NCBI GenBank assembly: GCA_029862005.1
Contig: JAOTYD010000003.1
Coordinates: forward strand, 70,158 to 134,157
Origin: Gammaproteobacteria bacterium
GTDB lineage: Bacteria; Pseudomonadota; Gammaproteobacteria; GCA-001735895
Direction: 5' to 3'
DNA length: 64,000 nt
The translations under genes were made by a program, and so were the position numbers. Of this stretch, positions 1 to 64,000 are shown in pieces. The notes beneath the pieces are model-generated. The model had not been told where the DNA came from. It saw nothing but the letters and a program-made list of their open reading frames with translations, and searched no databases. Numbering within the stretch: position 1 is the first letter of the stretch; the number at the start of each line of letters is the position of its first letter.

Positions 1-1
1 T

Positions 2-712
2 GGCACTATTCAAGCTGTACTTGAATTCCTTGGCATTCCCTATACCGGTAGCGGCGTATGCTCATCGGCCTTGACGATGGACAAGGTTCTGACCAAGAAA
101 GTCATGCGTTGCAGCGGGATCCCCACGCCTGATTTTTTTGAACTGGACAGCGAAACAGATTGTGAACAGCTGCTGCGTGATTTCGGGTTGCCGGTGTTTA
201 TCAAACCGATACTGGAGGGTTCAAGTATCGGCATGACGCCAGTGCACCAGGAAAGCGAGCTATTTCCGGCGTGGAAGAACGCGCGTCGCTACGGTGATGT
301 TTTCGCCGAGCGTTTCATCGATGGTACCGAATACACGGCAGGGTTTGTCGGCGACACAATTCTGCCGTTGATTAAACTGGACACACCCCACGAATTTTAC
401 GATTACGATGCCAAGTACCTGGCCGATGACACTGTTTATACCTGCCCCTGCGATCTTGACGACGCAAGCGTCACGGCAATAAACGAAATCGTGCTCGAAA
501 CAATTCGTGTTACCGGTGTGAGGGACTGGGGCAGGGTGGACTTGATACTGGATCAACAGCAACAACCCTGGGTGATCGAGGTTAATACGGTGCCCGGGAT
601 GACGGATCATAGCCTGGTTCCAATGGCGGGCCGTGCCGCTGGACTGGAAATGCCCGACCTGGTTGTAAAAATTCTTGAAACAACACTGGCGGGAGGTAAA
701 CGCAATGGCTAA
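2..712 (+). CDS. ddl: D-alanine--D-alanine ligase (5' truncated by window edge)
   Basis: Frame is open from nt 2: GTIQAVLEFLGIPYTGSGVCSSALTMDK, then KPILEGSSIG and EVNTVPGMT motifs; directly upstream of ftsQ. Confidence 0.97.
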   Translation, partial: GTIQAVLEFLGIPYTGSGVCSSALTMDKVLTKKVMRCSGIPTPDFFELDSETDCEQLLRDFGLPVFIKPILEGSSIGMTPVHQESELFPAWKNARRYGDVFAERFIDGTEYTAGFVGDTILPLIKLDTPHEFYDYDAKYLADDTVYTCPCDLDDASVTAINEIVLETIRVTGVRDWGRVDLILDQQQQPWVIEVNTVPGMTDHSLVPMAGRAAGLEMPDLVVKILETTLAGGKRNG

Positions 713-1502
713 GTCCCGCAGGCAGATCAAGCAGGCACAACGCAACACGCCGGCATCGACGTCACCATCTTTCCAGTGGCGCAAATCTTACAACTGGATA
801 TTTCTGTTGCTGCCGTTGATGCTGGCGGTTGTCTATCTCATCCAGGTGGAAGAGCCGCTGCCGATACGCACGATTCAGCTTTCCGGGACATTTGAAAACC
901 TGGATCAGCAGGCGGTCGAGATGGCGCTGCAACCCTATCTTGGTCAGGGATTCTTTTCCCTCGACATTCACCATGTCAAGCAAACTCTGCACGACAGATC
1001 ATGGATTGAATCGGTCTCGGTACGCAGGATCTGGCCCGATAAGCTCAGGGTCAATGTCAAGGAAAAGGTACCGGTGGCACGTTGGGATGGGCAGCACCTG
1101 CTGAGTGATTCGGCCAGCGTTTATCGCGCGGATACCGCTGCGTTCAGCCATCTGCCTGTGGTGCATGCAACCAACCATCCGCCGGCCTGGGTATTGAAGC
1201 AGTTTTACCACCTGGAGGCCCGCTTCCACAGCGTAGACGAGCGACTGATCGCGTTACAGGTCGATAGCCGCGGAGCGCTCGACGTCGAATTGATCAATGG
1301 ATTGGAAATCAAGCTGGGCAGGAGAGATATCGATCACAAGATCGACCGTCTGGTAGTTATTTACCCGCAGCAGATTCTGCCCCGACGTGAGCAGATCCAG
1401 CGTCTGGATTTACGCTACAGCAATGGTTTTGCTGTGGCCTGGAAAAAAGAAGCCCTGCAGGGCAGCGACAAAGCATCAATCTGGAGTAATGGTAATGTCT
1501 AA
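705..1502 (+). CDS. ftsQ: Cell division protein FtsQ
   Basis: Basic N-tail, one TM helix, POTRA-like region, C-terminal LDLRYSNGFAVAW; between ddl and ftsA; start placed at ATG 705. Confidence 0.95.
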   Translation: MAKSRRQIKQAQRNTPASTSPSFQWRKSYNWIFLLLPLMLAVVYLIQVEEPLPIRTIQLSGTFENLDQQAVEMALQPYLGQGFFSLDIHHVKQTLHDRSWIESVSVRRIWPDKLRVNVKEKVPVARWDGQHLLSDSASVYRADTAAFSHLPVVHATNHPPAWVLKQFYHLEARFHSVDERLIALQVDSRGALDVELINGLEIKLGRRDIDHKIDRLVVIYPQQILPRREQIQRLDLRYSNGFAVAWKKEALQGSDKASIWSNGNV

Positions 1503-2730
1503 GAAGGCATCGGGAAACCTGATCGTAGGGCTTGATATCGGGACCTCTAAAGTGGTTGCGATAGTTGGCGAAGTCACGGTCGAGGGCGATATCGATATTA
1601 TCGGTATCGGCACCCAACCCTCGCGGGGTTTGAAGAAAGGTGTCGTGGTCAACATCGAATCGACCGTGCAAACCATCCAACGCGCGGTGGAAGAAGCGGA
1701 ACTGATGGCGGGTTGCCAGATTCGCTCGGTTTACGCGGGTATTGCCGGCAGCCATATTCGCAGTATCAACTCGCATGGCATCGTCGCAATCAAGGAAAAG
1801 GAAGTGACCGCGGCAGACGTGGCTCGCGTTATCGATGCCGCCAAGGCAGTTGCAATTCCGGCTGATCAGAAAATATTACATGTATTGCCCCAGGAGTTTG
1901 TCATCGATAACTCTGAAGGCATTCGTGATCCCATCAGCATGTCCGGAGTTCGGCTCGAAGCCAAGGTGCACCTGGTGACCGGTGCGGTCAGTGCCGCGCA
2001 AAATATTATCAAGTGTGTGCGTCGTTGTGGTCTCGAGGTCGATGATGTGATTCTGGAACAACTGGCTTCTGCGAGTTCGGTATTGACTGATGATGAGAAG
2101 GAACTCGGTGTCTGCCTGGTCGATATCGGTGGCGGTACGACCGACATAGCGGTGTTTTCCGATGGCGCAATTCGTCATACCGCTGTCATACCGATCGCCG
2201 GTGACCAGGTCACCAACGATATCGCGGTCGCGTTGCGCACACCCACGCAGTATGCAAACGATCTCAAGGTCAAGTATGCCTGCGCGCTGCGTCAGTTGGC
2301 ATCGGATAACGAAACCATCGAGGTTCCCAGTGTCGGCGATCGCGAACCTCGACTCCTGGCCCGGCAAACGCTGGCCGAGGTCGTGGAACCACGCTACGAG
2401 GAATTATTAAGCCTGGTGCAGGCGGAATTACGCCGTAGTGGGCTTGAGGAGATTTGTGCCGCCGGGGTCGTGTTGACCGGGGGCAGTTCGAAAATGGAAG
2501 GCGCAATTGAACTGGCGGAAGAGATTTTCCATATGCCGGTTCGGCTGGGCTATCCACAGTATGTATCGGGATTGGTCGATGTTGTGCGCAACCCGATTCA
2601 TGCTACGGGTGTTGGATTGCTGTTGTTTGGAAACAGACAGCAATCCGGCTTGTCCGGTTTCCAACTGGACGATCGTAATGAAGCCGGTGTTTTGGCGAGA
2701 ATGAAGAGCTGGTTTCAGGGTAATTTTTAA
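1495..2730 (+). CDS. ftsA: Cell division protein FtsA
   Basis: IVGLDIGTSKVVAIVG, DIGGGTTD and VVLTGGSS actin-like motifs; start at ATG 1495. Confidence 0.98.
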   Translation: MSKKASGNLIVGLDIGTSKVVAIVGEVTVEGDIDIIGIGTQPSRGLKKGVVVNIESTVQTIQRAVEEAELMAGCQIRSVYAGIAGSHIRSINSHGIVAIKEKEVTAADVARVIDAAKAVAIPADQKILHVLPQEFVIDNSEGIRDPISMSGVRLEAKVHLVTGAVSAAQNIIKCVRRCGLEVDDVILEQLASASSVLTDDEKELGVCLVDIGGGTTDIAVFSDGAIRHTAVIPIAGDQVTNDIAVALRTPTQYANDLKVKYACALRQLASDNETIEVPSVGDREPRLLARQTLAEVVEPRYEELLSLVQAELRRSGLEEICAAGVVLTGGSSKMEGAIELAEEIFHMPVRLGYPQYVSGLVDVVRNPIHATGVGLLLFGNRQQSGLSGFQLDDRNEAGVLARMKSWFQGNF

Positions 2731-2751
2731 ATAACGCAAGAGGACTAAAAA

Positions 2752-3900
2752 ATGTTTGAACTGATGGATTCACACTCCAAAGATCCGATTATCAAGGTCA
2801 TTGGTGTCGGTGGAGGTGGCGGTAACGCCGTCCAGCACATGGTTTCGTCGGGTATTGAAGGCGTCGAATACATGTGCGTCAACACCGATGTACAGGCGCT
2901 CAAAAAGATGGATGTGCGAACAACCATGCAAATTGGGTCCAGTATTACCAAGGGACTCGGCGCCGGCGCCGATCCCGGTATCGGCAGACAGGCCGCGCTC
3001 GAAGATCGTGAGCGCATCCAGGAAGTGATCGAGGGCTCCAATATGCTCTTTGTTACGGCGGGTATGGGTGGTGGCACCGGCACCGGGGCGGCGCCGGTAA
3101 TCGCGCAGATCGCCAAGGAAATGGGGATTCTGACGGTTGCCGTGGTCACCAAACCGTTCGGCTTTGAGCGTACCAAGCGGATGTCGCAGGCTGAGGTCGG
3201 TATCAAGGAACTTTCCAATGTGGTTGATTCGTTGATTACCATCCCGAACGACAAGCTCATGCCCGTACTGGGTAAACAAACATCGTTGCTGGAAGTATTT
3301 GAAAAGGCAAACGATGTATTGCGCGGCGCGGTGCAGGGCATTGCCGAGTTGATCACCTGTCCGGGTTTGATCAACGTCGATTTTGCCGACGTGCGCACGG
3401 TCATGTCGGAAATGGGAATGGCGATGATGGGTACCGGATCGGCCACGGGTGATAATCGCGCCAAGGAGGCGGCGATGGCAGCCATCTCGTCTCCGTTGCT
3501 CGAGGATATCAATATCTCGGGTGCCCAGGGCATTCTCGTTAATGTCACTGCCGGCCTGGACATGGCCATAGGAGAACTCGATGATGTTGGTACGGCCATA
3601 ACCGAACTGGCATCGATTGATGCCAACGTCGTGGTTGGAACCGTTATCGATTCGAACATGAAGGATGGCGAGTTGCGAGTCACCATGGTCGCTACCGGTT
3701 TGGGTGCCGACAAGATTCTTGCTGATGTACCGGTCGCCGCGGTCCAGCCCGAGCGTAATGGCGAGGTCGATTACAAGAAGCTCGAACGACCTACTGCTAT
3801 TCGCAAGAAAATTGTTGGTGATAGTGTTGAACTGCCCGAGGACAAAGAGAGCATGGACTACCTCGATATTCCTGCATTTCTGCGTCGCCAGGCGGATTGA
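2752..3900 (+). CDS. ftsZ: Cell division protein FtsZ
   Basis: GVGGGGGNAV, tubulin signature AGMGGGTGTGAAP, C-terminal DIPAFLRRQAD. Confidence 0.99.
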   Translation: MFELMDSHSKDPIIKVIGVGGGGGNAVQHMVSSGIEGVEYMCVNTDVQALKKMDVRTTMQIGSSITKGLGAGADPGIGRQAALEDRERIQEVIEGSNMLFVTAGMGGGTGTGAAPVIAQIAKEMGILTVAVVTKPFGFERTKRMSQAEVGIKELSNVVDSLITIPNDKLMPVLGKQTSLLEVFEKANDVLRGAVQGIAELITCPGLINVDFADVRTVMSEMGMAMMGTGSATGDNRAKEAAMAAISSPLLEDINISGAQGILVNVTAGLDMAIGELDDVGTAITELASIDANVVVGTVIDSNMKDGELRVTMVATGLGADKILADVPVAAVQPERNGEVDYKKLERPTAIRKKIVGDSVELPEDKESMDYLDIPAFLRRQAD

Positions 3901-4583
3901 ACGGCAATTCCTCTTGCCAGGAGATCGGTTCAGGGACGAACCGCTCCATGCTCCTTTCCAGGCGCGCTCGCGGGACGGACGATACGATTTCCTTGCCTGC
4001 GTCGTTGCTCGTGGCCGATGGCTTTTATTTCAAGTGTTTTCAGCATCCGACTGCAGCGCACTACTGCATCAAGGTTATGCTTCCGCAACATCACCCGGCT
4101 CGTTTCCGGCGCTGCGTAAGGTACTTTAAAGCCCTGCATCGACGTGGTATTTACCTTGATCATATCGCCGCATTTCATGGTCTGATTAATACCAGCCTGG
4201 GCAAGGGTGCAATCTTTGAAATGGTGCTCGATGATGACGGGCGGGTGTCTAAATCGCTCGACCATTATCTTGCGCTCAATGACAAACGATTTAACGCCTG
4301 GGTAATCCGGGAGATAGAATCGTTGAAACAGTCTCTCCATAACTACTGGATTGCAAGCTACGATTTAAACCCGACTAATGTTCTGGTCAAGCGCCTCGGT
4401 TTTGACGAATTTCGCCTGGTCGTAGTGGGTGGTATCGGCGATAACCAGCTATTTCCGCTGGCCAGCTATAGCCGTATATACGCGCGTAAAAAACTGGCCA
4501 GCGCCTGGAACCCCGGCTATCAGCAATGGTATGCCGAATATCCGTCGGTGCTAAGAAGGCTAAAACCCTATCTGGTTGTATAA
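3897..4583 (+). CDS. YrbL-family kinase-like protein, possibly degenerate; start uncertain (TTG 3897 or ATG 3948)
   Basis: KCFQHP..CIKV, GLINTSLGKGAIFEMVLDDDG, DLNPTNVLV and RLVVVGGIG resemble YrbL-family motifs. Confidence 0.7.
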   Translation: MNGNSSCQEIGSGTNRSMLLSRRARGTDDTISLPASLLVADGFYFKCFQHPTAAHYCIKVMLPQHHPARFRRCVRYFKALHRRGIYLDHIAAFHGLINTSLGKGAIFEMVLDDDGRVSKSLDHYLALNDKRFNAWVIREIESLKQSLHNYWIASYDLNPTNVLVKRLGFDEFRLVVVGGIGDNQLFPLASYSRIYARKKLASAWNPGYQQWYAEYPSVLRRLKPYLVV

Positions 4584-4647
4584 ATCCGGTTAGCGCAGGC
4601 CGGGAGCGTGCCACAGCGTTTTGGCAACGTCCGTAACCCGTTAACAA

Positions 4648-5106
4648 CTATTCCTCGCCAAGCCGTGATTTGAGCCAATGGTCGATCGAGAAAAATCCAC
4701 CACCGTAGAGAACACTGGTCAGCAGCATTGAGCCCCAGAGGTAATGCCACACGAGGCCGGCCCCCTTGGCCAGGGTTGCATAGTAAGAAACCACCGCGAT
4801 GATATTAATGAACGAGACAGCAATCGCGGTAAAGCGAGTGCCCAATCCTATGATTAAAAATACCGGGAACACGAGTTCACCGATGGTCGCGAGGTAAGCT
4901 GCTAGTTCAAAGTTTAGCAGTGGTACCTGGTATTCGTACTCGAACAGTACCAGTGTGGTTTCCCAGTCTCCAATCTTGTGCATGCCGGACTTCAGGAATA
5001 CCCAGGCGACGTAAAGCCTGATAAATAACAGGAATGGCGACTGCAGCTTCGACAGTAAATCGTGAATCGACAAAATCGGCGCACTTAACTTTTCAATGAA
5101 CCCCAT
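4648..5106 (-). CDS. DoxX family membrane protein (BufD-like)
   Basis: LFIRLYVAWVFLKSGMHK...ELVFPVFLIIGLGTRFTA...YGGGFFSIDHWL, four TM helices. Confidence 0.9.
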   Translation of the reverse strand: MGFIEKLSAPILSIHDLLSKLQSPFLLFIRLYVAWVFLKSGMHKIGDWETTLVLFEYEYQVPLLNFELAAYLATIGELVFPVFLIIGLGTRFTAIAVSFINIIAVVSYYATLAKGAGLVWHYLWGSMLLTSVLYGGGFFSIDHWLKSRLGEE

Positions 5107-5148
5107 CTTTTTTCTCCCCTGTATTTTTTTGTATAGATTAGTATTTGA

Positions 5149-5175
5149 TTTGAACCCGGGCCTATTGAAAAGTTC
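5149..5175 (-). promoter_or_regulatory. Putative sigmaE/AlgU-type ECF promoter of the DoxX gene
   Basis: Minus strand reads GAACTT-N16-TCAAA about 43 nt upstream of the ATG, matching the RpoE consensus. Confidence 0.6.
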
Positions 5176-5192
5176 ACAACCTCCGGGAAGAA

Positions 5193-7961
5193 TTAGATTG
5201 CCGAAATTTTTTCTGCCTGCGTGCGCAGGCTGCTGAGCGCCGACTCTGCGTCGGCGAGCTTGCGCTTTTCCTTGTCGACGACGTCTTTCGGTGCGCGCGA
5301 GAGAAAGTTCTCGTTCGAGAGCTTCGCGTTGATGCGTTGCGCATCCTGCTCCAGTTTTTCGATATTTCTCTGTAACCGCTGAAGTTCGGAATCTTTGTCT
5401 ATGAGTCCAGCGAGGGGAATCAACAACTGCATTTCACCCACCAGCGAAGTCGCGGATTCCGGAGCCGGAGCATTCTGTTCCAGCCAGGCTATTGATTCCA
5501 GCTTTGCCAGAGACAGCAGAAGTGATCGGTTGTTTTCGATGCATTCACGATCCCGTTCATCACCGTTCCGGCAAATGACTGGCAGTAGCTTGCCCGGTTT
5601 AATGTCCATCTCGGAGCGAATCTGCCTGACACCCATGACAAAGGTCTTCACCCACTCCAGTTCCGCCAGCGCTGCCATATCGATGAGTGCAGAATCAGTC
5701 TCGGGATAGCGGCGGCGCATGATTGTATCACCCTCGATCCACGCCAGCGGTGCGACGCGTTGCCAGAGCTCTTCGGTGATGTAGGGCATGACCGGGTGTA
5801 ATAGTCGCAGTATTGCTTCGAGCACCGTTACCAGTGTATGCCGGGCCGCTTTTTTGGCTACTACGGGGTAATCATCACCATACAATACCGGCTTGGATAA
5901 TTCGATGTACCAGTCGCAATAGTCGTTCCAGACAAATTCATACAGATCGCGCGCAACAAGGTCGAAGCGATAACCGTCGATACGCGTGGCCACGTCCGCG
6001 CTCACCTGCTGCAGGCGCGCGATAATCCAGCGATCGGCCAGCGTCGGGCTACCCGCGGTACAGTCCTCGCCCTCGGTGTTTTGCAATACGTAGCGAGTTG
6101 CATTCCATAGCTTGTTGCAGAAGTTGCGGTAGCCCTCGATGCGCCCGAGGTCAAAGCGAATGTCGCGCCCGGTTGTTGCCAGTGCGGTGAAGGTAAAGCG
6201 CAACGCATCGGTGCCATAAGCCGGGATGCCTTCCGGGAAATGCCGTCGCGTCGCGGCCTCGATCTTCGGTGCCATCTCCGGCTGCATCAGGCCGGTGGTG
6301 CGCTTGGTCACCAGGTCATCGAGCGGAATACCATCGATCAGGTCCAGTGGATCGAGAACATTACCCTTGGACTTTGACATCTTGTTACCATCGGCGTCGC
6401 GCACCAATCCGTGGATATAGACCTCCCTGAAGGGCACGTCATCCATGAATTTGAGGCCGAACATAATCATGCGCGCGACCCAGAAGAATATAATATCGAA
6501 GCCAGTGACCAGCACGCTGGTCGGGTAAAAGGTTTTTAAGGCTGGATCGTTGCGTTCGGGCCAACCGAGCGTGCTGAACGGCCATAGCGCCGACGAAAAC
6601 CAGGTATCGAGCACATCTTCGTCCTGGGTGAGTTCGATATCTTCGGCAAGTCCATATTTTTTACGCACCGCGTCTATATCGGATGCGACATAAACGTTGC
6701 CGTAGTTGTCATACCATGCGGGAATGCGATGCCCCCACCAGATCTGTCGAGAAATGCACCAGTCCTGGATTTCTTCCATCCAGTTGTAATAGGTCTTGCT
6801 CCAGTTTTCAGGGATGAAGCGAATCCGGCCATCCTTCACAGCCTCGATGGAAGGTTCTGCCAGCGGTTCGGCACGAACGAACCACTGATCCGTCAGGTAA
6901 GGTTCGATGACGACACCGGAACGATCACCATAGGGGCGTTTGTAAACATGCTCTTCCGCTTTGACCAGCAATCCCTCGGCGTCGAGATCCTTGACGATTT
7001 GTTCCCTCGCCTCGAAGCGATCCATACCCTGGTATGCCGGTGGTGCGTTTTCATTCATGATCGCATCGATCGTGAACAGGTTGATAACTTCCATCTCGTG
7101 GCGCTGGCCAACTTCGTAGTCGTTAAAATCATGTGCTGGTGTGATCTTGACGCAGCCGGTGCCAAACTCCGGATCGACATAATCATCGGTAATAATCGGA
7201 ATTACGCGAGGCGTCCGGGGCACCTGCACCTGCTTGCCAATAAAATCCCGGTAGCGCTTATCCGATGGATTAACCGCCAGGGCGCCGTCGGCGAGAATCG
7301 TTTCTGGGCGCGTGGTGGCTATCTCCAGGTGCGTGATGCCGTTAACCGGCCCATCGACGAGTGGATAACGCACGTGGTAGAGAAATCCCTTTTCTTCTTC
7401 ATTGATGACTTCCAGATCAGAAATTGCAGTATGCAGGACCGGGTCCCAGTTAACGAGACGCTTGCCCCGGTAAATCAGGTCTTCCTCGTAAAGTTTGATA
7501 AAAACTTCCTGCACTGCTGCCGACAGCCCGTCATCCATGGTGAAGCGCTCGCGCGACCAGTCGGGTGATGCGCCCATGCGTCGCAATTGACGGGTAATCG
7601 TTCCCCCAGATTCCGCTTTCCATTTCCACACGCGTTCGGTGAACGCGTCACGGCCCAGGTCATGCCGGGTTTTTCCCTCGTGACCTAGCTGTCGCTCAAC
7701 GACCATTTGCGTTGCGATCCCGGCATGATCGGTGCCCGGCTGCCACAGGGTATTATCACCTTTCATACGGTGATAACGAATCAGGGTATCCATGATCGTG
7801 TCCTGAAAAGCGTGCCCCATATGCAGGCTGCCAGTAACGTTCGGTGGCGGGATCACGATGCAGTAGGGGTCGCCGTCTCCATGGGCAGCGAAGTAGCCCT
7901 GATCCTCCCAGCGCTGGTACCAGGCTTCTTCAATCGAATGGGGATCGTAAGTTTTTTCCAT
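5193..7961 (-). CDS. valS: Valine--tRNA ligase
   Basis: [14 protein letters not shown] (HIGH-like), KMSKS, C-terminal coiled coil; start MEKTYDP at 7961. Confidence 0.99.
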
Positions 7962-8064
7962 CAACTCGGTGGCGCAAATCAAAGGGCGCGATTATACCGT
8001 GCCCCCCCTCAAAAATGCACTGTTTCTGTTGTCGCGCTGCTTTGGGAGGAGAGTTCGTTATAGA

Positions 8065-8163
8065 GTCATTGCCGCGACAGCGGCGGTCCGACGTATCGGT
8101 ATCTTGAGATTACGGCATTGTTGCAGGATCCCGGATATGTGCTTCGCAAATTCCGGGATGACG
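8065..8163. repeat. REP-like doublet (CGTC-tagged type) upstream of valS
   Basis: GTCATTGCCGCGACAGCGGC... at 8065 and the inverted unit GGATCCCGGA..TCCGGGATGACG at 8126-8163. Confidence 0.6.
8085..8099 (-). repeat. 15-bp mini-hairpin module CCGATACGTCGGACC, copy 1
   Basis: GGTCCGACGTATCGG is the exact reverse complement of 15316-15330. Confidence 0.75.
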
Positions 8164-8173
8164 CCTGGAGGCG

Positions 8174-8455
8174 TCAATTTTTGAGGTGTTGCTGGATGGC
8201 CAGCTTGATTTCCTGCCAGGCACGTTCCACGTGTTCGTCGAAAATGCGACGAACAATCTGCTCGAGTTCCGGGTTATCCTGAAATGGGTCAACGCTTTCG
8301 GTTTCGGGAGCCGCGAGTTCAATTTCAACGTTCTCGTTGAAGGGTGCCGCGACGCCGGTATCCAGTTCGTCATCCAGGCCCAGGTCGGACAACTTGATCT
8401 CGATGCCTTTTTCTATCAGGTCAGTCAAAATTGGAATGTCGGTCTGATCGCTCAT
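8174..8455 (-). CDS. Small acidic hypothetical protein between holC and valS
   Basis: N-terminal IPILTDLI motif, C-terminal helix, 4-nt overlap with holC stop. Confidence 0.75.
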   Translation of the reverse strand: MSDQTDIPILTDLIEKGIEIKLSDLGLDDELDTGVAAPFNENVEIELAAPETESVDPFQDNPELEQIVRRIFDEHVERAWQEIKLAIQQHLKN

Positions 8456-8865
8456 AGATTAATGTGTTTGAGCGGATAACCGCGTTCCTTATAGTAACTG
8501 TAATGTGCACGCGCCTGGGTCTTATTTTCTTCGGTGACCAGTTCGATGACGCGCTCGAATTGCGCAAAATAGGATGGAACCGATGCTGATAGATTGATTA
8601 ATAGTTGGCGCTCTCCGTCGGGGTCGGGATTATCATTGATCAGGATAGGCGTAACCAGGTCCCCGGTTTCCTCCCGGTCGTGGGGCAAGAAGCTGTCATC
8701 GGAGTAAGTCCAGAGCCTGTTATCGAGATGCTCGCTCTGTTGCTGGTTTTGTGTCAATAGCAGGGTAAGCTGTCGGTTTTCATATGCTTTCTGGCATAAC
8801 TGGCAAACCACGCGGTCATAACTGGTGCCTTCGGGATTCAGCTGGTAAAAATCGATTCGCGTCAT
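8452..8865 (-). CDS. holC: DNA polymerase III subunit chi
   Basis: MTRIDFYQL, LDNRLWTYSDDSFLPH, FERVIELV, YYKERGY; start overlaps pepA stop (TAATG). Confidence 0.96.
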   Translation of the reverse strand: MTRIDFYQLNPEGTSYDRVVCQLCQKAYENRQLTLLLTQNQQQSEHLDNRLWTYSDDSFLPHDREETGDLVTPILINDNPDPDGERQLLINLSASVPSYFAQFERVIELVTEENKTQARAHYSYYKERGYPLKHINL

Positions 8866-10352
8866 TACTTGATCTGGTTGAGTATGTACTGTGTGAGCAA
8901 CGGAACCGGACGACCGGTAGCGCCTTTCTCTTCGCCTGATTTCCATGCAGTACCTGCAATGTCCAGGTGCGCCCATTTGTAATCCTTGGTAAATCTTGCC
9001 AGAAAGCAGGACGCCGTAATGGTACCAGCATCGCGGCCGCCGATATTGGCCATATCGGCAAAATTACTTTTTAACTGGTCCTGGTACTCGTCCCACAGGG
9101 GCAATTCCCAGATTTTATCGTCGATTTGTTGTCCGCTCTTTATCAGGCCGTCGATCAAGGCTCGGTTGTTACCGAGTACCGCTGAAGGAATTTTCCCGAG
9201 CGCGATAATCGCGGCACCGGTAAGGGTAGCAATATCGATAACACAGCACGGTTTGAATTTTCGGGCATAGGTCAGGGCGTCGCAAAGAATCAGGCGTCCT
9301 TCTGCATCCGTGTTAAGAATCTCGATGGTTTGTCCCGACATGCTGGTGACAATATCGCCCGGTTTTGTGGCAAGTCCGTCGGGCATGTTTTCAGTGGCTG
9401 GAATGATCCCCACCACGTTAATCGGCAATTGCAGCTGGGTAACGGCTTTCAATGTACCGACTACAGCAGCCGCACCGCACATATCAAATTTCATTTCATC
9501 CATCGCGGCGCCTGGCTTTAGCGATATTCCACCGGTATCGAAAGTGACACCTTTACCGACCAGTGCAATCGGTTGCTCTTTCGCCGCCGCTCCGCGGTAT
9601 TCCAGTGTAATCAGCTTTGCCGGTTGCCGACTACCGGCACTGACCGAAAGCAGAGAGCCCATTTTCAGCCGTTTCATATCTGCCTCATCGAGCACGCTAA
9701 CCCGCAGACGCTTGTCTTCCCTGGCTAACAGCCTGGCCTGCCGGGCGATGTAACTCGGGGTACAAACATTTGCCGGCAGGTTGCCAAGGTCCCTGGTGAT
9801 GCTCATCCCCGCGCTAATCGCCTGCGCTTCAGCAACGGCCTGTTTTGCCTTGCTTGAATCACTCCTTGGAATATTGAAGTTCAACTTGCGCAAGCCTTTG
9901 CGCTGCCGAGATTTATTACTTTTAAGCTGGTCGAACTGGTATTCGCTGTTACTTGCCAGCAGTGTCGCCTGTCTGATTTTCCAGGTCAGGTCACGACTCT
10001 TTAGCGCAATATCACCGGGGTAGAGTTCGGCGTCGCGGGCACCGCAAGCCGAGAGTGCATCCATAATCGAATTAATCAACCGGGCAAAGTTACGCTCGTT
10101 CATTTCGGTTTGCTTACCGCAGCCTACCAGTAAAACACGCTGCGCCGGGACGCCAGCAACATCTGCTAGCATCAGGGTTTGCCCCAGCTTTCCTTCCATG
10201 TCACCGCGCTTGATAATCGACGTCAGGAATCCCTTGCTGGCCCTGTCAACGTGCTGACCGCTGCGAGACAATTTTCGGGGCTGCGAAACGGTAATTATCT
10301 GGCAAGCGCTACGCGTATTCTCGGGGCTATTATGCTTCAGGCTGAATTCCAT
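8865..10352 (-). CDS. pepA: Leucyl aminopeptidase (M17)
   Basis: VGKGVTFDTGGISLKP, MKFDMCG, NTDAEGRL; start MEFSLK at 10352. Confidence 0.98.
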   Translation of the reverse strand: MEFSLKHNSPENTRSACQIITVSQPRKLSRSGQHVDRASKGFLTSIIKRGDMEGKLGQTLMLADVAGVPAQRVLLVGCGKQTEMNERNFARLINSIMDALSACGARDAELYPGDIALKSRDLTWKIRQATLLASNSEYQFDQLKSNKSRQRKGLRKLNFNIPRSDSSKAKQAVAEAQAISAGMSITRDLGNLPANVCTPSYIARQARLLAREDKRLRVSVLDEADMKRLKMGSLLSVSAGSRQPAKLITLEYRGAAAKEQPIALVGKGVTFDTGGISLKPGAAMDEMKFDMCGAAAVVGTLKAVTQLQLPINVVGIIPATENMPDGLATKPGDIVTSMSGQTIEILNTDAEGRLILCDALTYARKFKPCCVIDIATLTGAAIIALGKIPSAVLGNNRALIDGLIKSGQQIDDKIWELPLWDEYQDQLKSNFADMANIGGRDAGTITASCFLARFTKDYKWAHLDIAGTAWKSGEEKGATGRPVPLLTQYILNQIK

Positions 10353-10510
10353 GATATTCCTGGTGTTGGTGGCTGTGATAACGCGATAAGATACGTGAAG
10401 CGCCAAAAAAAACCAGCCGTATATGACAAAATACTGTGATTATTCAGCGTAGTTTAAGTAATCGGCAAGCAGACTGCCAGGGGCCTAAATAATCGGATGC
10501 CAATCCAGTC

Positions 10511-11608
10511 ATGCGCAACATAATAACATCCTACCTGTCGCAGGAAATTCTTAAAACCAGCGCGGCAACGATGCTGGTTCTGTACATTATTCTAATGAGT
10601 AATGCCCTCGGCAGGGTTCTGGCCGATATTGCCGATGGCGATGTTCCTCGGCAGGCTCTGACTGCGGTTATGTTAAGCCAGTCGGTTAACATGCTGGCAT
10701 TGTTGTTGCCGATAAGTTTTTTCCTCGGAATTATTTTCACTTTTGGGCGCATGTACAAAGATCACGAGATAGTGGTAATGAATGCTTGTGGTATCGGATA
10801 TCGCGATTTCTACAGACCCGTTGTTATCGTCCTGCTGCCATTGTTACTTTTCACCAGTTTTGCAAGCCTTTCGCTCAATGCGAAAATGCAGGCTAACGCA
10901 CGAGCGATTGTCGACCGGGAAGAGAATCAGCACGAGTTTCACCAGATAAAGCCAGGTCAGTTCAACCAGGGCGAAAGTGATGATACAGTATTTTTCATGG
11001 AGTCGATGAGTACCGACAAGCTTGAATTACAGGAGGTGATTATCGGTGAGACCGGTCAGGATCAGATGATCCTGGAGATCGCGAAAACAGGTCGGCAGAA
11101 GCTGGATGAACAAAGCGGCGATTTATTTCTTGTTGTCGGGCCGGGCCAGCGAGTCGAGGGCACGGCTGGACTAAAGAATTTCAAAATTATCGACTACGAT
11201 CAGCACGGCATTTTACTCGAGAGGCAGGTTAATAAAGTCGAATCACGGGTTCGAAGTAAAGAAAAAACCTTAACCGAGCTCTGGTCGTCGGATCAAAACA
11301 ATGACCAGGTTGAGCTGCAGTGGCGGATCGCCATCCCAGTGGTACTTGCAGTTCTGGCATTGCTCGCAGTGCCGTTGTCCTACATTTCGCCCCGGCAGGG
11401 ACGTTTTGGTAAAGTTGGATATGCCCTGGTGGCTTATATCGTCTACCTCAATCTCGTGGTGGTGACTCGCGCTCAACTCGAGGCGGGAACGATACCCATG
11501 ACTGTTAATTTCTGGGGGGTACACCTGTTGTTTGTTGCATTTACCGGTGTCCTTTTATATCGGCGTAACAACGGTGTTCTGTTTTACATGAACAAGCCAG
11601 TGGCATGA
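10511..11608 (+). CDS. lptF: LPS export ABC transporter permease LptF
   Basis: Divergent from pepA; GRMYKDHEIVVMNACG, ELQWRIAIP, PRQGRF. Confidence 0.95.
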   Translation: MRNIITSYLSQEILKTSAATMLVLYIILMSNALGRVLADIADGDVPRQALTAVMLSQSVNMLALLLPISFFLGIIFTFGRMYKDHEIVVMNACGIGYRDFYRPVVIVLLPLLLFTSFASLSLNAKMQANARAIVDREENQHEFHQIKPGQFNQGESDDTVFFMESMSTDKLELQEVIIGETGQDQMILEIAKTGRQKLDEQSGDLFLVVGPGQRVEGTAGLKNFKIIDYDQHGILLERQVNKVESRVRSKEKTLTELWSSDQNNDQVELQWRIAIPVVLAVLALLAVPLSYISPRQGRFGKVGYALVAYIVYLNLVVVTRAQLEAGTIPMTVNFWGVHLLFVAFTGVLLYRRNNGVLFYMNKPVA

Positions 11609-12711
11609 TACTTAACCGATACATTATTCGCACGATTCACCTCGGAACCTTTACTTCGCTACTGGCACTGGTTGGCCTCGGCCTGTTTTTTCTTTTTGTC
11701 GGTGAGCTCGATGATCTTGGTGATGGAAAATATGATTTCCAACAAATCCTCAAGTTCGTAGCACTGAGTTTTCCGGGAAAAGTTGTCGAATTCATGCCGC
11801 TCGCAGCTCTGCTCGGCAGCATGCTCGGGTTGGGTGCGCTGGCCAGCAATAGCGAGATTATTGCGATGCAGGCTTCCGGACTCTCACTGAGGAAATTGGT
11901 CAGTCCGGTCGTACAGGCAGCGGTAATATTAGCGGTGCTTAATTTTTTGCTGGCGGACTGGGTGGTTCCGGATAGCGAGACTTACGCGCGCAATGTCAAG
12001 AATCTTGCACAGGAAAAAACCTCGGCGTTGCTTGTCAGGGAAGGACTCTGGACCAAGGATGAGTCGAGGGTATTACACATCGGGCAACTTCTACCAAATG
12101 GAGTCGCGCGTGATATCGAGATATTCGAGCTTGATAACAAGGGAAGACTGTTCTCTGTGCTCAAAGCAGAGCGTGCCATTCCCCTGGAGCAGGGATGGGA
12201 GTTACACCGGATCCAGAAGTCGATAATCAGTGATAATCAAGTCGAGACGCTGCGCTATGACCAGCTGGTCTATGAAGGCAACTTGTCACCCCAGTTGCTT
12301 GAGGTGTTGATGATAGAACCGAGGCAAATGTCGAGTGGTGATTTACGTGCCTACCTTAACTTCCTGGAGGAGAACAGGCTCGACGGCAGGGTTGAGCGTC
12401 TGATTTTCTGGCAGAAAATTTTGGCACCTTTTACCATTGTTGTCATGTGCCTGCTGGCGTTTCCGTTTGTGCTCGGGTCTCAACGCCAGGGCAACACGGG
12501 GCAGCGTCTGCTGATCGGAATACTGCTGGGTTTGGCATTTGTGGTTGTCGATCGGCTGGTGATACAGCTGGGGAACCAGTTTGAAGTCAATGCGCTGGCG
12601 ATTGCACTGATACCCAGCCTGGCTTTTCTCGGAATTGCGGTTTACATGTTGTTAAAGAACCAGTCCCATGGGCCCGGTGGTAGATTACTTTTTAGCCCGA
12701 TCAAAGCCTGA
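11605..12711 (+). CDS. lptG: LPS export ABC transporter permease LptG
   Basis: LGALASNSEIIAMQASG, FWQKILAP; ATGA overlap with lptF. Confidence 0.95.
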   Translation: MILNRYIIRTIHLGTFTSLLALVGLGLFFLFVGELDDLGDGKYDFQQILKFVALSFPGKVVEFMPLAALLGSMLGLGALASNSEIIAMQASGLSLRKLVSPVVQAAVILAVLNFLLADWVVPDSETYARNVKNLAQEKTSALLVREGLWTKDESRVLHIGQLLPNGVARDIEIFELDNKGRLFSVLKAERAIPLEQGWELHRIQKSIISDNQVETLRYDQLVYEGNLSPQLLEVLMIEPRQMSSGDLRAYLNFLEENRLDGRVERLIFWQKILAPFTIVVMCLLAFPFVLGSQRQGNTGQRLLIGILLGLAFVVVDRLVIQLGNQFEVNALAIALIPSLAFLGIAVYMLLKNQSHGPGGRLLFSPIKA

Positions 12712-13128
12712 AATGTCGATAATGCTGGTCTGACTGAGTTTATCGTGCCAGGTGTAGGGCTTGAAAAGTCGCCAAAAATAGCCAAGACCAAAACACAGTA
12801 TCGAAACCAGGGCAAAAGCAAGGCGCAGGTAACTGCTACCCCAACCCGGATTGCCACCGGACTCGGCGACAATACGAATTTTCCATGCCCGCATTCCCAG
12901 GGTTTGTCCTGATCTGTGCCAGAACCAGGCATAGAATGAAAACAGGATGAACAACAGGTAAAGACTGAACAGAGGACTTGATTCGATCGCTTCACCGCGG
13001 TTGAAGATTAGCGCAATTGCAGTTGAAAAAAAAAGCACTGCAAAAATTAATAAACTGTCATACAACATGGCCGCAAATTGTTTGAACAAACTTGCAGGAG
13101 GGTAGCCATGATAAAAATTGGTTGTCAT
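12685..13128 (-). CDS. RDD family membrane protein
   Basis: AAMLYDSLL and GQTLGMRAWKIRIV...WHDKLSQT motifs; usual neighbour of lptG. Confidence 0.92.
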   Translation of the reverse strand: MTTNFYHGYPPASLFKQFAAMLYDSLLIFAVLFFSTAIALIFNRGEAIESSPLFSLYLLFILFSFYAWFWHRSGQTLGMRAWKIRIVAESGGNPGWGSSYLRLAFALVSILCFGLGYFWRLFKPYTWHDKLSQTSIIDISGFDRAKK

Positions 13129-13340
13129 AACTTTTATTGATTGCGTTTAAGACACATTCAAATTGAAAGAATTCATGTTGATAAAACTAATGAAAAATTT
13201 CATACTATTTTTTTGTCAGACAACTATAATACACGACGTAACTCAGTTCGTAGTGTTTGCAATTAGTACCAACTTGCTATTGTATTATTGTGGATGCTTT
13301 TTTTAATCACATTCGTAAGTCAACGTGAGGAGACCGGACG

Positions 13341-13883
13341 ATGGCGACAGCAAAGAGAGCAGCAAAGTCGAAACCAAAAGCTAAATCTGCAGCAAAGAAA
13401 AAAGCAAGGAAGCCCGCAGTAAAAAGGAAAGCAGTTAAGAGACCCGCGACCAAAAGGAAAGCGGTTAGGAAGTCAGCAGTAAAGAAGAAGGCAGTTAAGA
13501 GACCGGCGGCTAAAAGGAAAGCGGTCAAAAAGTCAGCAACAAAGAAGAAAGCAGTTAGAAGACCCGCGGTCAAGAAGAAGGCGGTCAAAAAGTCAGTAGC
13601 GAAGAAGAAGGCAGTTAAAAGACCCGCGGCCAAAAAGAAGGCGGTCAAAAAGTCAGCAGTAAAGAGGAAAGCGGCTAAGAGACCGGCGGCCAAGAGGAAA
13701 ACGGCTAAGAGACCGGCGGCCAAGAGGAAAGCGGCTAAGAGACCGGCGGCCAAGAGGAAAGCGGCTAAGAGACCGGCGGCCAAGAGGAAAGCAGTTAAAA
13801 GAGCCGCGCCCAAAAGGAAAGCGGTAAAAAGACCGGCAGCTAAGAAAAGGGCGACTCGTTCCGCTACAAAAAAAAAGCGGTAA
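13341..13883 (+). CDS. Histone H1-like Lys/Arg/Ala-rich DNA-binding protein (0-frame product, 180 aa)
   Basis: GAGGAG RBS; about 16 ten-residue units like KRKAVKRPAA; AT-rich upstream region. Confidence 0.85.
   Translation: MATAKRAAKSKPKAKSAAKKKARKPAVKRKAVKRPATKRKAVRKSAVKKKAVKRPAAKRKAVKKSATKKKAVRRPAVKKKAVKKSVAKKKAVKRPAAKKKAVKKSAVKRKAAKRPAAKRKTAKRPAAKRKAAKRPAAKRKAAKRPAAKRKAVKRAAPKRKAVKRPAAKKRATRSATKKKR
13391..13850 (+). repeat. 30-nt period coding tandem repeat
   Basis: Four near-identical units GCGGCTAAGAGACCGGCGGCCAAGAGGAAA at 13671-13790, with more diverged units on both sides. Confidence 0.9.
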
Positions 13884-14149
13884 AGCCTAAAGTTAAGAAG
13901 CGACCCACTGCAATAAAGAAGGCTGCCGCTAATCCAAGGATCAAGGCGCTTGATGATACAGTCAAAACCTTGAAAGAGCAGGTACAGGGATTAAGGAATG
14001 AAGTTCGTGACGCCAAAAGGCGTGCCGATGCCCTGGGTAAGTTATCTGACAAGAGAGGCGCTGCTATCTCAAAATTTGTGTATGGATGGGATAAGCAGGC
14101 CAAATTGGCGGTTACCAGGTCTACGAGGCCACGAACGAAGAAAAGGTAA
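13877..14149 (+). other. Unannotated -1 frame continuation (90 codons) of the histone-like protein
   Basis: AVKPKVKKRPTAIKKAAANPRIKALDDTVKTLKEQVQGLRNEVRDAKRRADALGKLSDKRGAAISKFVYGWDKQAKLAVTRSTRPRTKKR*; no start codon near its 5' end; begins right after an A9 run. Confidence 0.8.
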
Positions 14150-14178
14150 TTGATCTTCATGTTTGGCAAAATATTAAC

Positions 14179-14204
14179 AGGCACAGTAAGCTGTGCCTTT
14201 TTTT
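14179..14204 (+). terminator. Rho-independent terminator
   Basis: AGGCACAG-TAAG-CTGTGCCT followed by T6. Confidence 0.85.
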
Positions 14205-14208
14205 ATCA

Positions 14209-15120
14209 ATGAAAAAAACTTCCATGCAACCTGGCGATCCGGAAATCGAGCGCTTTATCGATAGCCTTTGGTCGCAAAAAGGTTTGGCTGATCGAACGCT
14301 GAGTGCCTATCAGCAGGACATGCGCCAGTTTTCGCGCTGGCTACAGACGCGGCAACAAAAGCTGCAAAATGCCGAGCAGTCAAGTATCCAGCATTTTTTA
14401 GCTGAACGCTTTGATCAAGGCGCCTCAGCACGTTCCAACGCTCGCCTGTTGTCGACCCTGAAACAATACTATCGATATTTAATCAAGATCGGGGATCGCC
14501 AGGACAATCCCACCGCTTTAATCAGTGCGCCCAGGATTCATCGAACCTTGCCGCAGTCGCTCACCGAAAGCGATGTTGAAAAGTTATTGGCCGCTCCGAA
14601 CCTTGAATCCAATTTTGGTCTTCGGGATCGCGGTATGCTCGAGCTTATGTACAGCTCCGGGCTGCGTGTCAGTGAACTGGTGGGCCTGCAAGTGAACCAG
14701 GTAAATACCAATCTCGGTCTGGTGCGGTTGGTCGGGAAAGGTAGCAAGGAGCGGGTTATTCCCGTCGGTGAGGAAGCATTACACTGGCTCGCACAGTATC
14801 TGAAGAGTTCACGCCCCGGTTTGCTGCAGGGGCATGTGAACAATGATGCGCTGTTTATATCGAGTCGCGGTACCGCGATTACGCGTCAGGCGTTCTGGCA
14901 AAATATCAAGAAGTACCTGCTCAAGGCGGGCGTTAAAACTGTTTTTTCGCCACACTCGTTGCGCCATGCGTTTGCCACGCATTTGCTTAATCATGGTGCG
15001 GATTTACGCACGGTACAGATGTTGCTCGGGCACAGCAGCCTGTCGACAACGCAGATTTATACGCACATCGCCCAGGCACGCCTGCAATCACTTCACGCCG
15101 AACACCATCCCCGCGGCTAA
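14209..15120 (+). CDS. xerD: Site-specific tyrosine recombinase XerD
   Basis: LRDRGMLELMYSSGLRVSEL, GKGSKER, SPHSLRHAFATHLLNHGADLRTVQMLLGH, TTQIYTH. Confidence 0.96.
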   Translation: MKKTSMQPGDPEIERFIDSLWSQKGLADRTLSAYQQDMRQFSRWLQTRQQKLQNAEQSSIQHFLAERFDQGASARSNARLLSTLKQYYRYLIKIGDRQDNPTALISAPRIHRTLPQSLTESDVEKLLAAPNLESNFGLRDRGMLELMYSSGLRVSELVGLQVNQVNTNLGLVRLVGKGSKERVIPVGEEALHWLAQYLKSSRPGLLQGHVNNDALFISSRGTAITRQAFWQNIKKYLLKAGVKTVFSPHSLRHAFATHLLNHGADLRTVQMLLGHSSLSTTQIYTHIAQARLQSLHAEHHPRG

Positions 15121-15231
15121 CAAAATCCTTAACCCGCCTCCGTACCCTACACCTCAAAAATTGCCTGCCTGCTACTATTCATTGCATCATTTGGTTGTCT
15201 TCTATCAGTTTCGATGCTGTACCTGGATGGT

Positions 15232-15382
15232 GATGCTAGCTTGAAGGAAAGATCACAAAAGACGCTCCCGACCGGCGCAAGCACCGGTTGGTCCTTCGAT
15301 GGAAACGCTTGGAGCCCGATACGTCGGACCATGGCATCCATGCCTCGCTACTCTTTTGTAAACTTTCCCTCGTGCTAGCATC
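15232..15382. repeat. Palindromic repeat family 1, copy a (diverged, carries 15-bp insert)
   Basis: 30-bp imperfect arms (15232-15261 / 15353-15382, 25/30) around a core homologous to 45137-45212; between convergent xerD and ybbN. Confidence 0.85.
15316..15330 (+). repeat. 15-bp mini-hairpin module CCGATACGTCGGACC, copy 2
   Basis: Present here but absent at the equivalent core position of copies b and c. Confidence 0.75.
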
Positions 15383-15428
15383 GAACCTAATAAGTGTTGG
15401 TTAATGTTGAGGGGGTTAGGTGAGAATA

Positions 15429-16292
15429 CTAGTGGAGCAGGTTGAAGAGTTTGCGACGATACTTTTGCACGCTGGGATGTTCGCCACCGAGCATATCAAA
15501 TAATTCGAGCATGCTGGTACGACTGATATCATCCTCGAAACCACGATCGGTACGCATGATCGTCAGCAGGCATTCCATGGCGTTGTCGTAATCACCTTGC
15601 GCGGTCAAGTGCCTGCTTTTCTGCAACAACGCTTTAAGATCATTGGGATTCTGGGCCAGGCGCTGCTCGATTTCGCTCGGGTCGGGCAAATCGGCAAGCT
15701 GTGCCGCGAGGTTGATTTCGGCGCGCAGCTTGATTGCCGCATCCAGTTTAGCGCCTTCGTTGTCGAGGCTGTCCAGTAACGCCTGCGCACTCTCGGTATC
15801 GCCCTCGCCATAAACCATTTGTGCGATTGTAACCTTGAGTTCGGCATTATCGGGGTCCTTGGCAAGCACATTATTAAGCACTTCAAGCGCCTGTGCGGTA
15901 TTGCCCTGCTGATAAGCCATCATGGCGGCCTGAACCATTTGATCGGATTCTGACACGATGTGCTTGTCGATCATCGCGCGAATATCCGATTCCGGCACCG
16001 CACCCATGCGTTCATCGACGATTTGCCCCTGGTAGAAAAGTTTCATCGTGGGCAGGCTCTTAATACCGAAATGCGCGGCCAATTCCTGCTCCTCGTCAGC
16101 ATTCACCTTGGCCAGTTCGAACTTTCCTGCATATTCTTCAGCGAGTTTGGCCAGCATCGGCATAATGGTTTGGCAGGGTTGGCACCAGTCCGCCCAGAAA
16201 TCGACCAAAACAGGCTTATTAACCGATTTTTCCAGCACCAGATTCTGGAAATTCTGCATACCGACATTGTGAATATAAGGTGACTCGCCCAT
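15429..16292 (-). CDS. ybbN: Thioredoxin-TPR chaperedoxin YbbN/CnoX
   Basis: VLVDFWADWCQPC thioredoxin domain plus TPR C-terminus ending YRRKLFNLLH. Confidence 0.93.
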   Translation of the reverse strand: MGESPYIHNVGMQNFQNLVLEKSVNKPVLVDFWADWCQPCQTIMPMLAKLAEEYAGKFELAKVNADEEQELAAHFGIKSLPTMKLFYQGQIVDERMGAVPESDIRAMIDKHIVSESDQMVQAAMMAYQQGNTAQALEVLNNVLAKDPDNAELKVTIAQMVYGEGDTESAQALLDSLDNEGAKLDAAIKLRAEINLAAQLADLPDPSEIEQRLAQNPNDLKALLQKSRHLTAQGDYDNAMECLLTIMRTDRGFEDDISRTSMLELFDMLGGEHPSVQKYRRKLFNLLH

Positions 16293-16393
16293 AATAGAGA
16301 ACCTGAAAAAAGATGCGCATTATATCAGGCAGATGGTCACTAAATACAAGGATCTGTGTTAGTGCGATCGTTTAAACTCAGGAAGCACTTCAT

Positions 16394-18280
16394 TTGAAAA
16401 ATCAGTACGACGCCGCCTCGATAGAAGTCCTCACGGGGCTCGAACCGGTCAAGAAGCGACCGGGGATGTATACAGACACTACTCGTCCCAATCATCTTGC
16501 TCAGGAGGTGATTGACAATAGTGTCGATGAGGCCATTGCCGGCTATGCCACGCAAATCGGTGTGATTTTGCACACCGACCAGTCGCTTAGCGTCATCGAT
16601 AACGGACGCGGTATGCCGGTTGATATACATCCACAGCAGAAAATCCCCGGGGTCGAGGTAATCCTGACCAAGCTGCATGCCGGTGGCAAGTTTTCAAATA
16701 AGAATTACCAGTTCTCGGGAGGACTGCACGGCGTCGGTGTCTCGGTCGTCAACGCGTTATCAAAAAAACTCGATGTGCGCGTCCGTCGTGACAGCAAGGA
16801 ATACACGATCAGTTTCACCAATGGCAATAAAAAAGACAAACTGAAGCAGACCGGCACGGTTGGAAAAAAGAACTCCGGCACCAGTTTACGCTTTTGGCCT
16901 AATCCCAGGTATTTTGACAGCCCTAATTTCTCGGTAGCGCGACTTAAACATGTATTGCGCGCCAAGGCGGTCCTGTGCCCGGGATTGCGTGTAAAATTTT
17001 ATGTTGAAAAGACCAAGGAAACGGTCGAATGGATATACGAGGACGGACTTTCCGATTATTTACTCGCGTCACTAGCCGATTTCGAGCTATTACCATCACA
17101 ACCTTTTGTCAATTCTCTCCAGGGTGAGCATGAGGCGGTAGACTGGGCAGTGCTATGGCTGCCGCAGGGTGGTGAATCCATTACCGAAAGCTACGTTAAC
17201 CTGGTCCCCACGTCACAGGGCGGCACCCATGTCAACGGACTGCGTACGGGTATTACCGATGCGATCCGCGAGTTTTGTGAATTTCGCAACCTGCTGCCGC
17301 GTGGTGTCAAGATCGCACCGGACGATGTCTGGGACAAGGTCAGTTTCATACTCTCGGTAAAAATGGAGGAGCCGCAGTTTTCGGGGCAAACCAAGGAACG
17401 CCTGTCATCGCGGGAAACCGCGGCCTTTGTATCCGGGGTTGCCAAGGATTCCTTTAGCCTTTGGCTTAATCAGCACGCGGATGTTGGTGATCAGCTCGCA
17501 CAACTGGCAATAACAAGCGCGCAAAGCCGATTAAAAAGTGCCAAGAAAGTCGTACGCAAGAAGGTAACAACCGGTCCCGCGCTGCCCGGTAAACTGTCAG
17601 ACTGCAGCAGCCAGGACGTGGCGCGTACCGAAATTTTTCTGGTGGAGGGCGATTCGGCCGGCGGCTCGGCGAAACAGGCCCGTGATCGCGTGTTCCAGGC
17701 GATCATGCCGCTACGCGGTAAAATTCTGAACACCTGGGAAGTGCCTTCGGACCAGGTGCTGGGTTCGCAGGAGGTGCACGACATATCGGTTGCGATAGGG
17801 GTGGAACCCGCGTCGGATAACTTGTCCAATCTGCGCTACGGGAAAATCTGTATTCTTGCCGATGCCGATTCCGATGGTGCACATATCGCCACCTTGTTAT
17901 GTGCGCTGTTCTTGCGGCATTTTAAACCTCTGGTTGAAAAGGGGCATGTTTACGTGGCCAAGCCACCCCTGTATCGAATTGATATTGCGAAGGACAAGTA
18001 TTACGCGCTCGATGAAGCCGAGCGTGACGGCATTCTCGATCGTATCACGGCAGAAAAGCGCAAGGGCAAGGTAACGGTAACCCGCTTCAAGGGGCTCGGG
18101 GAAATGAACCCGATGCAGCTACGTGAAAGTGCCATAGCACCCGAAACCCGGCGCCTGGCGCAGCTGACGATAGCTCCAGGGGATAAGACCTTTAAAATCA
18201 TGGACATGATGCTGGCCAAGAAACGCGCCGCGGATCGCAAGGACTGGCTGCAAACCAAGGGAGACCTGGCCGAAGTATGA
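16394..18280 (+). CDS. parE: DNA topoisomerase IV subunit B
   Basis: [50 protein letters not shown]; TTG start. Confidence 0.98.
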
Positions 18281-20529
18281 ATGAGAACCTGGAACTCAAC
18301 TACGAGGGCGTCGAGGAACAGCCGCTCCATGTCTTTACCGAAAAAGCTTATCTCGACTACTCGATGTACGTCATCCTCGACCGTGCACTACCGCACATCG
18401 GCGATGGGCTGAAACCGGTACAGAGACGCATTATCTATGCAATGTCGGAGCTGGGGCTTTCGGCGAGTTCCAAGCACAAGAAATCGGCCCGCACGGTCGG
18501 CGACGTGCTGGGTAAGTATCATCCGCATGGCGATAGCGCCTGCTACGAAGCGATGGTGCTGATGGCGCAGCCGTTTTCTTACCGTTACCCGCTGATCGAT
18601 GGCCAGGGTAATTTTGGCTCCCCCGATGATCCGAAATCGTTTGCCGCGATGCGTTACACCGAATCGCGTTTGTCTGAATTTGCACGGGTATTGCTGCAGG
18701 AACTTGGCCAGGGTACCGTCGACTGGGTTGCGAACTTTGATGGCACCATGGAAGAGCCGTCGCTATTGCCCGCCCGCCTGCCGCATATTCTACTCAACGG
18801 CACCACCGGGATCGCGGTTGGAATGGCCACCGATCTGCCGCCGCACAACCTGCGAGAAATTGCCAAGGCCTGCATCATGTTGCTGGACAAGGTTAAAACA
18901 CCGCTCGATGATTTACTCAAGCACGTCAAGGGCCCGGATTACCCGACCGAGGCAGAAATCATCACACCGCAGGACGAGTTACGCGATCTTTATGAAAGCG
19001 GCCACGGCTCGATTCGCATGCGCGCAATATATGAACGCGAAGATGGCGACATTATCGTCACCGCGTTGCCACACCAGGTTTCCGGCGCACGTGTAATGGA
19101 ACAGATTGCGCAACAAATGCTGGCCAGGAAATTGCCCATGGTGGACGATTTACGCGACGAGTCAGATCATGAAAACCCGACCAGACTGGTAATTGTGCCA
19201 CGCTCCAACCGGGTCGATGTCGAGGCTCTGATGGGGCATTTGTTTGCGACTACCGATCTTGAACGCACCTACCGCGTCAATATGAACATGATCGGTACCA
19301 ACGGTCGCCCGCAGGTTAAAAACCTGAAGCAGATTCTGCAGGAATGGATTGCTTTTCGGGTGACCACAGTGCGCCGTCGGCTGCAATGGCGGCTTGATAA
19401 AGTTGACAAGCGTCTGCATGTTCTCGAAGGCCTGTTGATTGCCTTTTTGAACCTGGACGAGGTTATTCGTATTGTGCGCAATGAAGACGACCCCAAGGCG
19501 GCGTTGATCAAGACATTCAAAATCAGTGATATCCAGGCCGAAGCGATACTTGAAACCAAGTTGCGGCATCTGGCCAAGCTCGAAGAAATGAAGATACGTG
19601 CCGAACAGGACGAACTCAGCGATGAGAAAAAAGAGCTTGAAAAATTACTGGGATCCGATCGACGGATCAAGACAATGATCAAACAGGAAATCAAGGAAGA
19701 TGCTGCAACCTACGGCGACGACAGGCGTTCGCCGATTGTCAGTCGAGACGCGGCACGGGCACTCGACGAAGCCGACCTGGTGCCATCCGAGGCAATTACG
19801 GTCGTGTTATCAGCGATGGGATGGGTGCGCGCTGCCAAGGGGCACGATATCGACGTGCGTGCGCTTAACTATAAGTCTGGCGATAGTTTTCAGGACATGG
19901 CGCAAGGCAAGAGCAACCAGAACGTGGTGTTCGTCGATTCCTTCGGTCGTGCTTATGCCCTGGCGGCGCATTTACTGCCGTCGGCACGTGGACAGGGTGA
20001 ACCGCTTACCGGGCGTTTCAAACCGGCAAGCGGGGCCGAGTTCAAGAGCTGTGTAATGGGGCGCGACGACGATCAATTTCTCATGTCCTCGTCGCATGGC
20101 TACGGCTACGTCTGCAAGTTTGAAAACATGTTGACCCGAAGCAAGAATGGCAAAGCCCAGATCAGCTTGCCTCGTGGCGCGCAAATGATGCAGGTGGTAG
20201 CGGTAACCGACTACAACAAAGATCAGATCGTATCGATCACCAGTGACGGTTACATCGCTTTGCTTGATGTTGAATCGATTCCACAGCTGGCCAAGGGCAA
20301 AGGTAACAAGATCCAGGGGATACCGCCGCGACGTATTAAATCAGGGGATGAGGAGATCGCTTTTATCACTTGCCTAACGGGCAAACAAAAGCTCGTAATC
20401 CATTGCGGCAAAAAATATAAAACCATGAACTTGAAAGAACTTGAGGACTATCGCATCGAACGGGGTAAGCGTGGGCGCAAATTGCCGCGCGGTTATCAAA
20501 ATGTAACTGCAATTGAGGTCGTTGATTAA
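18277..20529 (+). CDS. parC: DNA topoisomerase IV subunit A
   Basis: [31 protein letters not shown]; ATGA overlap with parE. Confidence 0.98.
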
Positions 20530-20558
20530 AATCAGGCAATCGGTGTGTGTTTGCCGCT

Positions 20559-21152
20559 TCAGGTACCATTTTTTATATCGTTAAAATCCCCGTGTATCTG
20601 CACAAACTTTTTTTGGTAATTCGCGCCATCGCCATAGGCTAGAAATTTGTGGTAGCGACTGTGGATCGCGGATAGTTTTCTTGCATGCTTGATTGGGCAC
20701 CAGTATTGCTCAGTCCTGGCGGCAATTTCCTGGACCCAGGCAATCAGCCCGTTAAAGTAACTGCAGTAAACACAGTTCACTTTTTCAATCCAGTTCAGAT
20801 ATTGGAGGCTTTGCTGATCGATGACTATATAGTCACTGCGCTTGACTCGGGGAATGTCATATACCCTGAAACAAATTGAATGATAAAAGGATACGACGAT
20901 ATCTAAAAAAAGCGCAGGAACCAGGCAAAACCAGATGATTGGCAGCGTCAATATGTTAAGTATTGATGCGTTCGCAAAATAGGCATGTATTTTGGTAGCA
21001 AGTGTCTGATGGTAGCGCCGGGTTTCTGCTTCGAACTTGACCCGTTTACCTTCGATGATATAAAGGTATTCATCCTGCTTTTTTTGCAGTTCCTGCAAAA
21101 GCTCCTGCTCGAGCTGCTTGATTTCGGTGATTATTTCCTCGAGTTTGTTCAT
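20559..21152 (-). CDS. Hypothetical membrane protein with Cys/His motifs
   Basis: Coiled-coil N-terminus, one TM, NCVYCSYFNG and RTEQYWCPIKH motifs. Confidence 0.8.
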   Translation of the reverse strand: MNKLEEIITEIKQLEQELLQELQKKQDEYLYIIEGKRVKFEAETRRYHQTLATKIHAYFANASILNILTLPIIWFCLVPALFLDIVVSFYHSICFRVYDIPRVKRSDYIVIDQQSLQYLNWIEKVNCVYCSYFNGLIAWVQEIAARTEQYWCPIKHARKLSAIHSRYHKFLAYGDGANYQKKFVQIHGDFNDIKNGT

Positions 21153-21240
21153 AACGACTCCGACCGGGTCAATATAAGGAATAGATTGCGAGACAGTATG
21201 ACCTGTTTCGGCAGAGCCAGGTCACATCTTTGGGCCGCGC

Positions 21241-23325
21241 CTACATGGAGCTGAAATCGTAATTCAATTCCTTGTCCGGTGCCTGCAGGAATTCGCCCTG
21301 CACGAAGTCGACATTCAATGTCCACAAGACACTCAGTACTGCCGCGTCAGTGACACCGGGAGTGATCGTATTAACACCCAGATCGTCCGACTGGTAGGCG
21401 AGTTCGCGAATACTTTCCTGATTCTCTTTATTCTGCGCGAGATTATCCATATAGGCATGGTTGATGCGTACGTAGTTCGCGTTGACGTGCTTGACCAACT
21501 GAAACGGATTCAGTCCAGTGCCAAACTCGTCGATGGCGAACTTACAGTGGATTTGCTGGAGGCCCTTGGCCAGGATTTTGGCAGCTTTCAATTGATTCAC
21601 CGCCTGCGCCTCGTTGATCAGGAACACGAGTTGCTCTCCGCTTACCTTTGCCTTGCTCAGGTTTTCCGATATCCAGACCGCGAGCCCGGAGTCCTGGAAT
21701 GAATCAGCGCTCAGGGCCACGAAGAATTCGATTTTACGGCCGTGTTTGCTGGTTTCGGAAATCTTTTTGATGGCGTGCAGTATCCTCCAGCGATCAAGCA
21801 TTTTGGCAGTGCCGGTGCGTTCCGCGGCGCCCAGGAAATCATGCTCGTAAAGCGTGCGCCCATCCTTGGTGATGATTTCAAGACTCGAGATGTAGCGTTC
21901 TCCTCCCTGAGCCTTGACGCCAATAATGGGCTGATAAAGCCCGCTGATCCGGTTACTATTAAGCGCTTCCTTGATAAGGCTGGCCGTATTCCGGTCGTCT
22001 TCTTCCTGGGTCATTTCCCCCGCTTTCGGGATATAGGTTTTTGATTGATTGCCGCCGTTATCCTGAATTTCCTGACAGGTTTTCTCGGCACGGGATATGA
22101 TTTCATTTGGATTATCAGGAGTATTCTCGTCGATAAACACGACTGAGGTGCTGCAGGTTGTACTGATCGATTGATTACCGATTTCCGATATGTGTCCCTC
22201 AACCAGGCTGGGTATCCTGTCAGCGAGCTCCTCGGCGGCCTTTCGTTCCTTAATTTTAATCAGGCAGGTGTAGGAGCAAGCGCCAAAGCGGGCGATGATG
22301 TCTTCATCGCCAGTGTTTTTGGTCAGGATTCCGGCGATATCTTTAATCAATGTATCGCAACCTGAAATTCCGATCATATCGCGTATCGACTGGAAATTAT
22401 CGATGGCAATGTAAATTAAGGCTGACTGACTTTTGCCATTGACTGCCAGGGTGATCGCAGTTTTCAGTTCGTCCATGAAAAACGGGCGGTTTAATAGTCC
22501 GGATATCAGGTCGTGCTGGTGCAGGTAGTTGATCTGTTCCTCGAGTTCCGAGGTATCAGAGCCAGAGCGAATCAGGATCTGGGTACAGGGTTCTCCATCA
22601 TAACTGGCGCGAGAAAATTCAAGCTTTGCAGAAATTCTCTCACCGCTGCTATGAATGAGCTGCAGCTCGAGCTCGTTGGTTTCATTTTCGTTTTTGCTGA
22701 GTTCACGTAAAAAGGTTTTCAGTTCGCTTTGTTGCGACGTGTCAACCATATCAATGATCGGGGTACCCTCGAGTTCATCGAAGTCAGCATTACCAAACAA
22801 TTCCATGTAAACCTCGTTGGCAAAAATATGCATTCCTTCATGGACATAGGCCACGGCATCTTTTGAATGGGAAAGCAGGTTCTGGCAACGTTTCTCGCTC
22901 TCCTGGAATTCGAGCTCGAGCCGCATAGCGCGCCGCCACATATTAATATTGTAAGCCTCGCGTTTTATCACGTGAATCAGGTGCTCGAGACTGTCACTGG
23001 CGACAACATCCTGTGCGCCTTCCTCAATCGATCTGACGATGACCTTGGAATCCAGTTTTTTTGCCATCGCGATGAGTGATACATGGCGCCCGCATTCGCG
23101 GATCAGGTGTTGACCCTGGCCCAGCGTGAAATCAGTCAGATCGACTGAAAACAGTACCAGGTCCAGAACCTTGTTTTCCAATAGATCGCACATGTCTTCG
23201 CTGTTTTCAGCAAATTCAGCGCGCACATGCATGCCGGCGGCACGCAAGGAACTGGTTATTTGCTCCGCCTTGTGAAAGCCCTCGTCCACAATAAGCAGGC
23301 GAATCAGTTTTTCTTCGTTTTCCAT
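21241..23325 (-). CDS. FimX-like REC-PAS-GGDEF-EAL protein, both catalytic motifs degenerate
   Basis: IRLLIV receiver-like N-terminus, PAS, HDLISGLLNR GGDEF entry with RFGACS, EAL domain with IDEFGTG/QGEF; start MENEEK with GGAGAC RBS. Confidence 0.82.
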   Translation of the reverse strand: MENEEKLIRLLIVDEGFHKAEQITSSLRAAGMHVRAEFAENSEDMCDLLENKVLDLVLFSVDLTDFTLGQGQHLIRECGRHVSLIAMAKKLDSKVIVRSIEEGAQDVVASDSLEHLIHVIKREAYNINMWRRAMRLELEFQESEKRCQNLLSHSKDAVAYVHEGMHIFANEVYMELFGNADFDELEGTPIIDMVDTSQQSELKTFLRELSKNENETNELELQLIHSSGERISAKLEFSRASYDGEPCTQILIRSGSDTSELEEQINYLHQHDLISGLLNRPFFMDELKTAITLAVNGKSQSALIYIAIDNFQSIRDMIGISGCDTLIKDIAGILTKNTGDEDIIARFGACSYTCLIKIKERKAAEELADRIPSLVEGHISEIGNQSISTTCSTSVVFIDENTPDNPNEIISRAEKTCQEIQDNGGNQSKTYIPKAGEMTQEEDDRNTASLIKEALNSNRISGLYQPIIGVKAQGGERYISSLEIITKDGRTLYEHDFLGAAERTGTAKMLDRWRILHAIKKISETSKHGRKIEFFVALSADSFQDSGLAVWISENLSKAKVSGEQLVFLINEAQAVNQLKAAKILAKGLQQIHCKFAIDEFGTGLNPFQLVKHVNANYVRINHAYMDNLAQNKENQESIRELAYQSDDLGVNTITPGVTDAAVLSVLWTLNVDFVQGEFLQAPDKELNYDFSSM

Positions 23326-23435
23326 AGTCTCCAGCAGTGATAATGTAACCACTCTTCCTGCAATCAATAATAGTCGATATATTTCGAATCAAACATAGAA
23401 TCCGGTATGATTAGCCTTTTCCCACCAGGACGGCA

Positions 23436-24005
23436 ATGGCTAGTTATAGTACAAACGAATTTCGCGGCGGATTGAAAATCATGCTTGACGGAGATCCTTG
23501 TGCCATTATCGAAAACGAATTCGTCAAACCGGGCAAGGGGCAGGCATTCAATCGCGTCAAGATTCGTAATCTGAAGACGGGGCGAGTGCTGGATAAGACC
23601 TTTAAGTCGGGCGATACCGTCGATGCAGCCGACGTCGTCGATACCGAAATGCAGTATCTCTACAGCGATGGCGAGTTCTGGCATTTCATGGATCCACAAA
23701 CTTACGAACAGCAGGCCGCCGACGCCAATGCAGTAGGCGATGCAAAGCTGTGGCTCAAGGCCCAGGACAACTGTGAAGTGACGCTCTATAACGGTAGCCC
23801 GATTGGCGTTACGCCGCCTAATTTCGTCGAACTTGAAATCACCGATACCGATCCCGGTTTGAAAGGTGATACCGCCCAGGGCGGTACCAAGCCGGCGACG
23901 CTGGAAACCGGCGCCGTGGTCAAGGTGCCGTTATTCCTCGAGATAGGCGAACTGGTGAAAGTGGACACCCGGTCCGGTGAATACATGTCGCGGGTGAAAA
24001 AATAG
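23436..24005 (+). CDS. efp: Elongation factor P
   Basis: [11 protein letters not shown] (Lys34 type), [17 protein letters not shown]. Confidence 0.99.
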
Positions 24006-24024
24006 CCGGGAAAACAAACTCCCC

Positions 24025-24957
24025 ATGAACTGGCAGCCATGCGCGAATCTGCCGGTTATTCGCGAAAGAGCAAGAATTTACCGACAAATCCGGTCATTTT
24101 TCAACACCCGTGGTTGTCTCGAAGTAGATACTCCCTTGCTGATGCCGACCACGACTACTGATGCGCAGATCGCTTCCATTGGAATACCGGATGGTGATCA
24201 AAAGCGTTTCCTGCAAACTTCGCCCGAATTTGCGATGAAGCGCCTGTTGGCTGCAGGCAGTGGCTCGATTTTCCAGCTCGGTCATGCCTTTCGTCAGGGT
24301 GAGGCCGGACGCCTGCATCATCCCGAGTTCAGCTTGCTCGAGTGGTACCGGGTAGGATATGACTACCAGCAACTCATGGACGAAATAGAATTGCTGATTA
24401 CAACACTGAGCCTACGGCAGTGCAGCTTTACCCGAATCAGCTACCGGAATTTATTCAGGGAGAAACTGGACCTCGTATTTGAAGAAATATCCCTGGAAGA
24501 ACTTCGCGGCCAATGTGCAAGCCGGGTTCCTGACATGAACAGTTCATCACTTGACTATGATCAGTGTCTCGATTTATTGCTGGGTACGGTCATCGCACCG
24601 GCGATGCGAGGTTACCAGTTCGTCTACGATTACCCGATTTCACAGGCCGCACTGGCGCGCATCCGCAAGGACGATGGCAATGTTGCGGAACGGTTCGAAC
24701 TTTTTTTCGACGGGATTGAACTCGCAAACGGCTTTTCCGAGCTCACTGACGCCGCGGAACAGCGGTCGCGCTTTGAGCGGGATAATGCCTTGCGTCTTGA
24801 AAGAGGATTGCCGCAGCACCCGATTGATGAGCGTTTGCTGGCAGCGCTTGAATCGGGCATGGAAGATTGTGCCGGGGTCGCGCTGGGGCTCGATCGCTTG
24901 CTGATGGTGTTACTCGAACTAGATTCTATCGACCAGGTTCTGACTTTCACCGACTAA
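24025..24957 (+). CDS. epmA: EF-P lysine aminoacylase EpmA (GenX/PoxA)
   Basis: LQTSPEFAMKRLLAAG, FRQGEAGRLHHPEFSLLEWYR, GVALGLDRL; adjacent to efp. Confidence 0.97.
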   Translation: MNWQPCANLPVIRERARIYRQIRSFFNTRGCLEVDTPLLMPTTTTDAQIASIGIPDGDQKRFLQTSPEFAMKRLLAAGSGSIFQLGHAFRQGEAGRLHHPEFSLLEWYRVGYDYQQLMDEIELLITTLSLRQCSFTRISYRNLFREKLDLVFEEISLEELRGQCASRVPDMNSSSLDYDQCLDLLLGTVIAPAMRGYQFVYDYPISQAALARIRKDDGNVAERFELFFDGIELANGFSELTDAAEQRSRFERDNALRLERGLPQHPIDERLLAALESGMEDCAGVALGLDRLLMVLLELDSIDQVLTFTD

Positions 24958-25016
24958 ACCGGCATCACGTTCCGCCCCCTCAGGGGTAATTCAGCTAAAG
25001 ATGTAATCACGCGGAC

Positions 25017-25146
25017 GCTACCTAAGGGGTAAACACGGAAAAGTGTAGCGCGGCAGGGATGCCGCGCTCCAAGCGATTCCATGGACGGACCAACCGGCGC
25101 TTGCGCCGGCTGGGAGCGCCTTTTACGTGCTTACCCCTTAGGTAGC
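25017..25146. repeat. Palindromic repeat family 1, copy b
   Basis: 27-bp arms (25/27 complementary) around a 76-nt core containing GTAG-CGCGGCA-GGGA-TGCCGCG; between convergent epmA and psd. Confidence 0.9.
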
Positions 25147-25156
25147 CGAATCATAG

Positions 25157-25298
25157 GGGCGTGGGCATTGGGGCTTGTTTGCGAGAAGCTGTGCGACGGA
25201 GTGCCGTATCACGACATCCCGCGCGCGAGCCTACATGGATGTATCGGTCCGACGCATCGGCACGGCGCTACCGCAAACAAGTCTCGATGACCGCGCCG
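25157..25298. repeat. Palindromic repeat family 2, copy a
   Basis: Arms around CTTGTTTGCG / CGCAAACAAG; core GCGCGCGAGCCTACATGGATGTAT identical to 45366-45389. Confidence 0.8.
25246..25260 (-). repeat. 15-bp mini-hairpin module, copy 3 (14/15)
   Basis: GGTCCGACGCATCGG, absent at the equivalent position of family 2 copy b. Confidence 0.7.
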
Positions 25299-25336
25299 TT
25301 GGTCAGAGCATTAATGGAGATCGGTATTAGCAGGTA

Positions 25337-26200
25337 TCAGGTCGGGAATTGACCGATGGGCTGGCCCATTTTTACGCTTTTGCCAGGGGCGAGATTCGGT
25401 AACCATTCGACCTGCCTGGTGGTTAGCAGGATCACCGTTGAACCCATGTTGAAGCGACCCATCTCGGCACCCTTGGAGATTTCCTTGCGGGTATGGCTAT
25501 AGTCGTACTCGCTGATTTTCTTGCCTATTGGCGGCGTTACCAGGCCACTCCAGACGGTTTCGATTGCGGCAACGTTGAATGCCCCGACCATCACCATTAC
25601 CATTGGTCCGACCGCGGTTTCAAAGTAACAGGCAAGTCTCTCGTTGCGCGCAAACAGGCGGGGAATTTCTTCGACCGTCCACTGTGCGACACTGAACAAA
25701 CGGCCGGGAACGTGAATCATGCGCTGCATATTTGCATCCATCGGCATATGCACGCGGTGATAATTGTACGGGGCAAGATAAATGGTTGCGAAATTGCCAT
25801 CGGCAAATTCAGCTGCCATTGCCTTGTCGCCGCCGAGCAATTCGAGCGCGCTATAACCGCGCCCCTTGGCCTGCATAATGGCGCCCGCACGAACCGGCCC
25901 CGACTGTGATACGGTGCCGTCGCAGGGGCAGGCGAGGGTATTTTCGCCCGCTGCAATGGGTCGAATACCGTGTTTCAGGGGCCGGACAAAGAACTCGTTG
26001 AATGTCTGGTAGTAATCGATTTCTGGTTCTTCGGCCTCGTCCATGTTGACGCCGTATTTTTTCACAAACCAGTTAATCATTGGCCCTACCTGTGGACCAC
26101 GCAGGCGCGTAATAAAATAAACCACGCGCGATACTGCATGGTGCGGCATTACCATGAACAGTGCTTTTAAAAACTTCTGTTTTTTAGATAACTCGGCCAT
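25337..26200 (-). CDS. psd: Phosphatidylserine decarboxylase proenzyme
   Basis: FNEFFVRPLK, IYLAPYNYHRVHMP, LFARNER, FNMGSTV self-cleavage motif. Confidence 0.96.
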   Translation of the reverse strand: MAELSKKQKFLKALFMVMPHHAVSRVVYFITRLRGPQVGPMINWFVKKYGVNMDEAEEPEIDYYQTFNEFFVRPLKHGIRPIAAGENTLACPCDGTVSQSGPVRAGAIMQAKGRGYSALELLGGDKAMAAEFADGNFATIYLAPYNYHRVHMPMDANMQRMIHVPGRLFSVAQWTVEEIPRLFARNERLACYFETAVGPMVMVMVGAFNVAAIETVWSGLVTPPIGKKISEYDYSHTRKEISKGAEMGRFNMGSTVILLTTRQVEWLPNLAPGKSVKMGQPIGQFPT

Positions 26201-26202
26201 CG

Positions 26203-26616
26203 CTACTTTTTCACCCACATCTCGAGCTTTTGTTCAGATCCGTCGTCGAACAGGATAAGAATTTCTATCGAATCGCCAATCTGCGTGGGTTCGCCTGGAT
26301 TCATCATCATTAAATGTAGTCCACCCGGGGTGAGCTGCACAGTAGAATCAGGTTCTATTATTAAAATTGGAATCCTCTCCATGCGCATCATGCCATCCTG
26401 CGCGATAGTCTGGTGAATTTCGATACTGTCAAAGGCGTCGCTGCTCAAAGAAACGATGCTCACCGTTTTGGATTGCGGATTATGAATCGTCATGTAGCCG
26501 GCGCGAACCGGCACTGACGGGGGCAGGTTCTTGATCCAGGAATCGCGGATTTCAAGCTGCGCGAGTGCGAAGCCCGGAAACACCAGCAGCAGAAGCAGCG
26601 TCAGGCGGATCATCAT
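26203..26616 (-). CDS. Copper chaperone PCu(A)C
   Basis: Signal peptide; EIHQT...GMMRM...PGGLHLMM copper motif; follows SCO. Confidence 0.92.
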   Translation of the reverse strand: MMIRLTLLLLLVFPGFALAQLEIRDSWIKNLPPSVPVRAGYMTIHNPQSKTVSIVSLSSDAFDSIEIHQTIAQDGMMRMERIPILIIEPDSTVQLTPGGLHLMMMNPGEPTQIGDSIEILILFDDGSEQKLEMWVKK

Positions 26617-26629
26617 GGTTTGAAAGTCT

Positions 26630-27250
26630 CTAGTTATATTCAACAATGCGGGTCAGGTCGCGCGCCATTGCCAATGGATCATGCGGTGCGCTGAATAGCC
26701 CGGCAAATTCGGCCTGCGGGTTAATCAGGACAATGGCCGAACTATGGTCAACGTCATAACTGGGATTGTCACCGGCTTTATTCCGTATATTGTGGGCGAT
26801 GCCGAGCGAGCTGGTTAGCAAGGTTAGTTTTTCCATGACCGCTGTTGCGCCGGTAAAGCCGGGATTGAAATAGTTGACATAAGTTGCCAGAGTCTCGGCA
26901 TTATCGCGCTCGGGATCTACCGATACAAAATATATACGCACGGCTTTGGTGACATTCGGATCCTCGATAGCATTGGCCATGTCGCTCAGAGTCTGCAGGG
27001 TGGCGGGGCAGATATCGGGACAATGGGTATAGCCAAAAAACATCAGGCTCCAATTTCCGCTTAACGTCGTGCGGTCCATCACCTGTCCATGGTGATCGAC
27101 GAGCTCGAAATCTGGTAAGGCTCGAGCCTGTTCACCAAACCAGAGGCCAGCTTCCAGTTCGATTGGTTTGTTGCTACTGAGATACCAGGAAATCGAGAAT
27201 CCGCCGATCAGGGCGAGCAGTGCGACGATTGCGATACTCGATTTATTCAT
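26630..27250 (-). CDS. SCO1/SenC family copper protein
   Basis: FFGYTHCPDICP (CxxxC), SVDPERD, YDVDHS. Confidence 0.95.
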   Translation of the reverse strand: MNKSSIAIVALLALIGGFSISWYLSSNKPIELEAGLWFGEQARALPDFELVDHHGQVMDRTTLSGNWSLMFFGYTHCPDICPATLQTLSDMANAIEDPNVTKAVRIYFVSVDPERDNAETLATYVNYFNPGFTGATAVMEKLTLLTSSLGIAHNIRNKAGDNPSYDVDHSSAIVLINPQAEFAGLFSAPHDPLAMARDLTRIVEYN

Positions 27251-27305
27251 GGTCGTTATGGTGTAAAATCCGCGGCATTATATTTCAATTGGTAGTAAAC
27301 ACAAC

Positions 27306-28232
27306 GTGTCGATTCCGGAACCTTTGCAAGCCCTGACCACGATTCGCGATTTCATTCGCTGGGGGAGTAGCGAGTTTTTACGCAGCGAATTAACCTTTGG
27401 TCACGGTTTCACCAGCGCGATTGACGAAGCCCGGTACCTCACCTTGCATGCGCTGGCCCTGCCGTATGACTGGCCGGATGAATACCTGGATACAGTACTG
27501 ACAGCCCCAGAGCGTGAGCAGGTCATCGATATCTTGCGCTTGCGGGTCAATTCGCGTCAACCAGCAGCCTATATCACGGGTGAATCCTGGTTCTGTGGCC
27601 TCAAGTTCTACGTCGATGAGCGCGTGCTGGTACCGCGCTCACCGATTGCGGAGCTCGTCTCGGATAAATTTGAACCCTGGATTGATAGTAATCGGGTGCG
27701 TCGGATTCTCGATCTTTGCAGCGGCAGCGGTTGTATCGCGATCGCTGCAAAATATCATTTTCCCGATGCCGAGGTTTTTGCGTCGGATGTGTCACTCGAT
27801 GCGCTTGAAGTCGCGAGGACGAATCTTGAACTGCACGATCTCGTTGACGAGGTAACGCTTTTTGAATCCGATCTCTTTGACACGATACCGGTGCAGCAGT
27901 TTGACGTCATCGTCTGCAATCCGCCCTATGTCGATGCGGAAGACATGGCACGGCTGAGCGACGAGTTCCAATATGAACCTGAAATAGGCTTGCGTGCAGG
28001 TGGCGACGGTTTGTTGCTGGTTGACCGAATCCTGGCCCGTGCCGGTGAGTTCCTCAGCGATCGTGGTGCGCTCTTTATCGAAGTGGGTAACACCCGGGCG
28101 GCAATGGAAAGCAAGTTTGATTTTTTACCGATGACCTGGGTTGAATTTGAATTTGGCGGTGGTGGAGTATGCTTTATCGGGGCACAAGACCTGAAGCAGC
28201 AGCAACCGGCGATTATGGCCATTGCCAGTTAG
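27306..28232 (+). CDS. prmB: Ribosomal protein L3 N5-glutamine methyltransferase
   Basis: TIRDFIRW, FGHG, VLVPRSPIAEL, ILDLCSGSGCIAI, NPPYVD, HEP-like YEPEIGL; GTG start. Confidence 0.96.
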   Translation: MSIPEPLQALTTIRDFIRWGSSEFLRSELTFGHGFTSAIDEARYLTLHALALPYDWPDEYLDTVLTAPEREQVIDILRLRVNSRQPAAYITGESWFCGLKFYVDERVLVPRSPIAELVSDKFEPWIDSNRVRRILDLCSGSGCIAIAAKYHFPDAEVFASDVSLDALEVARTNLELHDLVDEVTLFESDLFDTIPVQQFDVIVCNPPYVDAEDMARLSDEFQYEPEIGLRAGGDGLLLVDRILARAGEFLSDRGALFIEVGNTRAAMESKFDFLPMTWVEFEFGGGGVCFIGAQDLKQQQPAIMAIAS

Positions 28233-28243
28233 CCGGCTTTAAT

Positions 28244-29089
28244 ATGAACGCGAAAGTAGATTCCAGGGAAGTCGGACTAGTCGCCGGACTCAACCTGTTT
28301 AATTTTTTCCTGGGCACCCGTGATTTGCATTATGGTTTTTGGGAGGATGACCTGGAAGTCTGTATCCAGAACCTGCCCGAGGCCCAGAAACGCTACTCGG
28401 ATTTTCTGATCGGTCATATCCCGCAAGGGGTTCAGCGTATTCTGGACGTTGGTTGCGGCGCCGGCGGTGTCGCCACCGAATTATTGGCCCGCGGCTATAA
28501 AGTTGAAGGGGTCTCCCCGAGTCCGCTGTTATCGGAGGCCGCACAGCAACAGGCTGGAGACAGCTTCAAGATCCATCACGGCCGTTTCGAAGATGTTTCA
28601 TTTGACGCCGATGAAAAATTTGACCTCGTGTTGTTCAGTGAAAGCTTTCAGTACATCACGCTCGACACGGTCCTCGAAAACGCCCGACAGCTTCTCGGTC
28701 CGGGCGGGTATATTCTGATTTGTGATTTTTTCAAGACCAACGCGGCCGGCAAATCGGTGATCGGTGGTGGGCATCCGATCGACAAGTTCATCGGGGCCCT
28801 GGACCGATCGGGTCTGGAGGTGCTGGAGGACAAGGATATAACACAGCAGACCGCACCCAACCTGGATATTGTTAATCAAATGGGACACGAACTGCTGTTA
28901 CCGACCTTCAAGCTGGTCGGTTATGCCTTCGATCGAAATCATCCCTGGTTGTCCAGAATACTGCGTTGGAAATACCGCAAAAAAATCAGAAAAATAGATC
29001 GCAAGTATCTCAGTGGTGAACGCAGCGGTGAAAATTTTGCCCGCTACAAGGTTTACCGCCTGCTGCTGCTGCGTAAACCGGAGCACTAA
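28244..29089 (+). CDS. Class I SAM-dependent methyltransferase
   Basis: LHYGFW motif, ILDVGCGAGG motif I, FDLVLFSESFQY. Confidence 0.9.
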   Translation: MNAKVDSREVGLVAGLNLFNFFLGTRDLHYGFWEDDLEVCIQNLPEAQKRYSDFLIGHIPQGVQRILDVGCGAGGVATELLARGYKVEGVSPSPLLSEAAQQQAGDSFKIHHGRFEDVSFDADEKFDLVLFSESFQYITLDTVLENARQLLGPGGYILICDFFKTNAAGKSVIGGGHPIDKFIGALDRSGLEVLEDKDITQQTAPNLDIVNQMGHELLLPTFKLVGYAFDRNHPWLSRILRWKYRKKIRKIDRKYLSGERSGENFARYKVYRLLLLRKPEH

Positions 29090-29091
29090 TT

Positions 29092-29874
29092 ATGGCCTGG
29101 TGGGGTAAAGCGCTCGGTGGTGCATTTGGCTTCATGATCGGCGGGCCGCTCGGGGCCCTGATGGGCATCGCTTTCGGACATAGTTTCGATCGTGGTCTGG
29201 GCCAGCTCGGTGTTGGCGAATCCGGGGCGGACCAGGAGCGTACCCAGGCCGCATTCTTCACCGCTACCTTCTCGGTGATGGGGTATATCGCCAAGGCCGA
29301 TGGCAGGGTAACGCCAGACGAGATAAAACTCGCGGAGGCGGTCATGGATCGCCTCGGTCTCAGTGCTGAAATGCGCAGTTCCGCAAAGAAACTGTTCAAT
29401 GAAGGGAAGGCGAATGACTTTCCCATCGACGAGGTTATGGAGCAGTTCCGACGCGAAACGCACCGACGTACGACCCTGATCCAGATGTTTCTCGAAATCC
29501 AGCTACAGGCAGCTTATGCCGATGGTGTCATGCACCCGGCCGAGAAAGACGTGCTGGCCAGGATTTGTGAGCACCTGGGGATCCCCGCTTCGCAGCTGGA
29601 TCGGCTTGAAGAAATGTTGCGCGCCGGTTTCGGACGCCCCGATTATGATCCCGCAACAACCAGAACATCGCTTAAGGATGCATATCGACTGCTGGGTGTC
29701 GACGAAAGCGTCAGCGATGCCGAGCTCAAGAAGTGCTATCGCCGCTTAATGTCGCAACACCATCCCGATAAACTGGTTGCCAAGGGCCTCCCTGAACAGA
29801 TGATTGCGGATGCTACCGCGAAAACACAACAGATCAAGGCTGCTTACGAACTGATTCGCAAATCCCGCAAGTGA
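29092..29874 (+). CDS. djlA: Co-chaperone DjlA
   Basis: MAWWGKALGG TM, AKADGRV TerB-like domain, J-domain with HHPDKL. Confidence 0.96.
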   Translation: MAWWGKALGGAFGFMIGGPLGALMGIAFGHSFDRGLGQLGVGESGADQERTQAAFFTATFSVMGYIAKADGRVTPDEIKLAEAVMDRLGLSAEMRSSAKKLFNEGKANDFPIDEVMEQFRRETHRRTTLIQMFLEIQLQAAYADGVMHPAEKDVLARICEHLGIPASQLDRLEEMLRAGFGRPDYDPATTRTSLKDAYRLLGVDESVSDAELKKCYRRLMSQHHPDKLVAKGLPEQMIADATAKTQQIKAAYELIRKSRK

Positions 29875-30179
29875 TGAAGAAGGTCTACACACACGAAAAC
29901 CGCATGATTGTTTTCAACATGAAAAACGTGCTGCAGGGAGCCGGCATAGAAACGGTCGTGGTTAACGAGTTTGCCGCGGGAGGTGCCGGCGATTTACCGA
30001 CGTTCGATACCTGGCCCGAACTGTGGATCGAGGATGAAACCATGCTCACGCAGGCCCAGGCGATCGTGAAGGAAATTCTCTCGGATGAAGGGAATGCCGC
30101 ACGGTTTTGTCAAAAATGCGGAGAGCAAAATGAGGCGGCGTTTCGAATCTGCTGGAACTGCGGCAACGCGTTGGAATAG
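29871..30179 (+). CDS. DUF2007-like protein with C-terminal zinc finger
   Basis: LQGAGIET..NE, WPELWI, CQKCGEQNE..F.ICWNCG. Confidence 0.8.
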   Translation: MMKKVYTHENRMIVFNMKNVLQGAGIETVVVNEFAAGGAGDLPTFDTWPELWIEDETMLTQAQAIVKEILSDEGNAARFCQKCGEQNEAAFRICWNCGNALE

Positions 30180-30193
30180 CGAGGAACAGGCTG

Positions 30194-30550
30194 ATGAGAT
30201 ATGTGATTACCGGTTTGATATTACTGTCGACCCACGCCTACGCGGGCGAGGTCGACATTGTCGAGGTCACCGTGGAATGCCCTGGCAGTTGCACTTTTTC
30301 GGTCACGCTCGAGCATGCCGACCAGGGCTGGGGTCATTATGCCAACCAGTGGGACGTGATGACGCTGGACGACAAGCTACTGAAATCGCGCGTGCTGCAC
30401 CATCCGCATGATAATGAACAACCTTTCACCCGCTCATTGTCCGGCGTAATAATTCCTGACGGAACCAACCGGGTGAAAATACGTGCACGGGATTCAAAGC
30501 ACGGTTACAGCAGCGAGGAATTTATCGTCGATATCCCGGCACGCAACTAG
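30194..30550 (+). CDS. Secreted His-rich hypothetical protein
   Basis: Signal peptide (AYA); HADQGWGHYANQW and RVLHHPHDNEQPFTRS motifs. Confidence 0.8.
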   Translation: MRYVITGLILLSTHAYAGEVDIVEVTVECPGSCTFSVTLEHADQGWGHYANQWDVMTLDDKLLKSRVLHHPHDNEQPFTRSLSGVIIPDGTNRVKIRARDSKHGYSSEEFIVDIPARN

Positions 30551-31170
30551 CGTTCCTGCCAAATCAGGCGTAAGCCCAGGAAAACCAGTACGCCACCGGG
30601 AAGCCAGCGCCGTACCAGGACCGCGAATTTGCCACGGGTACGCGTTACCCCGGCGGCCACCAGGTAGGCAATCGACCCGTTGACGATGGCCCCGGTTAAC
30701 AGGAACACCGAGCCCAGAGCCAGCGAAATCAGGAAACCCGGGGTTGCCACCGAGTTTAAGAACTGAGGAATAAATGCGATAAAGAAAAGCGCTATCTTGG
30801 GATTGAGGGCATCGACCAGCAGTCCACGGCGAAAGAACTGCCAGTCGTTGACGCCATCCTGGTAAGCTGCTGTGGGCTCGACTTGGTGCCTGTTTCTCAA
30901 CAGGTCGATCCCCAGGTAAATCAGGTAAGCCGCGCCGAGATACTGAATGATCTTGAACGCAATCGGCGCGGTCGCCAACACGGCGGCAACACCGCTCGCG
31001 GCGAGTACCACGTGAACAAAGGCGCCTGCCGTCATGCCAAGGACCGCAAATATCCCCGCTCTGAATCCGCGTGCTGCGCTTACCGATGTAACCAGCAGCA
31101 CCGAAGGACCCGGAGACAGATTGACCGCGAGACAGGCAATGATGAGTAAAATAAAACTTTCAGGGTTCAT
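30547..31170 (-). CDS. LysE/RhtB family exporter
   Basis: NLSPGPSV, YLIYLG, NPKIALFFIAFIPQF. Confidence 0.93.
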   Translation of the reverse strand: MNPESFILLIIACLAVNLSPGPSVLLVTSVSAARGFRAGIFAVLGMTAGAFVHVVLAASGVAAVLATAPIAFKIIQYLGAAYLIYLGIDLLRNRHQVEPTAAYQDGVNDWQFFRRGLLVDALNPKIALFFIAFIPQFLNSVATPGFLISLALGSVFLLTGAIVNGSIAYLVAAGVTRTRGKFAVLVRRWLPGGVLVFLGLRLIWQER

Positions 31171-32573
31171 GCTGACGTGGCGAGTGCCTGTGCGCGTGCA
31201 TCGACGAAAGCCTTAACCGAGCGCGAAATATCCGTCGGCATAGTGGCCCAGGAGCAAATGCTGACACGAATCACGTTACGTTGTTGCCATTGGGTGCCAC
31301 CGACCCAGCATTCGCCGGATTGTTGAATATTCTTTATTGTCTCTGTGGTTATCGCATCACTGCCGCAAGCCACCAGGACCTGGTTGAAGACGACATCGTT
31401 AAGAATTTCGAAACCCTGTTGTTCGAGTTCCTCGGCAAATTGCCGCGCACGCAAATGAAATCCGTAAACCAGGTCGTCGAGGCCGGATTTGCCCAGGTAT
31501 TTCAGTGCCGCCCAGAGTTCGCATATGCGCGCGCGGCGCGACATTTCAGGGGTATGCAACATGCCGTCACGATTGTCGCTGTAGACGATATAGGCACCCG
31601 AGGCATGCAGCGCGTTTACCAGCGCGTCACGATCCCGACACATGATGACACCGCTGTCATAGGGCGTGTTTAGGGTTTTATGACCATCGAATGACCACGA
31701 ATCCGCGAGTTCGATGCCCGCGGTCAGGTGTTTCAAGTGCTGACTGGTAGCGGCCCAGAGTCCGAAGGCTCCATCCACATGCACCCAGGCCCCGGCTTGT
31801 TGTGCCCTGGTGCAAAGGATCTTAAAGTCGTCGAAGGCGCCCGAGTTAACGTTACCGGCCTGCAGGATGAGGATAGTCGACTGGTCAAGCTCCGGGACCT
31901 TGTCGGTTTCGATTCGGCCCGCGGCATCGGTATCGATCCATTCGACATTATCGATACCGAAGCCGAGCAATGCGATTGCCTTCGATACGGTACCGTGCGC
32001 CTGTTTACCGGTAATTACACGCAACCGGGGTGCGCCTGCGAATCCCCTGCGGTTTATGTCCCAGTCCAGGCGTTCAAAATTGCGTTGCCTGGCTGCTGCT
32101 AAACCACAAAAAATCGACATTGAAGAACCGCTGACGAATCCGGCAACACTTGATCCGGGTAGCGCAAACAGTTCGCGCAGCCAGCCTTCGGTGATTTCTT
32201 CGAGTCGCGATGCAAGCGGTGACGACAGGTACAGCGGCGTATTCTGATCCCAGAAATCGGTGAGCCAGCGCACCGCCAGTACCGCCGGTATCACACCGCC
32301 GTTGACCAGGCCGAAATAACGCCCACCGATTTGAGCCACGGTAGCCGGTGAACCGAACTCGTGCAGCTGCTTCAATATCTCGAGCGAGTCCCCCGGATTG
32401 TCTGGCAAAGGTTCATCGAAGCGGGCCAAATTTTCGAGCGCCGCAGGGGTTGGAAAAACATTGCGCTGCAGGGCCTGGTCGGCATAGTTATAGGCGGCAT
32501 CGCGTGCCACGTCGAAAATAGCCTTCTGCTCCATTTCGCGGAACATTTGGCTGCGAATTTCATCACTCATCAA
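31167..32573 (-). CDS. PLP-dependent group II amino acid decarboxylase
   Basis: WVHVDGAFG, SFDGHKTLNTPYDSG (PLP lysine), PEMSRRAR. Confidence 0.9.
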   Translation of the reverse strand: MMSDEIRSQMFREMEQKAIFDVARDAAYNYADQALQRNVFPTPAALENLARFDEPLPDNPGDSLEILKQLHEFGSPATVAQIGGRYFGLVNGGVIPAVLAVRWLTDFWDQNTPLYLSSPLASRLEEITEGWLRELFALPGSSVAGFVSGSSMSIFCGLAAARQRNFERLDWDINRRGFAGAPRLRVITGKQAHGTVSKAIALLGFGIDNVEWIDTDAAGRIETDKVPELDQSTILILQAGNVNSGAFDDFKILCTRAQQAGAWVHVDGAFGLWAATSQHLKHLTAGIELADSWSFDGHKTLNTPYDSGVIMCRDRDALVNALHASGAYIVYSDNRDGMLHTPEMSRRARICELWAALKYLGKSGLDDLVYGFHLRARQFAEELEQQGFEILNDVVFNQVLVACGSDAITTETIKNIQQSGECWVGGTQWQQRNVIRVSICSWATMPTDISRSVKAFVDARAQALATSA

Positions 32574-32574
32574 T

Positions 32575-33156
32575 TTAATCCGTTAACGCCTGTTTTATCC
32601 TGGTTTTCAGAGTCGGCAGCAGCTCGGCTTCGAACCAGGGATTAGCCTTAAGCCAGCGATTGTTCCTCGGGCTTGGATGCGGCAAGGGTATCATGGTTGG
32701 CCAGTAATCCTGCCAGGACTGCACCAGTTCGGTCAGGGAACGTGAACCCGAATCAAAGTGATAGCGTTGGGCATATTGCCCCATGACCAACGTCAATTTA
32801 ATTTGTTGCATATGGCCAAGCAGTTGCGCCCGCCATTGGGTTGCGCATTCAGGGCGCGGCGGCAGGTCACCCGATTTACCGGTACCCGGATAGCAAAATC
32901 CCATCGGCAAAATGGCGATCTTGGCCGCATCGTAGAAAATCTCGCGACTGATCCCCATCCAGTCGCGTAGCCGATCTCCACTTGGATCGTCGAAAGGAAT
33001 ACCGGTTGCATGAACCTTACTGCCGGGTGCCTGCCCGGCGATCAGGATTCTGGCAGTTTCCGAGCACTGCAACACCGGATTGGGACCCAACGGCAGATTC
33101 GGTTCGCATAACCGGCAATCGGCAACTTCGGTGAGGAGTGATTCAAGTGTAACCAT
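32575..33156 (-). CDS. Uracil-DNA glycosylase-like protein
   Basis: CRLC, AGQAPG, PMGFCYPG, LPHPSPRN. Confidence 0.9.
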   Translation of the reverse strand: MVTLESLLTEVADCRLCEPNLPLGPNPVLQCSETARILIAGQAPGSKVHATGIPFDDPSGDRLRDWMGISREIFYDAAKIAILPMGFCYPGTGKSGDLPPRPECATQWRAQLLGHMQQIKLTLVMGQYAQRYHFDSGSRSLTELVQSWQDYWPTMIPLPHPSPRNNRWLKANPWFEAELLPTLKTRIKQALTD

Positions 33157-33481
33157 TAAGATACCTCAAGCTCCTGGAAAACCGGGTGTCGCAATAGTCA
33201 GATCACTGTAATTTGATAACTGGCCGGATTCAAGTTGTTAATCGAACGCACAATCCCCCGCGCTGTCGCTGAATGGCGCGGTCGTAGTCATTAAATTAGC
33301 GAATCGGATTAAAAAAATACCGGAAGGGATCCAAACACGTACTGACAACGTACAATCAGAGGCAGTTCAAAGTGGTTAGTGAGTGTTAAGCGCGGCTTTC
33401 TCCGGTAGCATAATACCCAGATTGTCGACGTCGATACTACCGCTTACGTTGAAATTAAATCCTTCACCCTGGACCCGAGTT

Positions 33482-33874
33482 ATGAAAGCTTTGATGTTAA
33501 TTGCGCACGGCAGCCGCAAACAGGCGGCAAATGATGAAGTGAGCCGGCTTGCGCAACAGATTTCGCGGCTTGAAGACAGTGAATATGACGCCGTTGTGCC
33601 GGCATTTCTCGAGTTTGCCGAGCCCGATATTCACCAGGGCGTGGAGCGCTGCGTCGAACAGGGCGCCGACACCATCATTGCTATGCCATATTTTCTGGCC
33701 GCAGGCAGGCACGTCGCGGAAGATATCCCGAAGGAGATCGAGTGCGCCCGGGCCGGCAATCCGCAGGTTAATATCGAGATATCGCAGTACCTGGGTGAGA
33801 GCGAAGCCATGGCCCGCCTGATAGTTCAGTGCTCGCATCAGGCCAGTCGAACTGGCGAATCATCTGCAACCTAG
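33482..33874 (+). CDS. Small CbiX/SirB-type chelatase
   Basis: LIAHGSR, AFLEFAEP, PYFLAAGRHVAEDIP; about 130 aa; start ATG 33482. Confidence 0.88.
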   Translation: MKALMLIAHGSRKQAANDEVSRLAQQISRLEDSEYDAVVPAFLEFAEPDIHQGVERCVEQGADTIIAMPYFLAAGRHVAEDIPKEIECARAGNPQVNIEISQYLGESEAMARLIVQCSHQASRTGESSAT

Positions 33875-34114
33875 GTGGCGCAGTCTCACAATACTTATTT
33901 CCCGGTAGCGACAATACCGCGATCGTTCAATATCCCTGACGCGATACCATTGCCATTGTTCGCAACAGGGGCATGTTATTTTTCCGGTTGAATGAAATAG
34001 TTACTGGTAATCCGCCAAAGCGGGTTCCATCAATCCGGTGAACCCCTATAATGTGATGTTTCGCGGCGCAGCCCCGACGGCGTCGATCCTAATCCCGAAA
34101 CAGAGAGTAATCCT

Positions 34115-35470
34115 ATGAATGCTCCACTCAGCAATAGCGCCTTGATCGAGAAAGACCAGGCACACATGATCCATCCGCTGCATCATAATCCCGCGCACGC
34201 CGCTGGTGGACGGGTCTGGATCAAGGCGGAGGGGTCGCATCTGATTGATGCAGACGGCAATCGCTTCATTGACGGGTTGTCCTGTTTGTGGAATGTCAGT
34301 TGCGGTCACGGGCGCGAGGAACTGGCCGATGCGGCATCACGGCAGATGCGCCAGATGGCGTTTTGCTCGAGCTACAATGGCAGCTCGAATCCACCCGCGA
34401 TCGAACTCGCCGACCGGCTTGCCGCGATGTGTTACCCGCAAATCAATAACTTCTATTTTACCTCGGGCGGTGGGGAATCCACCGATAGTAACTTCAAGCT
34501 CGCGCGTTATTACTGGAAGGCCAAAGGCAAACCCGAAAAGACCAAAGTCATCAGCCGGATCTGGGGCTATCACGGGGCCACCTTCGCCGCGATGTGCGCC
34601 ACTGGGATTGCAGGCTACTGGACCTCTTTCGAACCTCGTATTCCCGGATTCAGCCATATCCCGGCGCCCGATCCCTATCATTACCCGGTGCCGGAAGACG
34701 GTTCCTCGCAGGGCATCGCTGCCGCCAACGAGCTTGAAAAAGAGATTCTCAAGCAGGGGCCTGAAACCGTGGCGATGTTTATTGCCGAACCGGTGCAGGG
34801 CGCGGGTGGCGTAATCGTGCCGCCGGACGACTATTTTCCGCGCATCCGCGAGATTTGCGATAAGTACGAGGTGCTGTTTGTCGCGGATGAAGTCATCACC
34901 GCTTTCGGTCGAACCGGCAAACTGTTCGCGCTTGATCACTGGGGTGTGCAACCCGACCTGGTGCAGTTCGCCAAGTCGATTACCTCCGGCTATTTACCGC
35001 TTGGCGGCATTGGCATTAGCGATGAAATCGCCGAAACCATTCGCAGCAGTGAAAAGCCCTGGATGCACGCCTATACCTACAGCGGTCACCCGACTACCTG
35101 CGCCGTTGGCCTGGCAACCCTCGACTTTATCGAGAAGCACGATCTACCGGCACAGGCGGCCAGCAAGGGTGATTACCTGCTTGAGAAGTTGCACCATGAA
35201 CTGGATGGTCATCCGCAGGTGGGTAACGTGCGTGGCAAAGGCATGATGTGCGGGGTTGAACTGGTTGAAGACAAGACCGCTAAATCCTGGTATCCACCCG
35301 AGTGGGGCGTCGGCCCCAAGATGACAAAGGCGTTGATCGATCACGGGGTATTCACGCGTATGCGTAGCGAAGTTATCTGTATCGCGCCACCACTGACTAC
35401 CGACGAGGCCACCCTCGATGAGCTGGTTGCCGGAGTGCGCAGCGCAATCGTCGACGTGTTTGGCGAATAG
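34115..35470 (+). CDS. Class III (omega-amine) aminotransferase
   Basis: IDGLSCLWNV, FIAEPVQGAGG, DEVITAFGRTG, AKSITSGYLPLG. Confidence 0.93.
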   Translation: MNAPLSNSALIEKDQAHMIHPLHHNPAHAAGGRVWIKAEGSHLIDADGNRFIDGLSCLWNVSCGHGREELADAASRQMRQMAFCSSYNGSSNPPAIELADRLAAMCYPQINNFYFTSGGGESTDSNFKLARYYWKAKGKPEKTKVISRIWGYHGATFAAMCATGIAGYWTSFEPRIPGFSHIPAPDPYHYPVPEDGSSQGIAAANELEKEILKQGPETVAMFIAEPVQGAGGVIVPPDDYFPRIREICDKYEVLFVADEVITAFGRTGKLFALDHWGVQPDLVQFAKSITSGYLPLGGIGISDEIAETIRSSEKPWMHAYTYSGHPTTCAVGLATLDFIEKHDLPAQAASKGDYLLEKLHHELDGHPQVGNVRGKGMMCGVELVEDKTAKSWYPPEWGVGPKMTKALIDHGVFTRMRSEVICIAPPLTTDEATLDELVAGVRSAIVDVFGE

Positions 35471-35507
35471 AGACAGGCCTTAAACCCGGCCTGAAAATCG
35501 GCTGCCC

Positions 35508-35708
35508 ATGTTTTTTTTTCTGCTCGGAGTCAGTCTGCTGGCAGCAATTCTGGGTCTTTTCTGGATCAAGGATCGGTTGCAGAGCCCGGTGCTTGCCCGC
35601 ATCGCTTTTTCCGAACCGATTGCCCGTCTCGCGGTGGTTGCTGCCGTTTTCATTGTATTAGGACTCTTGCTTTTTCTGTCTGATTTCAGCGCGAGTGTCC
35701 TGGAATAA
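35508..35708 (+). CDS. Small two-TM membrane protein
   Basis: 66 aa, two hydrophobic segments, fills the gap without overlap. Confidence 0.6.
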   Translation: MFFFLLGVSLLAAILGLFWIKDRLQSPVLARIAFSEPIARLAVVAAVFIVLGLLLFLSDFSASVLE

Positions 35709-35732
35709 CCCGAAAGCGCGGACGGTTATTAA

Positions 35733-36811
35733 TCACCGTTTGGATTCATCTGGCATTTGCTTGATGTACAGGTCGTGCTTGGAGTAGGGGATCTCGATAT
35801 TTTCCTCGATAAAGCGCTTGTAAACCTTGCTGTTCAGGATATCGAGAACCCGGCCGCGCAGCACCGGCTGCTCGATCCAGCAGAGTAATTCGAAGTCGAG
35901 GCTGGAAGCACCGAACTGGCGGAAGCGTACCCTCGGTTCGGGTTCCTCGCAGACGTTCTCGTCCGCCAGCGCGATATCCATCAGGATTTCCCGTACCTTG
36001 TCGATATCGGATCCATAGGCAACACCGACCACGACGCGAATGCGAAATTTCACTTCGGGCCCACCGGATTCGTTGATAATTTTAGTATTCCCCATGACCG
36101 AATTAGGTACGGTAATTTCGATGTCATCACGGGTTCGCATGCGCGTGCTGCGAATGCCGATGTGGGTAATTTCCCCTCGCTCACCGGTTTCCAACACCAC
36201 GAAGTCGCCGATTTTGTAGGGGGCATCGGCCATGATAAACACCCCGGAAAACAGGTTTGCCAGTGTGTCCTTGGCGGCAAAACCAACCGCGATACCGACG
36301 ATTCCGGCCGATGCCAGCCACGCGGTCATATCGACATTCCAGGCCGAGAAAATGACATAAACCGCGAGCACCACGATGATGATCATGGCAATATTTTCAA
36401 ACAGGGGCAGGGTCTGGGGATGCAGGATCGCCACGCGCTTTTGATTGGCAGCGACAGCTCGCAATATGGATCGCACCACGCGCATCAGGAATACTGTCCA
36501 GACGATAAAGGCGATGGTCTGCAGGCTCGAAAAAATAATGGATTCGAAAGGAGCCGCGATTGCCAGCAGGTTAACCGAGAGCGCAATGCCAATCAGGATG
36601 ACGCTGATATAAATTGGACTGTGAAAGTATTCGATTATCTGGTCATCAAACGTAAACCGTGTGCGTGCCGAGAGCTTTTTTAACGTGGCACTAATAAACT
36701 TATCGAAAATCCAGGCAAGAATTAGAAAGACAAAAACAACGACCACTGCTTTGAGCCAGGGATGATCGCCAAACACCCCGAGGTAGGGAGCCATCCAGGT
36801 TTGCAGATCGC

Positions 36812-36818
<7 letters not shown>
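35733..36818 (-). CDS. MscS family mechanosensitive channel
   Basis: [42 protein letters not shown]. Confidence 0.94.
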
Positions 36819-38191
<1,373 letters not shown>

Positions 38192-38287
38192 CGGGCAATC
38201 CTATCTTAGTGTGAGGCCGCTGTATAACACCAGAACAAGGCAACAAATACGCCAGAACACCGCTGCTAACGCCGGGTTGTCGTCTGG

Positions 38288-41170
38288 CTACGCTTCGTCT
38301 TGTTCCAGGTAGGCGGACAGCGGCGGGCAGGAACAGACGACATGGGTATCGCCATAGACATTATCGACCCGGCCTACCGGCGACCAGTACTTGTCGTTAC
38401 GCAGCGAGGGCAGCGGGTATGCTGCCAGTTCACGACTGTAGGCATGATCCCATTCGTCGGCACAGACCATGTCGACCGTGTGCGGAGCGTTTACCAGCGG
38501 ATTGTCATCGGGACCCATTCGGCCTTCCTCGATATCGCGAATTTCCTGCCGGATCGAAATCATCGCGTCACAGAAGCGGTCCAGTTCCTCCTTCGACTCC
38601 GACTCGGTCGGCTCGATCATCAGCGTGCCGGCCACCGGGAAAGACATGGTCGGTGCATGAAAACCGTAATCGATTAAACGTTTCGCGATATCGTCGACGC
38701 TGACCACGTCCTTGACCACGCGCGTATCGATTATGCATTCGTGCGCGATCAATCCGTTCGGACCGGTGTAAAGTATCGGAAAATGGTCTTTTAAGCGATT
38801 GGCGATATAGTTAGCATTCAAAATCGCGGTGGCGGTAGCCTGGGGTAAGCCGTCGCGGCCGAGCAGGGAAATATAGGCCCAGCTGATCGGCAAAATCCCC
38901 GCGCTGCCGAACGGCGCCGCAGCCACTTTGTTGATGCCGCCGTCTGATTTCAGGTTGGTTGACGGCAGGAAGGGTTTCAAGTGTTCCCGGACCCCGATCG
39001 GGCCTACCCCGGGACCGCCGCCACCGTGCGGAATGGCGAAAGTCTTGTGCAGGTTCAGGTGTGACACGTCGCCGCCAAATTTGCCCGGGGCGCAAACGCC
39101 GACCATCGCGTTCATGTTGGCGCCGTCGATGTATACCTGCCCGCCGTGCTGGTGCACGATATCGCAGACCTCGCGCACGTCGTCCTCGAACACGCCGTGG
39201 GTCGACGGGTAAGTGATCATGATCGCGGCGAGCTCGTTGCTGTGTTTCTCACACTTGGCGCGCAGTTCGTCGAGATCGATGTTGCCGTTTTTCGCCGAGC
39301 CGACGACCACGACCTTCATCCCGGCCATTTGCGCCGACGCCGGGTTGGTGCCGTGGGCCGAAGCCGGTACCACGCAGATATTGCGATGCCCCTCGTCACG
39401 GCTCTCGTGGTAGGACTTGATGGCGAGCAGACCGGCATACTCACCCTGCGAGCCCGCGTTCGGTTGCAGTGAAATTGCGTCGTAACCGGTGCAGGCGCAT
39501 AACATTTGCTCGAGCTCGACGATTAACTGCTGGTAACCCTGTGCCTGGTCCAGCGGTACAAACGGATGAATGCGTGCGAAACCGGGCCAGGTGACCGGGA
39601 TCAACTCGGTTGCCGAGTTCAGCTTCATCGTGCACGAGCCGAGCGGAATCATTGTCCGATCGAGCGCCAGATCCTTGTCCGCGAGCTTGCGCATGTAACG
39701 CATCAGGTCGGTTTCAGAGTGATGGCTGTTAAAAACCGGGTGGGTCAGGAAATCGCAGCTGCGGATCAATTGCGGTGGCAATGCCGGCTGTATTTTATTA
39801 TCCAGCTCATCGATGGAAACGTCGCTACCGTGGTCGTGGGTAAAAACATCGTACAACCTGGCGACGTCACCGCGGGTCGAGATTTCATCGAGCGAAATTC
39901 CAATTGTATGCGCGTCGACCTTGCGCAGGTTCATCTGCTTCGAGCGCGCCGCGGCGAGAATGAATTCAGTGGCATTACCGGTATTTATCGTAATCGTATC
40001 GAAGTAATGCCGGGTGTTGACCTCCAGTCCGAGGGCACGTAACCCCTCTGCCAGCAGTGCGGTCAGACGATGTACTCGTTGCGCGATCCGGGTAATTTCA
40101 CCGGGGCCGTGGTAAACCGCGTACATGCTGGCCATGATCGCGAGCAGGGCCTGCGCGGTGCAAATGTTACTGGTGGCCTTTTCCCGGCGGATGTGTTGCT
40201 CGCGCGTTTGCAGCGTCAGGCGCAACGCGGTCTTGCCGCGGCTGTCCCTGGAAACACCGATCAGGCGCCCGGGCAGAGAGCGTTTGAAAGCATCGCGCGT
40301 GGCCATGAATGCCGCATGCGGCCCTCCATAACCTAGCGGTACGCCGAAACGCTGGGACGAACCAACCACGATATCGGCATCGAATTCCCCGGGCGGGGTC
40401 AGCAGGGTCAGGCTCAGCAAGTCGGCCGCCACCGTCACCAGTCCCTTTTTCTCGTGGATCTGTGCTACCAGGTCGCGGTAGTCGTGAACTTCACCGGTCG
40501 AGCAGGGATACTGCAACAGGACTCCGAATAGCTCCGGGTTATCGGCCGCGGCAAACGGGTCGCCGATCACGCACTTGATATTCAAATGCCTGGCGCGGTT
40601 CGTGACTACCTCGATGGTTTGCGGGTGACAGGTATCGGCGATATAAAACACGTCGCTCTTGCTTTTAGACAGTCGGTGGCACATGGTCATGGCCTCGGCC
40701 GCGGCGGTGGCTTCGTCCAGCACCGACGCGTTGGCCATCTCCATTCCGGTCAGGTCGCTGACCATGGTCTGGAAATTGAGCAGCGCTTCGAGGCGGCCCT
40801 GCGATATTTCAGCCTGGTACGGCGTATACGAGGTGTACCAGGCCGGATTACGTAACAGGTTGCGCTCGATGACCGTGGGTGTCTGTGTGTTGTAATAACC
40901 CATGCCGATAAAAGACTTGTAGAGCTGGTTGCGAATCGAAATTTCATACAGACGCAACAGCACTTGGCGCTCGCTGAGGCTGCTCTTGACCTCCAGGGGC
41001 TTACGCCGGCGGATCGATTCCGGCACGACCTTGTCGAGTAACTCATCCATGTTTTTCATGCCGAGCTCGGTTAGCATCGCGTTTTCCTCATCTTCACTAT
41101 TGCCGATATGGCGGCGGATAAAACCGTGGAAGATATCGAGATCCGTTAACTTGAGTTCAGGATTTGGCAT
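38288..41170 (-). CDS. gcvP: Glycine dehydrogenase (decarboxylating), single-chain P protein
   Basis: [51 protein letters not shown]. Confidence 0.98.
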
Positions 41171-41287
41171 TTGAGTGGTCCTTTATACGGGGACGTAAGA
41201 AATAAACCATGTTGTTCATGTTTTGATGATGCTGACAAGCTTACCCTTTTAGAGCGCTCATATTAACACTAAAAATAGCGCTTCACG

Positions 41288-42073
41288 CTAGTCATTGCTG
41301 AGGCTTAAAACCAGCTGGTCTCCTATCCATTGCTTCAGAAATCCCGCGGCCACCAGCCCTACCTGCGAAGCATCGATCCATTCAAGTAAACCTTCACAGA
41401 TTGTCGCAAAATTCGCCCCGTTTGCAGCTTGATCGAGGGCCCAGGCTTCGTGAACCTCGAGCGAACGCCACTGGATTTTCAGGTCCCGTCGCCACAGCAT
41501 CCAGCGTTGCGCAATCTCGGCGCGCTGTTTTGGCGGTACCTCGGTATCGGTATCCAGCGCGTTCTCGATCAGCGGCACATTCCAGTGCAGATCGAGCCAG
41601 GTGAGTGCCGTTATGAATTTAAACGTAAATTCTGGCCATGCTTCGGCGGGAACCGCCGCCACGTCTTCCAGCTGAACTGGTTGCGGGCAATCAGCGGCGT
41701 CGAAGATCATCGTTTGCGCCCACTCGTAACGCGCCAGCTCCTGCAAAAACCCGGCGTCCTCACCGTCATAAATATTGTCGAGATAAGTGGGCAGGTAACG
41801 GCCGAACCAGCGTACCGAGGGATCGCTGGAAGGGAAGTGGCGCAGGTAGTCTAGCGCCAGGTTTTCAAATGCCTCCCGGCCGATGGTTTTCTGCAGCGCG
41901 GAATAATCGACGGCGAGACAGTCGATGAGACGAATGCGATAGGCATTGTAGTAAGTGCCGAGCCGATGTTCGGCAAGCGCATTTTCGGTGCTGGTTATGT
42001 CCTGCTCGATATCATCCGATCCGTCAATCAGGTAGTGCTGGAAGCGCAGCTGCAAATCACGCAAGTGAGACAT
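41288..42073 (-). CDS. DUF2063-type MNIO partner protein (BufC/HvfC-like)
   Basis: LQLRFQHYL, RLGTYYNAY, FGRYLPTYL, LARYEW; 2 nt downstream of DUF692 gene; start MSHLRD at 42073. Confidence 0.88.
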   Translation of the reverse strand: MSHLRDLQLRFQHYLIDGSDDIEQDITSTENALAEHRLGTYYNAYRIRLIDCLAVDYSALQKTIGREAFENLALDYLRHFPSSDPSVRWFGRYLPTYLDNIYDGEDAGFLQELARYEWAQTMIFDAADCPQPVQLEDVAAVPAEAWPEFTFKFITALTWLDLHWNVPLIENALDTDTEVPPKQRAEIAQRWMLWRRDLKIQWRSLEVHEAWALDQAANGANFATICEGLLEWIDASQVGLVAAGFLKQWIGDQLVLSLSND

Positions 42074-42075
42074 GG

Positions 42076-42915
42076 TCAGACCCGGTAGTAGGGTTCGGCG
42101 ATTCGGCGAGCGTGCTCCAGCTCTGCCAGCACGGTATCGAGCTCGGGGATATTGCCATCGCGTTCGATCATCGTGGAAACCGGGCCGAAACGTTTCGCGG
42201 TCTCTTCGTAAAGTGCCCATACGGGCTCTATGACATCCTGGTCATGGGTATCGATAATCAGGTTGCCATCATTGGTATGGCCCGCCAGGTGGTGCTGCCA
42301 GACTCGTTCGACGGGCACGCCGTCAAGGTATTCGACGGGATCGTAATGGTGGTTATAGCTACTCACGTAGATATTATTGACGTCGAGCAGCAGGTAGCAA
42401 TCGGCCCGGTCGGCAATCTCGCTAAGAAATTCCCATTCAGGCATCGCGTCTTCGCAGTAGGTAATATAACTCGAAAGATTTTCGATCAGCATTTGCTGGC
42501 CGAGGAAGTCCTGCACCCGTGAAATCCGGTCTGCGACGTGATTAATGGCTTCCTCGGTGTAGGGCAGGGGCAATAGATCGTGCATGTTTTTATGATCGAC
42601 ACCAGTCCAGCAAAGATGATCTGAGAACCAGCGGGGCTCGATGCGTTCAATCAGGGCCTTTAGTTTTTTCAGGTATTCAAAATCAAGCTCGTCGGTAGTG
42701 CCCAGTGACATCGACACGCCGTGCATCACCATCGGGTAATCCTGGCGGATTGCATCGAGAAAATAGAGCGGCTTGCCGCCTTCGATCATGTAGTTTTCGC
42801 TTAAGACTTCAAACCAGTCGATGTTTGCTGGTTTGCGGTCGAGAATATCCTGGTAATGCTCGGCCCGCAGTCCCAGGCCGAAGCCAAGAAATGGTTTAGA
42901 CGAGGGCTCTGTCAT
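42076..42915 (-). CDS. DUF692 multinuclear non-heme iron oxidase (MNIO, BufB-like)
   Basis: GLGLRAEH, ENYM, HGVSMS, SDHLCW, HDLLPLP, ENLSSY, LLDVNNIY, HLAGH, IDTH, ERD. Confidence 0.96.
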   Translation of the reverse strand: MTEPSSKPFLGFGLGLRAEHYQDILDRKPANIDWFEVLSENYMIEGGKPLYFLDAIRQDYPMVMHGVSMSLGTTDELDFEYLKKLKALIERIEPRWFSDHLCWTGVDHKNMHDLLPLPYTEEAINHVADRISRVQDFLGQQMLIENLSSYITYCEDAMPEWEFLSEIADRADCYLLLDVNNIYVSSYNHHYDPVEYLDGVPVERVWQHHLAGHTNDGNLIIDTHDQDVIEPVWALYEETAKRFGPVSTMIERDGNIPELDTVLAELEHARRIAEPYYRV

Positions 42916-42961
42916 AGCTGCAGGTCCAGACTTTTAACGATATTTATTGTATCCGGCAGGC

Positions 42962-42994
42962 AAAAAAAATGCACCGACAGGGCCGGTGCATTTT
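42962..42994 (-). terminator. Intrinsic terminator between precursor and MNIO genes
   Basis: Hairpin AAAATGCACCG..CGGTGCATTTT with an A8 run (U8 on the minus strand). Confidence 0.75.
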
Positions 42995-43014
42995 CACTAG
43001 CTGAGAAAGACAGC

Positions 43015-43266
43015 TTAGGCTTCGAAGTTGCCGCCAGCTGATTCACATTCTGACTTGGTACGCTTAACCCAACCCTGTCCCGCGCAAGAGTTTTGACCCG
43101 CGCAGCTGGTGGTAGCGGTTGCGCAGGCGCTGGTGCCTTTGCATGAGTTGACGTTAAAGCATTTACCAGCCTTTTCGGTTGCAGAAGCGCTCATGGGTGC
43201 AACGGCAAACATAGCGGCTGCCGCGGCGGCAAGTGCGATCCCAGTGGTTTTCTTAGCTGTAATCAT
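43015..43266 (-). CDS. Bufferin-type (BufA2-like) six-Cys RiPP precursor with Sec signal peptide
   Basis: MITAKK..ALAAAAAAMFAVAPMSASA then CFNVNSCKGTSACATATTSCAGQNSCAGQGW..ECESAGG; GAGG RBS; upstream of DUF692. Confidence 0.88.
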   Translation of the reverse strand: MITAKKTTGIALAAAAAAMFAVAPMSASATEKAGKCFNVNSCKGTSACATATTSCAGQNSCAGQGWVKRTKSECESAGGNFEA

Positions 43267-43325
43267 TATATAGATCCTCACGTTTGATAAAGTTGGTTGT
43301 ACTGGTTTTTCCCCATTACGCGAGC

Positions 43326-43353
43326 TTAGAGAAGCCCTATTTCGAGAAAGTTC
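43326..43353 (-). promoter_or_regulatory. Putative sigmaE/AlgU-type ECF promoter of the precursor operon
   Basis: Minus strand reads GAACTT-N17-TCTAA about 60 nt upstream of the precursor ATG. Confidence 0.55.
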
Positions 43354-43406
43354 ATAAAAAATCCCGATTTTTTTGAATTTTTCGCTTAAATTACCGGGTG
43401 GGACCT

Positions 43407-43919
43407 TTATCGATATTGCCGGATGATCAGCTGGTCGCCCCTTTGAACCAGTTCGAAGTGTTTTAAAACGTTCATACCAAGCAGGATTTCACCAACCTCC
43501 ATACCCGGGATAATGCTGGCATTGACGTCGAAAAGTTCGATTTGTCCGATCGAGAGCTGTTCCAGGCGCGTCAGGTAGGCGGTGGTGATGCCATTTGCCG
43601 TCGATACCGAGGTCGCGGGGCCCTGTTTCAAGCCGAGCGCCTGCTGCAGGCGACCAGGTATCGCCGTGATGGTGGCGCCGGTATCAACCAGGAAAGTTAC
43701 CTTTTGACGGTTGATTTCGCCATCAAACCTGTAGTGGCCACCGCGGTTACGTGTCAGCACTACTTCCTGGAAATCGGACGTTTGTAAGGTTGAAACTGAT
43801 TGATTGGGGTTACTTTGCTGGTCAAGTATTTTTGAAAAGACTAAAGCCAGTAGCAAAAAACCGAGGATCCACGCCGCGGCAGTGAACATCATGCCGAGTT
43901 TTTTAGTAGAATGGGACAT
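43407..43919 (-). CDS. Membrane-anchored retropepsin-like aspartic protease (TIGR02281-like)
   Basis: N-terminal TM, GHY, FLVDTGAT, LLGMNVL. Confidence 0.92.
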   Translation of the reverse strand: MSHSTKKLGMMFTAAAWILGFLLLALVFSKILDQQSNPNQSVSTLQTSDFQEVVLTRNRGGHYRFDGEINRQKVTFLVDTGATITAIPGRLQQALGLKQGPATSVSTANGITTAYLTRLEQLSIGQIELFDVNASIIPGMEVGEILLGMNVLKHFELVQRGDQLIIRQYR

Positions 43920-43971
43920 TACGCTATCTACGTAGTGTCAAATCCCTGGAAATCAATATAGGTCAGGTTTA

Positions 43972-45072
43972 ATGTCGGGAAACAGTTTCGGCAAGTCATT
44001 TGTGGTGACATCATTCGGCGAAAGTCACGGCGCCGCTATCGGGTGTGTCGTAGACGGCTGTCCGCCAGGGCTTGCGCTCGAAGAGGCTGACCTGCAGGCT
44101 GATCTCGACAGGCGCAAACCGGGTACCTCCCGACACACCACGCAACGGCGCGAGGATGACGCCGTAACCATTGTATCGGGTACTTTCGAGGGCAAGACTA
44201 CCGGCACGCCAATTTGCCTGTTGATTCATAACCAGGATCAGCGCCCGAAAGATTACAGTGCCATCATGAACCAGTTTCGTCCTGGTCATGCCGACTACAG
44301 TTATACCCAGAAATACGGTTTTCGGGATTACCGTGGCGGTGGACGTTCTTCAGCAAGGGAGACCGCAATGCGCGTTGCGGCGGGGGGAATTGCCAAGAAG
44401 TACCTCGGGGCTCGATGCGGCATCACGGTGCGCGGCTATTTATCACAACTCGGACCGCTCAAACCTGTCAACTTCGACTGGGACGAGGTCAACAACAATG
44501 CTTTCTTTTGCCCGGATGCCGACATGGTTCCCGAGATGGAGAAGTACATGGACGCGTTACGTAAAGAAGGAGAGTCAATCGGAGCCAGGGTGTCGGTGGT
44601 TGCGAGCGGGGTGCCGCCTGGTCTTGGAGAGCCTGTCTTTGATCGAATTGATGCGGACATCGCACGTGCGATGATGAGTATCAATGCCGTCAAGGGAATC
44701 GAAATCGGCGCCGGGTTTGCCAGTGTCGAGCTCAAAGGTACCGAAAATAGAGACGAAATCACGCCGGAAGGTTTCCTGTCGAACAACGCTGGGGGTACCC
44801 TTGGCGGTATTACCTCGGGACAGGATATTCTGGTCAGCATTGCACTCAAACCGACTTCCAGCATTCACCTCCCCGGAAAGAGCGTGGATGTTGATGGTAA
44901 CGCGGTCGAGATCCGAACCAAGGGCCGTCACGACCCCTGCGTTGGAATCCGCGCAACGCCTATCGCCGAAGCCATGCTCGCGATCGTGCTCATGGATCAC
45001 TACCTGCGCAACCGCGCCCAGAACGCCGACGTCGTCAGCAAAACCCCGATCATCCCCGCCAGCCCTGATTAA
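43972..45072 (+). CDS. aroC: Chorismate synthase
   Basis: [28 protein letters not shown]. Confidence 0.98.
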
Positions 45073-45109
45073 GCTCTGTCGGCGCGATTGTAGAGTTACC
45101 CGTCCGCAA

Positions 45110-45239
45110 GCAGCCCGGGGAGACTGCCCGCAAAAGGCGCTCCCAACCGGCGCTAGCGCCGGTTGGTCCATCCATGGAATCGCTTGGAGCGCGGCATCCT
45201 TGCCGCGCTACACTTTTGCGGGCAGTCTCCCCGGGCTGC
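45110..45239. repeat. Palindromic repeat family 1, copy c
   Basis: Perfect 27-bp arms; 76-nt core 72/76 identical to the reverse complement of copy b; between convergent aroC and yjgA. Confidence 0.92.
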
Positions 45240-45314
45240 TGGGCATACGAAATTTAGACCTGCTGGCCTTTGCCTTCCTGAAACAGGGATAGTCTCCCAG
45301 GCTATTGAATATTC

Positions 45315-45429
45315 GAGCCGTGGACGTTGGAACTTCTTTGCGGGACGCTGCGCAACAGGGATGTTGCGCGCGAGCCTACATGGATGTATTTACGGCGTTC
45401 CCGCGAAGAAGTTCCAATGGCCGCGGCTC
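45315..45429. repeat. Palindromic repeat family 2, copy b
   Basis: 31-bp arms (27/31), inner hairpin GCGCAACA-GGGA-TGTTGCGC, 24-nt core shared with 25221-25244. Confidence 0.85.
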
Positions 45430-45492
45430 TTGCAGCTGTGCTTGTAAAGTTGGTGTTACAGGGTTTTTGAATACCCGGGAATGTCGACAGGA

Positions 45493-46002
45493 TCACGAAT
45501 CGAGAGCGCGCTTGATTTCCTGGTAGATCAGGCGTGAATGCTGGGTGCGTTTGGCGTCGGTCCTGGCATGCTGGTGGTTACGCAACAACTGGCGCAGTTT
45601 CTGACGATCGGCTTGCGTGATTTTGGCCAGCAGTGCTTCGATCGCATCGTTACCCTCGTCAATGATGCGATCGCGCCAGCGTTCCGCACGATGGTGGTGC
45701 TGAATAGACTGCCGGCTTTCGTTGTCAATTTCGGCGAGTGCGGCCAAAATAGGCTCGGTATCGCGTGCGCGCAGCAGTTTGCCGAGAAACTGGTAGTGGC
45801 GCTTGAGAGCGCTGCGCTTGTTTTGAATACGACGTGCTAACGCGATTGCCTCGAGCACAGGTTGATCCAGTGGAATACGCGCCAATTGATCCGCAGATAA
45901 TGTGGCCAGCCTCTTGCCAAGGCCCTGAATGGCATGGCTCTCCCTTTTTAGTTGACTCTTGCTGACATATTCGCTTTCATCTATCTCTGCTTCGTTTTCC
46001 AT
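45493..46002 (-). CDS. yjgA: Ribosome-associated protein YjgA (DarP, DUF615)
   Basis: SKSQLKRE, LGKRL, RHYQFLGKLLR, ERWRDR; divergent from pmbA. Confidence 0.94.
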   Translation of the reverse strand: MENEAEIDESEYVSKSQLKRESHAIQGLGKRLATLSADQLARIPLDQPVLEAIALARRIQNKRSALKRHYQFLGKLLRARDTEPILAALAEIDNESRQSIQHHHRAERWRDRIIDEGNDAIEALLAKITQADRQKLRQLLRNHQHARTDAKRTQHSRLIYQEIKRALDS

Positions 46003-46026
46003 AACAGCTTGGGATAAAATAATCTG

Positions 46027-47382
46027 ATGGACCTTGAAAAAAACAGCATGTTAGCATTTCCGCAAGCGGATTCCCTGAAAAAAATCGTTGCCGATGCAAT
46101 CGAATTAGCACAGGCAAAAGGCGCAACTCAGGCCGAGGCGGGCTTGTCCGTTACCCAGGGCCTTTCAGTTGCGACACGGATGGGAACCGTGGAAACCATC
46201 GAGCACCAACAGGATAATGGTCTCGGTATCAGCGTCTACATCGGTCAACACAAGGGCAGCGCCAGCACTTCAAACCTCGATGCGGAGGCAATTCGCAAAA
46301 CGGTTGAGGCAGCCTGTAATATCGCCCGTTATACGTCAGAGGATCCCTGCACCGGTCTCGCCGATGCCGGGCTGATGGCGACCGATATGCATGATCTTGA
46401 CTTGTATCATCCCTGGGAACTCGAGCCGCAGGCTGTTATCGATTTAGCGCTGGAGTGTGAAAACGCGGCACTCGAGTATGATCAGCGGATCGTCAACTCC
46501 GAGGGTGCCTCGGTAGATTTGAATGCGGGTGTGTCGGTATATGGCAATTCTCATGGATTCCTGCAGGCCGAGCGCAAGACCCGGCACAGCATCAGTTGTT
46601 CGGTCGTGGGGGAGTCAAACGGGAATATGCAACGTGATTACTGGTATGATATCAGTCGTCATCCCGGCCACCTCATGAGCGCTCGAAGTATTGGCGAGAA
46701 GGCAGCCGAACGCACCGTCCGCAGACTCGATGCCAGTAAATTGAATACCCAGCAGGTTCCGGTGCTGTTTGTACCCGAGCTTGCGCGCGGCATCATTGGC
46801 AGTTTCACATCTGCAATCGGCGGTGCGGCCCAGTATCGAAAGGCCAGTTTTCTGCTGAATGCCGTGGGCGAAAGCGTTTTTCCCGAATTCGTGCAGTTGC
46901 GCGAAGATCCTTTTATCCCGCAGGCGCTCGGATCAGCTAATTTTGACTCGGAAGGTGTCGCGACGCATGCCAATGAACTGGTTACCGACGGGGTAATCCA
47001 GCATTACTTGCTGGACAGCTATTCGGCGCGCAAGCTGGATTTGACTTCGACTGGTCATGCCAGCGGGCTTCATAATCTTACCCTGAATGATACCGGTAAA
47101 ACCTTCGACGAATGCCTGGCCGCGATGCACCGAGGATTCCTGGTGACCGAATTGATGGGGCACGGGGTCAATGGGGTAACGGGCGATTATTCGCGCGGGG
47201 CCGCGGGTTTTTGGGTTGAAAATGGTAAACTGGACCACGCTGTCGAGGAAGTGACTATCGCGTCCAACTTGAAGGCCATGTTCAAGGGCGTTGTCGAGAT
47301 TGGCAAGGATATCGATTTCAGGGGCAACATTCGCTGCGGCTCAATATTAATCGACAATATGACTATCGCTGGATCGGACTAG
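46027..47382 (+). CDS. pmbA: Metalloprotease PmbA/TldE
   Basis: GHKG/SAST, MQRDYWY, FDSEGV, DYSRGAAGFWVENG. Confidence 0.96.
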   Translation: MDLEKNSMLAFPQADSLKKIVADAIELAQAKGATQAEAGLSVTQGLSVATRMGTVETIEHQQDNGLGISVYIGQHKGSASTSNLDAEAIRKTVEAACNIARYTSEDPCTGLADAGLMATDMHDLDLYHPWELEPQAVIDLALECENAALEYDQRIVNSEGASVDLNAGVSVYGNSHGFLQAERKTRHSISCSVVGESNGNMQRDYWYDISRHPGHLMSARSIGEKAAERTVRRLDASKLNTQQVPVLFVPELARGIIGSFTSAIGGAAQYRKASFLLNAVGESVFPEFVQLREDPFIPQALGSANFDSEGVATHANELVTDGVIQHYLLDSYSARKLDLTSTGHASGLHNLTLNDTGKTFDECLAAMHRGFLVTELMGHGVNGVTGDYSRGAAGFWVENGKLDHAVEEVTIASNLKAMFKGVVEIGKDIDFRGNIRCGSILIDNMTIAGSD

Positions 47383-47383
47383 A

Positions 47384-47824
47384 ATGCGCATACCTCACCC
47401 CTCGATTTTATTACTGGCACTGACGCTAGTCGCCTTACCAGTCAGGGCGCTGGATGAGAAGCAGGCTCAAGGTTACGTATTCAGCGTGACCGTGAGTTCT
47501 TCGCAACAGCTCGATGTGGTACTGGACCGCGCCGAGGACCTGCGGGCTCTGTTTAACCCGGATGAGCATGGCAAAATCGCGATTGTCCTGCACGGCGATG
47601 AACTGCAGTTGTTTCAGAAAAACAGCTATGCGACAAACCGGTCTGTGGTGGAGCGTGCACGCATGCTGGACCAGGATAACATCATCGATATCAAGGCTTG
47701 CCAGACCATGATGCGAGTACTCGATATCGAGCAAAACGAACTCCCCAGTTTTATCGAGCAGGTACCATTCGCACCCGCAGAAATCGAGCGGTTACAAAAC
47801 CAGCAGGGTTTTACCCGTTTATAA
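47384..47824 (+). CDS. Exported DsrE/DsrF-like protein
   Basis: Signal peptide; IAIVLHGDE, IKACQTMM, VPFAPAEIERLQNQQGF. Confidence 0.7.
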   Translation: MRIPHPSILLLALTLVALPVRALDEKQAQGYVFSVTVSSSQQLDVVLDRAEDLRALFNPDEHGKIAIVLHGDELQLFQKNSYATNRSVVERARMLDQDNIIDIKACQTMMRVLDIEQNELPSFIEQVPFAPAEIERLQNQQGFTRL

Positions 47825-48556
47825 ATCCCAGTCGACTTTCTGCAGCGATAGTACGGATTGGCTTTCGCCAGACTCAAGCTTCTCTATGCGCAAGGGCAGG
47901 AGCGGATTCGCGGCATCGTAGTAATACTTAATTCTCGAGTTTGATCGAACTATCATCTGCTTGTATATGACGGCGTCGATAGACTCGCCGTTGATATTGA
48001 CCTTCCCGGTGCCGCCGTAGACGATTCTTGATTTGACCAGTTTTCCTTTGACGTAAAAATCGACGGTTGTATTTTCCTGTTGCCGTAGCTGCATCGCTGC
48101 CGTGAGCAGGTGAACGCTATGGTAATCATAGACATTGGCATCGAGCGGCAGCTGTTTCTGCTTGCCGCGCCTGAGCACGGCAATAGTACCCTTGCTCCAG
48201 TCGAAGTTCGCAGATTCGTTTTTCTTTTCATCCGCCGCGTCCGTGACCAGAATACGTTGCAACTGGATATCGTTATTGTCCTGAGTGAAGGTGGTTTCCG
48301 AGTAGGGGCTGCTGTTGATAAACAGCGAATAAATACCGCGCGACCGTGTTGACATGCGCCAACGCCAGAGCCCATCCGAATCCTGCAGGCTGAGTTCGGC
48401 AGTAGCGATATGCATGCCGCCCTGGTAAAGGTCGTAACTGGCGTTAAAGGATCGTAGCGGAACTTCAGCGCTGGATCCCGGCGAGATCAGCAAAAGGATC
48501 AACAGTAACAGACTAGCGATCGAAGAGGATTGGCTGTTCAAGCAATGCCTTTTCAT
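47819..48556 (-). CDS. DUF3108 family exported protein
   Basis: Hydrophobic N-terminus, beta-rich, F.ASY.LY pattern; usual position after purN. Confidence 0.82.
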   Translation of the reverse strand: MKRHCLNSQSSSIASLLLLILLLISPGSSAEVPLRSFNASYDLYQGGMHIATAELSLQDSDGLWRWRMSTRSRGIYSLFINSSPYSETTFTQDNNDIQLQRILVTDAADEKKNESANFDWSKGTIAVLRRGKQKQLPLDANVYDYHSVHLLTAAMQLRQQENTTVDFYVKGKLVKSRIVYGGTGKVNINGESIDAVIYKQMIVRSNSRIKYYYDAANPLLPLRIEKLESGESQSVLSLQKVDWDL

Positions 48557-49160
48557 AATAAACCTGTTCGTCTTTAATGGTTAACCTGTCGTCGCTGAGC
48601 CAGCTCAATACCTGTGGATACATCCTGTGTTCGAGCTGGTGGCCCCTGGTTTGCAGATCCTCGACGGTGTCACCGGCTTCGATGGCGTAGCTTGCCTGCA
48701 GGATAATCGGCCCAGCATCGAGTTCTGCGGTCACTAAATGGATGCTGACCCCGTGTTGCGTCTCGCCATTATCAAGCGCGCGCTGGTAAGTGTTCAAGCC
48801 TTTGTAAGCCGGTAACAGCGAAGGATGTATGTTAAGGATCCTATGCTCGAATGCCTCGATGAAGCCGGGGGTCAATATGCGCATAAAGCCGGCTAGCACG
48901 ATATAGTCCGGAGCCATGAGCTCGAGATAGTGCTGCAGGGCTTCATCATAGTCTGAACGACTGGCATAGTCCCGGGCATCAATTACCCGGCTGTGGAGAT
49001 TATGCCGGGTTGCGCGCACCAGACCATAGGCTTCCGGGTTGTCAGATACCACGGCTGTAATTTCAGCATCGAGACGCCCTGCCTCGATGGCATCGATGAT
49101 CGCCTGCAGATTGGAGCCATTGCCGGAGATCAAAATCGCCAGCTTCATGCGGATGGTCAT
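48513..49160 (-). CDS. purN: Phosphoribosylglycinamide formyltransferase
   Basis: [33 protein letters not shown]. Confidence 0.98.
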
Positions 49161-50194
49161 GTGAAAATAACCGGCGCGTTGTTTTCCCGTGGTATAACAT
49201 CACCAATAATCCAGGCGCTTTCACCGAGCAACGCCAGTTGCTCGAGGCATGGTTGGGCCTGTTCTGCTTCAACCGCAAGTACCATTCCCACGCCGCAGTT
49301 AAAGGTGCGCAACATTTCCATTGGTTCGACATTACCCGCCTGCTGCAGCCAGTCAAAAACGGGCGATGGTTGCCAGCTGGACAAATCGATTCTGGCGCCG
49401 AGTTGATCCGGTAACACGCGCGGTATATTCTCGACCAGGCCGCCACCCGTGATATGTGCGATGGCATTGATCTGGCAGTTGCCGGATAACGCCAGCAGGT
49501 TTTTAACGTATATCCGGGTCGGCGCAATCAGTGCATCCGCAAGTGATTGTTCGCCGCAATCCTGTGACAAATTTGCAGCCGAGACTTCGAGGATTTTGCG
49601 CACCAGGGAGAAACCGTTTGAGTGTACCCCCGACGAGGCGAGGGCAATCAGTCGGTTGCCCGCGGCGACACGGCTACCGTCGATGATGCCATCTTTCTCT
49701 ACAATACCGACACAGAATCCGGCCAGGTCAAAATCCCCGGGCTGATAAATACCCGGCATTTCGGCAGTCTCGCCACCGATCAACGCGCAACCGGCCTGCT
49801 GGCAACCTGCTGCTATTCCCTTGATAACCCGTTCGGCCTGCCCAAGCTCCAGGTTACCGGTGGCGTAGTAGTCGAGAAAAAACAGCGCCTCGGCACCGAG
49901 AACGGCGATATCATTGCCACACATCGCGACCAGGTCAATGCCGATGCCATCGAGTCTGTCGAGCTCGATGGCCAGCTTGAGCTTCGTGCCGACACCATCG
50001 GTGCCCGAAACCAGTAATGGATTTCGGTAACGATCCAGTGGTAACTCGAATAATCCTCCGAATCCGCCAATGCTACCGACACTCCCGTCCCGCCGCGTAG
50101 ATTTGATCGCGGGCTTAATGCGTTCCACCAGTTCATTACCCGCGTCGATATCGACGCCGGCATCGCGATAATTCAAAGATCGTCCGGGATTCAT
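49157..50194 (-). CDS. purM: Phosphoribosylformylglycinamidine cyclo-ligase
   Basis: [41 protein letters not shown]; start ATG 50194. Confidence 0.98.
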
Positions 50195-50277
50195 GGTTTG
50201 TTGGTTCAGGAAACAATAGTGGTGTGCTATTTTACACGCCTTGAAGGCAAATGTCCGTGGATGAAAATAGGCAAACA

Positions 50278-51378
50278 ATGAAGTCGCACAAACTTTTAGC
50301 ACTGTTGTCGGTATTGCTGGGTTCGCTAAGTCTGCCTGCTGGCGCAGTAACCGTGGAAGATCTGTTTACCGTGGAATTATCAGTAGCGGATCAAACCACG
50401 AGTTTAAGGCTCGAGTCCTTCAGCCGGGCTTTCAGGCAGGTGATCGTGAAGGTAAGTGGATCAGATGACGCCCTGCGCAGCCCGGCCTTTGAGCGGCCGA
50501 TCGAAAGCAGCGCACGCTATGTCAAGCAATTTCGTTATATCAACCGCAGTTTGCCCGAAGATGATGAGTCCGACGTGGGGCGTCTCTACTTGCGCATCGA
50601 TTTCGACCAGCAATTGATAGAAAGCCTGCTACGTGAACACAATTTCCCGGTATGGGGGCGCGAACGCCCCAGCACCCTGTTGGTGATTTCCTATGATGTC
50701 AACGAAAACATCAAACTGGTATCACAGGATTCAACCCCGAGCCTGGTCGAGGTGCTCGACCAGGCCGCATCGACTCACGCGGTGCCGGTGCTGTTTCCGC
50801 TCATGGATCTCGAGGACATCGCCCTGGTGAAGATAAGTGATGTTGTTTCCCGGGAATTCGGCAAAATTCAAACCATGGCGGTACGATACGCCCCGGACGC
50901 TCTGCTCGTCGGCCAGGTACTGGGACGCAGTGGCCAGGGTTGGCGCGGCGACTGGGAAGTGCGTTTTGCGGACCAAATTTTCAAATGGAAATTTGAAGCC
51001 CCGTCCAGGCGGCAGGTGATCGACCAGGTCATTAGGCACCTGTCAAAGATACTGGCGCTCGAGTATGCACTGGAAGACCATCGTCGGGTCGAGCAAACAC
51101 TTTTGCTAAGCGTGACTGCTCTGGAAGGTATCGATAATCTGATCAAGGTGCAGAAATACCTGAAATCCCTGAATGTTGTCGAAAGTGTGCACGTTGCAAT
51201 GATTAACGGTGATGTCATTACCTATCGCCTCAGGTTGCGCAATGATCCCGAAGACTTGCAGCGTCTCATCGATTTCGGAGACGTGCTGGAGCAGGAGAAT
51301 TTTCCACAGCTGAGCACGAGCGGCGAGGAACAGATTATCCTGAATTACAGCTACATCAATCGCGGAGTCAGCAATTAA
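50278..51378 (+). CDS. DUF2066 family exported protein
   Basis: Signal peptide, [15 protein letters not shown]; usual position between purM and hda. Confidence 0.88.
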
Positions 51379-52072
51379 ACAGATCGCGTTACCGCTTTCG
51401 CTTGACCGACAGTTCAGTTTTGAAAACTACATATCTGGCCGGGCAGAGTTGATCCAGACCAGCATCAAGGCGCTTGTTGCTGGCAGCGGCGAGGTACAGA
51501 TCGGTCTTTGGGGGGCAAGCGCGAGCGGCAAGACCCATTTATTAAACGCCAGCGCTGATCTGGCCAGGCGCAGTGGCGTGCAGCTGCAGATCTACGATGC
51601 GGTACAATTACTGCAGTGTGATGCGAGCGCGTTCGAAGGCTTTGCAAATTGCGATGTGCTCGCGGTTGATAACCTGGATGCCATCGCAGGTAAACCCGAA
51701 TGGGAGGCCTGCTTCTACCAGGTTATCAATCGTTGTCGCGCGGGCGATTTTCGATTCTTGTTTTCGATGTCAGTTAAACCGGATGAACTGGAAACAAGCC
51801 TGGACGATTTTCGGTCCCGCCTGCAGTGGGGACTGTTGTTGCAACTACCCGAAAGTAGCGAAATCGAGATTCGTGAAATTCTGCGCAAGCGCGCTGGATT
51901 AAACGGGATTGAATTGACCGATGACGTGATTTCCTACCTGATGACCCATTATGCCCGTAACCTGTCTGCGCAAATGGAAATACTCCAGCGGCTGGACGGG
52001 GCATCCCTGTCACAGCAGCGCAAAGTGACCATCCCGCTGGTCAAGCAGGCGTTGCTCGAACGCAATTGCTAA
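51374..52072 (+). CDS. hda: DnaA regulatory inactivator Hda (probable non-canonical ATT start)
   Basis: Clamp-binding QIALPL and FSFENY lie upstream of the first TTG; GKTHLL, VDNLD, RSRLQWG; 232 aa if started at ATT 51374. Confidence 0.9.
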   Translation: MKQIALPLSLDRQFSFENYISGRAELIQTSIKALVAGSGEVQIGLWGASASGKTHLLNASADLARRSGVQLQIYDAVQLLQCDASAFEGFANCDVLAVDNLDAIAGKPEWEACFYQVINRCRAGDFRFLFSMSVKPDELETSLDDFRSRLQWGLLLQLPESSEIEIREILRKRAGLNGIELTDDVISYLMTHYARNLSAQMEILQRLDGASLSQQRKVTIPLVKQALLERNC

Positions 52073-52073
52073 C

Positions 52074-52409
52074 TCAAGTCCGTGGCTGAAGCCCGAGGTA
52101 ACGGGCATAGTAAATACTCGACAGGAACAGTAGCGTGCTGCAGATCGTCGTCCCGAGGCCGTAGATGCGCAAATGCGCATTTGAAACCAGCTCGCTGATT
52201 CCGATACAGAAGTAGACCAACGTCATGAATCCAATCCATCTATAGGTGTAGCGTTGATCAGACAGCAAGCCTTTGATCGGAATCAGCAGGGGCAGGGCAG
52301 TCAGGAGTACCCAGTAATAGGCAACATCGTTTGCAGGCCACAACAGGTAGAGCTGAGAAGCAAGCAGGCCTAGCCAGGACAACAGGCTGATGGCTTTGAG
52401 CGGGTGCAT
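52074..52409 (-). CDS. DUF2069 family membrane protein
   Basis: LPLLIPIKG..YTYRW..LVYF pattern; downstream of wrbA. Confidence 0.85.
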   Translation of the reverse strand: MHPLKAISLLSWLGLLASQLYLLWPANDVAYYWVLLTALPLLIPIKGLLSDQRYTYRWIGFMTLVYFCIGISELVSNAHLRIYGLGTTICSTLLFLSSIYYARYLGLQPRT

Positions 52410-52424
52410 ATGCGCTTTTTATAG

Positions 52425-53012
52425 CTACGCTAGCTTACAGGCAAGATCGGCAATGCGCCGACCAAGTGCCTTGCAGGCTGAACGTTCGTGATCGCTGAGC
52501 GCCTGGCCATTCTGCCCCGCGACATGACTGGCGCCGTAGGGGGTAGCCCCGGATCGAGTCTGGTTCAGCGCGGGTTCCGAATAGGGGATGCCGGTAACCA
52601 GCATGCCGTGATGCAGCAGCGGTAGTATCATACTGGTCAAGACGGTCTCCTGGCCGCCATGCATGCTGGAGGTTGCTGTAAACACGCCGCCCGGTTTACC
52701 GATCAATCCACCCGAGAGCCATAACGCGCTGGTCTGGTCGAAATAATACTTTACCGCAGCAGACATGTTGCCGAAATATCCGGGGCTGCCGACGATCAAT
52801 CCGGAGCATGTTTCCAGATCGGAGAGGCTGGCGTACGGAACGCCACTTTCGGGAACAGCCTCCTCGGCTGGTTCAGTTGAGAGCGCTACTGTTGGCAGGC
52901 AGCGCACAACTGCCTCACAGGCCTGGTTGGAATCAACGCCGAGACTCACCTGTTCGGCCATGCGCGCGACGCTGCCATGGCGACTAAAATAAACAATCAG
53001 AATTTTATGCAA
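52425..53012 (-). CDS. wrbA: NAD(P)H:quinone oxidoreductase (WrbA family)
   Basis: YFSRHG, GSPGYFGNM, SSMHGGQET, TPYGASH. Confidence 0.93.
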   Translation of the reverse strand: MHKILIVYFSRHGSVARMAEQVSLGVDSNQACEAVVRCLPTVALSTEPAEEAVPESGVPYASLSDLETCSGLIVGSPGYFGNMSAAVKYYFDQTSALWLSGGLIGKPGGVFTATSSMHGGQETVLTSMILPLLHHGMLVTGIPYSEPALNQTRSGATPYGASHVAGQNGQALSDHERSACKALGRRIADLACKLA

Positions 53013-53364
53013 GGATTTCCATTATCCTGATCGGTGGGCGTCCAATAATTGCCCTGCCATCCGAAATCACGATGGGGCGTTGCAACAGTGCAGGATATTC
53101 GTAGATCGCTTCGATGATTTCATCGTCGGTCAGGGTGTCATCATCGAGCTCCGCGTCCTTGTAAACCGGGTCGGTAGTACGCAGTAAATCTCGCGCGGAG
53201 ACGCCCAGTATTCCGATGAGTTCCTTCAGTTCCAGTGGCGTTGGCGGATCTTCGAGGTAGTTGATTATTTCAGGACTCAAATTTTTATCTTGCAGAATCT
53301 GAAGCGCTTCACGAGATTTGCTGCACGCTGGATTATGATAGATGGTGAGTTCTTTTGCTTTCAT
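53005..53364 (-). CDS. arsC: ArsC/YfgD family glutaredoxin-type arsenate reductase-like protein
   Basis: IYHNPACSKSR, LLQRPIV, IGRPP. Confidence 0.9.
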   Translation of the reverse strand: MKAKELTIYHNPACSKSREALQILQDKNLSPEIINYLEDPPTPLELKELIGILGVSARDLLRTTDPVYKDAELDDDTLTDDEIIEAIYEYPALLQRPIVISDGRAIIGRPPIRIMEILA

Positions 53365-53638
53365 TTCCGGGTTTCTTGGTACCGAAATTGCTGCCGTTTT
53401 ACAATATCAATCAAGGTTTAGCAATAGCAGGCTTCGACTGCTTCAGCAGGGCATATTATTCAATCAATTTGAAGTTCGGCTGTAATCTTCAGAAATTGGT
53501 CTATAATCGCCGCTAATTGAGTAATATTTACATTAAAAACTTGCTCTAAAGGGTTGATCAATGTAGGCTTCTTGGCAAAATGGGCTCACAAAAATCATTA
53601 AGCACTTAATTCGATAAAGTTCTCGGAGAATACAAAAG

Positions 53639-54280
53639 ATGAAACCAACAGAACTACTTAAAGTTGCGGCTATTGCCGTAGTAACGTCAGGTCTGATCGT
53701 CGGTTGTCAGCAGTCGTCTGAAGAGATGACCGAAGTGGCGATGGAAGAAGAATGTCAGGGTGCGACCCCCGAGGTTCGAAATGCCATCTACGCCGCCAAG
53801 TTGAAAAATGCACGTGCCAGAAACCTGGGTGCAGAATGGGAAGAGAACGCGAAGATTATCGAGGAAGCGGAACAGGCTGCCGCCGATTGTGAAAACGTTC
53901 GCGCCAAGATTCTTGCTAACAAGGCAGAAGATGCTGCGGCAGCAGCAATCGCTGCGATGTCCCAGCCGATGGAAACCGAGACTACCGAAGTGGCAGAAGA
54001 ATCGCCGTACCTGGGTGGTTATCTCGTAGTCAGCGGCGACAACCTGTGGAACATTGCAGGGCAGGACACCATCTATGGCAATCCTTTCATGTGGCCCTTG
54101 ATTTACAAGACCAATTCAGGGCAGATAAAAGATGCCGACCTGATATATCCCGGTCAGTACTTTTACATTCCCAAAGCCAAGGGTCCCGAGCGGGCAGCAG
54201 CAATCGAGCATGCCAAGAATCGTGGCGCCTGGTCGATCGGTCAAACCGAGGCATCCGACCTGGACTACCTGGCTCAGTAG
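53639..54280 (+). CDS. LysM-domain lipoprotein
   Basis: Lipobox LIVGC; YLVVSGDNLWNIA..YGNPFMWPLIY..LIYPGQ LysM. Confidence 0.9.
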   Translation: MKPTELLKVAAIAVVTSGLIVGCQQSSEEMTEVAMEEECQGATPEVRNAIYAAKLKNARARNLGAEWEENAKIIEEAEQAAADCENVRAKILANKAEDAAAAAIAAMSQPMETETTEVAEESPYLGGYLVVSGDNLWNIAGQDTIYGNPFMWPLIYKTNSGQIKDADLIYPGQYFYIPKAKGPERAAAIEHAKNRGAWSIGQTEASDLDYLAQ

Positions 54281-54296
54281 AAGTCTACAAGTCAAT

Positions 54297-54328
54297 AAAA
54301 GAGCCCGCTCAATAGCGGGCTTTTTTTT
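54297..54328 (+). terminator. Rho-independent terminator
   Basis: AGCCCGCT-CAAT-AGCGGGCT followed by a T run. Confidence 0.88.
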
Positions 54329-54520
54329 GGTTTTTTGCTGACAGGAATTGTCAGATCAGTAGCGAAATAACGCATAAGGTTTATATCGATATGAACTGGC
54401 TAGATTTTATGGAGATATTCCTGCCCGGCATATTACGACTGACCCAGATCAAATCAATGAACCAAATCTATTTATTTATCTCCTAGTTACCATGAAGATA
54501 ACATTAAACCGACCGACGCC

Positions 54521-54985
54521 ATGAAGCGATTCTTACTCGCGATATTTTTCTCGATTAACCTGGGGACTGCGGTATCGGCGCTGGATATGCCGCTAACCGA
54601 TGTCAATGGAAACAAGGTGAACATCAGCAGTTATCAGGGTCAGTGGATCGTGGTTAACTACTGGGCTACCTGGTGCCCTCCCTGTATTGTCGAGATGCCT
54701 GAGCTCCAGGCTTTCCATGATGAACATTCGGGCAAGGGAGCAATGGTTCTCGGGATCAATACGGAACTGATCGGTAAGCAGCAGCTGCAGGAATTCCTGG
54801 AAGACTATTTCATCACTTACCCTATTTTCGTATCTAAACCGACGCAGGAATCAGAGCTTGGTTTGATACCGGGTTTGCCGACGACTTTCCTGGTAAACCC
54901 GGCAGGAAAAGTGGTGGCACGGCAGGTCGGTCCGGTGACACAGGCAATGATTGAACAATTTATTCAGAAGTGGCAGGAAGAGTAG
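54521..54985 (+). CDS. TlpA/CcmG-like periplasmic thioredoxin
   Basis: Signal peptide, VNYWATWCPPC..EMP, GLPTTF. Confidence 0.93.
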   Translation: MKRFLLAIFFSINLGTAVSALDMPLTDVNGNKVNISSYQGQWIVVNYWATWCPPCIVEMPELQAFHDEHSGKGAMVLGINTELIGKQQLQEFLEDYFITYPIFVSKPTQESELGLIPGLPTTFLVNPAGKVVARQVGPVTQAMIEQFIQKWQEE

Positions 54986-55061
54986 ACTTGTGCCCGCCAT
55001 TGTGCGGTGCAACTCCGTCAATTCCTGCTAATATGAAGTAAAATCATATTAAGTTTAAATC

Positions 55062-56828
55062 GTGACTAAACCCCTCTGTACCCTGGAACGGATACTTGAA
55101 CAGCTCGTATCCCAGGAGATCGTTGAGCAGGACAAAGCCAGCATGGTGACTTCGCTGGTGTCTGCCCAGGACAGAAAAAATCTTCATCCAATTGAAATCA
55201 TAGCCGGCCGACAGTGGAATCATAAATCACATCCAGAGCAGGTTCTGACGCTGGAGATGCTGACGGAATGGCTGGTTGAGCAGTCCGGCACGACTCGATA
55301 TCACTTTGACCCGTTGAAAATGGACGTTGGGTCCTGCACTTCGATCATGTCATACGCCTATGCGTCGCGATTTAATATTCTTGCAGTCGAGGTCACCGAA
55401 GACACGGTGGTCATCGCGGTTACGGATCCCTACAACCTCGAATGGATGGATGAGCTCGAGCGTATCGTCAACAAAAAGATTACCACGGTACTGGCCAATC
55501 CGGCCGAACTGAAAAGTTACCTGGTCGAGTTCTACAGCGTTAGCAGGGCCATGGAAGGTGCCGGTAACAAGTCACTGGGAGAATTGCCGGGCAATATCCA
55601 GAATCTGGAACAACTCATCGAACTGGGTAAATCCGGGAAGGTGGATGCCGAGGACCAGCACATTGTCAGTATTGTTGACTGGCTAATGCAGTATGCGTTC
55701 AACCAACGTGCCAGCGACATTCATATCGAACCGAGGCGGGAACAGGGCAACGTGCGTTTCAGGATCGATGGTGTCATGCACCAGGTTTACGAAATTCCGG
55801 CCAATATCACCGCCGCGGTAATCAGTCGTATAAAAATTATGGGTCGTCTCGATGTTGCCGAAAAACGCAAACCCCAGGACGGTCGTATCAAGACGCTGTC
55901 CCCCGATGGTACAGAAATCGAGTTACGTTTATCGAGCATGCCGACAGCGTTCGGCGAAAAACTGGTGCTTCGAATTTTCGATCCCGAGGTACTGGTCAAG
56001 AACTTTGCGGCCCTGGGTCTCGAGAAAAAAGAGTCGGAATTATGGAACAGTTTGATTTCGCGTCCCTATGGCATCATTCTGGTAACCGGGCCTACCGGGT
56101 CGGGTAAAACCACGACGCTCTATACCAGCCTCAAGCATCTCGCCAGGCCGGAAGTGAATGTTTGTACGATCGAAGACCCTATCGAACTGATCGAACCCAG
56201 TTTTAACCAGATGCAGGTACAACACAATATCGACCTGGATTTTGCCACCGGGGTTAAGACCCTGCTGCGACAGGACCCGGATATCATCATGGTCGGTGAG
56301 ATTCGGGATCGCGAGACCGCTGAAATGGCGGTCCAGGCGGCACTGACCGGGCACCTGGTGCTCTCGACCCTGCATACGAATGATGCACCGTCGGCGATCG
56401 CTCGCCTCGCTGAAATAGGGGTACCGCCCTACTTGATTACCGCGACCTTGATCGGTGTTGTTGCGCAGCGCCTGGTACGCACCCTGTGCCCGCATTGTAA
56501 ACAGGAGACAAAGCTCGAGTTAGTCGACTGGGAGGCGTTGATCAAGCCGTGGACCACGTCCCCACCAGAAAAAATCTCTACTGCCGAAGGCTGTCTCGAG
56601 TGTCGCCAGACCGGATTTAGCGGGCGCATCGGAATTTATGAAATGATGCCGTTGACCGATGCTTTGAAAAAGGATGTCAGCAATAATTTCGACCTCGTCA
56701 AATTTCGCAAAACCGCGATTCGGGAGGGAATGAAACCACTCAATCTGGCAGGTGCGCAAAAAGTGGCACGCGGCCTTACGACAATTGAAGAAGTTCTTAA
56801 AGTAGCTCCACCACGCTACGACCTCTAG
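55062..56828 (+). CDS. GspE/PilB-family secretion ATPase
   Basis: ASDIHIEP, GPTGSGKTT, TIEDP, LRQDPDIIMVGEIRD, CPHC..CLEC; GTG start. Confidence 0.95.
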   Translation: MTKPLCTLERILEQLVSQEIVEQDKASMVTSLVSAQDRKNLHPIEIIAGRQWNHKSHPEQVLTLEMLTEWLVEQSGTTRYHFDPLKMDVGSCTSIMSYAYASRFNILAVEVTEDTVVIAVTDPYNLEWMDELERIVNKKITTVLANPAELKSYLVEFYSVSRAMEGAGNKSLGELPGNIQNLEQLIELGKSGKVDAEDQHIVSIVDWLMQYAFNQRASDIHIEPRREQGNVRFRIDGVMHQVYEIPANITAAVISRIKIMGRLDVAEKRKPQDGRIKTLSPDGTEIELRLSSMPTAFGEKLVLRIFDPEVLVKNFAALGLEKKESELWNSLISRPYGIILVTGPTGSGKTTTLYTSLKHLARPEVNVCTIEDPIELIEPSFNQMQVQHNIDLDFATGVKTLLRQDPDIIMVGEIRDRETAEMAVQAALTGHLVLSTLHTNDAPSAIARLAEIGVPPYLITATLIGVVAQRLVRTLCPHCKQETKLELVDWEALIKPWTTSPPEKISTAEGCLECRQTGFSGRIGIYEMMPLTDALKKDVSNNFDLVKFRKTAIREGMKPLNLAGAQKVARGLTTIEEVLKVAPPRYDL

Positions 56829-56840
56829 TTAACCACCGGC

Positions 56841-57308
56841 ATGAAGATTCCCGCCCGATTGCTCTGCCTGGTATGGGCGGCCATGCTGATCCAGTCCTGT
56901 AGCGACAAACCTACGTCACCTGAGGCGGAGATTCGCGCTTATATCCAGTCGGGAATTGAAGCGGCCGAGAGTCGCAGTTCCGATGTGCTGGCCGAGTTAA
57001 TGCATGATAACTACACGGACTATAAAGGGTATAACAAGAAGCAACTGGTCGGATTGCTGCGTGCCTACTTCTTTCGGCATAAAAATATCCATTTGTTTAC
57101 CAAGATCGATGAAATAGAATTGCTTACTGAAAACGAAGCGACAGTCAGGCTGCACGTAGCGATGGCGGGCAGCGTCATTGCTGATGTGGAGGCACTGTCG
57201 GCATTACGGGCACGTATCTACCGGTTCGAATTACAGCTAATCAAGCAGGACGAATGGATGCTGACGCAGGCGGTTTGGGGGCCTGCAGGTATAGGCGATT
57301 TCGACTAG
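56841..57308 (+). CDS. Hypothetical lipoprotein, NTF2/SnoaL-like
   Basis: Lipobox-like LIQSC; helix followed by beta strands. Confidence 0.7.
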   Translation: MKIPARLLCLVWAAMLIQSCSDKPTSPEAEIRAYIQSGIEAAESRSSDVLAELMHDNYTDYKGYNKKQLVGLLRAYFFRHKNIHLFTKIDEIELLTENEATVRLHVAMAGSVIADVEALSALRARIYRFELQLIKQDEWMLTQAVWGPAGIGDFD

Positions 57309-57348
57309 TGCATTCCCGCACTATGCTACTACGAATTTAGGCAGACTG

Positions 57349-57999
57349 TTGATCAAAAAGCATAGATCAAAACTGATAATTGCGGCCTTGCTGATCACCC
57401 TGGGATTAGCCATGGAGATTGCCGGGTTACTAGACGCCAGGCAAATACTGACGGTCGCAAGAGAGTATGCCCAGTACTGGTGGCTGGCAGTAGTACTGAT
57501 CCTGGCGCAAGCCCTGATGTTTACCTTTGCTCTCGCCGGGTCGATTTTCTTGTGGATTGCGGCACCGCTTTATACGCCTCCGATGGCGACCTTTATTCTT
57601 GCGGCAGGGGGCGCGCTGGGTGGTCTGGGTGCTTATTTTTTTTCAAATTATCTGTCGCAGGAATGGAAGGAAAAAGTCAAGGATTCAAGAACTTACAGAA
57701 CGCTGCAGGCCCAGGAGAACTTTTTTACGCTGTTCGCGATGCGGGTTTTCCCGGCATTCCCCCACGCATTGGTCAATTACAGTGCGGGAATACTGAATGC
57801 AAGGCTAAGCCATTTTATCGCTGCGGCAATCCTGGGTATTTCCATCAAGTCCTATATTTATGCACGGGTTATTTACAGCGCCAGCAACTCGGCCTCACCG
57901 GGTGTGTTGCTGGATTTGACGGTGATTGGTCCCCTCGTGCTCCTGTCGGTCATCAGCGCTGCAGGCGTGTTCATCAAACACCGATTTTTAGATAAATAG
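57349..57999 (+). CDS. TVP38/VTT (DedA-related) membrane protein
   Basis: RVFPAFPHALVNYSAG motif, multiple TMs; TTG start. Confidence 0.88.
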   Translation: MIKKHRSKLIIAALLITLGLAMEIAGLLDARQILTVAREYAQYWWLAVVLILAQALMFTFALAGSIFLWIAAPLYTPPMATFILAAGGALGGLGAYFFSNYLSQEWKEKVKDSRTYRTLQAQENFFTLFAMRVFPAFPHALVNYSAGILNARLSHFIAAAILGISIKSYIYARVIYSASNSASPGVLLDLTVIGPLVLLSVISAAGVFIKHRFLDK

Positions 58000-58033
58000 C
58001 CGCGGCTTGTTCTTTCTTTTGCGCGGTCAGGAT

Positions 58034-58714
58034 TCAGTTTTGTCCGGAGAGAAAATCGGTTCCAAACAACATAACGGCTATCGGAACCGGGGCCACCGAC
58101 AATAGAATCGTAATCAGAAATCCCGGCACCGAGTAGAGTCGGCTAACACCTGCAAAAAGTGCGATACCGCCACCGCCGCCAATCAGATAATTACCGGGTA
58201 TGTTTAAAGCAACCGCCAGCGCCAGGTAGCGATAGCGTAACAGTAACGGCAGGAAACGTTTGGGGGCTTTATCGGCCAGGTAGGTAAGCCTTTGTTTTTT
58301 GCTGAGCGGCTCAATCGTTTTGAGCAATTTGCTGGTCCGATTGAGTTTGATGTCTTTTGCGAGACGGACCAGTACGGATAAGGGTATTAGACGCCCCAGG
58401 ATGAAACTCAGTGAAAGACCGGCAACAGTACACAGGTAGACTAGCAAGGCAATCGGTGGTCCTAGCATTACCAGGAGCCCAATGCCAATCTCGGCCCCGG
58501 GTACAAACGGAACGGCCAAAAGCAACGCATACAGGGTGGCCGATACCATAATGGTTCGATGCACGGCATCTTCGTTGCCAGGGCGAATCGGAAAGTGGAG
58601 CACCTCCATATAGTTACGGGCGAGAAGATTGGCCGCAATCAGCAGGGCAATTAAGCACACTACTTTTACGATTGCACTCCAGCGAATAGTGGTCGGCAAT
58701 CGTAACTCAGGCAT
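58034..58714 (-). CDS. VTT/DedA-like membrane protein
   Basis: LLAVPFVPGAEIG..LSFILGR and NIPGNYLIGGGGG segments. Confidence 0.7.
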   Translation of the reverse strand: MPELRLPTTIRWSAIVKVVCLIALLIAANLLARNYMEVLHFPIRPGNEDAVHRTIMVSATLYALLLAVPFVPGAEIGIGLLVMLGPPIALLVYLCTVAGLSLSFILGRLIPLSVLVRLAKDIKLNRTSKLLKTIEPLSKKQRLTYLADKAPKRFLPLLLRYRYLALAVALNIPGNYLIGGGGGIALFAGVSRLYSVPGFLITILLSVAPVPIAVMLFGTDFLSGQN

Positions 58715-58715
58715 A

Positions 58716-59318
58716 CTACTCGGTGCTTGCGGTCGATGCTGGCTTGTTGGTCAGTGTTCCTTCGAACTCAAAAGTATTCTCAACGGTCCAGTACCAGCGC
58801 TTTACTACCCAGGTCGATTTCCCTTTTATTCTGTCGCCCTCAATAGTACCTCGCCAGATAATCTTCGCATCTTTGTAGGGACATTCTGTCTCACTGATAA
58901 ATTCTGTCCGGTCGCCATTTGAGCGCACAAAATAGGGTCGAGCAGGATACTTACACCTGAGTTCACACTCTTTCGAAACGAAGGTTCCATTTTCGAAAAC
59001 GAATGAATCAGGGGTGTCCTTGGGCTTACCGTCCGGACCCAGAGCGCCGGTGAACGTCATACCGTCAAGTGGGCCCGGTATAGGCTTCTCTTGCAGGACT
59101 GGATTTTCCGCTGACTCGATGTTGCTGGCTGCAGATAACGAAGCCCAGCCGGCGAGCCAGACTAGAATAATCAATAACAGGCACGCATCGACTTTCGAGC
59201 TTTGCATACAATCGCTCGTGAAGCTTTCGACCTGCTTAACATGATCACGTTGCATATCAAAGGATAAAGCCTTTGCAGTTGCAGCCTGCACATTACTCCA
59301 ATCGCTGTGGAATTTCAA
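58716..59318 (-). CDS. Exported beta-rich hypothetical protein (start uncertain, probably downstream of 59318)
   Basis: Hydrophobic segment, LDGMTFTG, FENGTFVSKEC..C, WRGTI.GDRI.G; 1 nt from next gene. Confidence 0.7.
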   Translation of the reverse strand: MKFHSDWSNVQAATAKALSFDMQRDHVKQVESFTSDCMQSSKVDACLLLIILVWLAGWASLSAASNIESAENPVLQEKPIPGPLDGMTFTGALGPDGKPKDTPDSFVFENGTFVSKECELRCKYPARPYFVRSNGDRTEFISETECPYKDAKIIWRGTIEGDRIKGKSTWVVKRWYWTVENTFEFEGTLTNKPASTASTE

Positions 59319-59367
59319 AACTGGCGAGGGGCCGCTTTGGTATCGGGCCGCTATTTGCGGATATTGA

Positions 59368-59946
59368 TTATTGCTTGAACCAGTTCTTATGCAGCGCGTT
59401 GATTACTTTATTGGGATAGACGGTTCGGCCGAGGCTACCATTATAACGTGCCAGCGCACGCCCTAGGTCGTGTGGTTCCATGTCCATGTAATAGCGCAAT
59501 ATGGTGCAGCCCATTCTCAGGTTGGTGCGTATCTTGAATAGATTTTGATCCGAGATTCCGATCTCGTCAAGCCAGAAAGGCATGATTTGCATCAGACCGC
59601 GGGCGCCAGAGACCGAGATTGCAAATTCATCAAAGCGACTTTCAACTTCGATTAATGCAAGCACCAGTTCGGGCTCGATACCCACGCGGCGAGCCTCGTA
59701 GTGAATTTGCTTGAGTAATTCGATGCGCACTTTCGGGTCTACGATAAACTTTTCGAGCCGGCGTGACATATCGAGCAGCCAGACCTGCGCATCGAAGCGA
59801 TCTTCAAATCCCGAATCCGTTTCAATCGCCTTCTTAAGCAACTGAAGAAGCTCGGGGTCAGCCGAGGCATGGGCGGGATTGACCGCTGCCATTGCCAGCA
59901 GGGGCAGGGTTACGATGGCTGCGAGCCGTTTTAACCTGGGGTGCAT
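59368..59946 (-). CDS. Lytic transglycosylase (SLT domain)
   Basis: [25 protein letters not shown]. Confidence 0.94.
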
Positions 59947-61655
59947 TGGTCTGGATACAGATTATCGAGAAAGGCGGACAGCTCGGCGAGTGGAAGTTCC
60001 TGGGCAGTGTCATCCTTTCTACCCTTGTATTCGAACTGTTGTGCCGCGAGTCCGCGTTCGCTTAGCACGATGCGATGTGGAATTCCGATCAACTCCATGT
60101 CGGAAAATATCACTCCGGGACGCAGTGCTCGATCATTCAGCAATACTTCGAGTTCACGTTCCAGGCATTGCTGGTACAGTGTTTCAGTGGCCAGTCTGAC
60201 GGGCTCTGATTTATGGTAATTGATCGGGCAGATTGCCAGTTGAAACGGCGCCAGCGCCGTCGGCCAGATTATTCCATGCTCGTCATGATTTTGCTCTATT
60301 GCGGCGGCAACCACGCGCGTGACGCCGATACCGTAGCAACCCATGAACGGGGCCACGCCTTTGCCCTGTTCATCAAGAACCGAGGCCTGCATGGAATCCG
60401 AGTATTTCTGGCCAAGCTGAAAGATATGACCCACCTCGATGCCGCGTAGAACTTTTAACTGCCCCGAACCACTCGGACTGGGATCACCATCGACCACGTT
60501 GCGAATGTCGACCGTTAGCGGCTCTTCGCAATCTCGCCCCCAGTTGGCGTTGATAAAATGTTTGTCGTTTTGATTCGCACCGCAGACAAAGTCGCTGACG
60601 GCTGCCGCACTGTGGTCAACGAAGGTTTTGATGCCTAATCCAATGGGACCGATCGAGCCGATATCGCTGCCGAGACTAGCACTGATTTGCTCGCGTTGAG
60701 CGAGTCGCAGGGGGCTTGCAACGCCATCGAGCTTTTCTGCCTTGAGCGCATTCAGATCGTGGTCACCGCGCAATACCAGGGCAACAAGTCCATTATCGTC
60801 GGCTTCGACGATCAGGGTTTTCATACATTGCTGCGCGCTCACGCCAAGTCCGCTGGCGAGATCTTCAATGGTGTACATTCCGGGCGTATCGACTGTCTGC
60901 ATCTCTGCTCCGGGTGCTGCACGTTCGCTCGCGGGCGGCAATGCCTCAACGGTTTCAATATTGGCGGCAAAGTCACCCCGGTCTGAAAATGCGATCGCGT
61001 CTTCACCGGAATCGGCCAGAACGTGAAATTCCTGCGAAGTACTGCCGCCGATTGCGCCCGAGTCAGCGCTCACCGCGCGATAGTCGAGCCCGAAACGATC
61101 GAATATATTGATATAGGCCTGGTCCATGATTTCGTAGGAGCGCTGCATGCCATCCCGGTCGATATCGAAGGAGTAGGCGTCTTTCATAATAAATTCGCGC
61201 GAGCGCATAACCCCGAAACGAGGTCTGATCTCATCGCGGAACTTGGTCTGGATCTGGTAAAAATTGAGCGGTAACTGGCGGTAGCTGTTAACCTCGCGCC
61301 GGAATATGTCGGTCACGATTTCTTCATGCGTGGGCCCGATACAGGCATCCCGCTGGTGTCGATCCTGGAGTCGCAGCAACTCGGGTCCAAACTGGTCCCA
61401 GCGTCCCGATTCCTGCCACAATTCAGCCGGTTGAAACGAGGGCATCAATAATTCGAGTGCGCCGGCCCGGTCCATCTCCTCGCGAATGATTTGCTCTACC
61501 TTGCGTAATATTCGCAGTCCAAGCGGTAACCAGCTATAGATACCGGCAGCATGTCTGCGGATCATTCCAGCGCGCAGCATGAGCTGATGGCTGATGATTT
61601 CAGCATCGACCGGGGTTTCTTTAAGTGTTGCCAGGTGGAAGCAGGAAGCTCTCAT
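59931..61655 (-). CDS. proS: Proline--tRNA ligase
   Basis: [49 protein letters not shown]. Confidence 0.99.
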
Positions 61656-61752
61656 AGGTATTCAAACGAGGTGCCGATGCACCTTACAATTAATTCGGCG
61701 CATTATAGAGATTCCACCAGCGGTTAACAGGGAATTAGGTAATAAAGTCCCT

Positions 61753-62178
61753 TTACTCGCAAAAGCGCTCGATGTCGGCTTCGCTTTGGGTCTTACGTTC
61801 TTCGATTTCCTCGCTTGTCATATAGCGTGTGCTACCGTCAACAGATCGAAGTTTGATGCGGTTACTGTTGTTAATAATCTTGAGATCCTCTTGCGCTTTT
61901 TCACAGGCTACCCGGGCCTGGTCTTCGGGGACATTTTCATTCTGAGCGGCATCGCCAGAGCCGCCCGCAGTCGCCTGGGAGCTATCGGGTGATGACAGCC
62001 GGGGCAGTGCTTTACCGGGATTACTCGGGGCTGATTGAACGCGAACGCCTTCAGTCTTGGCTGTAACGGGTGGTGCGTCACCGTAATGGGTATTGCCTTC
62101 CTCGTCGACCCACTTGTGAATCGTTCCCGCATTCAACGACATCGAGGTCAGTAACATCAGGTAAATCAAATAGCGCAT
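61753..62178 (-). CDS. DUF4124 family exported protein
   Basis: Signal peptide then IHKWVDEEGNTHYGDAPP. Confidence 0.88.
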   Translation of the reverse strand: MRYLIYLMLLTSMSLNAGTIHKWVDEEGNTHYGDAPPVTAKTEGVRVQSAPSNPGKALPRLSSPDSSQATAGGSGDAAQNENVPEDQARVACEKAQEDLKIINNSNRIKLRSVDGSTRYMTSEEIEERKTQSEADIERFCE

Positions 62179-62379
62179 GGTTTTCCCTGTTTCGCATTAT
62201 TTATGGTCTACGAACCCAAAGAATAGTTGTCATCCAGATATTTACAATCTTTTTTTAATGTCATCCCTTAATCCCAGGACCCGTTTTTTGCGGCAATCAT
62301 CAATGAAATTTATCTATCCTGTAGGTATCTATAAAAACAATATATAATGTCTTCCCGGACAAATGGGCTAACGTACGCT

Positions 62380-63282
62380 ATGAGCGATCGCAGACTCAAG
62401 GTTTTCCACACTGTTTCCAAGTTGCTAAGTTTCACCAAGGCCGCCGAAGCGCTGCACATGACCCAGCCCGCCGTAACCTTCCAGGTACGTCAGCTCGAAG
62501 AGTACTTTAACACCCGCCTGTTTGATCGAACCCATAACAAGGTCAACCTGACGCCGGCCGGGGAGCGTGTTTCCGAGTTTGCGGAGCGCATTTTTGACCT
62601 GTATTCGGAGATGGAAAACACGGTTCGCGATTTGACGGGCGAGATCAGCGGTGCGCTGACCATTGGTGCAAGTACAACGATCGCCGAATACATGTTACCG
62701 GCATTGCTCGGGGAATTTAAAATTTGTTACCCGGATATCAACCTGCGTCTCAAAGTTTCAAATTCCGAAGGCATCGTATCGATGGTTGAGCACAACGTGA
62801 TCGACCTTGGCGTGGTCGAGTCGCCGGTAAGCAACAAGAACCTGATTGTCGAAGTGTGCTATGACGATCAACTGGTTGTGATTACCGCGCCCGACCACGA
62901 ACTCGCAAAACGCGGCGACAAGGTGAAGGCCTCCGATATTGTCAGGTACCCTTTTGTCAGCCGTGAAGAAGGTTCCGGCACGCGCGAGGTGATCATGCAA
63001 TATTTCCTCGATCAAAAGATCAAACCCAGTGATTTGAACTTCAGTCTCGAACTCGGCAGTCCAGAGTCGATCAAGGGGGCAGTTGAGGCCGGCATGGGAA
63101 TTACGATAATTTCTCGCTCGATCATCGGCAAGGAATTAAAATTGAACACGCTTTGTGAACTGCAACTTGATCCACCGTTGAGCCGACCTTTCTCCTTTGT
63201 TCGCCAGCGACAGAAATTTCGGGTCACGGTAATGGAGAAATTACTCGAGTTCGCTCGATCCTATTTCGAAGACAACAAGTAG
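62380..63282 (+). CDS. LysR family transcriptional regulator (CysL-like)
   Basis: SFTKAAEALHMTQPAVTFQVRQLE HTH, IGASTTIAEY, REEGSGTRE; start probably MSDRRL at 62380. Confidence 0.92.
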   Translation: MSDRRLKVFHTVSKLLSFTKAAEALHMTQPAVTFQVRQLEEYFNTRLFDRTHNKVNLTPAGERVSEFAERIFDLYSEMENTVRDLTGEISGALTIGASTTIAEYMLPALLGEFKICYPDINLRLKVSNSEGIVSMVEHNVIDLGVVESPVSNKNLIVEVCYDDQLVVITAPDHELAKRGDKVKASDIVRYPFVSREEGSGTREVIMQYFLDQKIKPSDLNFSLELGSPESIKGAVEAGMGITIISRSIIGKELKLNTLCELQLDPPLSRPFSFVRQRQKFRVTVMEKLLEFARSYFEDNK

Positions 63283-63319
63283 CTTCAATTGAATCAAGCT
63301 TTGAGTAAAACTACGCGCC

Positions 63320-64000
63320 ATGTTTGATATTTTACAACAGTGGTACCGCCGCCATTTCACCGATCCGCAAACCGTGATTTTCGCGTTTATACTGGTGTCC
63401 GGTGCGTTGCTAATATTTGTCCTGCATGCGCATCTACTGCCGATTCTTGTCGCGATGATTATTGCCTATCTGGCTGAAGGGTTGGTGGCGTGGTTGCATA
63501 AAATCAATCTTGGACGAACAGTAGCGGCGAGCGTTGTAACTGCACTCATGATTACGGCAATCATCCTCACGTTTTTCGTGTTATTGCCGCTGCTGTCCAA
63601 GCAGGTTACCGAATTGTTCCGCGAAATGCCGAACATGCTGAGTCAGGGCCAGCATTTGCTGCTGCAACTTCCCGAGCAATATCCTGATTACGTCTCTGCA
63701 CAGCAGATCGAGGAAGTTCTGACTCTGGCACGCAACGAATTGACGTCTTTCGGGCAGCGCGCGGTGAGCATTTCGCTATCGTCAGTTGTCGGTGTAATCA
63801 CCTTCCTCGTTTACATGATTTTACTGCCGCTGATGGTGTTCTTTTTTCTCAAAGACAAGGAACTGATTCTTCGCTGGCTCGCTGATTTTCTGCCTGAAGA
63901 GCGTCGATTATTGCGCACCGTCTGGGCGGAACTCGACATCAAGATTGCGAGTTACGTGCGCGGCAAGGTCATTGAGGTTTTGATTATCTGGGTGGCTACT
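63320..64000 (+). CDS. perM: AI-2E family transporter PerM (3' truncated; missing from the ORF track)
   Basis: MFDILQQWYRRHFTDPQ..., LPLMVFFFLKDK, YVRGKVIE; frame open to window end. Confidence 0.88.
   Translation, partial: MFDILQQWYRRHFTDPQTVIFAFILVSGALLIFVLHAHLLPILVAMIIAYLAEGLVAWLHKINLGRTVAASVVTALMITAIILTFFVLLPLLSKQVTELFREMPNMLSQGQHLLLQLPEQYPDYVSAQQIEEVLTLARNELTSFGQRAVSISLSSVVGVITFLVYMILLPLMVFFFLKDKELILRWLADFLPEERRLLRTVWAELDIKIASYVRGKVIEVLIIWVAT

Follow-up and report, generated by a model that had tools for sequence, protein, structure and literature searches.

On balance, we favour the view that the doxX gene and the bufA2BC cluster of this gammaproteobacterial DNA are two separate transcription units in one ECF-sigma stress regulon. 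Bufferins are recently described and very widespread periplasmic copper-binding RiPPs, and the lineage that carries the two loci is a large clade of uncultured marine-sediment Gammaproteobacteria, including symbionts. In the 64 kb that were analysed (hereafter the window), doxX lies between valS and yrbL, at a distance of 36-38 kb from bufA2BC.

The doxX gene (4648-5106, minus strand) is monocistronic and encodes a BufD-like DoxX-family inner-membrane protein of 152 aa without Cys, which scores 63.8 bits on Pfam DoxX (PF07681) in a profile search. The bufferin-2 precursor gene bufA2 (43015-43269, minus strand) encodes 84 aa, with a Sec signal peptide ending in ..SASA and a core read as 55 aa with 6 Cys; its product scores 78.7 bits on NCBIfam NF050166 (cut-off 60), and thus belongs to the BufA2 family, whose members are described as Sec-signal precursors with 6 (or 12) conserved Cys (PMC12452194). 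Adjacent to it are bufB (42076-42915, minus strand), encoding an MNIO (DUF692) bufferin maturase that scores 385 bits on NCBIfam NF050167 (MNIO_BufB; cut-off 310) and 377 bits on Pfam PF05114, and bufC (41288-42073, minus strand), encoding a DUF2063/RRE-type partner protein that scores 61.5 bits against 27.2 on Pfam DUF2063 (PF09836) and matches the HvfC model weakly (36 bits). The bufC start, MSHLRDLQ, was picked by aligning orthologues and lies 2 nt past the bufB stop. Judged by the profile matches of its precursor, BufB and BufC, bufA2BC is a Buf2-type cluster.

An earlier note on this DNA had pointed to a lone DoxX gene and a DUF692 cluster without one, and the profile search of the whole window bears this out: doxX is its sole DoxX gene, and the bufA2BC cluster contains none. 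The note's suggestion that DoxX is missing from the cluster does not hold, however. Among 80 related Buf2 loci, DoxX was found in the flanks of 3, with none nearby in the other 77. In Caulobacter, buf2 is without bufD, and BufD1 is dispensable for both modification and copper protection (PMC11626156). Since Buf2 clusters normally have no DoxX, nothing is missing from the bufA2BC operon, which resembles Caulobacter vibrioides buf2ABC (CCNA_02999-03001; PMC11626156) in its Sec-signal 6-Cys precursor, its MNIO BufB and its DUF2063 BufC, as well as in being an operon without DoxX. Relatives of DoxX occur mainly in Buf1 (DUF2282) operons, not in Buf2 operons, and no finding indicates that DoxX split off from bufA2BC.

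Gene context and phylogeny show that DoxX descends from BufD, the accessory protein encoded in bufferin operons. In the metagenome, plasmid and genome sets alike, the closest homologues of DoxX that are not orthologues (40-54% identity) adjoin bufferin genes, and most of them are the fourth gene of bufA1-bufB-bufC-bufD operons. At nine metagenome loci (46-51% identity), bufB is followed by a gap of about 1 kb and then by doxX; seven of these were read gene by gene, and six are full bufA1-bufB-bufC-bufD operons. The best plasmid matches, from Methylomagnum (53%), Thiothrix (50%) and Ralstonia (40%), stand in a DUF2282-DUF692-DUF2063-DoxX context, and in Cupriavidus DoxX comes immediately after a bufA1-like gene. 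In a neighbour-joining tree, DoxX is sister to a BufD1 clade (bootstrap 77), grouping with operon-encoded BufD over other DoxX proteins; the sample includes only a few DoxX proteins without linkage to MNIO genes. HvfX (31% identity) and E. coli YphA (27%) are distant, so that the phylogeny proposed as a check in the earlier note comes out on the side of a bufferin link. Membership of the HvfX family was rejected: on the NCBIfam HvfX model (NF050144), DoxX scores 59.7 bits against a cut-off of 80 and matches only model positions 4-86 of 165, while a true HvfX (from locus L067) scores 234 bits. Operon-encoded BufD1 proteins score 44-66 bits on the same model; DoxX and BufD1 are thus alike in falling below its threshold, and they also align over nearly their full length and share a WxSTLxLFEYEYQVPLL block. 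What sets DoxX apart from BufD1 of the DUF2282-DUF692-DUF2063-DoxX operons is its setting. Neither in the window nor at any orthologous locus is it inside or next to a bufferin cluster; here it is monocistronic, has its own ECF promoter and is unlinked to MNIO genes, the sole visible bufferin cluster being of Buf2 type. No buf1 operon or sigF-nrsF pair was seen in the window, and a Buf1 operon may lie elsewhere in the genome.

The promoter motifs described in the earlier note, GAACTT-N16-TCAAA at doxX and GAACTT-N17-TCTAA at bufA2, are both present. The predicted doxX promoter (5149-5176, minus strand) comprises a -35 element TGAACTT (5170-5176), a 16-nt spacer and a -10 element TCAAA (5149-5153), and reads ggttgTGAACTTTTCAATAGGCCCGGGTTCAAAtc over 5149-5175. 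Written as TGAACTTT-N15-TCAAA, it begins 18 nt after the valS stop codon and ends 43 nt before the doxX ATG, with a predicted start site at about 5141-5143. The predicted bufA2 promoter (43326-43354, minus strand) comprises TGAACTT (43348-43354), a 17-nt spacer and TCTAA (43326-43330), and reads ttaTGAACTTTCTCGAAATAGGGCTTCTCTAAgc over 43326-43353. Written as TGAACTTT-N16-TCTAA, it ends 57 nt before the bufA2 ATG, has an A/T-rich stretch upstream and predicts a start site at about 43319-43321. The strict shared pattern, TGAACTTT-N15/16-TCWAA, has exactly two matches in the 64 kb, at doxX and bufA2, against 0.03 expected, and none of 100 shuffled sequences reached two. A looser pattern, GAACTT-N16/17-TCNNA, has three matches against 0.93 expected, the third of which lies inside lptG in antisense orientation. 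When one -35 mismatch was allowed, the sole further intergenic candidate in the window was a weak site at 33212-33237.

Conservation in relatives supports the reading of both motifs as real ECF promoters: over dozens of species the hexamers persist and the spacers drift apart (47-62% identity among orthologous promoters). Exact GAACTT-N15/16-TC(A/C)AA is found in 55 of 58 distinct upstream regions of doxX orthologues, against 0.13 expected, with 51 distinct spacers of 47% mean identity. The exact bufA2 motif occurs in 42 of 48 distinct upstream regions of the clade, against 0.17 expected, with 39 distinct spacers; at three further bufA2 loci GAACTA replaces GAACTT. At bufA2 promoters, GAACTT is always preceded by T and TCTAA by C, though the search required neither. 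Across relatives the strict motif occurs once per locus, nearly always at the expected position. The AATAGG that the earlier note had seen in both spacers is indeed in both, but was rejected as a signal: no orthologous promoter keeps it, and the match is therefore coincidental.

As the earlier note had proposed, both motifs fit the RpoE/AlgU class: a GGAACTT-like and a TCAAA-like hexamer are separated by 15-17 nt, are suitably placed before the gene and are conserved while the spacer drifts. E. coli sigma-E recognises GGAACTTTT and (T/C)GGTCAAAA, with an A/T-rich region upstream; it prefers a 16-nt spacer and tolerates 15-19 nt (PMC1312014). The doxX promoter consensus, tGAACTTTT...cGGTTCAAA, is like these two elements, and E. 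coli rpoE P2 is GAACTTT-N15-CTCTAA. Like E. coli sigma-E promoters (PMC1312014), those here have a -35 of GAACTTT, a spacer of 16-17 nt and a -10 of TCAAA or CTCTAA; the doxX promoter also shares the GGT directly preceding the -10, and the bufA2 promoter the A/T-rich sequence upstream. They differ from the E. coli promoters in having T instead of G before GAACTT. A promoter of SigF/NrsF type was rejected, since neither upstream region contains the Caulobacter SigF motif, GTAACC-N16-CGAA (PMC3511200).

No sigma or anti-sigma gene was found in the window or in the fetched clade flanks by tblastn with an E. coli RpoE query, in agreement with the earlier note that neither locus has one nearby. The same search matched only L068, L070 and L071. 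In L068 the order is rpoE-rseA-rseC-grx-bufA2, all on one strand. In the Steroidobacter-like L070 and L071, doxX is divergent from bufA2-bufB, an ECF sigma/anti-sigma pair adjoins and similar motifs are present on both strands. These three loci connect Buf2 with ECF sigmas independently. Upstream of Buf2 genes outside the clade (Methylophaga, Motilimonas, Shewanella and others), where gene starts were approximated, we found no GAACTT-type motif. We know of no bufferin or DoxX gene in the E. coli sigma-E regulon.

Assembled metatranscriptome contigs of related strains show that doxX and bufA2 are transcribed in situ; these are contigs, not mapped 5' ends. One contig, from a related strain, extends 35 nt beyond the doxX ATG and ends close to the predicted start (about 5143). 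Contigs of bufA2 come from several marine-sediment runs and have 5' ends at 43297-43303, about 16-20 nt downstream of the predicted start; at both genes the contig ends are thus compatible with the predicted promoters. The bufA2 contigs end at 43000-43020, and coverage drops over bufBC, the depth of bufA2 being above that of bufBC. An intrinsic terminator/attenuator immediately follows bufA2 (42962-42990, minus strand), with hairpin tGCACCGGccctgtCGGTGCa and then T8; each of the 49 distinct bufA2-bufB spacers has a hairpin and T-run, whose loop and stem vary in sequence without loss of base pairing. The conserved precursor-terminator layout accounts for the excess of precursor over enzyme mRNA. 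A consensus scan found a second, terminator-like hairpin at the bufC end, where it closes off the operon ahead of gcvP (41270-41290, minus strand), with TAGCGTGAAGCGCTA followed by TTTTTAG. Rfam and tRNA scans of the window gave no matches, and the conserved bufA2 5' UTR block therefore fits no known RNA family.

Since both loci have conserved RpoE-type promoters, their co-regulation is likely, and this part of the earlier note's split, co-regulated system stands. The two loci also occur together in single genomes, namely that of the window, the Olavius Gamma 3 symbiont and MAG JAACFA01. That they form one system is not demonstrated: Buf2 normally has no DoxX, and a shared RpoE-class sigma is not enough, because such regulons are large and include many unrelated genes. 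A functional partnership between DoxX and bufferin 2 thus remains unproven.

Among the alternatives, the one that survives best holds that doxX and bufA2BC belong to a broad RpoE envelope-stress regulon without being related in function, with Buf2 complete without DoxX and a former BufD now serving general membrane or redox stress. We consider this unlikely, if a serious contender. The 77 related Buf2 loci without DoxX, the Caulobacter buf2 without bufD and the dispensable BufD1 all speak for it, and so does the agreement of both promoters with the general sigma-E model of E. coli, rpoE P2 included. The arrangements valS-doxX-yrbL and aroC-protease-bufA2BC-gcvP are fixed in about 50 species, the order valS-doxX-yrbL-ftsZ being kept in all orthologues; the dispersal that the earlier note had read from one sequence is thus a stable unlinking, which also suits unrelated members. 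Locus L054 has buf2 without doxX. An M. tuberculosis DoxX protein is reported to act in thiol homeostasis without any MNIO (cited in PMC7907618). Against the alternative, three independent collections all give bufferin-linked proteins as the nearest relatives of DoxX, the 64 kb contain no strict motif match other than those at the two loci, and in the Steroidobacter-like loci a DoxX 48-49% identical to that of the window is divergent beside bufA2-bufB with its adjoining ECF sigma pair.

It is improbable, in our judgement, that two related ECF sigmas with a common GAAC-type -35 and different -10 and spacer preferences read the two promoters, so that co-regulation is only apparent. The -10 elements are never interchanged over about 100 sequences, being TCTAA in 41 of 42 bufA2 promoters and TCAAA or TCCAA in 55 of 55 doxX promoters, and spacer lengths differ by locus (N16/17 at bufA2, N16 at doxX); moreover, in other lineages Buf2 is accompanied by a dedicated ECF sigma whose specificity differs. 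These locus-specific -10 elements and spacers can be explained equally well by tuning of promoter strength and by two related sigmas. On the other hand, the two loci have the same -35 block, TGAACTTT, and the single sigma-E of E. coli uses both TCAAA and TCTAA and tolerates spacers of 15-19 nt. With -10 variants fixed differently per locus, it is likely, and not demonstrated, that a single sigma serves both promoters.

Finally, that the motifs are due to chance or are conserved for another reason (for example as a valS 3' element), with transcription coming from sigma-70 promoters or read-through, is very improbable: one metatranscriptome contig does cross the bufA2 promoter, and no terminator was found between valS and doxX, so that read-through could occur, but two matches stand against 0.03 expected, 55 and 42 motif-bearing orthologous regions with freely varying spacers stand against 0.13-0.17 expected, and the regions scanned hold no sigma-70-like site directed towards doxX or bufA2.

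In the two-unit regulon that we prefer, the first unit would consist of a sigma-E-type promoter, bufA2, a leaky terminator, bufB and bufC. The promoter would give an abundant short precursor mRNA, and read-through, possibly aided by a weak internal promoter, would supply BufB and BufC. By homology with Caulobacter Buf1 and Buf2, BufB and BufC would convert the Cys of BufA2 to 5-thiooxazoles before Sec export, and the mature product would be a periplasmic copper-chelating bufferin 2; the 5-thiooxazole and copper-binding chemistry is established for the Caulobacter peptides (PMC11626156). The second unit would be a sigma-E-type promoter with doxX as a single gene just after valS. An RpoE/AlgU-class sigma encoded elsewhere, once freed from its anti-sigma, would switch on both units, presumably upon envelope or metal stress. 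DoxX would most likely be a non-essential membrane redox helper in the same stress, not a modification enzyme.

This scheme has precedents. In Caulobacter, SigF, encoded at another locus, drives buf2 and a second, DoxX-bearing locus, buf1 (PMC11626156; PMC3511200), which we count as a likeness. The promoters differ, being of RpoE/AlgU class here (TGAACTTT-N16/17-TC(A/T)AA) and GTAACC-N16-CGAA there (PMC3511200); doxX is alone after valS here and the fourth gene of the buf1 operon there, and the conserved terminator after the precursor gene is a further difference. The hvf (oxazolin) operon of H. influenzae and Neisseria (PMC7907618; PMC11252979) likewise joins an MNIO RiPP and a DoxX protein to periplasmic stress and is induced by an ECF sigma encoded elsewhere, RpoE2 and SigE, respectively (PMC7907618); the Neisseria sigma-E paper gives no promoter motif for comparison. 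It differs in its EGKCG-repeat precursor family, its HvfX-subfamily DoxX protein (234 bits against the 59.7 found here) and its ZAS-type anti-sigma group.

A bolder extension, which we regard as speculative and more doubtful still than unrelated membership, is that bufferin control moved from a metal-sensing SigF/NrsF-type sigma to a general RpoE, and that the bufD-derived DoxX was kept in the regulon because it works with bufferin 2. If so, there would be a DoxX-bufferin 2 partnership invisible in Caulobacter laboratory assays, and its natural uncoupling could reveal the role of BufD.

The case amounts to a known system with variant regulation, and current understanding stands. It bears on the regulation of Buf2 clusters, in which no sigma genes have been reported (PMC12452194), and on the role of DoxX/BufD. 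The conserved RpoE-class promoter on a Buf2 operon would tie bufferin to envelope stress in an abundant sediment and symbiont lineage, and the lone BufD-like gene under the same promoter class offers a way to test whether BufD works together with bufferins or on its own.

The window is chromosomal, derives from an uncultured marine-sediment gammaproteobacterium (52.8% G+C) and is crowded with housekeeping genes (ddl, ftsA, ftsZ, valS, lptFG, parE/parC, efp, gcvP, aroC, proS). Estuarine and marine sediment metagenomes yield identical or near-identical contigs, and the Olavius algarvensis Gamma 3 endosymbiont is among the relatives. doxX (4648-5106, minus strand; 152 aa; Pfam DoxX, 63.8 bits) lies directly 3’ of valS and is the sole DoxX gene within the window. 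It converges with a YrbL/PhoP-network family gene (PF10707; 3897-4583, plus strand) which separates it from ftsZ and is kept in most, not all, orthologous loci. The bufferin cluster bufA2-bufB-bufC (41288-43269, minus strand) encodes a BufA2 precursor with a signal peptide and six-cysteine core (NF050166, 78.7 versus a cut-off of 60), the maturase BufB (NF050167, 385 versus 310) and the DUF2063 protein BufC, the gene of which starts 2 nt past the bufB stop codon. From these family assignments, the cluster is therefore of the Buf2 type. A membrane-anchored retropepsin-like aspartyl protease gene (PF13975; 43407-43919, minus strand) is the immediate 5’ neighbour of bufA2 in almost every clade locus examined and is absent beside the Buf2 clusters of other lineages.

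The promoter motifs upstream of doxX (5149-5176, minus strand) and bufA2 (43326-43354, minus strand) read exactly as previously described. In the window, the loose pattern GAACTT-N16/17-TCNNA gives 3 matches versus 0.93 expected, the third being antisense inside lptG; the stricter common pattern TGAACTTT-N15/16-TCWAA gives exactly 2, the doxX and bufA2 promoters, versus 0.03 expected. Conservation was assessed in two sets of 80 loci each, one centred on BufB homologues in species-representative genomes, the other on DoxX homologues in metagenomes. Both arrangements proved ancient and stable: the order aroC/retropepsin-like protease/bufA2BC is kept over about 50 species, with gcvP after bufC in most, and the valS-doxX adjacency is kept in all doxX orthologues (58-100% identity), with yrbL and ftsZ usually next. 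GAACTT-N16/17-TCNNA is present in 42/48 distinct clade bufA2 upstream regions (0.17 expected), 75-103 nt 5’ of the start codon, with 39 different spacers and a TCTAA -10 in 41/42; 3 further bufA2 loci have GAACTA instead. Similarly, GAACTT-N16-TC(A/C)AA is found in 55/58 distinct doxX upstream regions (0.13 expected), 62-72 nt 5’ of the ATG, with 51 different spacers of only 47% mean identity. Conserved though not imposed by the search are T before and T(T) after GAACTT, C before TCTAA (bufA2), GGT before TCAAA (doxX) and an A/T-rich stretch 5’ of the bufA2 -35. This is the classical phylogenetic footprint of a two-block promoter, and the assignment of both motifs as promoters is strongly supported. 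The AATAGG common to both spacers, to which attention had also been drawn, is conserved in no orthologous promoter and is thus a coincidence.

Which sigma factor might read these promoters? E. coli sigma-E recognises GGAACTTTT and (T/C)GGTCAAAA with a preferred spacer of 16 nt (range 15-19 nt) and an A/T-rich upstream region (Rhodius et al.; PMC1312014). The consensus for doxX, tGAACTTTT...cGGTTCAAA, closely resembles these motifs. The upstream region of E. coli rpoE contains GAACTTTACAAAAACGAGACACTCTAA, which we take to be its sigma-E-dependent P2 promoter and which has the same CTCTAA -10 as the bufA2 promoter. The SigF motif of the Caulobacter bufferin operons, GTAACC-N16-CGAA (PMC3511200), fits neither doxX nor bufA2. 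The conserved motifs thus uphold the RpoE/AlgU class originally proposed, and, also as proposed, no sigma gene was found in the window or clade flanks. Among distinct orthologous regions, each locus has its own fixed -10 variants and spacer lengths, with no exchange between the two loci, and for this reason co-regulation of doxX and bufA2 by one RpoE-class sigma is rated only as likely. Further sites were seen. A weak RpoE-like site, CAACTT-N15-TCAAA (33212-33237, minus strand; one -35 mismatch), lies 56 nt 5’ of an ORF at 32575-33156. The strict motif TGAACTTT-N-TCAAA occurs in four relative loci (L042 4412-4440, L048 3593-3621, L049 12690-12718 and L050 2871-2899), about 1 kb 3’ of bufC and 75-100 nt 5’ of a DUF4198-like periplasmic gene; it falls within the coding sequence of a HupE/UreJ-like gene in divergent orientation and may be another regulon member or a coding coincidence.

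Related sequences are contained in many marine-sediment metatranscriptomes, which were analysed as assembled Logan contigs rather than raw reads. Those covering bufA2 extend over 43000-43303, 43020-43297 and 43018-43277, with 5’ ends 16-20 nt 3’ of the predicted start site, 3’ ends at the stop codon just 5’ of a hairpin and T8, and a depth several-fold that over bufBC. This hairpin is an intrinsic terminator (GCACCG-loop-CGGTGC plus T7-8; 42962-42990, minus strand) directly 3’ of bufA2, present in 49/49 distinct bufA2-bufB spacers (window and relative loci L004-L055), beyond which metatranscriptome depth falls. Short contigs, higher depth and the conserved terminator together indicate that bufA2 is transcribed as an abundant, short mRNA and that read-through into bufBC is attenuated. 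The bufA2 promoter itself is crossed by a single contig of low depth. At doxX, one contig runs 35 nt past the ATG to about 5143, the predicted start site, short of valS. These ends, which are those of assembled contigs rather than mapped start sites, are compatible with the predicted doxX and bufA2 starts. Two other conserved elements were noted. In most clade loci, a GATACAAT box (42946-42953, minus strand) follows the terminator ahead of bufB and is a possible -10 for a weak internal bufBC promoter. A block, CGTAATGGGG (about 43310-43320, minus strand), lies just 3’ of the bufA2 -10, around the start site or early in the 5’ UTR, with no matching Rfam family.

In each of the collections examined, the next-best doxX homologues after the valS-linked orthologues are linked to bufferin genes. 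In nine metagenome loci (46-51% identity), doxX is preceded at about 1 kb by a bufB homologue; of seven read gene by gene, six have the order DUF2282 precursor-MNIO-DUF2063-DoxX, and the seventh (L163) an MNIO gene then DoxX. Top plasmid matches (Methylomagnum 53%, Thiothrix 50%, Ralstonia 40%) lie in annotated DUF2282/DUF692/DUF2063/DoxX operons, and on a Cupriavidus oxalaticus megaplasmid (L166 3476-4417) DoxX directly follows a DUF2282-like (bufA1-like) precursor gene, with no MNIO gene within 4 kb. In two Steroidobacter-like MAGs, a DoxX 48-49% identical to ours is divergent from bufA2-bufB. Against the NCBIfam HvfX model, the window DoxX scores 59.7, operon-encoded BufD1 proteins 44-66 and true HvfX 234. 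In a neighbour-joining tree, the valS-linked proteins group weakly (bootstrap 36) as sister to a BufD1 clade (union bootstrap 77), with HvfX and E. coli YphA outside. These sequence relationships support a BufD-like window DoxX, the main caveat being that few DoxX proteins without a linked MNIO gene were sampled.

Several links favour a common regulon. doxX and bufA2BC occur together in the window, the Olavius Gamma 3 symbiont and MAG JAACFA01. In Steroidobacter-like loci L070 (8998-12300) and L071 (9063-12301), where BufC is not detectable, doxX is divergent from bufA2-bufB and adjoins genes for an ECF sigma and a zf-HC2-type anti-sigma; similar TGnAAT-N17-GTCTnA motifs, read by eye in these two sequences only, face both doxX and bufA2. 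In a Pseudomonadota MAG (L068 6863-9518), bufA2 directly follows rpoE-rseA-rseC and a glutaredoxin-like gene on the same strand, with nadB divergent and bufB-bufC converging on bufA2, thus physically linking a canonical rpoE to Buf2. E. coli rpoE mutants have been reported to be metal-sensitive, so that an RpoE-driven copper buffer would be plausible. ECF sigmas encoded elsewhere also control MNIO operons in known systems: SigF controls buf1 and buf2 in Caulobacter (PMC11626156; PMC3511200), as do H. influenzae RpoE2 and Neisseria SigE their MNIO operons (PMC7907618). A different layout, not one of these links, is seen in a more distant complete genome (OZ255836.1; L054 9076-16337): two tandem bufA2 genes precede bufBC, their upstream region has GAACTT-N16-TCACA, and valS, only 2 kb from the buf genes, has no DoxX beside it.

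The earlier note had proposed a dispersed but co-regulated system. Its co-regulation is likely, given the RpoE-class footprints, but its premise of a missing DoxX fails for Buf2: a profile search found DoxX in the flanks of only 3/80 Buf2-type loci, one of which belongs to a neighbouring hvf cluster, and the founding Caulobacter buf2 operon is without bufD, BufD1 itself being dispensable for modification and copper protection (PMC11626156). The bufA2BC operon lacks nothing, and there is no sign that a split took place. The relatives of the window DoxX come mostly from Buf1 operons, and its gene looks like a BufD gene gone free-standing, having acquired or kept an ECF promoter. That doxX and bufA2BC are the separated halves of a single functional system is unproven; their layout is a variation, in regulation and organisation, on a known system.

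Follow-up and report, generated by a model that had tools for sequence, protein, structure and literature searches.

Three independent comparisons of filled and empty sequences, made in REP hairpins, IS91-family transposase genes and a group II intron, show at the sequence level the precise insertion of a 15-nt block, CGGTCCGACGYATCG, without target duplication. In the IS91, intron and REP comparisons alike the filled sequence is longer by exactly 15 nt and none of the flanks is duplicated, and the block is indeed a derived insertion, as first proposed, and not an ancestral sequence deleted from sister copies. Recurrent filling of the same site in independent lineages is also supported.

The block and its three copies in the window

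The window, i.e., the whole 64 kb stretch of DNA analysed, contains the 15-mer CCGATRCGTCGGACC three times, twice exactly and once with 14 of 15 matching positions, at the places given in the original prediction. By chance 0.14 matches would be expected in 64 kb, and none of 100 dinucleotide-preserving shuffles reached three. The register of this 15-mer had to be revised, since in most other judgeable contexts (CGTC-REP arms, IS91 genes and group II intron) it is one base off and the 15-nt inserted unit reads CGGTCCGACGYATCG (CGATRCGTCGGACCG on the opposite strand), with a boundary ambiguous by 1 nt (G/C); in window copy A and in family 1 the earlier register fits equally or better. The conserved stretch is often 16–17 nt long, (G)CGGTCCGACGTATCGG. 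The predicted DNA fold of the block is the mini-hairpin CCGA-NNNN-TCGG already suggested, with a stem of 4–5 bp. The tetranucleotide CGTC is contained in the block and GTAG is absent, while its ends, CGGT.../...ATCG, form no inverted repeats. As it has no coding content, the block is non-autonomous, in line with the first description. RNA from the CCGAUNCG strand would carry a UNCG-type hairpin loop.

The three copies lie in three different host repeats, and the empty sisters are shorter by exactly 15 nt. Copy A (CCGATACGTCGGACCG on the minus strand, 8084..8099, with the 15-mer matching exactly at 8085-8099) is placed in the 3' arm of a GTCAT-type REP. Its host (8065..8108, plus strand), GTCAT-TGCCGC-GACA-GCGGC[module]TATCTTGAG, is assigned to the CGTC/GTCAT-tagged REPs according to the class definition in PMC3733652, and is flanked by a gene for a 93-aa protein on one side and valS on the other. 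Removal of the module at 8085 restores, as anticipated, a REP, here of the CGTC/GTCAT type and with one stem mismatch (GTCAT-TGCCGC-GACA-GCGGC-TATCTTG). An inverted partner REP, GTCAT-CCCGGA...TCCGGG-AT, read from the sequence at 8128..8162 on the minus strand, has no module and an enlarged loop of 17 nt.

Copy B (15316..15330, plus strand, exact) is found in a filled family-1 element (15232..15382, plus), consisting of two hairpins, one of them with a GTAG tag, enclosed by a 30-bp copy-specific outer stem, between the convergent xerD and thioredoxin-TPR genes. Copy C (25246..25260, minus strand) is the loop variant CCGATGCGTCGGACC, matching at 14 of 15 positions with an A->G change in the loop, and lies in a filled family-2 element with a GTAG-tagged hairpin (25174..25281, plus) between the convergent epmA and psd. 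Empty sisters are present at 25017..25146 (minus) and 45110..45239 (plus) for family 1 and at 45329..45415 (plus) for family 2; MAFFT alignments of both families display clean 15-column gaps, and the empty sites fall where they had been located, at 25057-25072 (minus), 45184-45199 (plus) and 45382-45397. No filled/empty polymorphism was found at the three window sites among own-species strain-level contigs, retrieved via the flanking genes, which were identical and all filled. An Rfam scan of the window did not match any family.

Hosts and insertion sites beyond the window

Scans of public genomes and metagenomes added, among the matches listed, about 170 further distinct copies, carried mostly by uncultured marine and sediment Gammaproteobacteria; all these scans required exact matches, and both the number of copies and the proportion of exact ones, taken from the matches listed, are therefore biased. 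In the genome scan the query was the bare 15-mer, and approximately 70% of the 120 matches listed are chance matches, mostly of the C variant in high-GC coding sequence. Exact copies numbered 163 over 951 kb of loci, and a further 30 copies differed at one position and 23 at two positions, the chance expectation for the mismatch classes being below 2. No replication strand bias was observed among the copies (GC-skew split 45:54). Carriage by phages was considered and rejected: the 86 single viral-contig matches were chance-like, none being in a REP context and about three being preceded by GC.

CGTC-tagged REPs (CGTCAT-N6-loop-N6-AT) are the main hosts of the module, GTAG-type repeats (families 1 and 2) being also used. 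After removal of the unit, 38% of 170 unique copies among the matches listed regained a perfect stem of 6 bp or more, against 12% after a control removal shifted by 5 nt. In 37 unique CGTC-REP copies a perfect 8-bp AT-N6 palindrome was restored. These palindromes comprise 10 types of stem and 13 of loop, a diversity that speaks for numerous separate events; 41 empty palindromes of the CGTC type were also found. The position within the hairpin varies (3' arm, 5' arm or loop edge), either REP arm can be filled, as seen at three loci, and a module in a REP arm turns one 8-bp hairpin into two hairpins of 4–5 bp.

The second comparison comes from IS91-family transposase genes, assigned by the Pfam domain Y2_Tnp. 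A search for in-frame copies in coding sequence had been proposed, and such copies were indeed found here, adding the residues DTSDR. About 100 of 111 homologues read VKVIACIEDQ (empty) and 9 of 111 read VKVIA[DTSDR]CIEDQ (filled). At least four lineages can be distinguished among the filled proteins, each being closer to an empty relative (85–96%) than to the remaining filled ones (at most 78%). A fifth filled/empty pair is identical at 132 of 135 residues, the five extra amino acids aside; its DNA shows 2 substitutions in ~490 nt (~99.6% identity) plus an exact 15-nt indel with identical flanks, bringing the filled lineages to at least five. The DNA junction register in the IS91 genes is the same as in REPs. 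In one lineage, L337, Ser follows the site and the flanks resemble neither REPs nor the other filled IS91 copies. The IS91 elements are targets, and as a mobiliser they were rejected, their oriIS-like end (…CTTTTATACTTCTTATACTT) being unrelated to the block.

The third comparison is given by group II introns, identified with Rfam and filled at three loci, which read CTGGGG[unit]GGATCT. Two aligned plasmid introns, the best of 350 matching plasmid records, are 80–83% identical to them and shorter by exactly 15 nt; these empty relatives are located on enterobacterial plasmids. The unit is followed by GGATCT or GAATCT in the filled introns, while the empty ones have AGATCT at this position.

The module is inserted between two G residues, G^G (or C^C when the opposite strand is read), in REP-arm-like sequence, GCGG^GRAT-C/G, the intron target being GGGG^GGATCT and the IS91 target ACAG^GCGATGAC. 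The preceding bases vary (TTC, TCC, CGC, TGC, GAC, ACC), and the common part is limited to C^C...G. The original idea that the module targets single-stranded DNA hairpins is not supported in that form: a hairpin is not required, since no significant fold was predicted for the IS91 target, and the shared feature is the REP-arm-like G^G. The REP-flank likeness of the intron and IS91 targets could reflect either a target preference or microhomology with donor copies. The junctions are not fully uniform, as in a subclass reading GCAGGG-C[..]GG-TCTT one base is replaced and in families 1 and 2 the register is shifted by one base, which would suit microhomology-based copying. Where units of 17 nt are arrayed in tandem, the degenerate ones precede the canonical unit on its 5' side in three clear cases and follow it in none; the canonical unit being always at one array end points to repeated insertion at one site. 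The degenerate units of array L211 are identical to each other. The possibility that the block represents the joined ends or the footprint of a larger element was rejected, as half-motifs alone occur only at chance level in coding sequence; the same half-motif search did not find split copies flanking a larger element.

Candidate enzymes and competing explanations

New copies may arise through transposition driven in trans, through copying of a homing kind or through synthesis on a template. We give about an even chance to the block CGGTCCGACGYATCG being a non-autonomous insertion module copied by a trans-acting single-strand DNA enzyme. This enzyme would be one that already processes the host repeats, and it would open the DNA at G^G and ligate a module copy into the gap. 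One candidate is an HUH Y1 transposase (RAYT/IS200 type), and another is machinery linked to GIY-YIG Ssn nucleases, whose motifs are the host REPs. Seamless gain or loss without duplication would be the product expected of 'peel-and-paste' single-strand transposition. If only intact modules were recognised, most copies would be identical and older ones would decay, and carriage in IS91 elements and group II introns could spread the module between genomes.

ORF clustering in the loci around the copies did not identify a mobilising gene for the block, the only recurrent clusters being IS91, a target, and a small GIY-YIG cluster. HUH/IS200-like genes with the motif in their ends, suggested as a possible source, were not found, nor was a RAYT gene adjoining the block in these loci. 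No recurrent Y1-like gene cluster was present in the ~0.95 Mb of loci around copies; RAYTs are single-copy genes and may lie elsewhere in the genomes. GIY-YIG genes of ~96 aa are located within ~130 nt of filled CGTC REPs in five loci (Pfam PF01541, E = 8.5e-14 and 3.5e-16), and at one locus the gene has REPs on both sides; NCBIfam and PDB sequence searches with these proteins gave nothing useful. RAYT enzymes cut REPs in single-stranded form, the dinucleotide being determined by the tag, and are capable of strand transfer (PMC8266576). According to PMC11893778, CGTC REPs are the motifs of the Ssn GIY-YIG single-strand nucleases, and Ssn cleavage takes place upstream of the hairpin, and thus outside the arm that holds the insertion point.

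A possible, though less probable, explanation is that the module is copied from filled to empty sites through short-patch gene conversion or a template switch of the polymerase, by way of similar flanks or microhomology. Nicks from REP-binding nucleases may stimulate such copying, and a homing-like drive may result if filled hairpins escape Ssn/RAYT binding; the insertion indeed destroys the 8-bp hairpin bound by Ssn. The near-identical flanks of the repeats holding most copies, the microheterogeneous junctions, the variant modules (loops CGCC and CGAC) that travel with particular host families, and the REP-like flanks of the intron and IS91 targets, including GGATCT/GAATCT in filled introns against AGATCT in empty ones, are consistent with it. 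However, the near-isogenic IS91 pair shows no co-converted flank, the L337 flanks resemble neither REPs nor the other filled IS91 copies, and IS91 provides only 3–7 nt of microhomology, yet the same site was filled in several lineages. Moreover, drift under pure conversion would erode the identity of the block across distant hosts.

This identity, the absence of target duplications, the conserved block of 15, 16 or 17 nt, whose junctions show G-run overlaps, and the canonical new units beside degenerate neighbours in arrays would also be accounted for by a master template. A reverse transcriptase or telomerase-like activity would use a fixed RNA or DNA to extend the strand from a nick in the G-run, and G-run microhomology would serve for resealing, so that every new copy would be identical whatever the resident copies. 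We regard this as improbable, because the surroundings of the copies revealed neither a reverse transcriptase nor a template locus and the identical degenerate units of L211 are better explained by slippage. To our knowledge, templated writing of this kind has no bacterial precedent.

Very unlikely, and largely refuted, is that the block is not mobile but an old optional module of mosaic repeats, comparable to the linker motifs in E. coli BIMEs, kept for protein binding or as an RNA hairpin and deleted from the sisters. In its favour, the stem is kept while the loop positions vary, filled family-1 subfamilies are present in several genomes, and most copies are found between genes in convergent orientation, a location in which transcripts are subject to the action of hairpins. 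On the contrary, the empty state is ancestral in the IS91 transposases and in the intron, the block sits in one arm of an otherwise perfect palindrome, it adds five residues within coding sequence, and no orientation bias relative to the flanking genes was detected (15 sense, 12 antisense). Chance or an assembly or adapter artefact is practically negligible, for although most C-variant matches (in high-GC genomes) and all viral matches look random and lie in coding sequence, three matches were never reached in the shuffles, the T-variant matches concentrate in Gammaproteobacteria in the same hairpin contexts, the block occurs in isolate genomes (Microbulbifer, Marinobacter and Saccharospirillum) as well as on a scaffold of an Olavius symbiont that was deposited separately, and the contigs of the window sites were found again in independent samples.

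Relation to known elements and implications

The block resembles the REP/REPIN elements of the RAYT (TnpA-REP, HUH Y1) system in being short, non-coding, high-copy, hairpin-forming and non-autonomous, with a presumed single-stranded movement without target duplication, and two of its host repeats in the window are GTAG-tagged. REPs, however, are 20–40 nt long with a 5' GTAG and a stem of at least 7 bp, whereas the block has 15 nt, a 4–5-bp stem and no GTAG, and is located inside other REPs, coding sequence and an intron. With IS200/IS605 elements, PATEs and REP-targeting IS (IS1397, ISPpu9, IS621 type) it shares the lack of target duplication or footprint and the preference for REPs or hairpins, but these have two structured ends and at least ~100 bp (PATEs) or ~1 kb (IS), while the block has room for one mini-hairpin and no fixed 4–5-nt word precedes it, only C^C/G^G. 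Unlike MITEs, it has neither terminal inverted repeats nor target-site duplications. Rickettsia palindromic elements, reportedly described by Ogata et al. in 2000 as selfish elements in frame within protein genes that add a short peptide, are ~100–150 bp and genus-restricted, in contrast with 15 nt and five residues common to many genera. The E. coli BIMEs (REP Y/Z1/Z2 plus linker motifs) are made of combinable short modules, with REP variants carrying short indels, and the host repeats are likewise modular; BIME motifs are nevertheless not known to occur outside BIMEs, while the block is recurrently inserted in unrelated repeats, a transposase gene and an intron.

A further link is with the CGTC REPs (NTS/SRM, Neisseria dRS3 class) and Ssn (PMC3733652, PMC11893778), as these REPs are the main hosts and Ssn-like 96-aa GIY-YIG genes flanked by such repeats are present in the loci. 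The known SRM-associated Ssn gene is a motif-flanked single-domain GIY-YIG gene of ~94 aa, and an association of this kind, with Ssn-like genes, was found in five loci. The hosts fit the SRM description (CGTC, or TGTC/CCTC, tag, 8–9-bp AT-initiated stem, 4–5-nt loop and short CCA-like tail), but the block itself lacks the 8–9-bp AT-initiated stem and interrupts SRM stems; a 15-nt insertion is not described in the accessible text of PMC3733652 and PMC11893778. A literature search with the block sequence in either orientation gave no match and no published description. If it is an insertion element, we know of none shorter.

We tentatively suggest, as a possibility below even odds, that the block represents the smallest and a new class of mobile DNA, a 15-nt cassette cut and pasted as single strand or template-written in trans, seamless at G^G in insertion and excision, possibly favouring its own spread as a kind of 'immunity' insertion through the disruption of hairpins that Ssn/RAYT recognise, and borne between genomes by IS91 and introns. 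Seamless insertion and removal of 15 nt at defined sites would, if true, set a new lower size limit for mobile DNA and imply a bacterial activity not yet described (single-strand oligonucleotide transfer or templated writing), with potential as a tool. The block is also a clean marker for repeat turnover and a source of in-frame five-residue insertions in genes. By breaking the hairpins recognised by Ssn/RAYT, the module may tune the action of these repeat systems on replication intermediates or incoming DNA.

Copies of the block and their host repeats in the window

Motif matching located three copies of the 15-nt block CCGATRCGTCGGACC, a mini-hairpin whose copies are also written CGGTCCGACGTATCGG or in forms shifted by one base: copy A at 8085-8099 on the minus strand, copy B at 15316-15330 on the plus strand and, with one change in the loop, copy C at 25246-25260 on the minus strand. 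At least three matches in the window were obtained in 0/100 dinucleotide-preserving shuffles. The sister repeats without the block (empty), quoted in the original prediction, were located at 25057-25072, 45184-45199 and 45382-45397, and whole-element alignments of filled versus empty sisters (A4, A5) displayed clean 15-column gaps, in agreement with the three copies and empty sisters originally described.

The window derives from the chromosome of an uncultured gammaproteobacterium. Contigs identical to it are present in several metagenome assemblies, and a gammaproteobacterial MAG, L016 (≈75% identity), was the sole syntenic reference found; no filled/empty polymorphism was found at the three sites among available strains. 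Copy A is hosted by a small palindromic repeat (REP) of the GTCAT/CGTC type, flanked by a gene for a 93-aa protein and valS. Its inverted partner REP (8128-8162, minus strand) has a 17-nt loop (AATTTGCGAAGCACATA) against a class norm of 4-5 nt, which may be another small insertion. Copies B and C are hosted by two composite repeats (families 1 and 2) containing GTAG-tagged hairpins, each with convergent genes on either side. A 180-aa Lys/Ala/Pro-rich protein with KKAVKRPAAKR repeats, encoded by ≈14 tandem 30-nt units (13341-13883, plus strand), resembles a histone H1/AlgP-like nucleoid protein.

Family 1, 130-150 nt in length, occurs in the window at 15232-15382, 25017-25146 (minus strand) and 45110-45239 and in loci L016, L145, L240 and L245, in every case between convergent genes. 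An outer stem of 27-30 bp encloses its conserved core, which consists of a GTAG-tagged hairpin and a CCAACCGGCGC..GCGCCGGTTGG hairpin; the stem is copy-specific in sequence with pairing kept, compensatory changes being found in 24 of 49 outer-stem pairs (seven copies). Family 1 had no match in Rfam and may represent a structured RNA, a terminator or an element akin to REPINs.

Filled and empty forms of REPs, IS91 genes and a group II intron

Three independent sequence comparisons (REP palindromes, IS91 genes and a group II intron) show that the block was acquired secondarily, by precise insertion. In CGTC REPs it lies within one arm, in the arrangement ATTCCCGC-GTAA-GCGG[CGGTCCGACGTATCG]GAAT. 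Of 170 unique copies, 38% regain a perfect stem of ≥6 bp once the block is taken out, against 12% after a control excision displaced by 5 nt. Perfect 8-bp palindromes were restored in 37 unique copies with 10 stem types and 13 loop types, a variety paralleling that of the empty REPs at the same loci. Either arm, relative to the CGTC tag, can be filled, and both are filled in L166, L234 and L249; according to the predicted fold, insertion in a REP arm replaces the single 8-bp hairpin with a pair of 4-5-bp hairpins.

The search for in-frame coding copies suggested by the original prediction led to the identification of DTSDR inserted in IS91-family transposases (Pfam Y2_Tnp), where the majority read ...CGG.VKVIACIEDQ... 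and a minority ...VKVIA[DTSDR]CIEDQ.... At least four lineages of filled proteins were distinguished; identity to an empty relative is 96, 89, 87 or 85%, depending on the lineage, and exceeds that between filled lineages (78% at most). At the DNA level the insertion point of the unit CGATACGTCGGACCG is ATYGC^C, and no bases are duplicated. A fifth, near-isogenic pair (proteins P0014/P0024) shares 132 of 135 residues, the 5-aa insert aside, and its DNA (alignment A6) differs by 2 substitutions in ≈490 nt plus the exact 15 nt, with identical flanks. A group II intron (Rfam D1-D4 models) of Microbulbifer and two metagenome contigs reads CTGGGG[unit]GGATCT, and two aligned plasmid introns, from the best of 350 matching plasmid records and 80-83% identical, are without exactly these 15 nt. 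Because the REP, IS91 and intron comparisons point to a derived insertion, an ancestral block deleted from sister copies is not borne out.

Other inserts were observed in IS91 transposase genes. A second small palindromic module, 37 nt long (CCCAAAGCATTCGCTGCGCTCACGGGGCAGGCTCTCG, read as PKAFAALTGQAL), is present at L180 996-1032, in L184 and L185 and in protein P0025; in one case it is immediately adjacent to the 15-nt site, and in others, L184 and L185 included, it occupies a different site, so that further short insertion modules may exist. Between L343/L344 and L345 (A6 columns 133-190), a patch of ≈55 nt that breaks the reading frame is ≈60% identical, compared with ≈99.6% in the remainder, and may correspond to a distinct small insert, rapidly changing, at another IS91 site.

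REPs, IS91 and the intron can all be read in the register CGGTCCGACGYATCG, which leaves one G ambiguous, and insertion takes place at a G^G step (C^C on the opposite strand). Targets resemble REP arms: GCGG^GRAT-C/G in REPs, GGGG^GGATCT in the intron and ACAG^GCRAT in IS91; in other REP classes insertion is near the loop, at CCGG^GTCRAG and CCGC^GGTCAAG. Junctions are not uniform: one subclass has a single-base replacement, and in families 1 and 2 the fitting register is shifted by one. The conserved block can be read as 15-17 nt. Since the position within the hairpin varies among hosts and folding prediction gave no significant hairpin at the IS91 site, structure alone is not determinant, and the originally proposed targeting of hairpins as such was not upheld. 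Tandem arrays contain 2-4 units with a 17-nt period; in all three arrays with unequal units, degenerate units are 5' and the canonical unit is 3'-most.

Distribution and decay of the block

Exact-match scanning with the 15-mer gave at least 120 matches in species-representative genomes, and scanning of metagenomes with GCGGTCCGACGTATCGG gave at least 120 loci (720 kb) with at least 147 copies, both being biased samples as retrieved by exact match. Among the genome matches listed, ≈70% are due to chance, most of them C-variant matches within coding sequence of high-GC taxa, and in ≈25 loci a T variant that follows GC lies within hairpin repeats. The latter are nearly all Gammaproteobacteria, including MAGs, the Olavius Gamma 3 symbiont, Microbulbifer, Marinobacter, Saccharospirillum and a Pseudomonas. 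Chance or artefact as the origin of the block was rejected, given that isolates, independent samples and a symbiont scaffold deposited separately all carry it; phage carriage was likewise rejected, viral contigs giving single chance-like matches only. The block also occurs at TTAGGG^GAG in a widespread repeat of CCCTCTCCC-N-GGGAGAGGG-TTAGGG type (L014, L086, L053, L135, L173, L176, L192). L053 is Marinobacter, and L014 and L086 are Spirosoma (Bacteroidota); such cases outside Gammaproteobacteria hint at a host range wider than one class.

In 951 kb of loci there were 163 exact copies, a share inflated by exact-match retrieval, 30 copies with one mismatch and 23 with two, fewer than 2 being expected by chance for the mismatch classes. 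A T to C change in the loop accounts for 24 of the 30 one-mismatch copies; the two distal loop positions are the most variable, the 3' TCG is nearly invariant, and coding copies decay too (DTSDH, DTSDG). REPs of L139, L142, L181 and L236 read GTCATTCCC-GACCGCATGCGGCCCACTTAGCGG-C[block]GAAT and have, beside the block, an extra stretch of 16-24 nt with its own palindrome (CCGCATGCGG); within this stretch, CGGCCCACTTAGCGG matches the block at 10 of 15 positions and could be the degraded remnant of an earlier copy.

Possible mechanism and relation to known repeats

A trans-acting single-strand DNA activity is suggested as the agent of insertion by four features: the block is gained or lost seamlessly, with nothing duplicated; a given site is used repeatedly; new copies are identical; and repeats able to fold in single-stranded form are preferred. 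Enzymes known to act on CGTC/GTAG repeats, namely RAYTs and Ssn nucleases, would be the candidates, and we rank enzyme-mediated transposition first, at about even chances. RAYTs cleave at tag-selected dinucleotides, with strand transfer possible (PMC8266576). Both repeat classes are catalogued by Di Nocera et al. (PMC3733652). The CGTC class, Neisseria dRS3/NTS included, serves as the motif for Ssn, single-strand nucleases of the GIY-YIG type, which bind hairpins and cut a few bases upstream (PMC11893778). Single-domain, Ssn-like GIY-YIG genes (≈96 aa) lie within ≈130 nt of filled CGTC REPs in five loci (L031 4296-4592, minus strand; L238 427-717; L151, L168, L172), and in L031 two identical filled REPs in direct orientation flank the gene; this adjacency is only a lead, since such genes tend to have REPs around them in any case.

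Second in rank, as a less probable alternative to transposition, is copying directed by homology or microhomology, which might amount to a homing-like drive should filled hairpins evade the nuclease. Synthesis from a master template, third in rank, appears improbable, and that the block is a non-mobile optional module is about as improbable. The block is unrelated to the IS91 end sequence; as the joined ends of a larger element it was rejected, half-motifs being at chance level. No bias with GC skew or flanking-gene direction was found.

The host repeats are of known kinds. The block itself lacks the features by which GTAG REPs, CGTC REPs/SRMs, MITEs and IS200/IS605 miniatures are defined; it has seamless insertion in common with the last. 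Rickettsia RPEs are in-frame palindromic insertions, ten times longer than the 15-nt block. No paper containing the block sequence was found and no earlier description was retrieved of the block, a miniature non-autonomous repeat whose mechanism has a substantial, though less than even, chance of belonging to a new class.

Follow-up and report, generated by a model that had tools for sequence, protein, structure and literature searches.

A conserved frame break at an A_AAA_AAG site in an H1-like gene of marine Gammaproteobacteria probably gives rise to two protein isoforms

In an uncultured marine gammaproteobacterium, a lysine-rich, histone-H1-like gene comes to a stop codon just behind a run of adenines, and the -1 frame stays open past that stop for most of 300 nucleotides. 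Is the second frame a relic of a broken gene, a product of faulty assembly, or a protein domain that is still expressed through a change of frame? The locus sits on the forward strand of a 64-kb stretch of DNA (the window), between an RDD-family gene and xerD, a tyrosine recombinase gene (14209..15120, + strand) which was used as the syntenic anchor for finding orthologous loci. The genome is not AT-rich (GC content 52.8%). The neighbouring RDD gene of the same genome keeps an in-frame T9. The 0-frame ORF (13341..13883, + strand) extends from ATG 13341 to TAA 13881-13883, ends in ...GCT ACA AAA AAA AAG CGG TAA, and encodes the short isoform, 180 aa of histone-H1-like Ala/Lys/Pro/Arg repeats. 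Its basic domain is built from a 30-nt unit (10 aa, roughly KRKAVKRPAA) that is repeated in tandem about 14 times, as delimited by Tandem Repeats Finder at 13409..13837 (+ strand). Two family models scored below threshold against it: HC2 (PF07382) reached 16.3 bits versus a cut-off of 40, and NF038053 (hist_H1_lk_Burk) reached 25.1 bits versus a cut-off of 80. The likeness to these families is one of composition. Scans of Pfam and NCBIfam with the fused protein and with the extension produced only sub-threshold coiled-coil or compositional matches. A protein search with the low-complexity N-terminal protein returned no match at E<=1e-10, a threshold that is too strict for sequence of such biased composition.

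The layout of the shift site can be read directly from the sequence, and it is as the earlier note had described. The A9 run occupies 13868..13876 (+ strand) and could serve as the template on which one extra A is inserted during transcription. The slippery heptamer A_AAA_AAG lies at 13871..13877 (+ strand) in the register of the 0 frame, with AAA in the P site and AAG in the A site. A TAA at 13841..13843 (+ strand) closes the -1 frame on the upstream side of the shift site. The frame reads EKGDSFRYKKKAVKPKVKKRPTAIKKAAANPRIKALDDTVK... after 13843 and is open from 13844 to 14146. The -1 ORF proper (13877..14149, + strand) consists of 90 sense codons (13877-14146, starting from GCG 13877) and the TAA at 14147-14149, and its translation runs from a basic linker through a long helix to a Lys/Arg tail. 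The first ATG, GTG or TTG in this frame is the TTG at 13970, which agrees with the claim that no start codon is nearby. An intrinsic-terminator-like hairpin followed by T7 (14179..14205, + strand; hairpin 14179-14198, 8 bp, 5 of them G-C) is conserved in L001-L003. As also claimed before, it is placed 3' of the -1 ORF, so that a single transcript spans both frames. The trans-frame product would have 179 + 90 = 269 aa, with the junction ...SATKKK-AVKPKVKKRP..., and the two isoform sizes of 180 aa and about 269 aa given earlier therefore stand.

By itself, the heptamer is no more than expected by chance. The word AAAAAAG occurs 22 times in the window versus 10.8 expected, and a genome-wide avoidance of the heptamer was rejected. 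There are 38 in-frame copies of A_AAA_AAG in 37 intact orthologous genes, because these genes are rich in Lys runs. What goes beyond chance is the conservation, across relatives, of the break, the heptamer and the downstream frame. Another candidate, the CGG behind the heptamer as a hungry codon, was also rejected, since CGG ranks third in usage among the Arg codons of 24 long ORFs in the window. A host with tRNA-Lys (UUU) as its single tRNA-Lys would have a shift-prone AAG; no tRNA gene was found within the 64-kb window.

The 90-codon extension is homologous to a C-terminal domain that is encoded directly upstream of xerD in about 40 loci. In these more distant orthologs, the repeats and the helix form one continuous ORF of 145-260 aa. 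By this homology, the extension is the genuine C-terminal domain of the family. AlphaFold2 predicts a single long alpha-helix over extension residues 20-83 (13934..14125, + strand), with pLDDT >90 over the helix. In the family alignments, this helix shows heptad-spaced I/L/V/A residues followed by the motif KRxxA(I/V)xxF(V/L)xxWDxxA, and it is a candidate coiled-coil or oligomerisation domain. A PDB profile search with the C-terminal domain found generic coiled coils alone, with E above 1e-3, and the domain has no relative in Pfam, NCBIfam or PDB. When the extension alone was used as the query of a word-indexed protein search, just one fragment was matched. Gene callers truncate or mis-call the whole family, reporting either an ORF antisense to the repeats or a fragment of 59-66 aa. 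As a result, no database model covers the family, and annotations do not show its C-terminal domain.

Eight assemblies of the close clade span the junction: the window, two NCBI MAGs (L002 and L003), and ENA assemblies L105, L106, L107, L108 and L111. They amount to 7 distinct sequences from at least 3 projects. The close members were obtained via the 90% XerD cluster, and a metagenome scan added no further ones, the best identity being 67%. The frame break is present at the identical column in 8/8 assemblies, while XerD dS between the sequences is 0.16-0.61. The 0-frame ORF is intact in the window, L105, L107 and L108, and the start MATAK(K/R)AAKSKPKAKS is kept in all four. The A-run itself is A9 in the window, L105, L106, L107 and L108, A8 in L002 and L111, and A6 in L003. 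These differences are due to substitution: ACA/GCA AAA AAA AAG makes A9, GCT AAA AAA AAG makes A8 and AGA AAA AAG makes A6. The heptamer is invariant in 7/7 distinct sequences. It opens an 18-nt invariant cassette, AAAAAAGCGGTAAAGCCT (13871..13888, + strand), composed of A_AAA_AAG and 11 nt downstream, that is, the 0-frame end CGG TAA and then AGC CT. In the 395-nt alignment of the 7 sequences, this cassette is the longest invariant run (18 nt versus 9 nt for the next). In L002, L111 and L003 the upstream stop of the -1 frame abuts the heptamer, and the two frames overlap over the heptamer and CGG alone. L003 has an additional 14-nt deletion near the start codon, and from its sequence it may be a dying copy. 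If so, it provides a weaker argument for conservation of the heptamer without a long run.

These comparisons bear on two alternatives that the earlier note had raised. The first is that the break is a homopolymer sequencing or assembly error and the true sequence is A10. Homopolymers are error-prone on some platforms. Here, however, the same break recurs across 8 assemblies, which come from at least 3 projects, and in A9, A8 and A6 contexts, and the window shows no general gene fragmentation. Since L003 has A6 and yet the same break, this explanation is effectively excluded. The second is phase variation at the DNA level, in which replication slippage between A9 and A10 would turn ON the long form in a subpopulation of cells, through which selection would act. 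Homopolymer tracts of 8-9 nt are indeed mutable, but 0/8 assemblies are ON: although the samples are different, all are in the same out-of-frame state. Moreover, the tracts differ by substitutions rather than by length changes, and the A6 of L003 would be poorly mutable. We consider phase variation very unlikely. The outcomes that the earlier note had named as speaking against its proposal, an A10 fixed in the genome or continuous ORFs in close orthologs, were not found within the clade, where all 8 assemblies carry the break.

Is the second frame still translated, or is it decaying? A unitary pseudogene should carry the signature of neutral evolution, with dN/dS about 1 and a build-up of indels and stops, and the -1 ORF does not. 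It has 90 codons in 7/7 sequences, with zero indels and zero stops in 7 x 270 nt, versus a 3' intergenic stretch that is 32% invariant and contains indels. In the -1 frame, dN/dS (w) is 0.34 (95% CI 0.22-0.59; P(dN>=dS)=0.002; three independent pairs), versus 1.38 and 0.96 when the same stretch is read in the wrong frames. The helix part has a dN/dS of 0.24. At the nucleotide level, the -1 ORF has diverged at about 40% of the synonymous rate of its neighbours, and in a neutral simulation at the XerD synonymous rate the probability that just 3 lineages stay open is P=0.01. These estimates indicate that the -1 reading frame is under purifying, protein-level selection. A first test, a permutation of substitution positions with 3 sequences, had not reached significance (P 0.1-0.3), and the 7-sequence analysis took its place.

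A fixed frameshift without any rescue would mean that the 180-aa protein alone is made and that the downstream ORF is an untranslated relic which has not yet decayed. Several data are consistent with this. Loss of one base in a poly-A Lys run is the likeliest spontaneous lesion and leaves exactly such a motif. Constraint is relaxed in the window's clade relative to the intact-ORF sister clade, where w on the C-terminal core is 0.06-0.11. The 3-sequence permutation test was not significant, and no convincing stimulator was found (see below). On the other hand, the low dN/dS is confined to the -1 frame, and indels and stops are absent there in contrast to the adjacent intergenic DNA. The low divergence and the neutral simulation point the same way. 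Positions that are conserved in the family also vary less within the clade (3/21 versus 9/23). We therefore regard the relic as unlikely.

If the extension is translated, it could in principle be made alone, from an internal start or through re-initiation behind the 0-frame stop. The TTG at 13970 opens a 59-aa ORF, and gene callers list such short ORFs in relatives (P0001). This TTG, which is codon 32 of the extension, is TTA in L002 and L111, however, and no other canonical start is common to the clade. In addition, the 31 codons from the shift site to the TTG are themselves selected in the -1 frame (dN/dS 0.35, P=0.006), and the predicted helix already begins 12 codons ahead of the TTG. P0019 and P0020, short ORF calls in L102 and L103, were rejected as gene-caller artefacts of intact long ORFs. 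Separate translation is thus highly improbable.

We infer that the domain is reached by slippage, and two routes have to be weighed. The best explanation is recoding at this site, giving 180-aa and 269-aa isoforms from one transcript; we put its probability at roughly three in four. Standard decoding would yield the 180-aa H1-like repeat protein ending at TAA 13881. In part of the expression events, the -1 frame would be entered at the A-run or heptamer (13868-13877) and 90 more codons read, so that the 269-aa product would gain the long C-terminal helix (coiled coil) that is ancestral to the family, and a basic tail. The helix may oligomerise and change the action of the basic domain on DNA or some other polyanion. 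The break would go back to the loss of one base in the Lys-codon run of the clade's common ancestor and would have been retained since. The common denominator would be tandem -1 ribosomal slippage of tRNA-Lys on A_AAA_AAG, a role given to it because the heptamer is invariant. Where both codons are read by one tRNA-Lys, no heptamer is more prone to shifting than A_AAA_AAG (PMC5009743). As a counterpoint, a one-base deletion in any Lys run leaves A_AAA_AAG by default. In most lineages, RNA polymerase adding one A on the A8-A9 run would be a probable contributor; the ribosomal and transcriptional routes would yield the same protein. The proposal of the earlier note, that a -1 shift at A_AAA_AAG adds a coiled-coil domain, is thus supported by a break fixed in the clade and by purifying selection behind it.

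A difficulty with a purely ribosomal route is the stimulator. At sites of the dnaX or IS3 type, this is a stable hairpin or pseudoknot lying 5-9 nt downstream, an SD-like sequence lying 10-14 nt upstream, or both. Single-sequence folds downstream of the heptamer were no better than shuffles (z +0.47 to -0.57), and no SD-like element was conserved at the right spacing, 10-14 nt upstream, in the clade alignment. An Rfam scan of 13100-14300 gave nothing near threshold and no frameshift element. The consensus fold suggests a putative bipartite helix, in which the 3' arm AAGGCUGCCGC (13920..13930, + strand) would pair with 13877-13888 (GCGGUAAAGCCU), its first base being the last base of the heptamer. 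Neither arm varies, apart from one mismatch in L108. Alignment folds of this helix showed no covariation, and a test of 4-fold sites in its arms was not significant (P=0.28). The statement that there is no strong stimulatory hairpin was therefore accurate. In E. coli reporters, heptamers free of stimulators shift 2-10 fold over a 0.055% background (PMC4066793), so that a purely ribosomal route might be very inefficient.

This leads to the possibility that transcriptional slippage is the main or even the sole route: RNA polymerase would add an untemplated A on the A8-A9 run, and the ribosome would play no special part. Since its products would be identical, this is a sub-variant of the explanation given above. 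A run of 8 or 9 A is kept in 6/7 distinct clade sequences, and the only A6 sequence, L003, is the one that carries a second lesion. The A9 subclade has swapped the preceding codon from ACA to GCA, which still ends in A. The failure to find a ribosomal stimulator, together with the weakness of unstimulated heptamers, also fits. Transcript slippage on such runs is in the range of 10-50%, about 50% on the A9 of Thermus dnaX and about 10% on the A8 of apoB (PMC1088944). However, the run length varies (9, 8, 6) while the heptamer and the next 11 nt are invariant, and slippage on the run leaves the conservation downstream of it unexplained. The in-frame T9 of the RDD gene further implies that 9-nt runs are tolerated in ordinary genes. 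As the principal route, transcriptional slippage is possible, if doubtful.

With recoding as the preferred reading, the split gene is a further case of an already known type. The closest parallel is E. coli dnaX (tau/gamma), a chromosomal, non-mobile gene with the identical A_AAA_AAG, a stop codon near the site in one frame, and isoforms that differ in a C-terminal domain. Its -1 shift is about 50% efficient. It differs in having an upstream SD-like stimulator and a downstream stem-loop, whereas no validated stimulator was found here; its shifted product is the shorter one, whereas here it is the longer; and the proteins are unrelated. The orfA-orfB arrangement of IS3/IS911 also resembles our locus: a short standard product is made, a start-less second domain is fused by a -1 shift on A_AAA_AAG towards the end of the first ORF, and only a short interval separates the stop codons of the two frames. 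The IS elements are mobile and have a stimulator in the form of a hairpin or pseudoknot, in contrast to the conserved housekeeping-type locus described here. An 8-9 nt A/T run at the frame junction is shared with Thermus thermophilus dnaX (A9), Shigella mxiE/spa13 and genes of Buchnera and Blochmannia. As in Shigella mxiE, the longer product requires one extra nucleotide. In the poly(A)-interrupted genes of Buchnera and Blochmannia, an ancestral indel in the poly(A) tract is likewise compensated during expression (PMC1088944, PMC5009743). In contrast to such transcriptional-slippage genes, the run length is not conserved here (A9/A8/A6) and the heptamer is, in a genome that is not AT-rich. The csoS2 gene (CsoS2A/B) similarly encodes a repeat-rich, basic scaffold-type protein made in two isoforms by -1 frameshifting in a chromosomal operon (PMC5009743), but there the frameshift product is the truncated form, efficiency (about 50%) and stimulator are documented, and the proteins are unrelated.

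At the protein level, Lys/Ala/Pro repeats in variable number are also seen in Chlamydia Hc2, Pseudomonas AlgP and the H1-like proteins of Burkholderia and Bordetella. The scores here are far below the cut-offs of the bacterial H1-like AKP-repeat families. AlgP and PhaF likewise combine such repeats with a helical domain, but in reversed order: in our gene the repeats are N-terminal and the helix C-terminal. To our knowledge, no frameshift is known in the Hc2, AlgP or Burkholderia/Bordetella H1-like genes. Conserved recoding is rare in chromosomal, non-mobile bacterial genes, the short textbook list consisting of dnaX, prfB, copA, csoS2, cdd and a handful of genes of secretion systems. In the present case, an ancestral single ORF would have become a two-frame gene and been kept as such through a synonymous divergence of about 0.2-0.6. 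The locus would thus show, in nature, how an indel in a slippery run that is compensated can turn into a fixed switch between isoforms. If the two forms differ in self-association, the shift site would also be a simple handle for work on the organisation of bacterial DNA or polyphosphate by basic, H1-like repeat proteins.

More tentatively, the 18-nt cassette, perhaps with a conserved partner AGGCUGCCGC located 43 nt downstream, could be a new compact recoding signal which fixes the isoform ratio of a nucleoid or polyanion-binding H1-like protein without a classical hairpin or SD stimulator, one form having the repeats only and the other a coiled coil capable of bridging. We regard this as a speculative and rather improbable reading. 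If it is true, the gene would be among the very few non-mobile bacterial genes whose ancestral full-length protein became a frameshift-dependent isoform pair, and frameshifting would tune chromosome or granule organisation in an uncultured marine gammaproteobacterial clade.

The 0-frame ORF of the histone H1-like gene runs on the forward strand from ATG 13341 to TAA 13881-13883 and encodes 180 aa, nearly all Ala/Lys/Arg/Pro repeats, in which a 30-nt unit recurs about 14 times (13409-13837). It ends in GCT ACA AAA AAA AAG CGG TAA, which contains an A9 run (13868-13876) and the slippery heptamer A_AAA_AAG (13871-13877) in the correct register for the 0 frame. The -1 frame is closed upstream by TAA 13841-13843 and continues from GCG 13877 for 90 codons, AVKPKVKKRPTAIKKAAANPRIKALDDTVKTLKEQVQGLRNEVRDAKRRADALGKLSDKRGAAISKFVYGWDKQAKLAVTRSTRPRTKKR, to TAA 14147-14149; TTG 13970 is its earliest canonical start codon. 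This -1 ORF is followed by a terminator-like hairpin with T7 (14179-14205) and then by the tyrosine recombinase gene xerD, which begins at 14209. If the frame shifts on the heptamer, the predicted trans-frame product has 179 + 90 = 269 aa. All these features had been described in the earlier note, and direct reading of the sequence bears them out. The presence of the heptamer alone carries little meaning: it occurs 22 times in the window, and 38 in-frame copies are found in 37 intact orthologous genes, because these genes abound in Lys runs.

Searches of Pfam, NCBIfam and PDB with the 90-codon extension revealed no relative. However, tblastn on 80 loci fetched by XerD and 19 metagenome loci, together with an exhaustive HMMER search, detected homologues directly 5' of xerD in about 40 uncultured marine Gammaproteobacteria. 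In all of the more distant loci (XerD 70-86% identical), the repeats and the C-terminal domain form one unbroken ORF of 145-260 aa, following the pattern MATAKKAAK...(AKP repeats)...ALKKQ(I/V)xGLKxxV..KRADALGKLSxKRGAAIAxFVSGWDxKA...KKKK. Since these orthologs encode the domain fused in frame to the repeats, the -1 ORF in the window is this gene's own ancestral C-terminal domain, shifted out of frame, and the extension is a real, conserved domain despite having no database relative. AlphaFold2, run on the family alignment, predicts one long helix (extension residues 20-83, pLDDT above 90). Hydrophobic residues in its first half are heptad-spaced, consistent with a coiled coil, and the helix may therefore oligomerise.

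The gene order, a reverse-strand RDD-family gene, the H1-like/coiled-coil gene and xerD (window 12685-15120), is kept throughout this group of uncultured Gammaproteobacteria (about 40 related loci); repeat number, and hence protein length (145-260 aa), differs widely between lineages. The H1-like protein scores under the cut-offs of the HC2 and Burkholderia H1-like family models. Opposite the AKP repeats, the antisense strand holds a long open frame; in the window it spans 168 aa (13307-13813, minus strand), and comparable frames lie at L102:720-1118 and L103:355-792 in two other family members. Gene callers often annotate this antisense frame, leaving only a 59-66-aa C-terminal fragment of the real gene; this choice accounts for the systematic mis-annotation and for the lack of a Pfam or NCBIfam family model. 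Of the 26 Arg codons in the window's gene (13341-13883), 24 are AGA or AGG, which are the two least used codons for Arg across 24 long ORFs of the window (2.7 and 4.2 per thousand); the mRNA of the gene is extremely purine-rich. The roughly 150 nt 5' of the start codon (13190-13340), with a TATAAT box near 13229, hardly differ between the window and L003, a related MAG locus, against a dS of 0.45-0.68 in neighbouring genes, which suggests a conserved promoter and long leader.

The earlier note had left room for a one-base assembly error, and had named conservation of the frame break in orthologs as a check. In the two nearest genomes, L002 and L003 (XerD 92%), the break falls in the same alignment column as in the window. 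A 90%-identity XerD cluster added five junction-spanning assemblies (L105, L106, L107, L108 and L111), and the same two-frame architecture is present in 8 of 8 assemblies (7 distinct sequences). The 0 frame ends in ACA AAA AAA AAG CGG TAA in the window and GCA AAA AAA AAG CGG TAA in L105, L106, L107 and L108 (both A9), in GCT AAA AAA AAG CGG TAA in L002 and L111 (A8), and in AGA AAA AAG CGG TAA in L003 (A6). A homopolymer sequencing or assembly error is thereby refuted, as it cannot give one and the same frame in three run contexts. The sequences were assembled in at least three projects, and XerD dS values of 0.16-0.61 indicate separate lineages. ON/OFF phase variation of the A-run is argued against by the lack of an in-frame state in any of the 8 assemblies. 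Four loci include the complete 0-frame ORF with no second lesion, and in each of them it is intact (180 or 190 aa).

L003 carries such a second lesion at L003:3167-3240, which aligns with window 13341-13420: the loss of 14 nt after codon 9 leaves MATAKKAAK and then a stop. An upstream G-to-A change creates an ATG (L003 3139) that shares the frame of the repeats. Possible readings are a compensated variant, a dying copy and an artefact of MAG assembly. Two other family members show lesions of their own. L092 differs from L091 only by the loss of 14 nt from the linker that precedes the coiled coil (L092:~440-460); this deletion splits the ORF and reflects either strain variation or an artefact of assembly. 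The distant L101 has an independent -1 break at GCA AAA AAA GAC (A7; L101:1060-1100), and the trans-frame sequence AVAKK|RPAVKK runs seamlessly across it. This break may be a second natural instance or a sequencing error, the latter because it is seen on a single JGI contig and the close relative L102 is continuous.

The -1 frame is probably still read as protein. It is exactly 90 codons long in all 7 sequences, with no indels or stops, while the 65 nt 3' of its stop are only 32% invariant and contain indels. By the Nei-Gojobori method over three phylogenetically independent pairs, its dN/dS is 0.34 (bootstrap 95% CI 0.22-0.59; P(dN>=dS)=0.002), and 0.24 for the helix alone, against 1.38 and 0.96 for the other two frames of the same nucleotides. 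When neutral evolution was simulated with the synonymous rate of XerD, only 1% of runs kept three such ORFs open. The constraint is lower than in one sister clade with intact ORFs (w 0.06-0.11) and falls inside the family range (w 0-0.45); the weaker constraint fits a domain carried by only part of the protein pool. Internal initiation within the -1 frame does not explain it: TTG 13970 is TTA in L002 and L111, no other start codon common to the 7 sequences was found, and the 31 codons from the shift site to this TTG are themselves constrained (dN/dS 0.35, P=0.006). A selected frame without a start codon must therefore be entered from the 0 frame, close to 13871-13880. In L002, L111 and L003, only the heptamer and CGG separate the -1-frame stop from the 0-frame stop.

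This comparative evidence supports the -1 shift proposed in the earlier note, and we put the probability of recoding at this site at about three in four. The longest invariant run in the 395-nt alignment of the 7 sequences is 18 nt, AAAAAAGCGGTAAAGCCT (13871-13888), starting at the first base of the heptamer; the runner-up is 9 nt. The bases just 5' of the heptamer, which set the A-run length, vary. Junctions were located via the motif GCGGTAAAGCC, which is missing from no locus with enough upstream sequence, so the search did not itself select for this conservation. No convincing stimulator was found: the clade alignment has no conserved SD-like element at dnaX spacing, RNA folds at the site are no better than shuffles, and an Rfam scan gave no match. 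A possible bipartite helix would pair 13877-13888 (GCGGU..AGCCU) with 13920-13930 (AGGCU GCCGC), which would place its inner 5 bp 6 nt 3' of the heptamer. The two arms are invariant except for one mismatch in L108; there is no covariation, and the synonymous-site test was not significant. The CGG after the heptamer was considered as a rare codon and rejected, CGG not being rare in this genome. A second nine-base run, T9 on the sense strand (13026-13034), codes in frame for L-F-F-S inside the neighbouring RDD-family gene (12685-13128, minus strand); evidently, ordinary genes of the genome can carry runs of this length.

Two established routes would give the identical protein. In the first, tRNA-Lys would slip by -1 in tandem on A_AAA_AAG, which shifts more readily than any other heptamer where one tRNA-Lys decodes both AAA and AAG (PMC5009743). 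In the second, RNA polymerase would insert one A on the A8-A9 run, as in Thermus dnaX, mxiE, apoB and endosymbiont poly(A) cases (PMC1088944, PMC5009743). We lean slightly, and tentatively, toward the ribosomal route as the common denominator, because the heptamer is invariant despite the varying run length. The transcriptional route is somewhat less likely as the main one; a contribution in the A9 and A8 lineages is favoured by the absence of a stimulator and by the poor efficiency of unstimulated heptamers in E. coli (PMC4066793).

The trans-frame sequence ...TKKK-AVKPKVKKRP... reads like one further repeat unit, so the simplest history would be that the common ancestor lost one A in a Lys run, that the loss was tolerated as the site slips, and that it was afterwards retained. 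Most of the protein would then be the short form, made of basic repeats alone, and a minority would be the long form that carries the coiled coil. By analogy with H1-like AKP proteins, the repeats may bind DNA or a different polyanion, for example polyphosphate (AlgP, PMC9239181), and a self-associating helix would turn a coating protein into a bridging protein. Recoding by a -1 shift, whether at A_AAA_AAG or on a poly(A) run, is a known type of event. The case predicted here would be unusual in having no obvious stimulator, in affecting a non-mobile gene and in turning an ancestral single ORF into a pair of isoforms.

Follow-up and report, generated by a model that had tools for sequence, protein, structure and literature searches.

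What kind of element keeps its center almost unchanged from copy to copy while its two ends differ, yet still pair with each other? The question is raised by a window of 64,000 nucleotides of gammaproteobacterial DNA (the whole stretch analyzed here), in which an earlier note recognized three copies of such a repeat, here called F1. The note proposed that both arms are being rewritten together or that selection on structure is strong, and that an active single-stranded DNA system or a structured RNA, rather than a simple MITE, is responsible. Our preferred answer, to which we assign a probability of roughly 0.68, is that F1 belongs to the multi-copy structured RNAs of Pseudomonadota known as the TwoAYGGAY class and forms within it a lineage-specific subfamily.

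Three copies and their relatives

All three copies are present where they were first placed (Table 1), and the original counts were reproduced. Specifically, the cores of copies b and c are identical at 72 of 76 positions, an exact match; their arms agree at 16/27 (left) and 15/27 (right) positions, where 15/27 had been claimed; and within copies the arms pair at 25/27 in b, 27/27 in c (28/28 with one extra base), and 25/30 in a. A 28-nt core probe has two matches in the window and none in 100 dinucleotide-preserving shuffles. More widely, a core pattern search gave 48 loci in ~11 MAGs of uncultured marine-sediment gammaproteobacteria, one of which holds 12 copies, and a covariance model gave ~51 full copies, with one further copy in a metagenome contig. 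The F1 covariance model, R1, scores copy b at 137.2 bits on the plus strand and 42 bits on the minus strand, and copy c at 154.9 bits on minus and 54.4 on plus. Among the full-length F1 copies of the window, copy a scores lowest, at 110.6 bits, and it is near the lowest overall. Copy c lies 35 nt past the aroC stop codon, and an ortholog of it is found at L049 3906-4041.

Table 1. Positions of the F1 copies, the hairpins (HP1 to HP3) of copy b, and the neighboring elements in the window
Feature	Position	Strand	Details
F1 copy a, degenerate	15232-15382	sense -	carries the optional 15-nt extra hairpin
F1 copy b, whole element	25017-25146	sense +	5' arm 25017-25043; core 25044-25119; 3' arm 25120-25146
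GUAG tag of copy b	25045-25048	+	GUA at 25045-25047 precedes HP1
HP1 of copy b	25048-25067	+	GCGCGGCA-GGGA-UGCCGCGC; loop GGA in CAGGGAUG = CANGGANG
HP2 of copy b	25078-25089	+	UCC-AUGGAC-GGA, second AYGGAY loop
HP3 of copy b	25090-25113	+	CCAACCGGCG-CUUG-CGCCGGCUGG, 10-bp hairpin without GGA
RF01731 match to copy b	25010-25153	+	21.2 bits, full-length, sub-threshold
F2-like element beside copy b, degenerate	25158-25297	+	R1 22.8 bits, E 0.006
F1 copy c	45110-45239	sense -	plus-strand arms 45110-45136 and 45213-45239; core 45137-45212
F2 element, divergent-doublet partner of copy c	45316-45428	+	R1 50.2 bits, E 7e-10

One strand folds

The strand that folds reads 5'-arm / UGUAGCGAGGCAUGGAUGCCGAGCUCCAAGCGAUUCCAUGGAUGGACCAACCGGCGCUUGCGCCGGUUGGGAGCG / 3'-arm. 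The arms are the two halves of one basal helix of 27-30 bp, joined straight to a core of 76 nt, or of 91 nt when the optional 15-nt hairpin is present inside HP1. The HP1 loop reads A(N)GGA(N) in 46/46 copies, and its stem contains a tandem G.A (GCGAGGCA/UGCCGAGC) in 37/46 copies and two Watson-Crick pairs instead in 9/46. The HP2 loop is AUGGAY in 44/46; in copy a it is AUCGAA, and GGA is thus lost. In copy b, 26 nt separate the GGA of HP1 from that of HP2. The top pairs of HP3 covary (CGC/GCG, CGU/ACG, UGC/GCA), and its lower eight pairs hardly vary, being kept in 45-46 of 46 copies.

Standard pairs fill 97.6% of arm and hairpin cells, compared with 87.0% in shuffles, of which 0/500 reach the observed value, and with 41% (37-45%) when partners are slid. 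Compensatory double changes occur in 248 cells versus 56 in shuffles, and RNAalifold reports 50 pairs, 27 of them with double changes. Because the core is mostly invariant, most of its internal pairs (HP1, HP2, and lower HP3) lack covariation support.

The mismatches reveal which strand matters. On the sense strand, arm mismatches are G.U in 33 cases and A.C in 5 (p=4e-6), and the alternation between tandem G.A and Watson-Crick pairs in HP1 holds on this strand only. R1 gives 110-161 bits to the sense strands of the copies and 16-54 bits to the antisense strands. Such strand-specific mismatches indicate that what folds is a single strand, RNA most probably, and they fix the sense strand of each copy. 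G.T is the least harmful mismatch in a DNA hairpin too; thus, strand asymmetry alone cannot separate RNA from single-stranded DNA. Cumulative GC skew rises over most of the window, including the span containing all three copies. Both copy orientations therefore lie on one replichore, and the asymmetry follows element orientation (n=3). The covariation and the excess of G.U over A.C mismatches together give strong support to structural selection acting on a folded single strand.

The core is held and the arms drift

Over the 46 aligned copies, the arms have a mean pairwise identity of 0.66 and the core one of 0.94; in the MAG that holds 12 copies, the values are 0.64 and 0.96, respectively. The unequal divergence of arms and core that the earlier note saw in three copies holds over many. 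Its description of the arms as fast-changing does not hold. At 12 orthologous pairs, the arms differ by ~11%, the core by ~3%, and the flanks by 9-16%. Because arm change at orthologous loci approximates the flank rate, the arms are not hypermutating, and the unusual part is the constrained core, which is near-constant across species as well as within genomes. The earlier interpretation is supported in part. Across many copies the arms retain a loose consensus, GCTACCTCGGGGGAAnGnnCGCAAAAG; far from being unrelated sequence, they are therefore homologous segments of the element. Compared inside a genome, paralogous arms are only 65% alike, and one pair exceeds 90%. If any part is copied between elements, the core is that part: the HP1 type and the 15-nt hairpin vary between orthologous copies.

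Genomic setting and alternative readings

Copies of F1 lie between convergent ORFs in 31 of 37 cases (84%), against a baseline of 20% (p=1.6e-16), and between divergent ORFs in 0/37. The flanking genes are housekeeping genes, and for many copies the distance to a stop codon is 4-60 nt. F1 was not found to have its own promoter or terminator, and there is no U-tract. F1 cores with many different arms are present in marine-sediment metatranscriptome contigs from several studies, contigs that are undirected and may include DNA carry-over. F1 is present or absent among close relatives, for example at the aroC-darP spacer, which in some of them spans 10-15 nt without any hairpin.

One alternative, which we consider unlikely, is a palindromic mobile DNA element of the REP/REPIN type. 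Here, a RAYT-like HUH enzyme would recognize the GTAG-tagged core hairpin on single-stranded DNA, and arm complementarity would come from hairpin-templated repair or replication template switching (quasi-palindrome correction) and not from RNA selection. A GTAG tag leading into an imperfect, GC-rich hairpin recurs unchanged in every copy, partner elements are inverted, and no target-site duplication was seen in the 37 copies examined, as in HUH-type insertion. The patchy occupancy of the aroC-darP spacer also fits mobility, and in P. fluorescens SBW25 REP arrays are reported at a constant place next to TwoAYGGAY (bioRxiv 10.64898/2026.09.22.753630). Moreover, several compensated transversion pairs at orthologous loci (copy c versus L049; L016 versus L040) fit templated correction more easily than two independent hits, and DNA-level template switching possibly contributes to arm complementarity. 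Against this reading, REPINs have conserved, enzyme-recognized REP arms and a variable spacer, whereas F1 has a fixed center and variable arms. The mismatch asymmetry tracks element orientation on one replichore, unlike a lagging-strand effect (n=3), and the GGA loops lie on the very strand that tolerates G.U. The similarity among paralogous arms gives no sign of recent bursts. No transposase was found among the 36 window ORFs scanned, which is weak evidence given the small window, and no RAYT was found in the sequence examined. The REP/REPIN and RNA readings are partly compatible, in that F1 could move as DNA and function as RNA.

A second and more doubtful notion is that F1 copies are generic 3'-end hairpins. 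The stem alone would act as a bidirectional insulator or as an mRNA 3'-end stabilizer (like REP stabilizers), and the core would be conserved merely by gene-conversion homogenization. The convergent setting, the proximity to stop codons, and a long stem that is GC-rich on both strands suit this idea, as do the HP1 variant and 15-nt hairpin that differ between orthologs as if copied from other loci. A stem-only function, however, predicts neither strand asymmetry nor GGA-loop conservation, and both are observed. In addition, there is neither a U-tract nor a called terminator, core conservation extends across species and not just within genomes, and some close relatives do without a hairpin in the aroC-darP spacer. 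Finally, an ordinary MITE, derived from a DDE transposon whose transposase binds the terminal inverted repeats, would supply multi-copy, intergenic units of 130-151 bp with inverted-repeat ends, but it is contradicted by ends that are the least conserved part (66% versus 94%), by target-site duplications in 0/37 copies, by the lack of any transposase relative among the ORFs scanned, and by covariation with G.U bias, so that the earlier rejection of a simple MITE is borne out and this origin is highly improbable.

Kinship with the TwoAYGGAY motif

The structured RNA option finds its best identification in the TwoAYGGAY RNA motif (Rfam RF01731; Weinberg et al. 2010, PMC2864571), for which CsrA binding has been proposed and a tandem GA noted in one stem (PMC4333381). 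A September 2026 preprint (bioRxiv 10.64898/2026.09.22.753630) describes a multi-copy extended form in Pseudomonadota and, in Pseudomonas, divergent doublets, a lengthened basal stem, and additional hairpins. Full-length alignments of RF01731 to the F1 sense strand score 21.2 and 31.3 bits, below the gathering score of 43. Elements directly adjoining F1 on the opposite strand exceed that score, at 45-66 bits (L014 50.6, L047 47.7, L031 66.2, L009 61.0, L039 55.0, L002 54.7, L048 54.2, L010 45.1, L056 50.6). Reciprocally, the F1 model matches the adjoining elements at L039 and L010 (E ~1e-6 to 1e-7) and, weakly, at L014 (18.9 bits, E 0.06). The earlier note had raised a match to a described REP/REPIN family; the described family to which F1 is related is this RNA motif, with its preprint extension, and not a REP/REPIN family.

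An opposite-strand partner lies at the 5' side of ~29/50 F1 copies, with gaps of 6-130 nt; the gap to most Rfam-positive partners is 42-43 nt. The F2 element beside copy c has a 31-bp basal stem and the hairpins GCGCAAC-AGGGAU-GUUGCGC and UAC-AUGGAU-GUA. Its counterpart beside copy b shares the strand of copy b, unlike all other doublets, contains UACAUGGAUGUA and the GGUCCGACGCAUCGG hairpin module, and has a 24-nt exact repeat in common with the F2 beside copy c. In divergent doublets, the gene adjoining each element would transcribe the antisense strand first, an order that sits poorly with a simple 3'-UTR model.

A putative CsrA platform

How might a structured RNA of the TwoAYGGAY class produce this pattern? 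In this reading, only pairing matters in the arms, which drift at about the background rate and are mended by compensatory substitutions, often via G.U intermediates. The 76-nt core is a sequence-constrained platform presenting two CANGGANG (AYGGAY) loops 26 nt apart and a third hairpin. From their sequence, the loops look like CsrA binding sites: GGA within CANGGANG fits the SELEX and structural consensus for CsrA/RsmE, and the spacing of the two sites (26 or 41 nt) is within the span that a CsrA dimer can bridge. No csrA gene is present in the sequence examined. The hypothesis is that read-through from the convergent neighboring genes produces the F1 transcript and that the two GGA loops of F1 bind one CsrA/RsmA dimer. 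If so, the ~13 or more copies per genome could be a dispersed set of CsrA decoys, or 3'-end modules that recruit CsrA. Binding of CsrA would not by itself call for the conservation seen at every linker base. A perfect RNA duplex of 27-30 bp is unusual for a stable bacterial RNA; the long stem may insulate and protect the fold or, alternatively, be an RNase III processing site. New copies would arise rarely, by a mechanism that leaves no duplication, and gene conversion between copies could further homogenize the core.

Comparison with known systems

ERIC and Correia-type repeats are, like F1, imperfect palindromes of ~130 bp in transcribed intergenic regions that form RNA hairpins in mRNAs. 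They have no sequence similarity to F1, their ends are conserved (with TA duplications in Correia), and both lack AYGGAY loops and a branched core. The RAYT-mobilized REP/REPIN elements share with F1 a GTAG tag beside an imperfect GC-rich hairpin, an extragenic position downstream of genes, inverted doublets, absence of target duplication, and compensatory hairpin changes; besides its reversed layout, F1 is three to four times the length of a REP. The Csr/Rsm-sequestering small RNAs (CsrB/CsrC, RsmX/Y/Z) likewise present GGA within CANGGANG in hairpin loops. Each of these comes from one gene copy, which has a terminator and a GacA/UvrY-dependent promoter of its own, and carries 4-22 GGA sites. 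F1, for which CsrA binding is putative, has two sites, is dispersed in many copies, is closed by a long stem, and shows neither a promoter nor a terminator that could be detected.

From TwoAYGGAY itself, F1 differs in its RF01731 scores (21-31 bits versus the cutoff of 43), in its third, 10-bp non-AYGGAY hairpin after the GGA hairpins and the optional 15-nt hairpin in HP1, in a near-perfect stem of 27-30 bp that directly abuts the core, in a core that scarcely varies across species, and in the absence, by eye, of 5' GMTBT(T) arrays. Its hosts are uncultured marine-sediment lineages, whereas the comparison host is Pseudomonas. The two agree in setting two successive AYGGAY-type hairpins on a shared basal stem, which is elongated, and in having extra hairpins and a tandem G.A in one of the stems. 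Both occur many times per genome in a gammaproteobacterial host, frequently as divergent doublets and with neighboring repeats.

Repeat family 1 as a probable structured RNA element

Repeat family 1 (F1) is best read as a subfamily of TwoAYGGAY, a class of structured RNA elements, and we put the probability of this reading at roughly 0.7. Specifically, the two arms of F1 would form a basal helix constrained in pairing only, and the 76-nt core between them, with its hairpins HP1, HP2 and HP3, would be a sequence-constrained platform that displays two GGA loops.

The three copies in the window lie where an earlier note had placed them, and recomputation returned its counts. Copies b and c agree at 72/76 core positions, 16/27 left-arm positions and 15/27 right-arm positions, while the arms pair with each other at 25/27 positions in copy b, 27/27 in copy c and 25/30 in copy a, the most degenerate of the three. 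A 28-nt core probe has two matches in the window and none in 100 shuffles; the observation is real and well above chance. All three copies sit in gaps between convergent ORFs, and the genes flanking them are housekeeping genes (table). The remaining window is ordinary chromosome, including ddl-ftsQAZ, valS, pepA, lptFG, parE/parC, efp and gcvP, and a scan of 36 of its ORFs revealed no transposase. A separate repeat, with a 30-nt period and at least 12 tandem units (window 13350-13912), lies inside ORF 13341-13883, which has a sub-threshold Pfam match to the histone H1-like protein HC2 (35 bits, cutoff 40).

A core-pattern scan of one genome per species yielded 48 F1 loci from about 11 metagenome-assembled genomes (MAGs), labeled uncultured Gammaproteobacteria or Pseudomonadales, with up to 13 copies in a single MAG. 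The window DNA itself is matched in marine and sediment metagenomes. Some copies are truncated or rearranged; the one at L045, the orthologue of copy a, contains a partial inverted duplication. A coding role was rejected, as ORFs across the copies vary in frame and strand.

Coordinates of F1 copies and related elements. L numbers denote loci from other genomes or metagenomes; the strand given for F1 copies a-c is the sense strand.
Feature	Location	Strand	RF01731 score (bits)	Remarks
F1 copy a	window 15232-15382	-		between xerC/D-like recombinase and thioredoxin-TPR protein
F1 copy b	window 25017-25146	+		between epmA-like gene and psd
F1 copy c	window 45110-45239	-		between aroC and darP
F2	window 45316-45428	+		
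F2, degenerate	window 25158-25297	+		beside copy b
15-nt hairpin	window ~15295-15320			in copy a
15-nt hairpin	window 25247-25261			in F2-like element beside copy b
15-nt hairpin	12 other loci			
F1-F1 divergent doublet	L012 4600-4737 and 4861-4995	- and +		123 nt apart; both missed by exact-pattern scan
RF01731-positive	L002 1563-1685		54.7	
RF01731-positive	L009 1627-1749		61.0	
RF01731-positive	L010 4156-4293		45.1	
RF01731-positive	L014 255-377		50.6	
RF01731-positive	L031 4604-4726		66.2	
RF01731-positive	L039 2474-2596		55.0	
RF01731-positive	L047 6256-6378		47.7	
RF01731-positive	L048 899-1021		54.2	
RF01731-positive	L056 5236-5385		50.6	no F1; left member of doublet downstream of aroC
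F1, truncated/rearranged	L013 7292-7368			
F1, truncated/rearranged	L038 7108-7200			
F1, truncated/rearranged	L033 853-988			
F1, truncated/rearranged	L045 6143-6389			

Anatomy of the core

On the sense strand, the core runs GUAG, HP1 (GCGAGGCA-UGGA-UGCCGAGC), linker, HP2 (UCC-AUGGAU-GGA), HP3 (CCAACCGGCG-CUUG-CGCCGGUUGG) and GAGCG. The loops of HP1 and HP2 both show GGA within CANGGANG, an AYGGAY loop. All 46 aligned copies have an A(N)GGA(N) loop in HP1, and 25/46 have strictly AUGGAU there; in HP2, 44/46 have AUGGAY, and only copy a and L024 deviate. As read from the alignment, the HP1 stem GCGAGGCA/UGCCGAGC, present in 37/46 copies, forms a tandem G.A (5'-GA/3'-AG, sense strand), which two Watson-Crick pairs, GCGCGGCA/UGCCGCGC, replace in the other 9/46. 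Inside HP1 some copies carry an optional 15-nt hairpin module, GGUCCGACGCAUCGG, and the same module is found 3' of the AYGGAY hairpin in a copy of F2, a neighboring element family. The distance from GGA to GGA is 26 nt and rises to 41 nt in copies that have the extra hairpin.

Two further pairings within the core were considered. The linker CAAGCG could form a pseudoknot with the HP3 apex CGCUUG, to which it is complementary in the consensus, but the HP3 loop varies (UUG, UCG, UAG, CUG, AUG) and the linker is constant, so this pairing is not supported. Pairing of GCUCC (3' of HP1) with GGAGC (3' of HP3) is likewise unsupported, the variants GAAGC and GCAGC being uncompensated.

The arms form a covarying helix on one strand

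The core is near-identical in every F1 copy; the arms vary yet still pair. Mean pairwise identity among the 46 aligned copies is 0.66 for the arms and 0.94 for the core, and among 12 copies of one MAG it is 0.64 and 0.96. The arms are nonetheless homologous, sharing a loose consensus and conserved ends (outer GC(U/C)A...U(A/G)GC, inner CAAAAG/CUUUUG), and on these grounds insertion of the core into unrelated, pre-existing hairpins or terminators was rejected.

RNAalifold folds the arms into a 27-30 bp basal helix with compensatory double changes at 27 of its pairs; double changes fall on 8/8 pairs of helix 1 and 17/22 pairs of helix 2. On this structure, 97.6% of cells are paired, versus 87% in shuffles (0/500 reach the observed value) and 37-45% with slid partners. 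Double-change cells number 248, versus 56 in shuffles (again 0/500). The earlier note's alternative of structural selection and a structured RNA holds up. Compensatory cells comprise 146 transition-transition changes versus 94 with transversions, an excess that fits G.U intermediates and is not decisive.

Polarity emerges from the mismatches. On the sense strand, the arms hold 33 G.U mismatches versus 5 A.C (p=4e-6). Because a double-stranded DNA element would give no such asymmetry, a single strand of defined polarity is selected. Two other results point to this strand: a covariance model built from the 46 copies (the F1 model) gives 110-161 bits for the sense strand against 16-54 bits for its complement, and the HP1 tandem G.A, which Watson-Crick pairs replace in 9/46 copies, is on the sense strand. 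In the region 25014-25297 of the window, copy b has as its sole transition-type arm mismatch an A.C on the sense strand, contrary to the family trend. Together with the same-strand layout of copy b and its neighbor, this mismatch would fit recombination between the arms of copy b that flipped its core in place.

Rates of change and possible exchange of cores

Twelve orthologous pairs of F1 copies, defined by flanks in common on both sides, differ at about 11% of arm positions, about 3% of core positions and 9-16% of flanking positions. Therefore, the arms drift at roughly the background rate, with compensation: four compensated arm pairs separate L016 from L040, and a compensated C:G to A:U change separates copy c from L049. 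The earlier description of the arms as fast-changing is thus not borne out, and its idea that both arms are being rewritten together is not needed. The exceptional feature of F1 is the constraint on the core. Paralogous arms within a genome are a median of 65% alike, and only one pair exceeds 90%, which gives no hint of recent bursts.

Several orthologous pairs, unexpectedly, differ in HP1 type and in the optional 15-nt hairpin, the hairpin being present in one orthologue and absent from the other in L002/L043, L006/L016, L014/L039 and L020/L046. These differences suggest gene conversion of the core between copies; alternatively, they could be a short-read assembly artefact within the common 76-nt core. 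The notion is that the core may be homogenized between copies, and that new copies would arise by rare copying without duplication.

Kinship with TwoAYGGAY and partner elements

In 2010, TwoAYGGAY was reported as a probable RNA whose function was unknown (PMC2864571); a tandem G.A was noted in one of its stems (PMC4333381). At the gathering threshold, the whole window has no Rfam match. Only a permissive scan exposes the relationship: the TwoAYGGAY model, RF01731, matches F1 over its full length on the sense strand, scoring copy b at 21.2 bits and L021 at 31.3 bits, both short of the 43-bit gathering score. Other weak Rfam matches (ncS025, Ysr224, tfoR, CRISPR repeat) are antisense or fragments and were treated as chance.

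Approximately 29/50 F1 copies have an opposite-strand partner on their 5' side, which is F2, an Rfam-positive element (F3) or, at L012, another F1. F1 and its partner are separated by 6-130 nt, with most F3 partners 42-43 nt away; only copy b stands in tandem with its F2 partner. F2, the partner in about 18 loci, is 113 nt long, with a 31-bp basal stem, and two ANGGA/AYGGAY hairpins, GCGCAACAGGGAUGUUGCGC and UACAUGGAUGUA. It falls below the Rfam threshold, and the F1 model detects it at 50-58 bits. A 24-nt exact repeat is common to both window F2 copies (25221, 45366). F3 neighbors pass the RF01731 gathering score at 45-66 bits. All RF01731-positive elements but that of L056 lie on the opposite strand 42-105 nt (mostly 42-43 nt) from the F1 5' end. 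Of these, the F1 model detects L039 and L010 at E values around 1e-6 to 1e-7, while its match to L014 is weak (18.9 bits, E 0.06). At L049, a related element has a further outer stem and a total length of about 230 nt.

A GMTBT(T) array upstream of the 5' end is a feature of the extended Pseudomonadota TwoAYGGAY (10.64898/2026.09.22.753630). By eye, no such 5-6-mer array is obvious in the 90 nt upstream of 17 partnerless F1 copies, nor was a conserved leader seen upstream of copies without a detected partner. In doublets, the partner element occupies the position of the would-be array.

Location, gain and loss

F1 elements lie overwhelmingly between convergent genes: 31/37 copies with both neighbors resolved, against a baseline of 20% (p=1.6e-16), and 0/37 between divergent ORFs. 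A metagenome scan with AroC, encoded beside copy c, recovered 80 orthologous loci. At L049 (93% AroC identity), F1 occupies the same aroC-darP site, with an F3-like partner instead of F2. At L052, L068 and L059-L061 (87-91% identity), the spacer is about 10-15 nt and element-free. Therefore, elements are gained or lost within a few per cent of protein divergence. Because filled sites also hold a second element and roughly 35 nt of additional spacer, comparison with empty sites does not give exact insertion boundaries. Other loci hold different palindromic repeats or another doublet (L056), and many distant relatives (about 75% AroC identity) carry, about 36 nt past aroC and on the strand of copy c, a relative of the family that is 115 nt long. 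In close relatives (L049-L063, 460 nt past aroC), the spacer is either empty or holds unrelated palindromic repeats, for example at L051, L053, L054, L057, L058 and L062. It looks like a hot spot shared by several repeat families.

Transcription and CsrA

F1 cores with many different arms are present in marine-sediment metatranscriptome contigs from several studies. One contig spans the L002 doublet junction, with the flanking genes uncovered. These contigs, which are undirected, may contain DNA and allow neither strand nor ends to be read, agree with transcription of F1 without proving it. Around copies b and c, no sigma-70-like promoter is predicted, and 24900-25400 and 44950-45550 contain no intrinsic terminator (GC-rich stem plus U-run). 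Transcription would presumably occur by read-through, and the basal stem may be protective or serve RNase III.

The GGA loops match the CsrA/RsmE consensus, and their 26/41-nt spacing falls within the range that a CsrA dimer can bridge. F1 may bind CsrA. A tblastn search with E. coli CsrA found no match in about 0.94 Mb of partial genome sequence, an uninformative negative.

Alternative readings

The main rival is a DNA-level, REP-like element whose arms are kept by hairpin-templated correction. It is partly compatible with the RNA explanation and could describe how the F1 family moves. In REP/REPIN elements, however, a conserved GTAG-tagged palindrome is the enzyme-recognized arm and the spacer is variable. 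F1 shows the reverse: its GTAG and hairpin lie in the invariant centre rather than in an arm, and its inverted arms are the variable part (66% identity versus 94% for the core). REPIN systems also have a cognate RAYT gene flanked by the repeats; the sequence covered here was the 64-kb window and genome pieces of at most 8 kb, and its 36 scanned window ORFs include no transposase. We judge this reading unlikely.

A more sweeping proposal takes F1, F2 and F3 together as self-spreading "CsrA-decoy cassettes" colonizing the 3' ends of convergent housekeeping genes. Inter-copy gene conversion would hold the core uniform over some 15 or more dispersed copies. Hairpin-templated DNA repair plus RNA-level selection would keep each locus-specific stem perfect, and the 27-30 bp stem would double as an RNase III site, freeing a discrete small RNA from read-through transcripts. 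We regard the proposal as unlikely. If it is true, post-transcriptional control would have a layer both distributed and mobile, so far undemonstrated for any bacterium.

A stem-only insulator fits poorly, as does an ordinary MITE (a DDE transposon derivative), in which the inverted repeats at the ends are conserved and the target site is duplicated; F1 shows neither trait, its terminal arms being only 66% identical between copies and no direct repeat flanking the stem in 37 copies.

Significance

TwoAYGGAY has been an orphan motif since 2010, and its high-copy, possibly mobile nature in Pseudomonas has only just been recognized. As a probable subfamily, F1 widens the class to take in uncultured Gammaproteobacteria of marine sediments, with a form that Rfam does not pick up, and its mismatch asymmetry reveals the strand under selection. 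Individual copies are inherited vertically, their stem evolving by compensation and their core almost fixed. If F1 does bind CsrA, each genome would hold dozens of dispersed two-site modules, together a substantial share of the Csr/Rsm network that has so far gone uncounted. In annotation, such "palindromic repeats" are better modeled as RNA elements, with a covariance model, than as MITEs.

Comparison with known systems

Csr/Rsm sponge small RNAs carry several GGA hairpin loops and have their own regulated promoter and terminator. F1 has two CANGGANG loops, and neither a promoter nor a terminator is predicted around copies b and c. These two copies also do not qualify as intrinsic terminators, having no terminator-like site.

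With TwoAYGGAY (RF01731), F1 shares two consecutive hairpins with AYGGAY terminal loops, a covariation-supported basal stem that encloses both, and a tandem G.A in one stem (HP1). It differs in missing the gathering score and in carrying extra hairpins. On the best-supported reading F1 belongs to a known but functionally unsolved RNA class; we file it as a variant because it fails the Rfam threshold and has additional hairpins. A September 2026 preprint (bioRxiv 10.64898/2026.09.22.753630) describes Pseudomonadota TwoAYGGAY as a multi-copy family whose basal stem is elongated and which has additional hairpins; Pseudomonas genomes have a median of 11-23 copies and as many as 202. There, the elements are flanked by repeats and enriched as divergent doublets, and the authors suggest Csr/Rsm sponging and mobile-element-like expansion. 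F1 is multi-copy like this extended form, and reproduces its divergent-doublet arrangement.
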